Under the pieces are notes generated by a model. That model was not told where the DNA came from. It searched no databases and saw only the letters and a list, made by a program, of their open reading frames with translations. This document shows positions 1-64,000 of a DNA stretch of 64,000 bases, piece by piece. The stretch is from Bugula neritina (lineage: Eukaryota; Animalia; Bryozoa), in the NCBI GenBank assembly GCA_964035545.1, contig OZ037765.1, positions 2,852,001 through 2,916,000 on the forward strand, given 5' to 3'. How positions within the stretch are numbered: position 1 is the first letter of the stretch; each line of letters opens with the position of its first letter. Both the position numbers and the translations under genes were made by a program.

Positions 1-107
1 TATATAAGGAAACAAAAAAATATAACTTTTAATATTGCGATCAGTTACTTTTTGCTCATCAATTTATTTACTGAATAGTTTATTTAATTCCTATTTATAT
101 ACTGTAG

Positions 108-3100
108 AAAGAGGTAAATTAACACCTGGAGATGCTATCATAGTAGAAAGTGGTATTCTGAAACCAGCAAAAGAGAGAATAGTTACTGTGTCTGTACCTT
201 CACTAGTAAGTCAATATTTTTAGATCCCATTGATTTTGTACTATATTATTATATGATATATCTTATTTTGTACATAATATTTTTATATCAACTGATTTTA
301 GACTATAATATGATCTAGGGCTAATATACTGATCTTAGATAATTGTTGAGACTGTGTCAATACTTTTTGGTAAATTTTCTCAAACTTTAAATATCCTTCT
401 TTTTTAAAATTCTATTTGCATTGTCTTCGAACTTTTTTTCAAAGTGGTGCCTACATGCATGCATAAGTTTTGTTTCTGGTTTAAATAGAGCAATGAATTT
501 ATACTGATTGATTCTTGTGCTTTTTGACAATGTATATAAGTTTATTATAACTTTATGGAAAACTATCATCTTTAACATGTTCTCTGTAACAGGAAGCTGA
601 TGACTGTGTATCCAGTGTTACATTAGGTTATGAAAGTGGACAATTATCCAATCAGATGAAGACAGGACCATGGATTTTCACTAAACAGCAAGGTGTGACC
701 TTTGAACTGACTATTAAAGTAAAACTACAAGATGGACATGAGAATATAATATGGCAGGAAATATACACAACTAGTAAAAGTGAGGAGAATTTATCTCATG
801 TAATATTATATTAAATGCCATGAGGAGATAACTTAGCAGATTTTGTTATGTAGATTTTCATGGGAATTAAGGTAGCTTCACTATCTCTTGTATGAGTCGA
901 TGTGTTCATTATATCTAATCACGTATATGTGTATATGTATGTGTATATGTATGTGTATGTATGTGTGTATGTATGTGTGTATGTATGTGTGCATGTATGT
1001 ATGTGTATATATAATATATGTGTATGTATGTAGTTTATGTAATATGTGCATGCATGTGTTGTGCCAGGAATAACTTATTGAGTTGGATAGAAACAGGCAT
1101 GGAGCAACAATCTTAATCATTGATATTATTGTTCACTCTTTGTCTTGTATACTTTATCAAAATATCAAAATGGTTACATCCTGTAATAAAATATATTATA
1201 CATAAGTAACCTTCAAATAATATCAACAAAAACAAAAACTTCAAAATTATAATGACACTTGCAAACATCAGCTCCTTAGAACGTCTTCCTGGCAAGTGAA
1301 ACTACTAACGATTATAATACAAACAAATATAACTTAACAAAAAGCTAAAAAATGGCTGAATAAACTGCAAAAATCAAATTTCTATATACTTTTATTCAAA
1401 TACTGGGCAAACAGCCAGGCTTATCTCCCTAGAAAATTTGTATGTATGTATATGTGTGTATGTATGTATATGTGTGTATGTGTGTGTTTGTGTGTGTTTG
1501 TGTGTTGTGTATGTGTGCCTTTGTGTGCATGCATGTGTGCCTTTGTGTGTATGTATATATTTTATCTGTAGCACCCAACTCACCAGATGGACTTACAGTT
1601 GACACCAGAACTTCTACTTCAGTTACCATCTCCTGGTTTCCAGTAGTTTATACAGATAAGATCTACTCTATTCAACAGTACCAGGTGAGTAATAGATTAA
1701 AAGGCATCTTTTTAAATTAACTGTCAAATGTTACGCCCACTTGATATACTACATGCTCTGCAAGTTACCAAAGACACATTTGTATATTATCTTGTTGCAT
1801 CCTGGAGTATATATCCCCGTTACAAATTATGCCTATGATTTACATACACAGCGTCATTCATTTTTACGCTGTAACATACCCTGGGCATCTCAAACTTTTT
1901 AAAATAACCCTTAATAGAAACACTCAAAATTTTGGGTGAAAATTTTTTTCAACAGGGCAGTTTTTCATATGAATATATTTTATGATATGAGTAAATATAT
2001 ATGATATTTACTTCTATACTGTCTGAATATAAAATCACTGACTACAGGTAACATGCATCACAACTAACAACACCTTTAATGATAGTGTGACAGTAAACTC
2101 AGTGAGTTACTATAACACACCTGACTCTTCTACCACCTCTCTAACTATAGAATCACTCTATAGTCAAGTAAAATACAGCTGTACAGTTAAAGCTCTTCTG
2201 TCTGAGAATGAGTTTGGAGAAAGTTCTAGAGAAGTTGTGTTCTGGACTAAACCCGAAGGTAAATAGCTGTAGTCACAAAATTTTTAAAAAGATTTCTATG
2301 CATATACTGATTTGAGACTTGGAGCTTAAAAAATTGCAATAAATTTAAGCTTTTCTATTAAGCTTTTTAAACTTTAAACACTTAAATAATCTGAAACTTT
2401 TAGTTTGTTGTCAGAAGACGTTAAACATGTCAATAAAAAATGTAATTGCTTTATTTTAGAGCCAGCATTTGCTTTCAGCAGTGACAGTGAAGAAGAAATC
2501 ATTACAGTACCTCTACCAAACATCACATCATCTGATGATATTCTGAAAGGATATGACTCCATGGTTATTGTTGTTGAAAAGTTGTCATCCAGGAAAAAGA
2601 GATCCATTACTGTAGATAGCATAGACAATGTGACTGTTTATATAACAGCATCATTTCCTGTTACCAACTACCCATCCTCACTTAGTGTTGGTGATAACCA
2701 GATATATGGTGGTTACTGGAACAGACCTCTAGACAACCAATACTCTTATCACATTGCTGTAGGATTTAATGCTAAGACTGAAAATGATATTTTAAAACTT
2801 ACCACTATTCCTGGTGCAGAGTCTGTAAGATGTAAGTGTGTGGCTATGCATGGTACTAGAATGTCATTGCGAATTAGGAACTTTTAATAAGGGTTTACAT
2901 GAATTAAAGGTCGGTGTGCTCATTGTCTCTGTATATTCAATTAACACGAAGAGATCATTTACTTATCTGTATATACCTGATTGTATTATACAGTGACAGG
3001 AGCTCCTCCTAGTAGTGAAGATAACCAAGAGCATGTATCAACAACACAGAGAACAGGTGGGAAGCATCAGCTAGTATACTGTTTCTTTAATTTTAAATAC

Positions 3101-3646
3101 TCAAAAGCAGTAAACTTCTGACTGTGTTTTTCATTGTAAAAGCTTTAAACTTTGTTTGCTTAATTCTAATTGAGAAATGCCTGATGAGTTTTTTACAGCC
3201 ATAACATATATTAGTATATATATATTTGTTGTTTTAACAACTCAGTCTGGGTGGTTGGAGTAGCAGTTGGTGTTCCAATGGGTTTCATCATTATTCTACA
3301 AGCAGTGATTCTTATTGTGATGTTGGTGAGAAGATCTTCTGGTACTGAGTCTAAAGAGAAAAGAGCTCACCTTAATACTGAGTACGAAGAAGTGGGACTA
3401 ACACCTACATCTTTTAAGAATCAGGGTGCTACACAAGATGTACCAGCACAAAGTGCTGAGTATGAAGAAATGGGACTAGCACCTACATCTTCTAAGAATC
3501 AGGGTGGTACAGGAGACGTACCAGTACAAAGTGCTGAGTATGAGATAACAAGTCCCCAGGCTACATCAGATGATCATGTCTATGAGAAACTAATTAAACA
3601 GATGGAACAAGTCTGCTATGAAAATACTCCAACAATCAAAAATTAA
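108..3646 (+). CDS. Receptor copy A (5' part lies upstream of the window): beta domain - FN3 - LAR-type membrane-proximal domain - stalk - TM - Tyr-motif tail
   Basis: GT-AG exons with compatible phases: 108-205, 593-779, 1572-1684, 2048-2258, 2460-2831, 2994-3056, 3246-3646. FN3 pattern (PNSPDGLTV..TSTSVTISW...LYSQVKYSCTVKA); RKKR|S then YITASF...[16 protein letters not shown]; hydrophobic TM; tail with 5 Tyr. Exons are paralogous to copies B-D. Confidence 0.85.
921..1060. repeat. TG/TA-rich compound microsatellite
   Basis: Visible (TATG)n/(TG)n runs in a copy A intron. Confidence 0.9.
1440..1560. repeat. TG-rich microsatellite abutting the FN3 exon acceptor
   Basis: Visible runs ending ~10 nt before the AG at 1570-1571. 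Confidence 0.9.
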
Positions 3647-5015
3647 CAAAATTTAAAACTAGTTTAATGTACTGGCAAAACAACTTTTACTAATGATCTG
3701 GGAAATGCTCAGAAAAACAACTTCAAAAAGTATTTTAATAATCGTGCATGTATTATCTCGCTATAAGATGATGTGTTTGAATTATATGAAAAACTTGCAT
3801 TGCTGTGTTCATATTTTATTAACCTTTATCTTAAACCTCTTTTCAATGATATATTCTATATTATTTCAAATTATATATCTGAGCAGCATCCCCTAATTTA
3901 TAGAATTTATTATTTCCTGTTGGTTTTATGTATAATTCATATTCATTATATTAGCTTAATGAGCTTGCATTATTTTTAGTTGCTATTTTTATTACAATAT
4001 AATATTAGCCTATATCTTTATTACTAATTCAGCTATCAAACAACTTCTTATTGCATGAATATTTTTTTGAAAAATATATTCAATATTATGTATATAGTTT
4101 AAGAATGAATACAATGCGCTAATTAAGTAGACAAACTTGAGACGCCATTTTTAGCAGAAGAGTTAGAAAGTCAAAGTAGGAGCTGATCACAGATTGATAA
4201 CAGAAAAAAGAAAACTCGATTTCAAGCTACGTTACAAAAATTGATATTTGACAATTAGCTTTAACTGACAGTAGCTTTATAATTCAAAGCCATGATATCT
4301 GTGCACTCACAAAAATACAGCAGTGAGAGATTTTTAGTATAAAATACATATATATCTACATAATGTATTTTTAATTGAAGATATCTTTAATTATTTGAAG
4401 CTATAGAAAGTCAGCACAAAAAAACTCTGGAGTGCATTCTTGTAGTTCAAGTTGTTTTTTTCTCGATGGCAAATTTTCTTTTGCATGTATAGGTTAGAAG
4501 ATTTTCTTTATTGAGTTGAATAAGAATAACTAAAACTTGGGTCCATATATCAGTGAGATATAAATAAGGTTTAGTCACATAACTTAAACAAGCCGCCATT
4601 CAAATTCCGTCATATAATAATATGTTACAATAATAAATTACCTAGAGATTAAATATAGCTTTTCAAATCAATTGGAACTATATTGCAAGATCTTTTTATG
4701 AGTAGACTCTACTATAATTTTAGACTTATAATTAAAGCTTTTTTGCCAAAATAATTACATGCGTTAATACTGACTGAGCTTGCTGCAACTTGGAATTTAT
4801 GTATGCTAAACAAAAAAACGCTAAGTAAATTAGTTTTATTTTTGAACAGTATAAATGTCAATTCTACAAAAAAAAAATTTGCAAATATAAGAATAAAGGG
4901 TTAGCAAAAAATTGTATACAATACTTTTTGACCAAATACAAGATAATACGTTTAAGCCTAAACAATAAATATGAAAACAATTTTATTTGATTAAGCAACT
5001 TTATTTGATTATAAT

Positions 5016-5340
5016 TGTAGTGAAATTAGCGCTAGTTTGCTAAGCTATTTTAGCAACACTAAGAAAAGCTTTCTACAGCACAGCCAGTGCTAACTCTGGC
5101 ACTTGGCAATAGGTGGTGCTATAGTGAACTGTGTAATTTTAAGAGAGCAAAATAAGTAAGTTATTTACATTAATTATATTGTTTCGTTTTTTGTTTATTG
5201 TTTATTTATGTTTGTCCTGATCATGTAAGTTTGAATTGCAATAATTGTAGTCTTGACTATGTCAATAGAAGTATAATAAAACATAATAAAGGACATCAGT
5301 GAAGAGTTATTGCTCAACTCAAAGCCTAGTTCACTATACA
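5016..5340. mobile_element. Probable solo LTR (325 bp)
   Basis: TGTAGTGAA...TTCACTATACA termini and 5-bp TSD ATAAT (5011-5015, 5341-5345). The paralogous region downstream of copy C (~28775) shows the empty site with a single ATAAT. Confidence 0.75.
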
Positions 5341-5559
5341 ATAATGAGCCTTCAAAATATTGACTATAGTCACGGGAAAAATTAAATTTCAATTTTTTTT
5401 CCCAAGCATAATAAATATAGTCGTGTAAGATTTTTTTAAATAAAAAAATATATATGTATCATTAACAATCTGAACACACTACATTATATTAGCTCTGTCA
5501 CCCGTGATATCGAGCACTTTACTTTGCTGGAACTCCAACTAGATTGACAATCAGCATAC

Positions 5560-6139
<580 letters not shown>

Positions 6140-6168
6140 GATTATGTATCTATATATTATATCTGTAG

Positions 6169-8114
6169 CACCCAACTCACCAGATGGAGTGACAGTTGAT
6201 ACCAGAACTTCTACTTCAGTTACCCTCTCCTGGTTTCCAGTAGTTTATACAGATAAGATCTACTCTATTCAACAGTACCAGGTGGGTGCTAGAGCAAGAT
6301 AGGTAGTCAGCTTTTTAAAATTGCTGTCAAATGTAACGTCAAATTGTTATACTCTTTATGTGTTTGTCCATCCCTTGCAAGTTACCAGACAGACTTATAC
6401 ATGCATGTAAACTATAAGCATAACTTATTGTAAAGATTATAATCGAGAATTAAACAAAATAATATGTACATGTATAAATTATCTTGTTTACTTCTTGATT
6501 ATCACGCTGTAAGATACCTTGTGCGCATCTCAATTTTTTCAAAATTAACCCTTAGTGAAAAACACTAAATATTTTAGATGACATAATGTGCCTCAACGTA
6601 AGGCATTTTCCCATATGAATATATTCCATAATATAAGTAAATAGAGATGATATTTACTTTTATACTGTCTGAATATACAATCTCTGCTTACAGGTAACAT
6701 GCATCACAACCAACAACACCTTTAATGATGGTGTGACAGTAAACTCAGTGAGTTACTATAACACATCTGACTCTTCTACCACCTCTCTAACTATAGAATC
6801 ACTCTATAGTCAAGTAGAATACAGCTGTACAGTTAAAGCTCTTCTGTCCGAAATTGAGTTTGGAGAAAGTTCTAGAGAAGTTGTGTTCTGGACTAAACCC
6901 GAAGGTAAATGATTTTAAATTAACCCAGCAGTAAAAACATTTCAATGCAGTTTCCTGCAACTTTTGGCCCAATACATTTAGGTTTTGAAAACATAATAAA
7001 TAGTCTACAAAAACATTAGTTACTTGGGTGAAGATGCCATTAGTTAACAATGTAACCAATAAACAATGTGTTATTTTAGAGCCAGTGTTGACATACAGCA
7101 ATGATGGCAATACTAATATAGTCTGTCCAGGGGAGGAAATCATCACAGTACCTCTACCAAGCATTACTTCATCTGCTGATACTCTGAAAGGATATGACTC
7201 CATGGTTATTGTTGTTGAAAAGTTGTCATCCAGGAAAAAGAGATCCATTACTGTAGATAGCATAGACAATGTAACTGTTTATATAACAGCATCATTTCCT
7301 GTTACCAACTACCCATCCTCACTTAGTGTTGGTAATAACCAGATATATGGTGGTTACTGGAACAGACCTCTAGACAACCAATACTCATATCATATTGCTG
7401 TAGGATTCAAAGCTAAGACTGAAGATGATGTTTTAAAGCTCACGACTATTCCTGGTGCAGAGTCTGTCAGATGTAAGTGTGTAGCTAATTATAAGCATGG
7501 TACTAGACTTTCATTGTGTATTCAGAGTTGTTATTAAGGTTTTATATGAATTAGAGATCAGTGTGCTCACTTGTCGTGTATATTAATTGAGATAGCACGA
7601 AAAGATCATTTACTCATGATTCTATTATACAGTGAGAGGAGCTCCTCCTAGCAGTGAAGATAACCAGGATATAAGTGTATCAACAACACATAGAGCAGGT
7701 AGTATGGAAGGCATCAGTATACTATTCAGTTAGTTTTTTGGTATTTAAAAGCAGTAAACTTGTAACAGTATAATTATTTAGTTTGCCTAATTCTAATTGA
7801 AACGTGCCTGATGAGTTTTCGCAGCAATAATATATATGTGTGTGCGTGTGTGTGCGTGTGTGTGTGTGTGTGCGTGTGTGCGTGTGTGTGTGTGTGCGTG
7901 TGTGCGTATGTGCGTGTCTGCGTGTGTGCCTGTGTGTGTGTGCGTGTGCGCGTGTCTGCATGTGTGCGTGTGTGCATGTGTGAGTGTGTGCGTGTGTGCG
8001 TGTGTGCGTGTGTGTGTGTGTGCGTGTGTGCTTGTGTGTGTGTGAGTGTGTGGGTGTGTCAGTAGGTATGTGTGTGGGTATGTGTGTGTGTGTGTGTGCG
8101 TGTGTGCGTGTGTG

Positions 8115-8151
<37 letters not shown>

Positions 8152-9294
8152 GTGCGTGTGTGAGTGTGTGCGTGTGTGTGTGTGTGTGTGGGTGTGTGGG
8201 TGTGTCAGTAGGTATGTGTGTGGGTATGTGTGTGTCAGTAGGTATTGTGACAGCTGATACTGGTTACTGTATCAGCTGATGATTGTTGCTGCGTCAGCAC
8301 AGATGCTGTTTGGCACGGGTGCCCATGTATTGTGATTCACTTAATAAAGGGTGAATGGATGGAGAACACAGATGCAGGCCACAACTCTGGATGGAGAACA
8401 CAGATGCAGGCCACAACTCTATTTTTGTCTATTGCCAACAGTATATTTTCTAAGTTAGACTTCATTCATACTTAGACTCATACTCATACTTGTACTCATA
8501 CTTGTACTCATACTTGTACTCATACTTGTACTCATACTTGTACTCGTATTTTACTTGTACTGTAACAATTATTTTGACAATTAAGTATAGATTGCCTGCA
8601 TCTTTAGCAGAAGGAAAATTGAGCTACACTCACTCATCTACCAAAAACTGTCAGTAAATAGCTATTGCGAAAGCTTTCACAAATAGCTTTCGTTACACAA
8701 TAATTTTTGGAAAGCTGCCAAAAAGCTACTGCAACAGGTATGTGTGTGGGTATGTGTCTGTGTGTGTGCTGTTTCCTGCTATACCCTAACAGGGAACAGC
8801 GGAGATAGGTGAGAACATGTGAGAAGTGATATATATTTGCTATTTTAGCAGCAGGCTGGGTGGTTGAAGTAGCAGTTGGTGTTCCTATTGGTTTCATCGT
8901 CATTATACTAGTAGTCATTCTTATTGTGGTGTTGGTGAGAAGATCTTCTGGTACCGAGTCTGAACAGAATAGAGCACAGCCGAGTTCTGAATATGAAGAA
9001 GTGGGACTGACACCTACATCTTCTAAGAATCAGTGTGGTACACAAGATGTACCGGTACAAAGTGCCAAGTCTGGAGAGAACAGAACTCAGTCTAATCATG
9101 AATATGAAGAAGTAGGACTGCCACCTACATCTTCTAAGAATCAGGGTGGTACACAAGATGCACCAGTACAAAGTGCTGAGTATGAGACAACAAGTCCTCA
9201 GACTACATTAGATGACCATGTCTATGAGAAAGTAACTAAACAGATGGAACAAGTCTGCTATGAAAATACTTCAATCATCCGAAACAAAGTTTAA
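6169..9294 (+). CDS. Receptor copy B: 3' module only (FN3 - LAR-type domain - stalk - TM - Tyr tail); no upstream exons found
   Basis: Open exons 6169-6281, 6694-6904, 7080-7472, 7633-7698, 8849-9294 with intact splice sites. No signal or PAN exons found between 3646 and 6169. Confidence 0.75.
7830..8240. repeat. (TG/CG)n compound microsatellite
   Basis: Directly visible in the last intron of copy B. Confidence 0.92.
8246..8736. mobile_element. Probable solo LTR (491 bp)
   Basis: TGTGACAGC...CTGCAACA termini and 5-bp TSD GGTAT (8241-8245, 8737-8741); internal 33-bp duplication and 12-bp TACTCATACTTG tandem; homologous in reverse orientation to 38832-39149. Confidence 0.75.
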
Positions 9295-11455
9295 ACTAGT
9301 TTAACAAACAGTGGTCAAGCAACTTTCGCTATTGATATGAAAATATTTTATAAAAATTCTTAGGTTAATTGTGTATATATATGCTATAGTGCTAAATTGT
9401 ATGGAAAATTACATTGCCAAGTTAACATTTGGTTAATATAAATTATTTATCTTAAAGTGCTATTCAATAACATATTCAGATTTAACACTACCTGTTATTT
9501 CAACTATTATATATCTAAGCTGCAATTGCTTTATATAGGACTATATTTTCTGTTTTTTGTGCGTGGAGATTGTGTATATTGTTTATATTCAAAGAGTGAA
9601 AAATTGTTTCGCTACCAACTATATATAGCAGCTAATGTAGAAAACTTTATGATCTGTTTGAGTTGTAATAAAACTTACATATAATGTATAATTCCAATAA
9701 CATAATGTAATATATTCTACTGTAATATTTCCTTTGCATGACATTTGGATATCATAGTTTCTTTTATTGCATTAAATTTAGTATTCAAACAGCTGCAAGA
9801 ATTGCTTATATTATTGTTGGCAGCATTTAAAACATAATCAAACTATAATACTCATATTATATATAAATGCAACATACTTTAACAAAAAATGTGTCACTAT
9901 TTGTGTAGCATGTCACAGAAAGTTTGCCACAAAGACAGTCACTACGTGCACTCTAAGTAACTTTATGTAGTTACTAATCTACAAACACTAAAAGCTTGAA
10001 AATAAAATAAACTTAGCACATGCATAAACGGAATAATTATGCTATTTCAAATAAGATTTATTTATATTAAGTATTGCAGTTTAACGCAGTTTATAGTGAA
10101 TTAGGCAATATAAAACACAACACACAGATGTATCTTGACTAATCATATAGTTAGCCTTGAGACAGCCACTTATGGCAGCAGAGTGTGAGGGCCAAAGTAT
10201 AGCTGACAGAAAAATAAAGTTTAGCATACTAGCTGCTAAAAAGAATTATTAAATTTGCTTAACTGGTTACTTTTTAAACGCATGATTGGTTTGCAGCCAT
10301 CTTAGTGGTATGACATCAATGCTAATGTTATCCTTGGCCTTCTAGAAAAAAAATATTTTAAGTTTATTGGAAAATTAAATTTAATTTCTGACTGAAAATT
10401 GCGTAGGTGTAAACGAAAATTAACAGTAAGTATTTATTCTGCTTTATTCATAAGTTTGCTTTTTTATAGCAATATTCATTAATTAAATTTCATTTTCTTC
10501 ACCTAATTTGTGCAATTGGTAACTTGAAAAGCTACATCTGAAATTTTTAAACTATGTTTATTAATACAAGATGCTTACTTTATTTTATTTTTTGTTAAGC
10601 ATAACTACTTTACTTTAACAATTTGTATTCAGCTGACACAGTTCTACTGACAGTGAAAATTTGCTAATGCCTACCATAAAAGAAGTACTTGCTGGCAAAC
10701 CTTGTGTAGAGTTATTTTCTCTTAGCAATCAAAAACACTCTTGCTTCTGAGGCCACATTCGAAAGTCTTCAATTACTATAATTATACGCAATTATTGGTT
10801 CTTCTGTCACTATAAAGTAAACATTCCTGCATAAAGATCTCAGAAGATCATAGAACTTGACCAATTTCCTTCATTGTACTTGGTGATTGAGTATCTAAAA
10901 GTATTCAGAATAAATATTAGCATTAGTTTAAATTTTTCAACAGTTTTAGTACTATTTTTCATTTTTTCGATATACTGCTGTTTTATTTTTATAGTTTTAG
11001 AAGTTATTCTCTTAACCTGTTGTGATATCTTAGCATGCTGAGATTATATATAGAATTTAGCTGTTGAAATTAGTTTTCTATAAATTTAGTTGTTGTTTTT
11101 TTCGTCCACCACGCAGTTTAAAAATAAATGCATATTAAGAGCTTTTGTTCGAATTAGCTACCCTACGGTTTACAATGCATAGTACTTTAGTATCTAGTCT
11201 AAATATATTTGTACACATATAGGTAAGTATAGGTTTCTATAGCTAAGCTGTTATAGCTACATTCATTTAAACATATTATATAGGAGGCAATATTTCTATT
11301 AATTTCTCTGAGCACAATGGATATATAGTTCGCATATAAATTGGAAGCAAATATACAAAAAATAAACAAGTTTTTGACTTATAAGTGAAAGACTTTAATA
11401 ACCAATACAGAACAAAATAAAATAATTCAGGTATTTAAACTCTTACTTTCCTGAA

Positions 11456-11625
11456 GCAACCGTGGTCTAGGGGTTAGAGTTTTTGGCTGGTAAACATGAC
11501 GTCATGCATGGGTTTGAGCCCTGACAAAGGCCATTGGTGACGTTAAAAGCAATTGCTCCTGTGATTCATTTAAATAAATCCTTAGCCCGCTTTAACAAAA
11601 ACCCTTACCACTAGGGTTTTTTACA
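11456..11625 (+). mobile_element. tRNA-derived SINE (degenerate copy)
   Basis: A-box TGGTCTAGGGG and degenerate B-box GGTTTGAGCCC; body matches 54477-54664. Confidence 0.7.
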
Positions 11626-12555
11626 TGGATATAGGCACTATAAACCTGCGTGACTATTTTCCTGGATGAAAACAACTGACAGCAATTTATTCTGCATAGC
11701 ATATTCACCCGATGTTTTCACTCTGTCACACTTATAGTCAGTGTCTTTTATAAATATTCATTATACTTTGAGTTGAACATAGCTTCTTTTTTCAGACAAT
11801 AGCTCTAAAAATGCAAAGTAGGAGATAGTTATATGGTTTACAGACTACTGGTTGCAGCTAACCCATGTTCAACCATGCATGTACTAATTCTTTTTTCGTA
11901 TTTTAGCTTTTATAATGTAAATCATAAAATATTAACTTGAGAGTATCAAACATTGTGCATTATTATGTCTAATAAATTATTAACCTTTCAGAAGTAGCCA
12001 ACAATAAAAAATTCATAGCTTCATTCAAATTGAAAGAGCCATTTTCAATTTGGCATCTAAGGATAGTTCATGCATAAAATTAAACTGAAAAATGCATACA
12101 GTTCAATATACATATCTCCATATCTCCATATGATAAAATATGTTTTTCAAGTAGAAAAACAGATATCTTTGGTAAAAAATTTAATTTGCTTTTAACGCTC
12201 CAGTAATACAAAAATAGCATTTTTAAAAAAATGTCTATACTAGTTCAAATTGACACATTCTTTCATTGAAAAACTATCTACAAGTGAAGATAAAATGTTG
12301 CTTTTTTGCTGGCAGTCATGATTTAAACAGAGATATATGAGCCTATAAAATATATTCAGGGACACTATTTCATGGCTTATCATTTTAGCTATTCAGTTTT
12401 AGGTTTTGACCTTTCGAACTTCCTCATAGTAGGAGAGTTATATAATGAATAATTTTTACTTTTTCTGCTATAAATATAACTCTCTTTGGTACATGCAACT
12501 TCACTTTATACTGAACACTATTATAATGTCTGTGTGTAGGCATCGCTAACTTCAT

Positions 12556-27273
<14,718 letters not shown>

Positions 27274-29861
27274 GGTGCTACACAAGATTTACCAGGAAAA
27301 AGTGCTGAGTATGAGACAACAAGTCCTCAGGCTACATTAGATGACCATTCTTATAAAAAACTAACTAAACAGATAAAACCAGTCTGCTATGAAAATACTC
27401 CAACAATCAAAAATTAACAAAATTTAAAACTGGTTTAATGTAGTGGCAAAACAACTTTTACTAATGATCTGAGAAAATTTCAGAAAACCAACTTCAAAAA
27501 ATCTTTTAATAATTGTGCATGTATTATCTCACTATAAGATGATGTGTTTGAATTATATGAAAAACTCACATTGCTGTGTTCATATTTTATTAACCTTTAT
27601 CTTATAGCTCTTTTCAATGATATATTCTACATTATTTCAAATTATATATCTGAGCAGCATCCTCTAATTTATAGAATTATATTATTTCCTGCTGGTTTTA
27701 TGTATGATTCATATTCATTATATTAGTTTAATGAGCTTGCATTATATTTAGTTGCTATTTTTTATTACAATATAATATTAGCTATATCTTTATTACTAAT
27801 TCAGCTATTAAACAACTTCTTATTGCATCAATATTTTTTTGAAAAATATATTCAATATATATCATTTTTAACTGCCCACGTATATTATGTTATAGTTTAA
27901 GAATGAATACAATGCGCTAATTAAATAGACAAACTTGAGATGCCATTTTTAGCAGAAGAGTTAGAAAGTCAAAGTATATAAGAGCTGATCACAGATGGAT
28001 GACAGAAAAAAGAAAACTCGATTTCAAGCTGTTACAAAAATTGATACTTGACAAGCTATAACTGACAGTAGCTTTATAACTCAAAGCCTTGATTGCTGTG
28101 CACTCGAAAACATACAGTAGTGAGCAATTTTTAATCTAAAATACATATTTACATAATGTATCTTTATTTGAAGATATTTTTAATTGTTTGCAGCTATAAA
28201 AAGTCAGCACATAAAACTTTGGAGTGCATTGTTGTAGTTTATGTTGTTTTTACCTGGATGGCCAGTTTTTTATTTGTAGGTTAGAAGATTTTTTTTATTC
28301 GGTTGAATAAGAATAACTTAAACCCACGTCAGTATTTCAGTGAGATAATAATGTTTATAGTCATGTAACTGAAACAAGCCATTATTCAAATTACGCCATA
28401 TAATATGTTACAATAAGAAATTATAGAAACTGAATAGTTTTCCAAATCATTGAAACTGTATTGTACAGTTTTTTTATAAATAGGCTCTACTATAATATTT
28501 GTGGATTTACAATTAAAAGTTTTTTGCCAAAATGATAAATACTGACTGAGCTTGCAGCAACTTCAACTTTATGCTGAACAAAAATTGTTAAGTTGATTAG
28601 GTTTAGTTTTTGACAGTAAAGGCCGATTCTAAAAAACAATAAAAACTTGCAAATAAAGAATAAAGATTTAGCAAAAAGCTGTACACTAATTTTTGACCAA
28701 ATACAAGATAATACGTTTAGGCCTAAACAATAAATATAAAAACAATTTTATTTTATTAAGCAACTTCAATTGACTATAATGAGCCTTCACAATATTGACT
28801 AGTCACCAGCAAAGATTAAATTTCAAATATTTTTCCCAAGTATAATAACTTAGTTTGTGTTGTATAAAATTGAAACACATCATAGACAGCTGCATAATTT
28901 ATACTAGGTATTTTTACATTGTAACTTATAGATAGAATGCTAGTAGCTACTAGAATAAAATAGTTAAGGTATTTAAACTAGATGAAAATTTTGATGAAAA
29001 TAACAAACAGATGCAGTAACACATAACGTTTGGGCTTCAATGAGCAACATTTTATTCTGCATATAGCAGTCCAATATTTGTTATTCTCATTCTGTTACAC
29101 TTATAGTTAGTATTTAAATATTTATTACCTCGATTCAAACCTAACTTCTATTTTCAAATATATACAAAGTAGTAAAAAAGCTATAATATAATTTACAAAT
29201 TACTAGTTGCAGCTGAGATTTGTTTGCTAATTTACAGTTGTTTACAATTGAGCTGTTATTTTAGCACGCAATGTTTATTTGAAAGTATCGAACAGTGCAC
29301 AACAGTACATGTAATGATTTTCCTTTCAACAGCTTCTTATATTTCGAAGGTAGCAAGCTACAAGAACATTTTCATAGCTCCAGTCAGATTGCAGAGGAAT
29401 TGTTTCAAAGCCCTTTAAAAATAATTCATATATAAACAACTAGTTGTTCTTATAGAGAAATGTATAAAGTAATATTTATATTTGATTTTTTGTATGGTAG
29501 AACATGTAATTTAAAATATAAAAGCAAACAATACTTAAAACTCTTTAGTGATACAAAAAATAGTGCTTATAGAATTTATCCATTTGACATATTTTCCCAT
29601 TGAACAGCTATCTAGAGATAAGATGTCTTTTTGTTGACCTGCAGGAGTCATGATTCAAACAGATCGAGATATGAGCTCACAATAAAGTTTAAATATTACT
29701 TTTGTTTATAGTCTTTCGCAGCTGTTAGTTTTATCAAATCTTCCTCATATTGTTGTGGGGTCATAAGATAAATATTTTCGAATTTGCCTTGTAATATAAC
29801 TTTATTTAGCATCACTTTACTAAACACCATCAATGTACATACAATACTTAGTAGTGTTAAC

Positions 29862-32800
29862 ATGGACAGAATACTGTACTTGTGCTTTCAATTGTGGTTT
29901 TTTCTAGTGAATGTGTCTCTCTCTGCACCAGTACAAGGTATATTAGATTATAGCATACTATAATGTAGTTGATTAGGTTTTGTCTGGTGTTGTTTAAAAT
30001 TGCTGCATGGATACCTATTGGACACATTGTACTGACACATTAATGAGTTAGTACTATCTCTGAAATCTATACATTAAAGAGATAAAATCTTACAACTCAT
30101 GTTTAATAATTGGGAAGCACTTCAACTCTTCACAGGCATGAAGTAATTTGCTAATTTCGACTAGTATTATAAAATGTCAAAGCATTATAAGATGTATTAC
30201 AATATATGCTCTGCTCTTACATTACACTACATTAGACTACAGAAATACTTGCATTTGTCTAGTCTGAATGCTGCACTAGTAGATATATGAAAGCTAAATT
30301 TTTTTTTGAATATAGTTAATAAAGCATTTGTATAGATTTTCTCAACTTCCTCCTTGCAATACAGTCATGCGACTTTTGTATTGTGAAGTCATCAAAGGCT
30401 GCCTTTTGTAACATAAAATACCAGCTAATACAACTGTTTAGCATAGCTTCACTTTACTCAACACTACCTCAGTATATGGACATTACTATAAAGTAGTGTC
30501 AACATGGACAGAATACTGTACTTGTGTTTTCACTTGTGGTTCTTTCTAGTTACTGTGTTTATCTCTACACAAGTACAAGGTATGTTAGATAGGATTTTGC
30601 AATAATCTGTGAAGTTTCTCCGCAGTATTTATATCTGACAGATCATTTGAAAACTAGATTCATTTTTTAACTTATATTTACCTGTATATAATATGTTATT
30701 TTTGAATACAAACAGAACCTGAATAGAAATTAACATAAATTTAGGTGGTACTATATATAAAGATATAATTATTTATCATTGTTAGCCATACTGAGTGATT
30801 TCCTAGTTGTATGAGCATAATTGATTTAAAGTCAAAGTTCGCATATAAAAAAATGTTTAAGACATCTTGTCCTGATATAGTAATAAAATATATCTGATAT
30901 TAATTTATATCTTAACATAAATGTAGATGAAAAATATAGTGTTGAGTTAACCCAGCACCTCCCCCCTCCCCTCCCCTCCCTGGTGGTATGTGGTTTGAAT
31001 CTGGTGGAGGCAATTTTTTACAAAAAAATATAAAATCAAAGAGTTTTGTCAATCTCAGTATTCAAATGCACAATTTCTATAATATAGAATTTTGACAAAT
31101 TAAAAAGTGATAGCAGAGCAATGTTCTTTATAAATATGCTGTTAAATAGTATATAATACTCTCTTAATAGTGATATATGATGCATAATAATAACATTTTT
31201 CAAATAGACATTCAGTCCTTTTGAATTTTAATGTTTCAGAATTGGTTTAATAAAAGAAACACACAGGCTTAGCTGCATATTAACCTAATCAAAACAAATT
31301 AAGGAGAAACCAATTGGCTACATTAATTAAATGATCTTATTAATTGTTAGTTGTAATTTCAACTTTAAAAAATAATGTGTCTCTACATAACTTTAGCACA
31401 AAAGTACATTGCTCTGTTTATGAATTTGAAGGAATGACCTGTGAATGGGAGTCAGGTCTGGGAATACTTGATCCTTATGTACGGTATGATAGTGGGCAAA
31501 CCTTATTTGTAACCGGTGAAGATGAGTGTAAAGCTCAGTGTATGCAGCAGACATCATTTATATGTGCCTCAATAAACTACAGACCTGATGATGGAGAATG
31601 TCAATTGTTAGCAGAGAATACTCAGACTGCTTATGCTGTTTACAGTAGAAGTGGTGTCCAGCATCAGTTCAGATATTCTATCAGACCAGACTGTGCCGGT
31701 AAGTGTCAACAAATTTCAAGTGGCAGATGACTGTAGCGGTTAACTGCTCTAACTGCATTATTAAAGTCTAGCTTTTCCTAGTAACTAATTAGCATTTCTT
31801 TATTTTAAGTGATTGCGTTGCCAAAAATATCAGAAGTTAAAAACCAAAATTTGGTTGGCCAGTGTAATTATTATTTGTTTGCGTGTTTTTATGTTTTGCT
31901 TATAGATCAATTAAGAAATGCTGTTATAATGCTCTATGGCGCTAAACACACAGCTCAATATAGTAATGTTCTAGCTATAGTGTTGAATATGCGCATGTAT
32001 AGCTATAAAGTACTAATTACTTATAAGAGAGCAACTTGCAATCACGCGATGCTGATAACTTTATAAACAAACTGAGACAGATAGAATGGTTGAAACGCAG
32101 TGCTTCACTTGCTGTAGTATATATTCTGTGTATACCGCTACAAATTAGGTTAATGCTTTCTATAATTTATGCGATAGAATATAGACGTTCACAAATTATT
32201 AAAATTTATTTGTTAGATAAGTGGCTATAATTGCAAACTTTTTGAAGCAGTAGACTTATAACTAGCTTTTGTAATTAACAGGAATATGGCAACCATGGAC
32301 AGCCAAACGAGGATTTTTTCTCAATACCTACAGTGGAGGAGAGAATAAATACCTCCAGACAGGAGCACCGTACCTTGGAAGTTGCATGAGTTTCTGTTTG
32401 CAGGATGACAATAATAACTATACCTGTAGTTCTATAGTGAAGTCAATCAGTTCTAGTATTTGCGACCTTATTGATAAAAGATCAGACGATGCAGGACTAA
32501 CCCTAGAACTTTCTATTGAACTTCAGTCTTTTGACTTACCTCTTTGGTATTCAGGTATGTCAGAAATTTTCTAATGATTATACAATGCTGCATTTAATTT
32601 TCCATTTTTGTAGGTGGCTTGAAAATAATTTTTAAAAGTTGGTAATTTCATTTTATTCCAGCAACTGCATAATTATTATGAACACATTTTTTAGTGTTTT
32701 TTGAAAGTGTGTAATAATGACATTTTACTAATGATCACATTTAGAATAAAAAGAAAGATATAGTTATATTGCAAATAGAACATATCGCAGTAACTTGTGG

Positions 32801-35800
32801 GTTATTGATGCAATCAGGCAGAGAACATTAGTCCTTGTAAGAGAAGAGATAATAGAGGGAAGTTTGGAAGGAGGAAGTTTGGGTGCACTTTTTGGCATGG
32901 GGGGGGGCAGCCCTGGAGTTGGTTGAGCTGGTGGTCCAGGCGAAGGGGAAGGTTCAGGTGCCCTGTGCGGTTTGACTGGGTCACGGACGAGGATCTCTCA
33001 CTCTCAGGGTCGAGCCACCCGTCCTCTGAAGATAGGTTGGCGAGTTTGCTTCAGCAGGGGAGGTGCCTGCCCCGCAGCGTCGGGGCTGCCCTGATAGGGT
33101 TTCAACCGCTGCTCGTTTTAAACCGAAACCTGTCCTGAGCGTTTCACACAGTACGCGTGAATGGGCAAAACTTTTATGACACAGTAAGGCCCCATGAACT
33201 TTGGCTGAAGTTTTGCTGACTGTCCGCGCTGCCTGCAGTAGCTCACCATTTATACCCAGTCTCCTACTTGATACAAGGGGGGCTCCTCGGAATCCTCCAT
33301 TCTTGTCTGCCACTGCTTTTCTCGCAGTGCCTTGTGGAGTTCTTCCTTGTTCTCTATGAGCTTTCCAAAATACTCATGTACAGGAAACTCAGGTGCAAGA
33401 ACATAGTAGATTAGGTGTGCTGTGTGCTGCGGTGGGCCCGCATGATTTGAGGAAGCACCACGTCCCATTCCTCCTAACCCCGGCCTAGGAGCAGGCTTCA
33501 GAAGGCATCCCCTAACATCCGATTGTTCCTCTCTGCAACTCCATTTCCTTGCGGGTGATATGGGGTAGTCCGGCTCTGGTTCATTCCCAATATCCAGCAG
33601 AGGTCTCCCATTAGCTGGTCAGTGTGGATCTGTTTGGGAAGTCCGAAGTAGCAGAACACTCGCTGATCCAGGACTCGGGCCACGGCGGCAGCTGATGCAT
33701 CTGGTATAGCCAGAGCGTCAGCCCATCGAGTGAAGTGGTCCGTAAGCACCAGTATCCAGGTATTTTCTCTAATCATAACAACATAGGTCCGACTAGGTCC
33801 ACCGCCACTATCTGCCACAGCCAACCAGCATACAGCCGGTATCGACTTGTGGTCTCCGTAAGGCGGCCATGTTTTCTAGCATGACAGACCTCAAACTGCC
33901 GTATCTGCAGTCGTTTGTCCTGAGTCAGTCTGGGCCAGTACCAGCACAGCCATAGACACTTGATGACTTGACTGGCCCCAGCATGGGCCTGTTTGTTGGT
34001 TTTCCAAATCAGTTCCCGCCGGAAGGCACATGGACATACGACGTCTTCCCTTTCTCGGCGGTTGTCTGACGCAAGTGTTATGGTGAGGAGACCACCCTGG
34101 CTGACTTTGAGGAAATCCCAGCGGCTACAGAGAAGTTAGTACTCAACATCCCTTTGTCACTGCTGTTCCTCGGTAGATTGGCGGTTCTCCATTTTGGCCC
34201 GGAAGATGTCAGCTACTGCCCCTGGAAGTGTCTGTTGGAGCCGGCTCAGCTTCTTGATGTTTTGATACAGCGGGGTTGGTCCGTAGGGAATTGATGGTAT
34301 CCGGTGGGCGTTCGGACCAAAGATGCCCGCGTTCCTAATTATGGACGTCGTCATCTCCTAACTGCTTCTCTACGTCAAGGCGGGCGGGTCCTCCATCTTG
34401 TCTCTCGATATGCAGACCCTGCTTGCCTTTCTCCTCCGGCCATCGACTCATCCCGTCGGCGTTCCCATGCTCCTTTACAACACGATGCTCAATCTTATAG
34501 GAGAACTCAGCAAGAATCTCAGGCCATTGGGCCACCTGGCTCGAAGGCTCTGCACGTTTATACAGCTATATCAGAGATGCATGGTCTGTTCGCAACCTGA
34601 ACGCTCTCCCATACAGATATGGGCAAAAGTGCTTGACTGCTTTGACTACTGCCAAGAGATTCTTCCTGGTGATGCAGTAGCTCTTCTCGGCGGTCAAAAG
34701 AGTCTTGCTATAATAAGTGACCGCCACCTCAGTCTCACCCTGAACCTGTGACAGGACAGCTCTCACACTGTGGTCACTGGCGTCGGTGTCCAGGATGTAC
34801 TCCTTGGCTGGCTCAGAGCACGCCAGGGTAGGCGCCGCTATCAGCCTAGTATTGAGGTGGTAAAATGCCTGCTGCTCCTCCTGTGTCCACTGCCACTGAA
34901 CCCTTTTAGCTGTTAGCCAATTCAAAGGCTGTGCAACTCCCGCAAACCCGGAGATATAATACTGCTGGTAGTACCCCACCAGGCCCAGGAATGCCCGCAA
35001 CTCAGGGTGGTCACGGGGACAGCCCACTCTTCCACGGACTGCACCTTCTCCGCATCGGTAGCAAAGTCGTCTTGGCTAATCACATGACCCAGGTACTTAA
35101 CCTCCGGCTGCAAGAGTGTACACTTGGAGGGCTTCAGCTTCAATCCGCCAGCCTGAAGACAACTGACAAGAGTTGCAAATCTGGGAAGATAACTATGACA
35201 TCATCCAGATAGATGAGCAAGGTCTTCCAGTGCGATCCACTGAGAACCTGCTCCATGAGTCGCTGGAAAATTGTCTGAGTGAACGTTAGTCCAAATGGTA
35301 GAACCTTCCCTTTTTAGAGCCCGTCGAGAATAAGGAATGCTGCCTTGTCATGTGCATCAGGACTGAAGAGAACATGTCAGTGCCCACTTGACAGATTCAA
35401 AGTACTAAAGTACTTGCTCCCTGCGAGGCCATTTAGAGAATAGTCTATCCGGGGGTGAGGGTAAGCATCCCGGATGGTAACACTGTTGAATTTGCGATAG
35501 TCCACGCAGAACTTGCAACTACCATCTTTCTTTTTGACCAGGATCATTGGGGAGCTCCACGCACCGTAGACAGGGTCGATCAGGTCCCAATCAAGAAGAT
35601 CCTGCACTTGTCTGCTTACTTCCTTCTCCTTCTCCAGACCTAGCCGCTGAATGGGCTGCCTGATGGGAGTTGTCCCGGCTGCCAATGGTATCTCAAGACA
35701 CACCACCTTGGTCAGCCCCATGTCTTTATCCCCATAACTGAAGACATCACTGTAATCCACCAGTAGTGAAGCCAGGTCAGCCAATTACTCCGATACCGCT

Positions 35801-38800
35801 GCCTGGCCAGGATGAGGGGGGACTCCCTGTCACTGTGGAGCCACTGTCTCTAGTGCCGGCCCCACGTCCGCATCCTGGATGGAGTGGTACTTCCCCACCA
35901 GGGCGCCAGCCAGTAGTTTGACCAGCTCTGTGAAAGGGTTGATGCATTGCACGATGAGCTCTCCCTGGCAGTTTAGCCAACTTATGCTGTTTGCCAATTG
36001 AATCCTCTCCAGCACTCCTTCCACCAGTCCCAGTCCAGCTATCCTCTCGCAGTTAACCTTGCAGCGTAGGGTAGCCTGGAACCGTCCGGGTACCGTGCAG
36101 TCCTGAACTACCTAGACTCGGCCCACTAGGGATCTGCCAAACTTGTCAACACAGACAAGTTCTTTTCCAGCCATCACCAGCAAGAATTCTGGAAGTCCAT
36201 GCGGCGCTGGTGTTTCTCCAGAAACGGTGTGCCCAGAATGGCGTCCTCCGTCAGATGGCTGATGATGAAAGTCTCATGAATCACCTAATCACAAACTCGT
36301 CCAGGTAGAGTGAGAACGCCGTAGAAGGGAATCCAATGGGAAGGTGGTAAGAAATAGCTGCTTCCGTATGGCTGGAAACTTTTCAGTGAGTCGGCCTCTG
36401 TAGCAGACACTGCTTGGGTCACCACGGAGGGTCGCCTCCTGGTCTTATTGACCACGGAGGTTTTTAGAGGTCTAGAAAGTAGCTTAGGGAACTCTTGTGA
36501 GTAAGCCTTATTTTCTTTTATGACCTCGTTGGTTAACCCCGCAAACCGGTGGCCTAGCTGGAGTTTAGGAAAACCTTGCAGTCTCCAAGATCTCTGAGGT
36601 GCCTGCTACTCTGCGTCAGTGGGCTCCCTCTGAGTACTTCTCGGCACGACAGGAGGTCTAGATGGGCCCCTGGGTCCCTTAGGTCGAGGAATCGGCCGTC
36701 CAGTATCAGCCGGCCCATTCGTCATCCTCCCCGGTGCGGCCTCTGTTTCTTCCAGAATGGAGCCTGACCCAGGCTCACAGTTGGCAGAATCTACCGTGAG
36801 CCTCTGGAGTTTAAAGGCATCTTCCCCTTTTGTAGACGTTGCCGGCATACATGGCCCAAGGCGCCACACCTCCAGCAAGTGGGTTGGGTAGGCCTAGCAG
36901 GCTTGCCCCAAACATTGGGTGTCCGCCTGTCATCCTGTTGCTGTTGCAACCTCACTACCTCTATTTGCAGGCTCCTCACTATGTCTAACAACATGGTGAA
37001 CTGCGGGGAAGTCAGTGCAGGGTTAGCAATGTCGGCTACTTGGGCCTCTTTTTTGGGTGTCTCCTCCACTTGACCTGCTGTAAAGTCTGCTCCGTGGGAG
37101 CATCTACTTGATAGTAAGACCGTCTCATCTCCAGAGCCTCTTATATAGTGGAGATCTTGGCGGCCAGGTAGTACCTCTAGAGTCTGCCATCATTCACGGT
37201 CATCTTGCCGTTCTTTGTATAGGTTCGGCTGAATGCTATTAATGCCAGCTTTTCTATGGCATTAGCATGGTCTTGTAGAGAGGTCCATTTGTCTCTCTTC
37301 ATACTCTGGAGTTTGTCCTTAGCATCTCTGGCAGTCACACCAAACCGTGCTCGGAGTGCCTGAAAGATGTACTGGACATCGTCTGCGAGCGCATAGCTCT
37401 TAGCTGGTCCGGTCAGACAGGACGTTAGCTGTAGAAGGCGTATCGGTGCCGGCCACTTGGCGGTGGTAGCAACGTCTTCAAATTCCTTGATAAGTTGAAA
37501 TTTTACCGATAATTTTGAAATTTAGGGATTAAAGGTTAAAGCAAATAGCTGGCAATTGGTAGCTATTCATCTAATCAGATTTAATGGCTATAATTATTCA
37601 ACAATTACCCAGCTGTGCCATCATCATCACTTACAAAAAACTGGAAATTTAAAGTAAGCGCTTTTGTTTATATACGTAAAAAAACCGTATAAATGGTCCA
37701 TTGATCTGTGGATAGTGTCGCATGAAAAGACATATATGGTCTATTGATTGAGTAAAGGTTAAACTCAACAGAATAAAGTTAAAATTGATGCCTAAAATTT
37801 TTTTAAAATTTACAAATAATTATAGACTTGAATGTTCACCAATTATTCTAAAAGCACTAATTTTTGTTGTTTTAGAAAAATAAATTGAAAATAATGTACA
37901 GGCTATGATATTTGTAATAGCTTCTTTTTATTAAATTTGACAAACTTCTAATTTTATAGACAGTTCTCTAAGCACAACGAACTCAACACTTGAATATTAT
38001 GGATCGGGTGGAAGTGACTTTATGTTACTCTTCAACTACAAGATAGAAGCAGATGGATATTTAGTTGGCTGGAAGTATACGATTGGTCGTTCTATAACTG
38101 ACTACTGTGACTCATATGCTGCTATCTGGAGACAGACAGGAGAAGGTAACTCTGCTGTATTCAATTTGATTACAGAAACTCTGCTCACACCTAACGTTGT
38201 ATCTACAGGAGAGATCAGATTCCAGTTTGTACAGAACTCTACAGAAGTAGTTAGAAAAGGAGACTTTCTTGCTCTGTATGTAGAGGACTTGAGTAATTCT
38301 AGTTGTGAAGGCAACCTCGTCTCATTTAGACCAAATTTCCGAGAAGACCCTTCAGCTTATGTACGTAGAAGTAACCCTAACAGAGACAGAGTAGACAGAC
38401 TCACAGCTTCAGATGTTGGCACAGAAAATAGAGGAGTAGCACTGAGAGCTTACATAGCAGGTAAGTTTCGTTTAACAAAAGGTTTAACACTCTATAAAAT
38501 GTATTCAATAGCTATACAAAGAAATTTATTATATTACTACTCAATTGTGCAGCAATGTTGTTGTCTATTATATAATGCATGTACAATATTTAATGCTATA
38601 AAACTATGGCTTTACAAAAATTCTTTATTCCTTGCAAAATGCCACAACAGCTAAGCTCAACCATATCAAGGTAATGCTGGGAAGATTTGTAAATTGTACA
38701 ATATTATATAATATATATCAGAGTTTAATGGGAAGCTCACAATAGATATAAACTGACATCTTAACTCCAAGCTGAGCCTTTTATAAATGAAAGAGCATAA

Positions 38801-41397
38801 TTTGCTGTTGTAGTTTTCGCAAGGTGGTGTATGTTACAGGAGCTTTTTGGTCAAAGCTTTTAGTGAAATACTTTTGATGAAAGCTTTTTTGTGAAAGCCT
38901 TTGGCAATAGCTTTTTGACTGTTAACTTTTTTGTTGTGTTATAAGCTAGTGTAGCTTAAGAACTGAAAAAAGAAAGTTGATTGTACTCATTTCTTTATTA
39001 GTTTTTCTTTGGTTAGAAAATGCAAATGACTTACACTTTATTGCCAAAATAATTGAACACAGTATTGTATGAAAATAAGCAATAAGCAATAAATTGAGTC
39101 GTCATCATGCATCTGGGCATTCACGCCATTCAGCATCTATGCTGTCACAGTGTACTATATGCAAAATTCCTGGTAATTTTCTGCCAATAAATTTTCAGTT
39201 TAGCAAAAGCCTGATTGTATTGGTTTCATTTTCATATATCAATTAATCTGCATGCATTTCTTTTACTTTGGCAGAGAATTTAAAACTTACTGGCAATCCA
39301 TTATTTTCTCACACAAATGTGTCAAAAGGGCAGATTAAAATTACATGGGAATTTCCAGTTACTACACCCAACCAGGAGCGCGCAACTACCCATTTTAAAA
39401 TAGAATGTTCAGACAACTCCAACTTCAACACAATAATAAGCTCCAAATTAGTTTCTATAGACTACAGAGAGACTGTGATTAGTAATCTGAATATACAACA
39501 ACCTCACTATGCTAGAGTATCTACTGTGAGGAATTATAATGGCGAAGAGTTAATACAAGATGTCTATACAATCAACTCTTTTTTCTGTGCAGGTGCAGTT
39601 TTATAACTCTTACATTGTAGTTTTGCTGATATTATTTTTAATAAAAATATATTTTATGATAAATTTTAAAAGTATAATAAACTGATGTATTTTTCAGCTT
39701 TACCAACAAAGCCTAATTTTTTTTGTTTCAGAAAGAGGCAGAGGGTCATCAACTAATGTTATCATAACAGAAATTGAGGGTCTACAACCAGAAAAAGTAA
39801 TAATTACTGTATCCATCCCTTCATTGGTAAGTTTTTTCAAGTGTTTATGAAGCATTGGATTTATTACACTAATTTAATTTCTATATCAACTTTGCTAATA
39901 ACTCAACTAACAAACATTTCTGTCATGCAGCAGTTGCAATAAATACTGAATGTCCTTTTCCACATATAGCAAATTAAAGTTAAGATGATTATATTACTTG
40001 TGTATAAATGTGCAAATATTGATTACCATGATTAAAACTGATAGTTGTGTTTAATGAGCTACATTGAAAAGTAACTTATAGTCTGTAATTTACTGTATAA
40101 TAGGAAACTGATGACTGTGTATCCAGTGTTACATTAACTCATGGAAGTGAGCAATTATCCAGTCAGAGAAAAACAGGACCATGGACTTTCACTGAACAGC
40201 AAGGCGTGACCTTTGAACTGACTATTAAAGTAGAACTGCAAGATGGATATGAGAATATAATATGGCAGCAAGAATACACAACTAGTAAGACAACTTATAA
40301 ATCTAAGAAAGTTATATGAGCTGTTGAAAATAAATTCACATGGTAAAATAGTAAAACTCACTAATCTCAACGTTGGTTAAAAGTAATAGCCATTTGATTC
40401 TGACCTCATCAAGTTTTGAAATTATAAAAATCAATTACTTTTATCTTGTACAAGACTCAATGATAGTGTTATAAGCATTCATACAAAGTATTATTATAGG
40501 TCCAATGGCAGCATGATACTTCAACTCTGCATCTCTGCAGCTTGTTCATAAAAAACAGAAAGTTTGATTGTAGATCTTGCTTACATTTATTAGCAGATTT
40601 TTGCAATTTCTAAAAAATCAATAAAATAAAAGTCTCTTAAAACAAAAAAACATTTTTTGCAGTTTTTCAAGATATCAGATGTTCTCAACCTCCATCTGTA
40701 GCCAATACTGAAACCCATGGTCTAGAAAAAGAATTCCATATCAACTCCACAGTGTCATACTATTGCCAAGGTTATGGTCCTATTGTCATCACATGTGAAC
40801 TGGTAGATGGTAAAGGAGAATGGTCTGACAATCCTCCTATCTGTGAGCTACCAATTCAATGTAGGTGTCAGTAATTTATCTGTTGTAATAAAAAATAAAA
40901 TATTAGCAAAATAATAAAACTTCTTAAAAATATCTTGATTTAATTGCATCAGCAAAAATGAAACTACATTATTTAATAAAAAATATTACTTTCATCTTGA
41001 AAAACTTCAATTTTATCTTCACTGAATGTGTGTGCTGCAGTGCCATCTGTTTTGCATTTTAGCAGCAAACTGGGTGGTTGGAGTAGCAGTTGGTGGTCCA
41101 ATGGGTTTCATCATCATTCTACTAGTAGTCATTCTTATTGTGGTGTTGGTGAGAAGATCTTCTGGTACGAAGTCTGGAGAGAACAGAGCACAGCCTACTC
41201 CTGAATATGAAGAAATGGGACTTGCGCCTACTACTTCTGATAATCAGGGTGCCACAGGAAATGTACCAGTACAAAGTGCTGAGTATGAGACAACAAGTCC
41301 TCAGGCTACATTAGATGACCATGCCTATGAGAAAGTAACTAAACAGATAGAACCAGTCTGCTATGAAAATACTTCAACAGTCAGTGACAATGTTTAA
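29862..41397 (+). CDS. Receptor copy D, complete (~747 aa): SP-PAN-PAN-beta domain-FN3-like-beta domain-Sushi/CCP-TM-Tyr tail
   Basis: Exons 29862-29937 (or alternative 30504-30579), 31432-31698, 32282-32554, 37960-38460, 39275-39592, 39732-39826, 40104-40284, 40663-40860, 41063-41397; sum 2244 nt, in frame. Confidence 0.82.
30504..30579 (+). CDS. Duplicated alternative signal-peptide exon of copy D
   Basis: ATG...CAAG|GTATGT encoding MDRILYLCFHLWFFLVTVFISTQVQG; same length and phase as 29862-29937. Confidence 0.7.
32860..37498 (-). mobile_element. Degenerate Ty3/Gypsy internal region in a copy D intron (no LTRs seen)
   Basis: Minus-strand fragments of gag (QLIKEFEDVA..KWP; CWRCGALGHVCRQR), RT, RNase H and integrase (TPYHPQGNG), homologous to the 56-63 kb element, with many frameshifts. 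Confidence 0.9.
38832..39149. mobile_element. Probable solo LTR (318 bp), same family as 8246-8736
   Basis: TGTTACAG...CTGTCACA termini and 5-bp TSD GTGTA (38827-38831, 39150-39154); both ends align to the reverse complement of 8246-8736. Confidence 0.75.
40663..40860 (+). CDS. Sushi/CCP domain exon unique to copy D
   Basis: Phase 1-1 exon: CSQPPSVAN...EFHINSTVSYYCQGYGPIVITCELVDGKGEWSDNPPIC (4 Cys, conserved Trp). Not in the supplied ORF track. Confidence 0.8.
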
Positions 41398-42081
41398 TTA
41401 AGCTAATATATGCAGTTATAAACAACCATAATAATTTATCTCCTAAAATTTTAGGATTTATGTTAAATTAAAAAAAATTGATGTGCATAATTATGGTGAT
41501 GTAAGCATTTGAAAATGCATTGAAAAAATTATAATTTGATATTTTTTTGTTTTGCTGATATACAAAAACTTAAATACATTCTTCAAGGTTTTGAAATGAT
41601 GCACTCATATAAGATATTATTTTTTCCTAGAAATATTTGCATCTAAGCTTCAACCACTCTATAAAAGTGATTGTAATTTTTCTGTAATTTGCAATTTATT
41701 CTATTGCCTTTTTAATTAGTGTCGTTTGATTTTAAATTTTTATAGTTGCCAAATGTTGTTTTATAACAACAAGTTTTTAGGCTGTGTTATGACTCCTATA
41801 TAAAGTTGCTTGTTCGCGTGGAAACAGTTTTAAATTAGATTTACTACAAACTTTTGGTATGCTTACATTTTTTTTTGCAAAAAATAGTACTTTATAATAC
41901 AAAAGACTTCTAACATTCACCATAATGAAACTATAAATTATGCAATATTAGTGTTTTATATTATATAAAATAAATGTGTTAGTGTTAACTGTATATGACT
42001 TATTGCTAAAAGAATGTACTTCGGCAAAATTAAAGCTGAGATATACAAATTAATTTTAATTGAAACATGCTTTAGCAATAA

Positions 42082-42425
42082 GCCTAGGGCCACACGGTGC
42101 GTATTTTCGCATGCGAAAATTGAAACCACGCGTAGCAAAGGCGTCCACTGTAGCGTCAGTGACGCGTGATAAATAAAGCTTTCATTTTTGAATCGCACTC
42201 GCTTTCAATAAAGCGCAATTTACTGGAATTTAGCACTAAAATAAAGAAATTGGGCTCGCTTAATAACTACCAGCCAATTAGGTGACGACGACAGAGACGA
42301 TTTGCACTTGCGTTGAAAATGCAGAGCGACAAGTGCGAATGTTTTCTCAACGCGCACAGTGGACACCTTTGCTACTTGTGATTTCAATTTTCGCATGCCA
42401 AAATACGCACAGTGTGGCCCTAGGC
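42082..42425. mobile_element. MITE, PIF/Harbinger (Tourist)-like
   Basis: ~70-bp imperfect TIRs (GCCTAGGGCCACAC.GTGCGTATTTT.GCATGCGAAAATTGAAA...) and 3-bp TAA TSD. Confidence 0.8.
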
Positions 42426-45400
42426 TAAGAGTCAAGGCCATCAAACACTTATACATATAAAGTGAATTACTAAAATCAGAAGTTGTCTCCCTGCATGTCA
42501 AGGGTCTAAAGTTGCGGTTGATGTATTTGCATTTCCAAACAATAACATTATTTGATCTTTACCCAAAACTGACAGCTAATTCATTTCTCTGCATATAATC
42601 TGTAGTATAATATTGCAAACTCAAAATAAAAGGCATGGTGGTGCATGTTTTTGTAGGTATAATATACATATAGCCTTTACAGTGTTATATAAATTTTACA
42701 CTTATAACTGGCAAAACATAATGACAACAGAAAAGACCTATAGTATATATTATATAACTTAACTCACACCCATATACATATATTATACATTTTTAATGTT
42801 TATAGCGGGAATATACTTCTAAAGCAGCTTGCTTTACCTAATACACTTATAATATATTTATAAACCAAATGAACTGTTATAGGAGACAAAAATCTGTAAG
42901 GAACCATTTGTTTTTCTAGGGCAGCTGTGCGTAGCTGACTTTATCCTAAGTTCATTTAAACCCACAATAGTAAAATGCTGTAAATAATTTTAAAGATATA
43001 GCAATTATTCAGGTGTATTATCATTAAAAAATTAATGAAAGTGTAAACACTGGGCAAAACTACAGTAAAATCTAAATAATTTTCACCTGGGGAAACTAAA
43101 CAATTAAGCTTGAATTAAAATATGTATATGAAAGCATGAATGGTCTTTAAAAACATTCAACTGCACTAACTTTGGCTGTATGTATATATACAATACATTG
43201 TATTTTTTAAACCTCTAACGCTGTTATTCAATTATAATAAAGTATATATCAATGAAACTGATTTCAAAGTCACTAGAACTCACTATCCGTCTAATATTGA
43301 TAGCTATAATGTAATAGTTAATGAAATACACATATATATGTACAAACATGCATGTTAGGTAAAACGCCATGCTATATACATAATATATATATTATAATAT
43401 AGCCATGGCTACAAGCAGCCTGTAGGCCTATTTATGTGTTACTCATACACTATTCATTATGTTAGAATACAATTTGGAGCTGAGAGTAAACCTCGTAGGA
43501 CTAAAGTTTTATCCTGATAACTATGAGCACAATGGAGTGTTTATCAAGTAGATTAGTTAGATTTTTAGAGCACCTTGAGAACAAGGAAATGAATTTTATC
43601 ATGTGAAAAACGGCTTTATATAAGCTATTGCCCAGCATGCAGTTAGTAGCTAAATCAATCAATTAAATGTAAATGTTTGGAACACAGTGCATTACTAGTT
43701 TGAACCTGCCAATAAATGAACAATGCTCATTAATTAATAGTATTATATAGCAGCCAATAATGCATTGCAAGCAAATAATTACAGAATTTCCTCTCTACAG
43801 CAGCAATGTTTACGGTGTTTCAGATTATGAGTAAGCTTGAAGCATTATTTATTGTTTTTCTGTACTTTAGAATAGTGTATAAAGTCACCAGCATAACGAT
43901 CATCAATAAAAAAGCGAATGTCTTTACCAATTAAGCATATTTAAATGTATGTAATTTCAAGCCATGGGTGAATTTAAGCAAATAACTTTAGAAACAACGC
44001 CTGAGTTTTGTGCTGTTGACTAAAGTCATAACTTATATATGGTGGACCTAAATTAAGAATTCAACGACTTTATATACAAATAGTAGCATTCTTTAGCAGC
44101 AATAAACATCTGAATAATCTTTACGAGCTCTGTTGAGTAAAACATGGTTGTATTTCTGCAAACATTGCTTGTGGAGCACACATGCGTTTTATTTGGATTT
44201 ACTTTCTCTTTTTAAAGCAAATAACCTTAATAGCCTTTGAAAAGTTAGGCTTGTGGAAGGATTCTATACGCAGCTCCAAGTTGGGGTGCAATGATTTGGG
44301 ATCTCCCCGAGTTTAGAGTTAGGGGACCCGAGTTCCAATTTAAACTACAAATTCGGGAATCTCAAACTACTGCACTAAGTCACCTCCAACTCGAAACAAT
44401 TCAAACGTGCGAGTCGCATTATTAGACGAATTTCCACAACGAGACTGAACACCGGTAAGGGGTAATCTTTGACTGTGTCTAAGACATGCATGTTGATCCT
44501 AGTCTTATTCTAATAATACTTATACTGAAATATTTCCTCATAAGTATTCGTATTTGATTGGCATGCCTTTTACTTCCTAGTAACAAAGCTGTTGGACCGC
44601 GACTGATGCCGCTGTAAACGCAGGAGCATGCGGTGTAGGCGAACGCGATTAATTTTAATGTAATTTAAATTGTCATTATCACTTTGTGAGGCAACCTGAT
44701 TTATCTATGATGACATAGTAAACTCTGTTATCATATAGAACAATACTGACTGCTATGATTTCATCTAACTATCGTGTAAACTTGAAGAAGTCATGACAGT
44801 GATTACAGCTACAGCATGACTCAATACAAATGTAACAGCTGAGCATTCGATTTAGTGATAGAATCGGTGAGGCTTATCACTAGTTTCAGGTTTGTTAGGC
44901 TAGCTAGTCGCTTGCCGAAATAGGAGAGATGAAACTGCTTGAATCAGCTGGTAACCAACCTGCCCAGATACACCGGAGATAAGTTTGAGTTTCACAAGTA
45001 AGTCACATGTCATTATGATTACCATATGTAACTAGTACTACATAAGCTTTATATTCTGCTATTTGTTCAAGTCATGTTTCAGGCAAATCAATTCTGATTC
45101 AATACCAAGTCAAGCTCTTGTTAAATGACTTGAGTTTGATCAAGTCCAACTGTTATTAAATGACTTGAGTTGGATCAAGTCAAACTGATTTATCTTGCTA
45201 ATAAACATCAACATGGTTAAGATGATAGTATGCACATTTTGGCTTTGCTTTTATAGTTCTAGTTCAGAGTTAAATAGAAATAGTGGGAAATTATATAGGC
45301 TGCATTATCACGTGCATTACATTCAATGCTTGAATATAAAAAATAAATTTATAATTGTTGATGTGGGCCTAGCCCTTTTTAGTAGTAATTACCTGAAGTT

Positions 45401-47836
45401 AATCACAAAGAATAAAATTACAGCTGAAAATAAGTTTCCAAGCAATGGCCGACTGTCTAGATTAGAATAGGCAGTATGCTTATATACTAATAATATAGAC
45501 CTGCAGTCATAATATAGGCCATTTATAATTCGAATTAGTTTATTGCTACATGGAACAAATTCAAGAATTTTTTTAAAACTCTTTGCAATAACTCATCATG
45601 GTCCAAGAAGTTCATTTTGAGCTTTAAATAAACAGGAAATAAATTCAAAATTTTAGAGGTTTAACCTAATACTAATTCTCAAACGTTTGTAGTAGGTAAG
45701 TAAAATATTATTAATTGTCTCCAAGTTGATTTTTGACTTGAGAAAGTATTCCAGTTAGTGTGGCTTGGACCCTGTTCAAACATTACTTCACTTAGCAACA
45801 CATACTCTGCTTAACTGCAAGTCACTTGCTAGCTCTCAACACATGATACTCAGCTGTAATTTGTTTGCACAAGTCTAGCTCTACAAGGGGTTCATACCAT
45901 TCAATGAGATAAGCATCGGTTGTATTGCCAAGTAATAGAGGAAAGGAGGTTTAAAAGGACAACTTTTCACTTTTTCACCCATTTGTTGTTATTGTATTAT
46001 TTGTGTTATTTGTTTTAAGTCCTAACTTCTAGATTCTGTTTTATTATCTACCATATTATACACTGTTTCAGTAGTGTTTTGTGTAATGCTATACTCCTAT
46101 TACACACTATCTTTCAAGATCAGCTAAAGTAGAGGCGGTTACTTGTCCAAGTAGGTGTAAAAGTCATGTAAAGTATATAATAGAGAACAATTTCCCTACA
46201 GATATATATTATACTTTGCTAAAAGTAATCTTGTGGTGAAGCAAATAGTATCATACACTATAAGGTAGATTTTATTACCTGAAAACTGGTGATGCTTCAG
46301 CTTTCATTGGTGAAATCTAATTTAGAAGGATTACAGGAGAAATAGTTTTATCTAATTATTAAATTAATTCCTTTTATACTTGCTGAAGATGCCGTCTGTG
46401 CCAAAATGAGTTAGATACATAGGTTCATTCATTACAGATTAGAATAAATATGAAACTGAAGTATAGATTTATTGCATATAAAAATGAGCATCCAGTTAGA
46501 TCTCTTCCAATCGGAGTTCGAATCGTAAAAAGAGTTGTTTCTTCCAGATAATAAATAATAACAATTTACCCTCAACCCACAACTGATGGTATGGTCAATT
46601 TGTCATATTTCAATGTTTTAACTAATTTGGCCGCATCCATGTTTTCCTCATATAATTTTTATGTTTACATGGCTGTGTATGTAGAGTCAAAACATGTAAT
46701 GAAGTGTTACTTCCAGGAAATAAGTGTTAAAGTACTAGTGCTCTTATTTACACTTCAATAGATTTTGTAAAAGAAAAATTTATAGTAAGTTTTAAAAACT
46801 ATGAAAAGCGTTTAGTGTTTTTTTATATTATAAAGCAATACTGCAGTGACAGCTATGATATATGTTTCACGATTTTCATGGTATGCAAACTGCTACCAAT
46901 GTACTCTTTTACACAGAATACACACAGGCATTGATAAGCATGTGTGTATGCAAGGTGTAATGTACCAGCTTCGTGTGACTGCTAAGTTTTATCTTCAGTG
47001 TTGCACGAATAGAAACTTGCATAACATAGTGGTAGTTGCGTAAGAACTAGATAAAGCGAGAGATGAAGTTTCAATCATTGTGTTTTAACTTCACCCATTT
47101 GCATGGAAATGTGCTCGTCTTTAATGAGCTGACAACTCCAGTTCGCGTTGAGAATTCTTGATTTAATCCCTTATTACCCGTTGAACTCCCTGAGTGCAAA
47201 TGTTGATTTTTGCTCACAGAAATGTAGCATGTCTACTTCAGTATAACTCTTTACAAAAAATTATTTGAGTTGTTGTTTATGTTGTTACAGGTAAAATAAT
47301 ATATTATCATGATAGAAATAATATATTCTGCATTTTATTTAAATGGATATTATCTATGTAACCTTTTGAACTATATTCCAATATTCAACTTCAACTATAA
47401 ACACCCTGTCTTTCACCCTCAAGTATGTTATTATCATATAACAATCAGTTAGTGGTCAGCTGTTTCCTTGATGTCATTAGATTTGGTTTTTTTTAAATTG
47501 AAAAAAAATCCTTGCTACTGATCAGAAAGTTCACAGCAAATGAGGGCAGTGCCCAAATATGCTTAGTTTTTGCTCAAAAGAAGAATAGTATTGCACCCTA
47601 AAAATGCTTTAAACTGGTTACCACTCACAATTAAAACTGATTGTTTTATTGTGTTGAAGTAAATGCCTCTTGGTTAACAAATGCTATTGAAAAGAAACTA
47701 GGAATTTGGGATATTGCCATGAAAGTATTTTATGGCTTTAGTGTGATAACGAAAACTATCAACTCTGCTTCAGGTAACTTTGAAACTATTTCAGATGTGG
47801 GTTAACCATCTGGTATAAACCTCTTTCCGACTCAAG

Positions 47837-50800
47837 ATGGCCGACAACGAGACCACGCCCCTGATGACACAGACTAGCAGCAGACATCCATATGTAGATG
47901 AAGATGAGCAAAGAGGTCCGAAACGAATAGCCGCTGCCTTTTTCGTCATAGCTGCCGAAACCTTTGAGAGAGTGGCGTGGTACAGCGTGTCGGGGACACT
48001 GTTTGCTTACCTCACTAAGCAGCCCCTTTGCCTATCCGTCAGTCAAGCCTCTGCAGTGCAATTCATGTTTAATGCTGTTACCTACATTTTTTGTTTGCTG
48101 GGGGGCGTGATATCTGATAGTTATATAAGTCGTCAGGTGACCATCATTATTGGGTACATTTTTTACTACTTGGGTTACATCTTGCTGTCCATGATGTCAA
48201 AGTATGATGATGTGAAAAATTCAAGAAATTCTTCATCTAATACTTACGAGGGAATTAAGTGTGATAGCAACTTTTCTGAGGGTGACTTGAGGCTTTCTGT
48301 ATCACTGATTGGCTTTGCCTTGTTCATTATTTCAATGGCAGCTGCAATTGTCAAGACTAACTTACCACCTTTTGGGGCTCAACAGGTAAGATTCAGCAGG
48401 TAAAACAATTAAATAATTTAGTTATTTTAGCAGATGTATTTTTTTTTATATTTTATTAAAATAGACTATGGTCTATATAGTCTGAGCTGGTTTTGGCTGA
48501 TTGCTAGTTAGAGAAGTCTTTGAAATACAGTTATAAGTGCATATGCTCCATTTTATTTTATGCATATGCTCCATTGTATATAATATATACATACGTGTAC
48601 ACACACACACGCACACACAAATATATAATTATATATATATTTATGGTACTTCACAGGTTCGAATGTACGGAGTTACTCACTCTCGAAGGTTTATGACTTG
48701 GTACTTCTGGGGAATCAATCTCGGAGCTCTTATTGCAAATTCCGGCTTTTCTATGTTGGAGGAGAAAGAAAGTTTTGCTTTTGGATATCTCATAGCATTC
48801 TCAGTCTCTCTCTCGCTCAGCTTTCTGCTTTTCTTGTCGGGTATACCTTTTTGCAGAAACAAAATATATTTTCTAAATTAGATTGAAATGATTGAAACAC
48901 CGTTATAACTCAACAGTCTAATTTACTTAATGATGTCTTCAATGTTTTCATTTTATTATCAAGATGGTAAATATTCTGAGTAAATTATTAAAGCAAAGTT
49001 TCAAGGGAAAGAAATCAAAAAGCTATTCATTGCACGCTACTATTACCAAAAATTGATTTAAACTTATTCTTGCCATGTTAAAGCAATAATATAATTTGTC
49101 ATTCAAATTAACAAAACTATTAACTTCATCACAACAGTTTTTGGCCAATACAATTTTTCTTACATTATGTTTTAGGTATGAAGTTATATATCAAAAGATT
49201 GCCCGAGTCAAGATTTGTAGTGAAGGATATATTTAAGGTTATTTGTAATGCCCGGAAAGTGAAGAGAGACAATCCCGAGTAAGTGGCATTGTTCTACATG
49301 TATTTATATTGAATTACTTGCATTTAATAACTATTTCTAGTAAGTAAAAACTATTGATGGATGATTAAAATCATGTTGTGTGATATTTTTATTACGTAAT
49401 AGACCCTTTTTAGATACATCCTAGTTTTCTAATTAGGAGTTGTGTCCTCCTAAAGTGAATCGGTTAAACTTTTGTATTTAAAAAACAAACTTGTTAAATA
49501 TTTAATGTTTGGCTGCTGCTTAAGGTTCTAATTATGCTATAAAATTGTTCTTTTAGCAGATACAGTAAATATTTTGGTATAAGCGAACATATAAGCAGTT
49601 CAAAATGTTTTTTTAAACATAAACATGTGAGAATTTTTGTGGTTTTCGTTACTGAGCAATGCTGAAGTGGCACTTGAGACATTGGGGACTTTTAAAAAGG
49701 GAAAAGGGGTCTATTGGTTAATGCCAAAACAAAGTACACAAAGTAACACAAAACCTTACATATAATCTGTATAGAAAAGTGAAAGGCATAATTAGGCCAT
49801 CATATAATACTTTAAAAATGGCCTACATATACATGAAAATGCATGCAAAAAATGTCTATTCATATATAATGGCTTCAAATTCTATATTCATTAAAATAAC
49901 AGCTATTACATCTGATAAATGAACATTATAATTGGCCAGGAATGGTAACTACAAGAAGAATATATATTGTTGTTGAAATTGTGGTGCATCAAAAACAATT
50001 TCTGCTAAAAAAAACCTTCAAGATTAATTGTATTAGATGATAAAGATTCATGTCTCAAGTTACGGGCACGTCTTATGGAAGCTAAGCAGCTAGCTATTAT
50101 TATTTATTAAATACAAGATAATTTACCACAGGTCGATTATTGAAATTCTAGCATAAAAGAAGAATGGCTTCTAGAATATTCCAATAAGGCTAAAGGTTAC
50201 CCTGGAGCTGAGTGTACATTTCAAGAGATAAGAGATACAAAGAACATCTGTCAGATATTCAAAGTGGTTCTGTTGATGATTCCCTACTGGATATGCTACA
50301 GTCATGTAAGTTTTTGTATTCATTATTGATAAAACTGCTATTTATCAGAGTTTTTACACATAATCATGATCATATACCATCTTCTCTGCCACCTGGCCAG
50401 GGTATGGCATTGAAAGGTAAACATTATTTTTAAGATATATAGTTTTACAAACTTACATTTGATAAAATAATATTACTAAAAATGTAGTTTCACAATTCTG
50501 TGACCAAAAGTTGCAGTACAAGGAAAAACCTGCATGACACAAAACACAAGCTATTTGACAACTGTGAAACTTAGTTGCGTATATGAATGACAGCACCTTG
50601 TCTAATTGATTGTCGGCAGCATTAAAAACACCATGATGATGTATTAGTAAATTACGAACTTTACAGGGATTCACAAAAAATTGCGATCAAAGTCGAAGAA
50701 TTATTTTCTAGTAGCTGTTTGTAGATTATTGGAAACATTTACCAACTGCAAGGACTTCATATGTCACTCGGCTTCCCTCTTCGTAACCTTACCATCTTTC

Positions 50801-53480
50801 CGATAACATCTTGCACCTCTAGGTGGCAGCTGCTCAACTCAGCTCTCTGTGACAGCGTGACTAATACAACATATTTAGATGGAGACACTCGCTCAAAAAA
50901 CAGTCCAGTATGTGTTGATGATCAATATTCTAAAATGTTTTTTTATTTTTTTCAGCTGATTTTGAATATAATGTTTATTGATGTGGCGGTAGCAAAGTTG
51001 CATCAAGATCATATAACCTAATGACAGAGAAATCAACAGATCAGTTCATTTATTCAGTACATTCTGACAAATCTTGGCTTCTTATTCAACTGATTCTAGA
51101 TAATTTAATGATTATTTTTGCTTAGAAGTAGGTTCGATATTTGCTTATTATAATTGATTTATAACTTGTGTATAGCAATTATAGTACTTTCAGGTGAATA
51201 ACATTGCGTATGCTTTCAGATTACCACTTAGATTTATTATGATGTAGATCCACAAAATTTAGAATAGATACATGCATGGCCAAATTTTTAAACTTCTGAG
51301 TGACTTTTGAATTTTGTGATTTCAAACTGAACTACTTAAAATTTAGTTTATACATACATTTGAGAGGTTTAGCTCAAAACTCAAGATTTTCACTTCATGT
51401 TATGGCGCTGTGGTAGAAATGTTGCATTAGGCCAACAACGTAATGATACTTGATACAAATTATAAATATTTAAAAATAACATTGTAGCGTCAGGTTTACG
51501 CAGTATAGTCCCGTGGTGTAATGGTTAGCACACTTGCTTGCAAGCCGGAGTTCTCGGGTTCGATTCCCAGTGGGGCAAAATTATTTTACAAACATGAATA
51601 GGCATTTTATTCTGGGAAATATAATATATAAGCACAGTTTAATACTAATCAATGTGTTATTAATAGTATACTGCATTATTAAAACACTGCGTTACACTTT
51701 TTGTGCTATTTCATTTTAGATCACAGCTGCAGTTTTGGCTATTTTTGACAATATATTTATTTTGGTATTCCTGCCGTTTGCTCATACCTTCTACAAATGC
51801 CTCACTGCACGTAACGTTGTAATCTATACATATCGCCGTCTTGTCATGGGTATGATTGTCGCTTCATTGTCGATGCTTGCTGCCGGAGCTATTGAAACAA
51901 CACGGCTACAGAATATTTGTGAACTTGGGGTTCAGATTCAATTTATAGGTTAGTAAAAGACTGATACTTGCTATTCAAATGTTTAAAGCTTAAAGTTTTT
52001 ATAATTCAATGATTTAAAAATAGTATAAATTCCCGGTTTTACACATATAAATTTTTAGTTATCTAAAGCAAATATAACCTTTTTATTTTTGCCCTAAGAT
52101 AGTATTAAATAGTATTGTGTTTATTGTAATCTGCAGGGTTGATAGAATGAGGTAATTTGTGTCAGCGCTAAATATAATATGCTTCAAATAACTGTGTGTT
52201 GTAACTACAACGTGGTTATCAGATTCAGTAATATATAACACTGTTTGATCAGATATACCGTCTTTGCTTATATACATATCACAGCGATAGGTAGCTTGTC
52301 AGTTGTAGAATCGTCATTAGAATTAAAACCTCTAATGATACGATATTGATCTTGATATTTGATCTTCTTTTTGTCATTAAAACATATAGTTGCCCAGCAG
52401 CTAAATTTACTTTTTTTGCAAAAGCAAAATTTTAAGCAAACTGCTATTGATGTATACACCCTAATCTATTTTTTGTCATGCTAAAGGGTTGTGGTAAAAT
52501 TATTGAAGTTGTAAACGACTTTATTGGCTATGGAAATTTCTAAATTCATTGCAATTTATTTTTACTTTCAGATGATACTTTAAATAGAAAGTTTATTTAA
52601 TTATAAATACATTTTTTATATCTGTTTTAGATTTTACTTATTATCTAGCTGCACCATCATTAAATATTTTGTGGCAAACTATCCAGTATTGCTTAGCAGG
52701 AGCGAGTGAAATATTATTTACAGCCACAGGTCAGTTTCATTCTTCTACAACTATCGCAGTTGGACAACAGGCTTTTTTATTGTAGTCTAAATCTATTGAT
52801 ACGTGAGAAAAAACGAAATCAATGATATTACAATTTGCCACAAAAAAAATAACAAAAAATGAACAATTACTATATTTGAGCTGCTACAAGACATGAAACT
52901 CATGTATCTTCTAAGCTGAAAAATAGACAACGAAAAATTTTACTAATATTTTTCTGTAAAATAGAAAACTTTAGCCATTTTAGCTTTCAAATATTTTGTA
53001 AAACTCTTATAATATTATTAAAATAGTTTAACTAATAATTTTACATTTTCAATATTTTTGGAATGTGATAATATTTTCTTATAAATAAGTTGTAGTTTTT
53101 GCGGTAATGTGATACTACAATATAAGCTACATGTAAAACCATGCTATTGCTATAAAACCAAACTAATGATTCTTTTTCCAGGTTTAGAGTATACATACAT
53201 CAAGTCTCCTGTCCACATGCAAGGATTATCCATGGGGCTATTTTGGTTTTCCATCGGCATCGGGAATTTTATTGGATTAGCACTGACATCAATATTTCAA
53301 GTGACAAATAAAATAAACTGCGGATTTTTAGATGTTTATTTTTATGCCTTGGCCCTTTTTCTTGGTATTTGCACCTTCATATTTTATAAATGTTCGACAT
53401 ATTTCCATCTTGGACTCCATAGAATGATCATACTTCCACTACCACCAGAGGAAAGACAAGTGTTTAGCACCAATAGCTAA
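47837..53480 (+). CDS. SLC15A4: SLC15A4-like proton-dependent oligopeptide/histidine transporter (POT/PTR2 family), ~599 aa
   Basis: Exons 47837-48385, 48657-48840, 49176-49278, 50152-50305, 50725-50907, 51720-51948, 52631-52729, 53182-53480 (1800 nt, in frame). Motifs ETFERVAWY (ExxER), FGAQQ, WYFWGINLG, IPYW, LQGLHM, WQ..QY...G.SEI, SP.HMQGL.MGLF. The exon-4 acceptor is the least certain; the symbol denotes similarity, not proven orthology. Confidence 0.88.
49398..49715. mobile_element. Possible short-TIR MITE in an SLC15 intron
   Basis: 14-bp near-perfect inverted termini AATAGACCCTTTTT / AAAAGGGGTCTATT; no convincing TSD. Confidence 0.35.
51507..51577 (+). pseudogene. tRNA-like sequence (pseudo-tRNA or SINE head) in an intron
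   Basis: A-box TGGTGTAATGG, B-box GGTTCGATTCC and tRNA-Gln-like D arm, but a mismatched anticodon stem with a 6-nt loop. Confidence 0.6.
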
Positions 53481-53679
53481 TCACTAGGGTCAACATGACT
53501 CTGTTAGTTAGAGCAGTTTTGTTTTGTTTTATTCATAAGACGTATATTCTATACACCTCAATATTATAATATAGTTGCTATAACTTAAGTTCATGATGTC
53601 CAATTCGTTTACGTTTTGTTATGAGTTGTATTTATCAGTGAAATGACTGAAATATTCCTTTTATAAAAAATATATAATT

Positions 53680-53680
<1 letters not shown>

Positions 53681-53753
<73 letters not shown>
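53681..53753. repeat. (TA)n microsatellite
   Basis: Directly visible. Confidence 0.95.
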
Positions 53754-53756
<3 letters not shown>

Positions 53757-54476
53757 TCAAGTATCCTCTCTTTCTTACAATGCCATCGTTTTAAATTTAT
53801 CTGCACTTTACAAGTATATAAAATTAAATATAACAATAAATAATAAGATTTTTGTGTTTGTATAATAATATTATGTAATAGATGATCTTATTATTTATGC
53901 CAAATGTAAGCAGCATTTCTCAAAATAGTCGGCTTTGGAGTTGTCCGCTTACTTGCTTAAATCACATGACCTTCACGTGAGTGAAATCGAAGTTTGAAAA
54001 CAACCTTCGGCTGTGGCTCATTGTGATTGTTCATATCAGTTAACTAAAAGAAAACATCCTTCATAGGTTCATATTCATAAATCAATACCTAAGGCTAATG
54101 CCACTTCACTGAACGTTTATGGACAGCGTTTGATTAAATAGAAATTAACTAAAAAATTATATGTCTCGGTTCAATCTAGGTGTACATACAAAATCAAAAT
54201 TAAAATTTAAGACATTGTCATTGAATGATTGATAATGATTGTGATACTGATTCAGTTATTGTCATTGTAATGGACTCTGGTGTTTGAGTCTAACAATATC
54301 AATATGAATATGAATATTAAATTTGTTTTTAATATAAATATCAAGTATGGATTACGAATATCAATATGAATATGAATATAAATACGAATAATTATTATAA
54401 TTTGAATTATAAGTTATTATAATTATGATTATCAATATCATAAATGTTTAATAATAATAATATTATAATACAATAA

Positions 54477-54664
54477 GCAGCCGTGGTCTAGGGGTTAGGG
54501 TGTTTGCCTAGTAAGCACGAAGGTCATGGGTTCGATTCCAGACAAAGGCCTTCGCGATTGGTGATGTTAGGAAAAGCATCCAGTCATAATTTCTCATGTG
54601 CCCCATTTTAATAAGTCCTTAGCCCGATTTAACAAAAACCCTTTCCATCAGGGGTTTTCCCACA
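54477..54664 (+). mobile_element. tRNA-derived SINE
   Basis: A-box TGGTCTAGGGG, B-box GGTTCGATTCC; second copy at 11456. Confidence 0.75.
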
Positions 54665-54979
54665 GTTTTTTATAATGCAATAAATATAATCATGATGAAT
54701 AATATTTATTAATAATAAATTAATATTAATGATAATATTTAATTTTATAGTACAATAACAAATAAAATGAAACTTAATAATAACTCATGTAATGTTGTTA
54801 TCTCAGTTGAAGTAAGATTCCGCAGCAACTTTCCTATAGCCATAGAAAAGTCTCTGGCAACAAACATTACTATTGGATCAGGGTTAGCATTTGGTACAGT
54901 ATTTGCTACCCTGTAGTTATTTACTATATTATTCTTGCACATCTTACAAATTCAAATTGTTCATGACAGAGCACTAGTG

Positions 54980-55400
54980 TGGAACATGCTTTTCCTAGCT
55001 GATGTCGAGAAATGCTTTCCACCGGCAGACGCCCAGGTGGTTACATTTACAACTTAGAATCTCTCTGCATTCAATAATCTCGTCATAAGGTCTGAATAAA
55101 GTTTGGTGTTGATCCTCATTCTGAAAAATTCAGGTCAGTAAACGCAGCCGATCTTTTTCTGGTCTTTCAGCATACGAAGACTTAGCTCTTTCCTGGCCTC
55201 AAATACACTGTCAGTGCATTCCTTCAGGTTGCTTATGAACCATATGGTACAGTTCTAAACAAGCTCTATATCATGCACCTTGCTTCTAATTGCATGATTC
55301 CACACTATATCTGCCAAATCAAGTATAGGTCCACATAGACTTGTATAAGTCACTAGCTTAGTTTCCTATGGTGGCAAGGCAATTGGCAGTATAGTTATCA
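54980..55400 (-). mobile_element. Degenerate CR1/Jockey-group LINE ORF2 C-terminal fragment
   Basis: Minus strand reads ETKLVTYTSLCGPILDLADIVWNH...IELV*N..WFISNLK, resembling the post-RT motif of these LINEs; boundaries approximate. Confidence 0.55.
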
Positions 55401-55649
55401 GACTTAATAAATGATTCGTAATGCTAATAGTACTATGTGAATTATATTTGATTAATCTTACCAACAAATAGTAATTATTATAACCATAATGATAAGAAAT
55501 TAGAACTATTAAAAGTTATTATCATTTATTGATTTAAAATTATTAGTATTATTATATTTTAGTTAATGTTTATAGCATGATTATTTTGACAATTTAATAT
55601 TAAATATATTATGAGTTATATTGATATTATTACCATTAGTATTATTACT

Positions 55650-55970
55650 GGTTGTATCACAGCTTTTCAGCTGGTGTAACCTTCTACCATCCGCCTAGTT
55701 CCACTAGGCTGGGATGGATAGAACTTTCCTCAAGATGTGAGCTGATTCTAATAAGGCTGTCTGCTGAATCAGTGAGTGTTTGTTTTCAGCTACTCCAAGC
55801 AATACCATCTAGTCTACAGTCTTGTATGAAGCTCCAAAGGCTACAATGATATAACTTTTGTTGATGTTTTACAAAGGAGAGTTAACTCTAGTGCTAAATC
55901 TTGATATTTTCCTATCTTCTCCGATTCTTTTTCTTTTACTCTGTAGTCACCAGGGACTGCGATATCAATG
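55650..55970 (-). mobile_element. 3' fragment of an RLE-type (R4/Dong-like) non-LTR retrotransposon
   Basis: Minus strand IIDIAVPGDYRVKEKESEKIGKYQDLALEL...KVI is a restriction-like endonuclease motif; flanked by TAA/TGA-type repeats. Confidence 0.65.
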
Positions 55971-56004
55971 ATGATGATTATGATGATGATTATTATTATT
56001 ATAG

Positions 56005-56312
56005 TGTGGTGGTTCGTGGAACTACCAGCAGCACAACGTGTAGGGTCGCGTAATTGACCCGGAACAATGGATAGCCAATTAGCGTAGTTGATAGTTAGCA
56101 GCAATTGTAGCTTCCCGCTGCTAACGCAGTCGAAGCTAGAGTGTGAAATAGATTAGATGTGTAACTTGTTGGAAATAATGTATCGTGTTTTTATAATGTA
56201 TAGTTGTGTATAAAATATACTCGTTCACTCGACTTAGCCTGGTGCAGTTCTATATACTAGATAAATAGACTCTCTGGATAGCATATCAACCCTAAATCTG
56301 AAAAATATAACA
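56005..56312 (+). repeat. 5' LTR
   Basis: Direct repeat of 63201-63508. Confidence 0.97.
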
Positions 56313-56313
56313 G

Positions 56314-56331
56314 TGGTGGCAGCGGTGGGAT
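56314..56331 (+). other. Primer-binding site, tRNA-Leu
   Basis: TGGTGGCAGCGGTGGGAT is complementary to the 3' end of animal tRNA-Leu(AAG/TAG) (...ATCCCACCGCTGCCACCA). Confidence 0.85.
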
Positions 56332-56343
56332 AGTGCATCCAAG

Positions 56344-57303
56344 ATGGAGACTGAAAATGCTGGAACTCAACCACCGGCAATCGAAGGTGAGCGTAGAGAC
56401 AATGCTGTAGAGACAATGCCTGTTAACCATGTAGTAGAAGAGCGAAGGGTTCCGCGAGAACTAGCTGAATACCGCTACAGGTTAAAGGCGCCTACCTTCA
56501 CGGGTGAAGAGGAGGTGGAACAATTTATCCAAGAGTTTAGCGACGTAATGGACGTCGCTCAGTGGCCCCCTAGGGTGGCCCTGTTGAAGCTTAGAATGGC
56601 ATTGATGGACAAAGCCAAGCCCTATGGGCTGGGCGTAGACATTGATAATATCTTTGCTTCTCTGCGGGCCCGCTTTGGCCTCTCTGCTACAGATGCCAGG
56701 GCCCGATTGCAGAGGTTGCGGCGTGATCCCCGCACCCCGCTGCGGGAACATGCCGCCGCGGTCATAAAGCTGGCACAGATCGCGTACAGCGACTTGCCCC
56801 CAGTCAACCGCGAGAGGTACACCCTCGACGCTTTCATAGCATCTGTCGACGATCTGGGTCTCCACCACCAGTTTCTAGCTAGGGGAGTCACCACCGTTGA
56901 AGATGCTCTGACTGAGGGGGAAGCTTACCTCCTAGCTAACCAAATGCATAAAAGTCGCGGAAGCTCCCGCCAAGTGGAGATAGACCGCGCAGACACGGCC
57001 GCGGGACAAGGGGAGGAAACCCCCGCCGCGGCTGCCGTGTCCCAGTTGGCGACGGCATCAAAAGTCACTCAACTGACGGACATGCTAGCCAAGCTGATAG
57101 CAACACTGACACCACAAAACCCAGTGAGTACCGCCCCTGAGCCCATGCGGCCATCGGCGCCGCCACAGGGAGAAACAGTCAGTTTTTGCTGGGAGTGCGG
57201 AAATCAAGGACATTTCCGCCGATATTGTCCCTTCCTAAATCAGGGGTTAAACTACCGCGGCCCGCAGATGTTCCCACCTTCCGCGGGCCGACGAAACCTC
57301 TAG
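56344..57303 (+). CDS. gag: Gag with CCHC zinc knuckle
   Basis: 319-aa ORF; CWECGNQGHFRRYC. Confidence 0.92.
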   Translation: METENAGTQPPAIEGERRDNAVETMPVNHVVEERRVPRELAEYRYRLKAPTFTGEEEVEQFIQEFSDVMDVAQWPPRVALLKLRMALMDKAKPYGLGVDIDNIFASLRARFGLSATDARARLQRLRRDPRTPLREHAAAVIKLAQIAYSDLPPVNRERYTLDAFIASVDDLGLHHQFLARGVTTVEDALTEGEAYLLANQMHKSRGSSRQVEIDRADTAAGQGEETPAAAAVSQLATASKVTQLTDMLAKLIATLTPQNPVSTAPEPMRPSAPPQGETVSFCWECGNQGHFRRYCPFLNQGLNYRGPQMFPPSAGRRNL

Positions 57304-57307
57304 GGAA
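57246..57307 (+). other. -1 ribosomal frameshift signal (G_UUA_AAC plus stem-loop/pseudoknot)
   Basis: Heptamer in the gag frame, 5-nt spacer, stem CGGCCCGC/GCGGGCCG; pol lies in the -1 frame. Confidence 0.75.
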
Positions 57308-60300
57308 GAAGAAACGCAGGTCACCCAGACGGGTACCGCGTACTGGCAACCAACAGTGGCAACAGCCACAACGGACCAGCAAGGGGCTTCGCCCCGCGGC
57401 TGCCTTTTCTGTGCCCCTTCACAACAGATTCACAGGGCTACAAGTCCAAGAATCTGGATGGGAGCACACAAAGGTAGCTGAGAATCTAGCCTCGGCACCC
57501 CCGAGGCCTACCTATCACCGCCCCAAGAGACCTCCTTCGCGACCCAAAGCGAGGGAGGTACTCCCTGCGAGAGTAAGGCCGGAAGGGAAAGTTCAGGTGC
57601 AGCCCCATGGGAACAGCTATTTCTTGCCCGGTAAACTGGAAGGCAAAGCTGTTACTTTTCTCATTGATTCGGGCTGTACCACAAACCTCTTAAGCCGCCA
57701 ACTCTTCGACACCCTCAGTGCTAGGGTCAGGGGCGAGATGGAAGCATACGAAGGGGAATACGGCACCCTAGCTGACGGGTCATGCCTTCCCTTCTATGGT
57801 ATAATTGAGCTGACGGGACGAGTCCGCGATCAAACGATCCAAGAGACGTTTATCGTCAGTCAGCTCGAGGAGGATGCTATCCTCGGGATGCCGTTCCTTA
57901 AACGGCACGGATGTCACATAGATTTTAGCAGATCTGCAATGATGATGTCCGGGCGGGAACTCGCCTGCGTCGACAAGTTCGGCTGCCCTTTAGTGGGAGG
58001 TGTGCAAGTGGTACGCAACCGTACCATACCAGGCCGCTCCCGGGCTACCATTCACTGCAGGGTGAATAGTAGCCGGATCTCTGGACTCGGGGTGGTTGAA
58101 GGCGCGCACGAAAAGATCCAACTTGCCAGCAGTCTGAATCAGCTGACTGAGCAAGGGGAGATCTTAGTACAGTGCGTCAACCCCTTTACCGAGCCTATCA
58201 AGCTCCCGGCTGGGTCGATGCTGGGCCGTTTTCACTCTGTTCAAGAGGGAAACGTAGGCCCGTCGCTGGGTGATGCGACAGAGGCACTCCCTCGACACCC
58301 TATTCAGGGACGAGGGACAGTCCCAACACATCTCCGGGAGTTATACGAAACAGCCAGTGGCGGCTGCGCGAGTAACAGAGAGCGCCAGGCTATGGCCAAG
58401 TTACTACGCGACTACGGTGATGTGTTCAGCAGCGGAGAGCATGACGTGGGACTGACTGGAATTGTCAGACACGAAATACCGCTGACTGCAGGGACAGTCC
58501 CTGTCCGGCAGCCCACACGCAGGCTGGGGCCGGAAAAAGAGAAGGAGGTTAGCCGACAAGTACGGGATCTTCTGGACTGGGGACTGATAGAGCCCGCCCA
58601 TAGTGCGTGGAGCTCGCCAGTCGTACTGGTCCGGAAGAAAGACGGCAGTTGGCGGTTCTGTGTGGACTACCGCAAACTCAATAGCGTAACCATACAGGAC
58701 GCCTACCCTCTACCTCGTATTGACGAGTCATTGGACGCCCTAGCCGGCAGCAAGTACTTCAGTACGTTAGACTTGCTAAGCGGCTATTGGCAGGTTCCTC
58801 TGAGTCCCGACGCCCAGGAGAAAGCGGCGTTTATCACACGGGACGGTTTGTGGAAGTGGAAGGTGCTGCCCTTCGGGTTAACCTCCGCCCCAGCCACCTT
58901 CCAGAGGCTGATGGAACAAGTCCTTAGCGGACTCCATTGGAAGACACTGCTGGTCTACCTCGATGATGTCATCGTAATCTCTCCAGACTTCGAGACACAT
59001 GTCAGTCGTCTGCAGGAGGTTTTCGAGAGACTCCGAGGTGCCGGTCTTAAGCTCAAACCTTCCAAGTCTGTCTGTTGCAGCCGGAGGTCAAGTACCTGGG
59101 GCACGTTGTCGGTCGAAATGGCGTGGCAACGGATCCCGAAAAGGTACGGGCAGTAGAAGACTGGGTCACCCCCCAAGACTTGACCGGACTCCGGGCTTTC
59201 TTGGGGCTGGTAGGGTATTACAGGCAATACATACCAGACTTTGCGGGCATAGCCCAGCCTCTAAACCGGCTTACCGCAAAGGGAGTGACGTGGCAGTGGA
59301 CCCCAGTCGAACAAGAAGCGTTCGACCCCCTCAAGGGCTGCCTCCTAACGGCGCCCATCTTGGCCTACCCAGACCCCACTCTGGAGTACATCCTAGACAC
59401 GGACGCCAGTGACCAGAATGTTGGCGCTGTGCTGTCACAAGTGCAGGAAGGCCGAGAAGTAGTAGTAGCCTACTACAGCAAGTCTCTCTCTCCCGCTGAA
59501 CGAAATTACTGCACTACCCGCAAGGAACTGCTGGCAGTAATCAAGGCAGTGAAGCACTTCAGACCATACCTATATGGCAGGAAGTTCCGGCTGCGTACGG
59601 ATCATGCCTCGCTGATCTGGTTGTGCAGGAGAGCAGAGCCCTCTAGTCAGGTCGCCCGGTGGCTCGAAATCCTAGCTGAATTCTCGTACCGGATCGAACA
59701 TCGACCGGGCAAGAGACACAGCAATGCGGATGGTTTGAGTCGCCGACCTGACGGAGGTTGCAAACAGTGTCTCAACATCGAGAGGAGGGATGGAGGTCCC
59801 CCACGATGCGAGTTGGAGACGCTGGCTCATCACGGAGCACCGTTTGACTGGGATCAAGGTCAACTCAGGCAAAGAGTTGATGAGTCCCCGGAGGATGTAC
59901 AAAACCTCCGCGCCAACCCTGTACTGGCCGGTAATGTTCGAGAGCTGAAGAAGCTCCAAGCAGAGCTGCCGGGAGTCGTGGCAGACATATACCGGGCCAA
60001 AAGGGAAGGGCGACGACCCAGCGAAGAACGCATACGACAGGGATGCGCCGAGTTCCGGCTATACTGTCAGCGTTGGGACTCGCTGCGGATCGGGCAGGAT
60101 GGGTTGCTAACCATCTCTCTAGCTGCCAGCGGCAGACACCCGGAAAGGAAGAGGGTAGTCTGCCCCACAGCCATCCGCCGTGAGTTGATTTGGGATACTC
60201 ACAAGCAGGCCCACGCAGGGGTCAAGCGAGTGATATCCAAATTACGACTCCGGTGGTATTGGCCGCAGATGGAGCGTGACGTCCGGCTCAGAGTCAAACA

Positions 60301-61812
60301 GTGTGAGATCTGCCAGGCCAGTAAGCATAGCCGCCCCCCTGGTGAAGCAGGACGGCGGAGGCTATATGCTGGTAGGCCCTGGCAAGTAGTCGCTGTAGAC
60401 CTGGTCGGACCCATGCCCCTGACCCCCAGAGGCAATAATTGGATCCTAGTACTAACCGACCACTTTACTAGGTGGGCGGATGCTCTGGCTATCCCAGATG
60501 CATCAGCCCCAACAGTGGCCAGGGCACTAGACCAACATGTATTCTGTTATTTTGGGCTCCCCGAACAGATACACTCTGATCAAGGCGCTCAATTCCAGTC
60601 TCAACTGATGAGCGACCTTTGCCACCTCTGGGGAGTAAATCAGAGCAGGACCACCCCCTACCACCCTCAAGGTAACGGGGTGGTGGAGCGCAACAACCGG
60701 ATGCTAGGTGATGCGCTCCGGAGTCTCCTCCTTGGACGAGGTCAAGAGGAATGGGATACGGTGTTGCCGCAAGTCATGCGTGCATATCGTAGCACCCCAC
60801 ACACCAGTACTGGTGAGACCCCAAACCTCTTGATGCTCGGGAGAGAGACCCGTGTCCCTGACCATCTCACCTATCACGTTCCAGAGCAAGATAACTCGGT
60901 TCACGAGTATGCCAGTGAACTAGTGGAACGGATGAAGGCCGCACACGATATACTGCGTCAACAGCAGTGGAAGGTGCGGCACGAAGATTCCGATGCACCA
61001 CCCCTCTATCAAAGAGGAGATAAGGTGTGGATGGTCAATTACCGTAGGCGCCGCGGACAGGCTGATAAGCTGAAGCCTAAGTTCGTAGGCCCCTACGTGG
61101 TCGTCGAGGCTATGCCCAATCATACGTACAAGATTGAGCGCTCAGGACAGGTATCTATCCAGAATGAGTCTCGCTTGAAACCGTATTGGGCTAGCCCCGG
61201 CGGAGTGGGAGAAGCCCCCCCGTTGTTAGAGCCCAGGAGGCAGACAACAATGCGCGGGCGACGGCGGCATGGACCTGAATACGAAGTGGTCATACCGCGG
61301 GAAGAAAACTTGGTGAGAGAGGAGCGGCAGCTTCTACCAACAGAAGCGTGTCCGCCACCACCAAGTCTAATTCCATCACTTCCAGAAACCGAGCCGGTTC
61401 CGGAAGTGCAAACCCCCACGGAGGGAGGGGCTCCATCCGGAGAACAAGAAGAGGTGACCGCTGACGGTGAAGTAGAGACGCCATTAGAGGCCCCTACTAA
61501 CGAACCAGCAAGCGTGTCACCCCCCTAGGAAGGGGACAGCGTACGAGGCAACCCCCCGCATACTTGAAGGACTTCGTATGTGACTGCGTTAAAAGCGGCA
61601 CGCATGAAAGTCTAGGGGAAAGCCGTACGAGAAAAGAATCGAGCAAATGTGGGAGTTGTCAACACCACAGAAATATCAACTTTTACATCGGCGGAAATAG
61701 AAATAAAATTCATCCGCCGGGTGCACAAAGTCTTAATCACGCACCCCAACCACGTTGCTCGATCTTTTCATACGCCGATGCAGTCAGGAGTAGACGTGTT
61801 TCTAAGCAGTAG
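57246..61812 (+). CDS. pol: Pol (protease, RT, RNase H, integrase) interrupted by two apparent 1-nt deletions (~59068, ~61522)
   Basis: LIDSG, YLDD, DAS, HHCC, DDE core and GPY motif across ORFs 57186-59156, 59075-61528 and the frame of 61564-61812. Confidence 0.9.
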
Positions 61813-61836
61813 TTCAAACCATTTCACATATTCAGT

Positions 61837-62913
61837 ATGTCTTACGACAACAGATCGTGGGGTGAGTTAACTATATCTTAATACGAAACTAGATTGCATC
61901 GCTCAGCTCTGACTCACTGAGTCAAGCGAGCTGGAGATAGGTTAGTGAAATACCGTAGTAAGAACTCAGTTTGACTTAGAGATTTTTATAATCTCATTGC
62001 AATACGGTTCTATCTGACTATTCACTATCATTAATCTCTACGAGGTAACTGAATTAGGAGTTGCCAAGCTGTTCAAGCTGACAACACGGCAGTGTACTGT
62101 ACTAACACTGTTGAAACTTTTTCAGATTACACTCGACCCGCTACAACCAGGGTACGGGATAGAACACTTCCCGCTCCGTATCCGGAGGACCATGCTAGTG
62201 GTGACCGGCCTGAGCCACTACGCCGCCGTTGGCGGTGGGTGTCTCCACAAACCGAAGAAGAAATAGAAACAGCCTGGGGGTCCAGAGGACGGACGAGATG
62301 CCAGATCTGTGGTGAAGATTGCGCCTCTCACCGCTCCCTTAAACTACACGTCAATGCTCACCTCCTACTGACCTTCTGCCCCTGCGGGTACAATGATGTG
62401 TATCCCTACCCCGTCACCAGACACAGAGCGGCGGGCTGTTTCCCTGGAGAAAACTATGTGGTCGACGCTAAGCTGTACCCGGAGTTCCTCACATATATAC
62501 GACCTCTGGTAAAGAAGGCCATGCTATTAGCCGTTCTATCCTCGGGGTTCCAACGTGTGTTAGACAACGCCCGCCAACAATCCCCGTTGGTGTCTGACCG
62601 CCCTCAAATTACATACACCCCCGAGGAAACTACATATCCAGAAGAAGGAGAGATCTCCCCTACCCCGGCGAAGAGACGGACCAGGTCCCCCAGTCCACCC
62701 TTACGCCGCAGACGGACACCGTCCCCCGACCCGGTACGACTAGCCACAGTAGAAGAACGCCTCCTACGATTACAAGAAGAGTTCACCCAGCTGGCATCAG
62801 ACCTACTTAACACTACAACAGGACTCTTCCAGCTCAAGGGATCCGTATGCCGTATGAAACGGAAACTGCGTACATGCCAAGCCAAGCACCGGCGTGCCCA
62901 ACAAGGACTCTAG
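61837..62913 (+). CDS. Extra ORF3 inside the Gypsy element; spliced zinc-finger/RS-rich/coiled-coil protein (~270 aa)
   Basis: Exon 61837-61861 (MSYDNRSW-G|GTGAGT), intron with TACTAAC at 62100-62106 and TTTTTCAG, exon 62126-62913; phases match. CQICGEDCASHRSLKLHVNAH (C2H2). Confidence 0.7.
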
Positions 62914-63200
62914 TATGCTACCCAGAATACTCCGCAACTCTCCATTTGGTGAGGAACCAAACTCGTGCAAATGCTTAACTGCTAGACAGGTTAATCCTTG
63001 TCTACTACCACAGCTAGCTAGTATTCCTCGTCTATCTACAGCTGGCCAATTGTATGCAACGGATCGTTACCATGACTCTGTCTATTATTGTGTCTCTTCC
63101 TGTATATTATGTATTATTTTTGTCCACTGATGTATACAATTACTATTGAATGTTTTTTTTTATATATATCAGAAAGATAGCTTTCTGCTGGTGTGGGCGG

Positions 63201-63508
63201 TGTGGTGGTTCGTGGAACTACCAGCAGCACAACGTGTAGGGTCGCGTAATTGACCCGGAACAATGGATAGCCAATTAGCGTAGTTGATAGTTAGCAGCAA
63301 TTGTAGCTTCCCGCTGCTAACGCAGTCGAAGCTAGAGTGTGAAATAGATTAGATGTGTAACTTGTTGGAAATAATGTATCGTGTTTTTATAATGTATAGT
63401 TGTGTATAAAATATACTCGTTCACTCGACTTAGCCTGGTGCAGTTCTATATACTAGATAAATAGACTCTCTGGATAGCATATCAACCCTAAATCTGAAAA
63501 ATATAACA
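63201..63508 (+). repeat. 3' LTR
   Basis: Direct repeat of 56005-56312. Confidence 0.97.
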
Positions 63509-63861
63509 ATAGCACAACTAGTAGCTAATATAAATTGGGGGCGAAGTAGTTTTCTAGTTATAATGATCTTTGTTTAGTTTTTCAAATTCTATGTTCAGGT
63601 TTTTATATCTTGATTTATTTATAGAAAATTTTGATATAATTTGGAGCTCATTTATATTTGAATTCTTTGTTAACATAAAAAAATAATGATTTTAGTTTAG
63701 TCTGTCCATAAGCTCACTCTATCTATATCAGTTTATGACATTGATATTTACATGTTATAGTTTTTTTTACAGTTGTTGAACTACATAATTATTGTTTTGT
63801 ACTTTTCAATACAAATTTTGATTGCTAGTGTTGGTTGTAGATTTTTAGTTAGTGAAATATT

Positions 63862-64000
63862 ATGGAGTCAGGTGAAAGAGCCCCTCTGCTCCTTACCAGA
63901 ACAATTATTCAACCATCCACTCAGCACACACTGGCTTGTGCGGCAGTCATTGCAGCCAACCTATTAGAAAGACTTGCTTATTTCAGCATTGCTGGAAATT
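63862..64000 (+). CDS. Start of a second SLC15A4-like transporter (runs off the window)
   Basis: MESGERAPLLLTRTIIQPSTQHTLACAAVIAANLLERLAYFSIAGN: dileucine motif ERAPLL and TM1 xxxER.AY motif. Confidence 0.8.
   Translation, partial: MESGERAPLLLTRTIIQPSTQHTLACAAVIAANLLERLAYFSIAGN

What the first reader, a model, noticed from the sequence alone, without database searches (positions are those of the whole stretch)
108..41397. Tandem array of diversified PAN-PAN-FN3 receptors with kinase/phosphatase-less Tyr-motif tails: candidate undescribed immune/allorecognition receptor family
Seen: four head-to-tail paralogs share exon structure (SP, 2 PAN/Apple, an unnamed domain, FN3-like domains, TM, short Tyr-rich tail), but no two copies have the same combination of ectodomain end, furin site, TM type and tail. 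Established: clustered, rapidly diversifying type-I receptors with SH2-docking tails and no catalytic domain are typical of recognition systems (Hydractinia Alr cluster, vertebrate KIR/LILR/Siglec), and PAN/Apple domains bind proteins or glycans. I do not recognise this domain combination as a named family. Inference: a lineage-specific immune, allorecognition or gamete-recognition receptor cluster; function cannot be read from sequence.
Basis: partly seen in the sequence, partly recalled or inferred. Interest (0 to 1): 0.92.

Follow-up and report, generated by a model that had tools for sequence, protein, structure and literature searches.

The report
Bryozoan paired receptor/phosphatase gene cluster
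A colonial sea animal (moss animal) has about 30 clustered genes that attach one fast-changing, sugar-binder-like sensor either to a tyrosine signalling tail or to a built-in phosphatase enzyme; this looks like an on/off receptor pair for recognising non-self, but its function is untested.

Summary
The receptor genes are real, but the window is one slice of a larger system. The genome belongs to the bryozoan Bugula neritina complex. One chromosome holds 32 copies of the ectodomain SP-PAN-PAN-X-FN3-FN3 within 1.4 Mb. About 23 end in a non-catalytic tail, mostly Tyr-rich (A, C, D here). Watersipora has both types too. X folds as a lectin-like jelly roll with variable loops; it is the only domain showing a positive-selection signal, which weakens to p=0.012 once rate variation is allowed. 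Corrections: B is only a 3' partial duplicate, D ends in a Sushi domain, C's tail is cut by a stop, and no tail has an ITAM. Best reading: germline paired non-self receptors in which the counter-receptor carries its own phosphatase (about 0.5); allorecognition about 0.2. No RNA or within-species polymorphism data were obtainable, and no paper describing the family was found. The scan noted this cluster in neighbouring windows and a similar layout with another ectodomain elsewhere.

The parts
108..3646 (+). Copy A, 3' seven exons (FN3 split 108-205/593-779; FN3 split 1572-1684/2048-2258; PTPRU-like FN3 with RKKR furin site 2460-2831; stalk 2994-3056; TM plus Tyr tail 3246-3646). Its SP, PAN, X and first FN exons lie upstream of the window
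   Evidence: same junctions in the independent model P0067
6169..9294 (+). Copy B: 3' partial duplicate (FN3 6169-6281/6694-6904; PTPRU-like 7080-7472; stalk 7633-7698; TM plus tail 8849-9294); no SP, PAN or X; a gene fragment or an alternative 3' end for A
12556..12631 (+). Copy C signal-peptide exon
16490..16744 (+). Copy C PAN1 exon
16903..17166 (+). Copy C second PAN-like exon
17315..17812 (+). Copy C X exon: lectin-like jelly-roll domain with hypervariable loops
23620..26602 (+). Copy C FN3-like exons (23620-23937; 24214-24311/24670-24856; 25150-25262/25630-25843), PTPRU-like exon without furin site (26022-26393), stalk (26540-26602)
26792..27273 (+). Copy C TM plus tail with five 78-bp YEEV/YEEM repeats; ends at TAG 27271-27273, with a 47-codon remnant to 27417
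29862..30579 (+). Copy D: two tandem signal-peptide exons (29862-29937, 30504-30579)
31432..32554 (+). Copy D PAN1 (31432-31698) and second PAN-like exon (32282-32554)
37960..38460 (+). Copy D X exon
39275..40284 (+). Copy D FN3-like exons (39275-39592; 39732-39826/40104-40284)
40672..40860 (+). Copy D Sushi/CCP exon, in place of the FN3, PTPRU-like and stalk exons
   Evidence: (E 1e-5)
41063..41397 (+). Copy D TM plus Tyr tail (YEEM, YETT, YEKV, YENT)

Best explanation
A bryozoan family of germline-encoded paired recognition receptors related to receptor tyrosine phosphatases (RPTPs). SHOWN: one ectodomain (SP-PAN-PAN-like-X-FN3-FN3, then optional FN3/PTPRU-like/Sushi spacers) is attached either to a non-catalytic tail (about 23 copies on C1, mostly acidic and Tyr-rich) or to tandem PTP domains (9 copies); the phosphatase class has intact catalytic motifs in the one member read in full. 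X is a jelly-roll beta-sandwich whose loops vary most. INFERRED: X loops bind non-self ligands, probably glycans of microbes, epibionts or competitors. Clustering of tail-type copies lets Src-family kinases phosphorylate YEEV/YEEM, YxxM and YEN motifs, recruiting SH2 proteins. Phosphatase copies engaged by the same or related ligands set the threshold, either by dephosphorylating those tails or by priming Src as RPTP-alpha and CD45 do. Spacer exons would change receptor height and shedding.
For: 32 X exons on C1 in three subclusters. All nine copies at 3.95-4.23 Mb have PTP exons through to the last exon and none matches the Tyr-tail exon. P0054 has the same ectodomain (77% to C) plus PTP, E 1e-104. 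Watersipora has both types, P0004 and P0077. X model pLDDT 90; nearest folds are a phage tail-tip domain (Z 10.5), a capsid-associated protein (Z 10.0), the Cwp84 lectin-like domain (Z 9.2) and CBM32/F-lectins (Z 5-6). Selection signal only in X. RPTP ectodomain exons do not group apart from tail-type ones, and they match tail-type copies better than their positional counterpart. Pseudogenes show birth-and-death turnover. Analogy: a clustered family of lectin-domain RPTPs is tied to parasite resistance in a snail (PMC12297450).
Against: No expression, ligand or signalling data. A jelly-roll fold does not prove sugar binding (Z about 9-10, under 10% identity). The X selection signal falls from 2dL 111 to 8.9 when site-rate variation is allowed. 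No ITAM or hemITAM in any of 17 tails, so which class activates is unknown. The two classes lie 0.5-1.1 Mb apart, not as adjacent pairs. A recombination test was not significant and exon trees are weakly supported.
Confidence: 0.5

Rival explanations
1. Allorecognition (colony fusion/rejection or kin recognition): X domains bind allele-specifically across colony margins; a self match engages phosphatase copies and a mismatch leaves the Tyr tails active.
For: Colonial animal. Overall design resembles the Hydractinia Alr and Botryllus FF/FcoR clusters (PMC9546547, PMC12582321). The X exon of RPTP copy 1 is only 86% identical between two Bugula lineages, against roughly 93-96% for PTP exon stretches.
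Against: No Ig domain and no ITAM. No within-species allele data: the other runs and the draft assembly differ by 5-13% also in introns, intergenic DNA and a flanking gene. The run matching this assembly shows D introns mostly without a second allele. Earlier scan notes list several other receptor arrays in this genome that compete for this role.
Confidence: 0.2
2. The tail-type copies are decoys or modulators: they heterodimerise with, or compete for the ligand of, the RPTP copies, whose main job is adhesion, larval settlement or symbiont sensing.
For: Tail-type stalk and TM align with the RPTP stalk, TM and juxtamembrane region (E 7e-11), and both carry a YENT motif at a similar distance from the membrane. 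Furin cleavage of the ectodomain is a standard feature of adhesion-type RPTPs (own knowledge).
Against: Tyr motifs were multiplied in the tails (five repeats in C), and a tail motif is shared with Watersipora, which argues for active signalling. Loop hypervariability is not expected of a housekeeping adhesion receptor.
Confidence: 0.18
3. A mostly neutral, unstable tandem expansion: a few RPTPs are functional and the truncated copies are drifting duplicates.
For: Partial duplicate B, stops or indels in at least five copies, LTR elements in introns, microsatellite-rich introns.
Against: dN/dS is 0.36-0.58 in PAN, first FN3 and PTPRU-like exons. Most X exons are open (1 stop in 33). The tail-type gene exists in a second Bugula lineage and in Watersipora.
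Confidence: 0.12

Closest known systems
Biomphalaria sudanica SudRes1 MEGF/galactose-binding-domain RPTP cluster (PMC12297450)
   Same: Lophotrochozoan; clustered paralogous tandem-PTP receptors with a galactose-binding-like jelly-roll domain; variable ectodomains and copy number; linked to parasite resistance.
   Different: Ectodomain is EGF repeats plus GBD, not PAN-PAN-X-FN3. In the passages read, no matching class of phosphatase-less Tyr-tail receptors is described. Only fold-level likeness is suggested here.
Vertebrate paired receptors (KIR, LILR, SIRP, Siglec, Ly49; own knowledge)
   Same: Clustered genes with a shared variable ectodomain on different signalling ends; birth-and-death evolution.
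   Different: There the inhibitory member recruits SHP-1/2 through ITIMs and the activating member uses a charged TM residue and an ITAM adaptor. Here the counterpart carries its own PTP, the TM cores have no charged residue, and there are no Ig domains.
Hydractinia Alr family (PMC9546547) and Botryllus FF/FcoR (PMC12582321)
   Same: Dozens of clustered type-I receptors in a colonial animal; FN3-like or Sushi spacers; Tyr-motif tails, some matching the ITIM consensus.
   Different: Those use Ig V-type domains and ITAM/hemITAM motifs and are genetically tied to allorecognition. None of this is shown here.
RPTP subtypes R2A (LAR), R2B (mu/kappa) and R4 (alpha/epsilon)
   Same: Tandem D1/D2 PTP, PTPRU-like juxtamembrane FN3 with furin site; best solved relative is RPTP-alpha (E 2e-95); C-terminal Y-x-N motif.
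   Different: No Ig or MAM domains. Bryozoan PTPs form their own long-branched clade (100/100), so GenBank labels such as Ptprm are best-hit names. The window's copies have no PTP.

Membership tests
Receptor protein tyrosine phosphatases | Cytoplasmic PTP domain with HCxAGxGR motif | tested here: not met
   Absent from A-D; present in nine C1 paralogues, with the motif read intact in P0054
Receptor protein tyrosine phosphatases | PTPRU-like juxtamembrane FN3 with furin site | tested here: met
   Pfam PF23144 E 4e-9; RKKR in A and B, lost in C, exon absent in D
R2A/R2B RPTP orthologues (LAR, mu/kappa) | Ig and/or MAM ectodomain and PTP grouping with LAR or mu | tested here: not met
   No Ig or MAM hits; bryozoan PTPs form a separate clade excluding LAR rows; no vertebrate mu/kappa row was in the tree
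Paired immune receptors | Shared ectodomain on opposite signalling ends in one gene cluster | tested here: met
   opposite sign of the two ends is inferred, not shown
Paired immune receptors | ITAM/hemITAM or charged TM residue in the activating member | tested here: not met
   No ITAM or hemITAM in 17 tails; no charged residue in TM cores
Paired immune receptors | ITIM consensus in some tails | tested here: inconclusive
   S/L-x-Y-x-x-V matches in B, C and four other copies, ITSM-like in A; these short matches sit in the same YEEV repeat and also fit Src-SH2 sites
Paired immune receptors | Co-expression in immune cells with opposite signalling | not testable with these tools
   No RNA run holds the locus
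Hydractinia Alr / Botryllus FF-FcoR allorecognition receptors | Ig V/I-set ligand-binding domains | tested here: not met
   X is a jelly roll; spacers are FN3 and Sushi
Hydractinia Alr / Botryllus FF-FcoR allorecognition receptors | Extreme allelic polymorphism within a population | tested here: inconclusive
   Only divergent lineages were available; flanking DNA differs as much as the genes
Hydractinia Alr / Botryllus FF-FcoR allorecognition receptors | Genetic linkage to fusion/rejection | not testable with these tools
   Needs crosses
Galactose-binding-like / F-type lectin domains | Jelly-roll beta-sandwich fold | tested here: met
   Model pLDDT 90; Cwp84 lectin-like domain Z 9.2, rmsd 3.5, 139 aligned; CBM32 and F-lectin Z 5-6
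Galactose-binding-like / F-type lectin domains | Sequence-level membership of a Pfam lectin family | tested here: not met
   No Pfam hit for X or its relatives; atlas look-alikes are unnamed eukaryote clusters

The most novel reading that the evidence does not exclude
Bryozoans run a self/non-self or allorecognition system in which a previously unnamed lectin-like domain with CDR-like loops is exchanged between Src-substrate tail receptors and receptors that carry their own phosphatase, so the off signal is built into the paired receptor instead of being recruited through ITIMs.
Probability: 0.3. Interest if true: 0.9.

Novelty: new variant of a known kind. Interest (0 to 1): 0.72.

Why it matters
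No immune or allorecognition receptors of bryozoans turned up in the papers searched; the Bugula genome paper mentions only weak Alr1 similarities (PMC7576161). This cluster gives a mappable 1.4-Mb candidate locus, an unnamed ligand-binding domain with defined variable loops, and a paired-receptor design with an intrinsic phosphatase. That would be a different solution to the activation/inhibition balance from the ITAM/ITIM logic of vertebrates, Hydractinia and Botryllus, and it would link to the lectin-RPTP resistance locus of snails.

Tried and rejected
Expression: no RNA run was offered; all four runs laid were DNA contigs spanning introns, so junctions rest on frame, splice signals, paralogue conservation and the independent gene models P0067/P0054/P0004. 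Polymorphism: runs X2, X4, X5 and the 2020 draft assembly differ by 5-13% in genes and flanks alike, so they are other lineages and gave no allele test. Recombination (PHI-like) test: not significant; exon trees are star-like. Full-length fold of P0004 failed (pLDDT 39); only its second FN region was usable. Foldseek found nothing at E<=0.001 for X. Full-length P0004 homologue search returned only itself. Rejected: B as a complete gene; LAR/PTPRM orthology; ITAM signalling; a charged-TM adaptor model. As the operators required, spliced models were never sent to a search tool: they were searched exon by exon by reference, and joined models were used only inside local scripts for frame checks and local comparisons. 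Four literature searches combining the family's features gave no paper on it.
Full report
Observation. Splicing at AG/GT sites gives open frames for C (12 exons, 979 aa to a TAG at 27271) and D (9 exons, 744 aa), and for the 3' parts A and B. Pfam finds PAN_1 in the first exon after the signal peptide, fn3 and Fn3_PTPRU near the membrane in C, and Sushi in D. The first FN-like exon matches fn3 weakly (5 of 14 copies, best E 8e-5). The second folds like fibronectin, gp130 and LAR FN3 domains (Z 8.5-8.7). The second PAN is supported only by its cysteine pattern. A's missing exons lie upstream of the window. B has no SP, PAN or X exon, so it is a 3' partial duplicate, possibly an alternative 3' end of A. 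C lacks the furin site and loses 47 tail codons to an early stop.

Organism and scale. A member of the X domain's 90% cluster is KAF6029364.1 of Bugula neritina. The 216-Mb genome is about 87% identical to the 2020 draft at a flanking gene, and three runs differ from it by 5-10% in introns and intergenic DNA, so this is probably a separate lineage of the B. neritina complex. The X exon has 32 close copies on C1: 6 at 2.81-2.89 Mb, 17 at 3.25-3.47 Mb and 9 at 3.95-4.22 Mb. One more is on C2 and distant relatives are on C2 and C3. In the 200 kb read directly, copies end in Sushi, three Sushi, FN3-PTPRU-stalk or FN3-PTPRU-Sushi. Tails are mostly acidic and Tyr-rich, with two short tails and one basic tail. 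At least five copies are damaged.

KAF6029364.1 joins the same ectodomain (77% identical to C over 627 aa) to tandem phosphatase domains with intact WPD, HCSAGVGR and Q-loop motifs. In this genome all nine copies at 3.95-4.23 Mb are followed by PTP exons through to the last one, and none matches the Tyr-tail exon. Two distant C3 copies also have PTP exons downstream. Watersipora subatra has both types: XP_067947407.1 is SP-PAN-PAN-X-FN-FN-TM with a Tyr tail sharing the HVYEK motif, and P0077 is PAN-X-FN with a phosphatase. The bryozoan phosphatase domains form their own clade (100/100) apart from LAR. The tail-type stalk and TM align with the RPTP's, and both carry YENT at a similar distance from the membrane. 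This suggests the tail type arose by truncation before D1, but the direction was not tested.

The X domain. It has no Pfam match. A profile found 53 relatives, named only in bryozoans; the rest are unlabelled contigs, some with the same PAN-PAN-X-FN order or with repeated X-FN units. Atlas look-alikes are unnamed eukaryote clusters labelled mostly sponge or annelid. The model (pLDDT 90) is a jelly-roll sandwich, nearest to a phage tail-tip domain, a capsid-associated protein and the Cwp84 lectin-like domain (Z 9-10.5), with CBM32 and F-lectins at Z 5-6. Variation among paralogues is concentrated at residues 9-18, 43, 111-115 and 123-157, around a nearly invariant core.

Selection and exchange. 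dN/dS is 0.76 for X, 0.53-0.58 for the PAN exons and 0.36-0.46 for most FN and PTPRU-like exons (0.71 for one FN half-exon). Codon site models give 2dL 111 for X (11% of sites, omega about 4.7) and nothing for PAN1, PAN2 or FN exons. The signal survives removal of gaps and divergent rows (2dL 74-89) but drops to 8.9 (p 0.012) when site rates vary, because synonymous change is also about 6.6-fold higher in part of the exon. The loops therefore look like old diversity kept in a homogenised frame, with modest direct evidence of positive selection. The draft assembly's RPTP X exon matches copy A (90%) better than its positional counterpart (86%), and its FN3-intron-PTPRU segment matches tail-type copies, including B, best. 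RPTP exons do not group apart in exon trees, but support is low and a recombination test was not significant.

Mechanism. No tail has an ITAM or hemITAM and no TM core has a charged residue. The repeated YEEV/YEEM motif in an acidic context fits Src-family substrates and SH2 ligands, YxxM fits PI3K and YEN fits Grb2 (own knowledge). The most likely working is that ligand binding by X clusters tail-type receptors into phosphotyrosine scaffolds, while phosphatase-type receptors with related specificity either erase that signal or prime Src, as RPTP-alpha and CD45 do. The architecture is shown; ligand, cell type and sign are inferred. I put innate non-self recognition at 0.5, allorecognition at 0.2, decoy or adhesion roles at 0.18 and mostly neutral expansion at 0.12.

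Comparison and novelty. The nearest functional analogue is the snail SudRes1 cluster of lectin-domain RPTPs tied to schistosome resistance (PMC12297450). Hydractinia Alr and Botryllus FF/FcoR share the overall design but use Ig domains and ITAM-type motifs. Literature searches found no description of this family. Earlier scan notes cover other windows of the same cluster and a similar tail-versus-phosphatase layout with a different ectodomain; I found the phosphatase class before reading those notes, and they are not counted as support. Verdict: real, undescribed in what I could search, a new variant of paired recognition receptors; interest 0.72, limited by the lack of expression, polymorphism and functional data.

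Limits. Spliced models were searched exon by exon by reference; the joined search step was left out. About half of the cluster is known by coordinates only. Retroelements in the window were only observed.

Noticed in passing
window about 18500-22400 (+) and about 32800-37500 (-): Gypsy/Ty3-like LTR retroelement sequences inside an intron of copy C and an intron of copy D, about 68% identical to each other; observed only.
   Followed up: no
window 56004-63508: Very young LTR retroelement with 309-bp LTRs that are 100% identical; observed only.
   Followed up: partly
window 42079-42426: 347-bp inverted-repeat element, MITE-like, at very high depth in all four runs; a contig in run X1 shows the empty site.
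   Followed up: partly
window 47819-53477: Peptide-transporter gene that looks SLC15A4-like, next to the cluster (recognised from the translation; not searched).
   Followed up: no
G000:C5:2141866-2310297: Two weak matches to the TM/Tyr-tail exon (31-33%) lie among several PTP exons: possibly a second RPTP-plus-tail cluster with another ectodomain.
   Followed up: no
L020:1195-1460 (G000:C1:3361195-3361460): One copy has a strongly basic Ser/Arg-rich tail (net charge +17) unlike all others; two other TM exons have 31-residue tails without motifs.
   Followed up: partly
L025:5549-10907: An unidentified animal contig carries three tandem X-FN units, with a weak PTP match further downstream.
   Followed up: partly
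L021:1-9300 vs G000:C1:3934605-3950776: The 2020 B. neritina draft and this genome are only 80-87% identical over most of a flanking gene region, consistent with cryptic species.
   Followed up: partly
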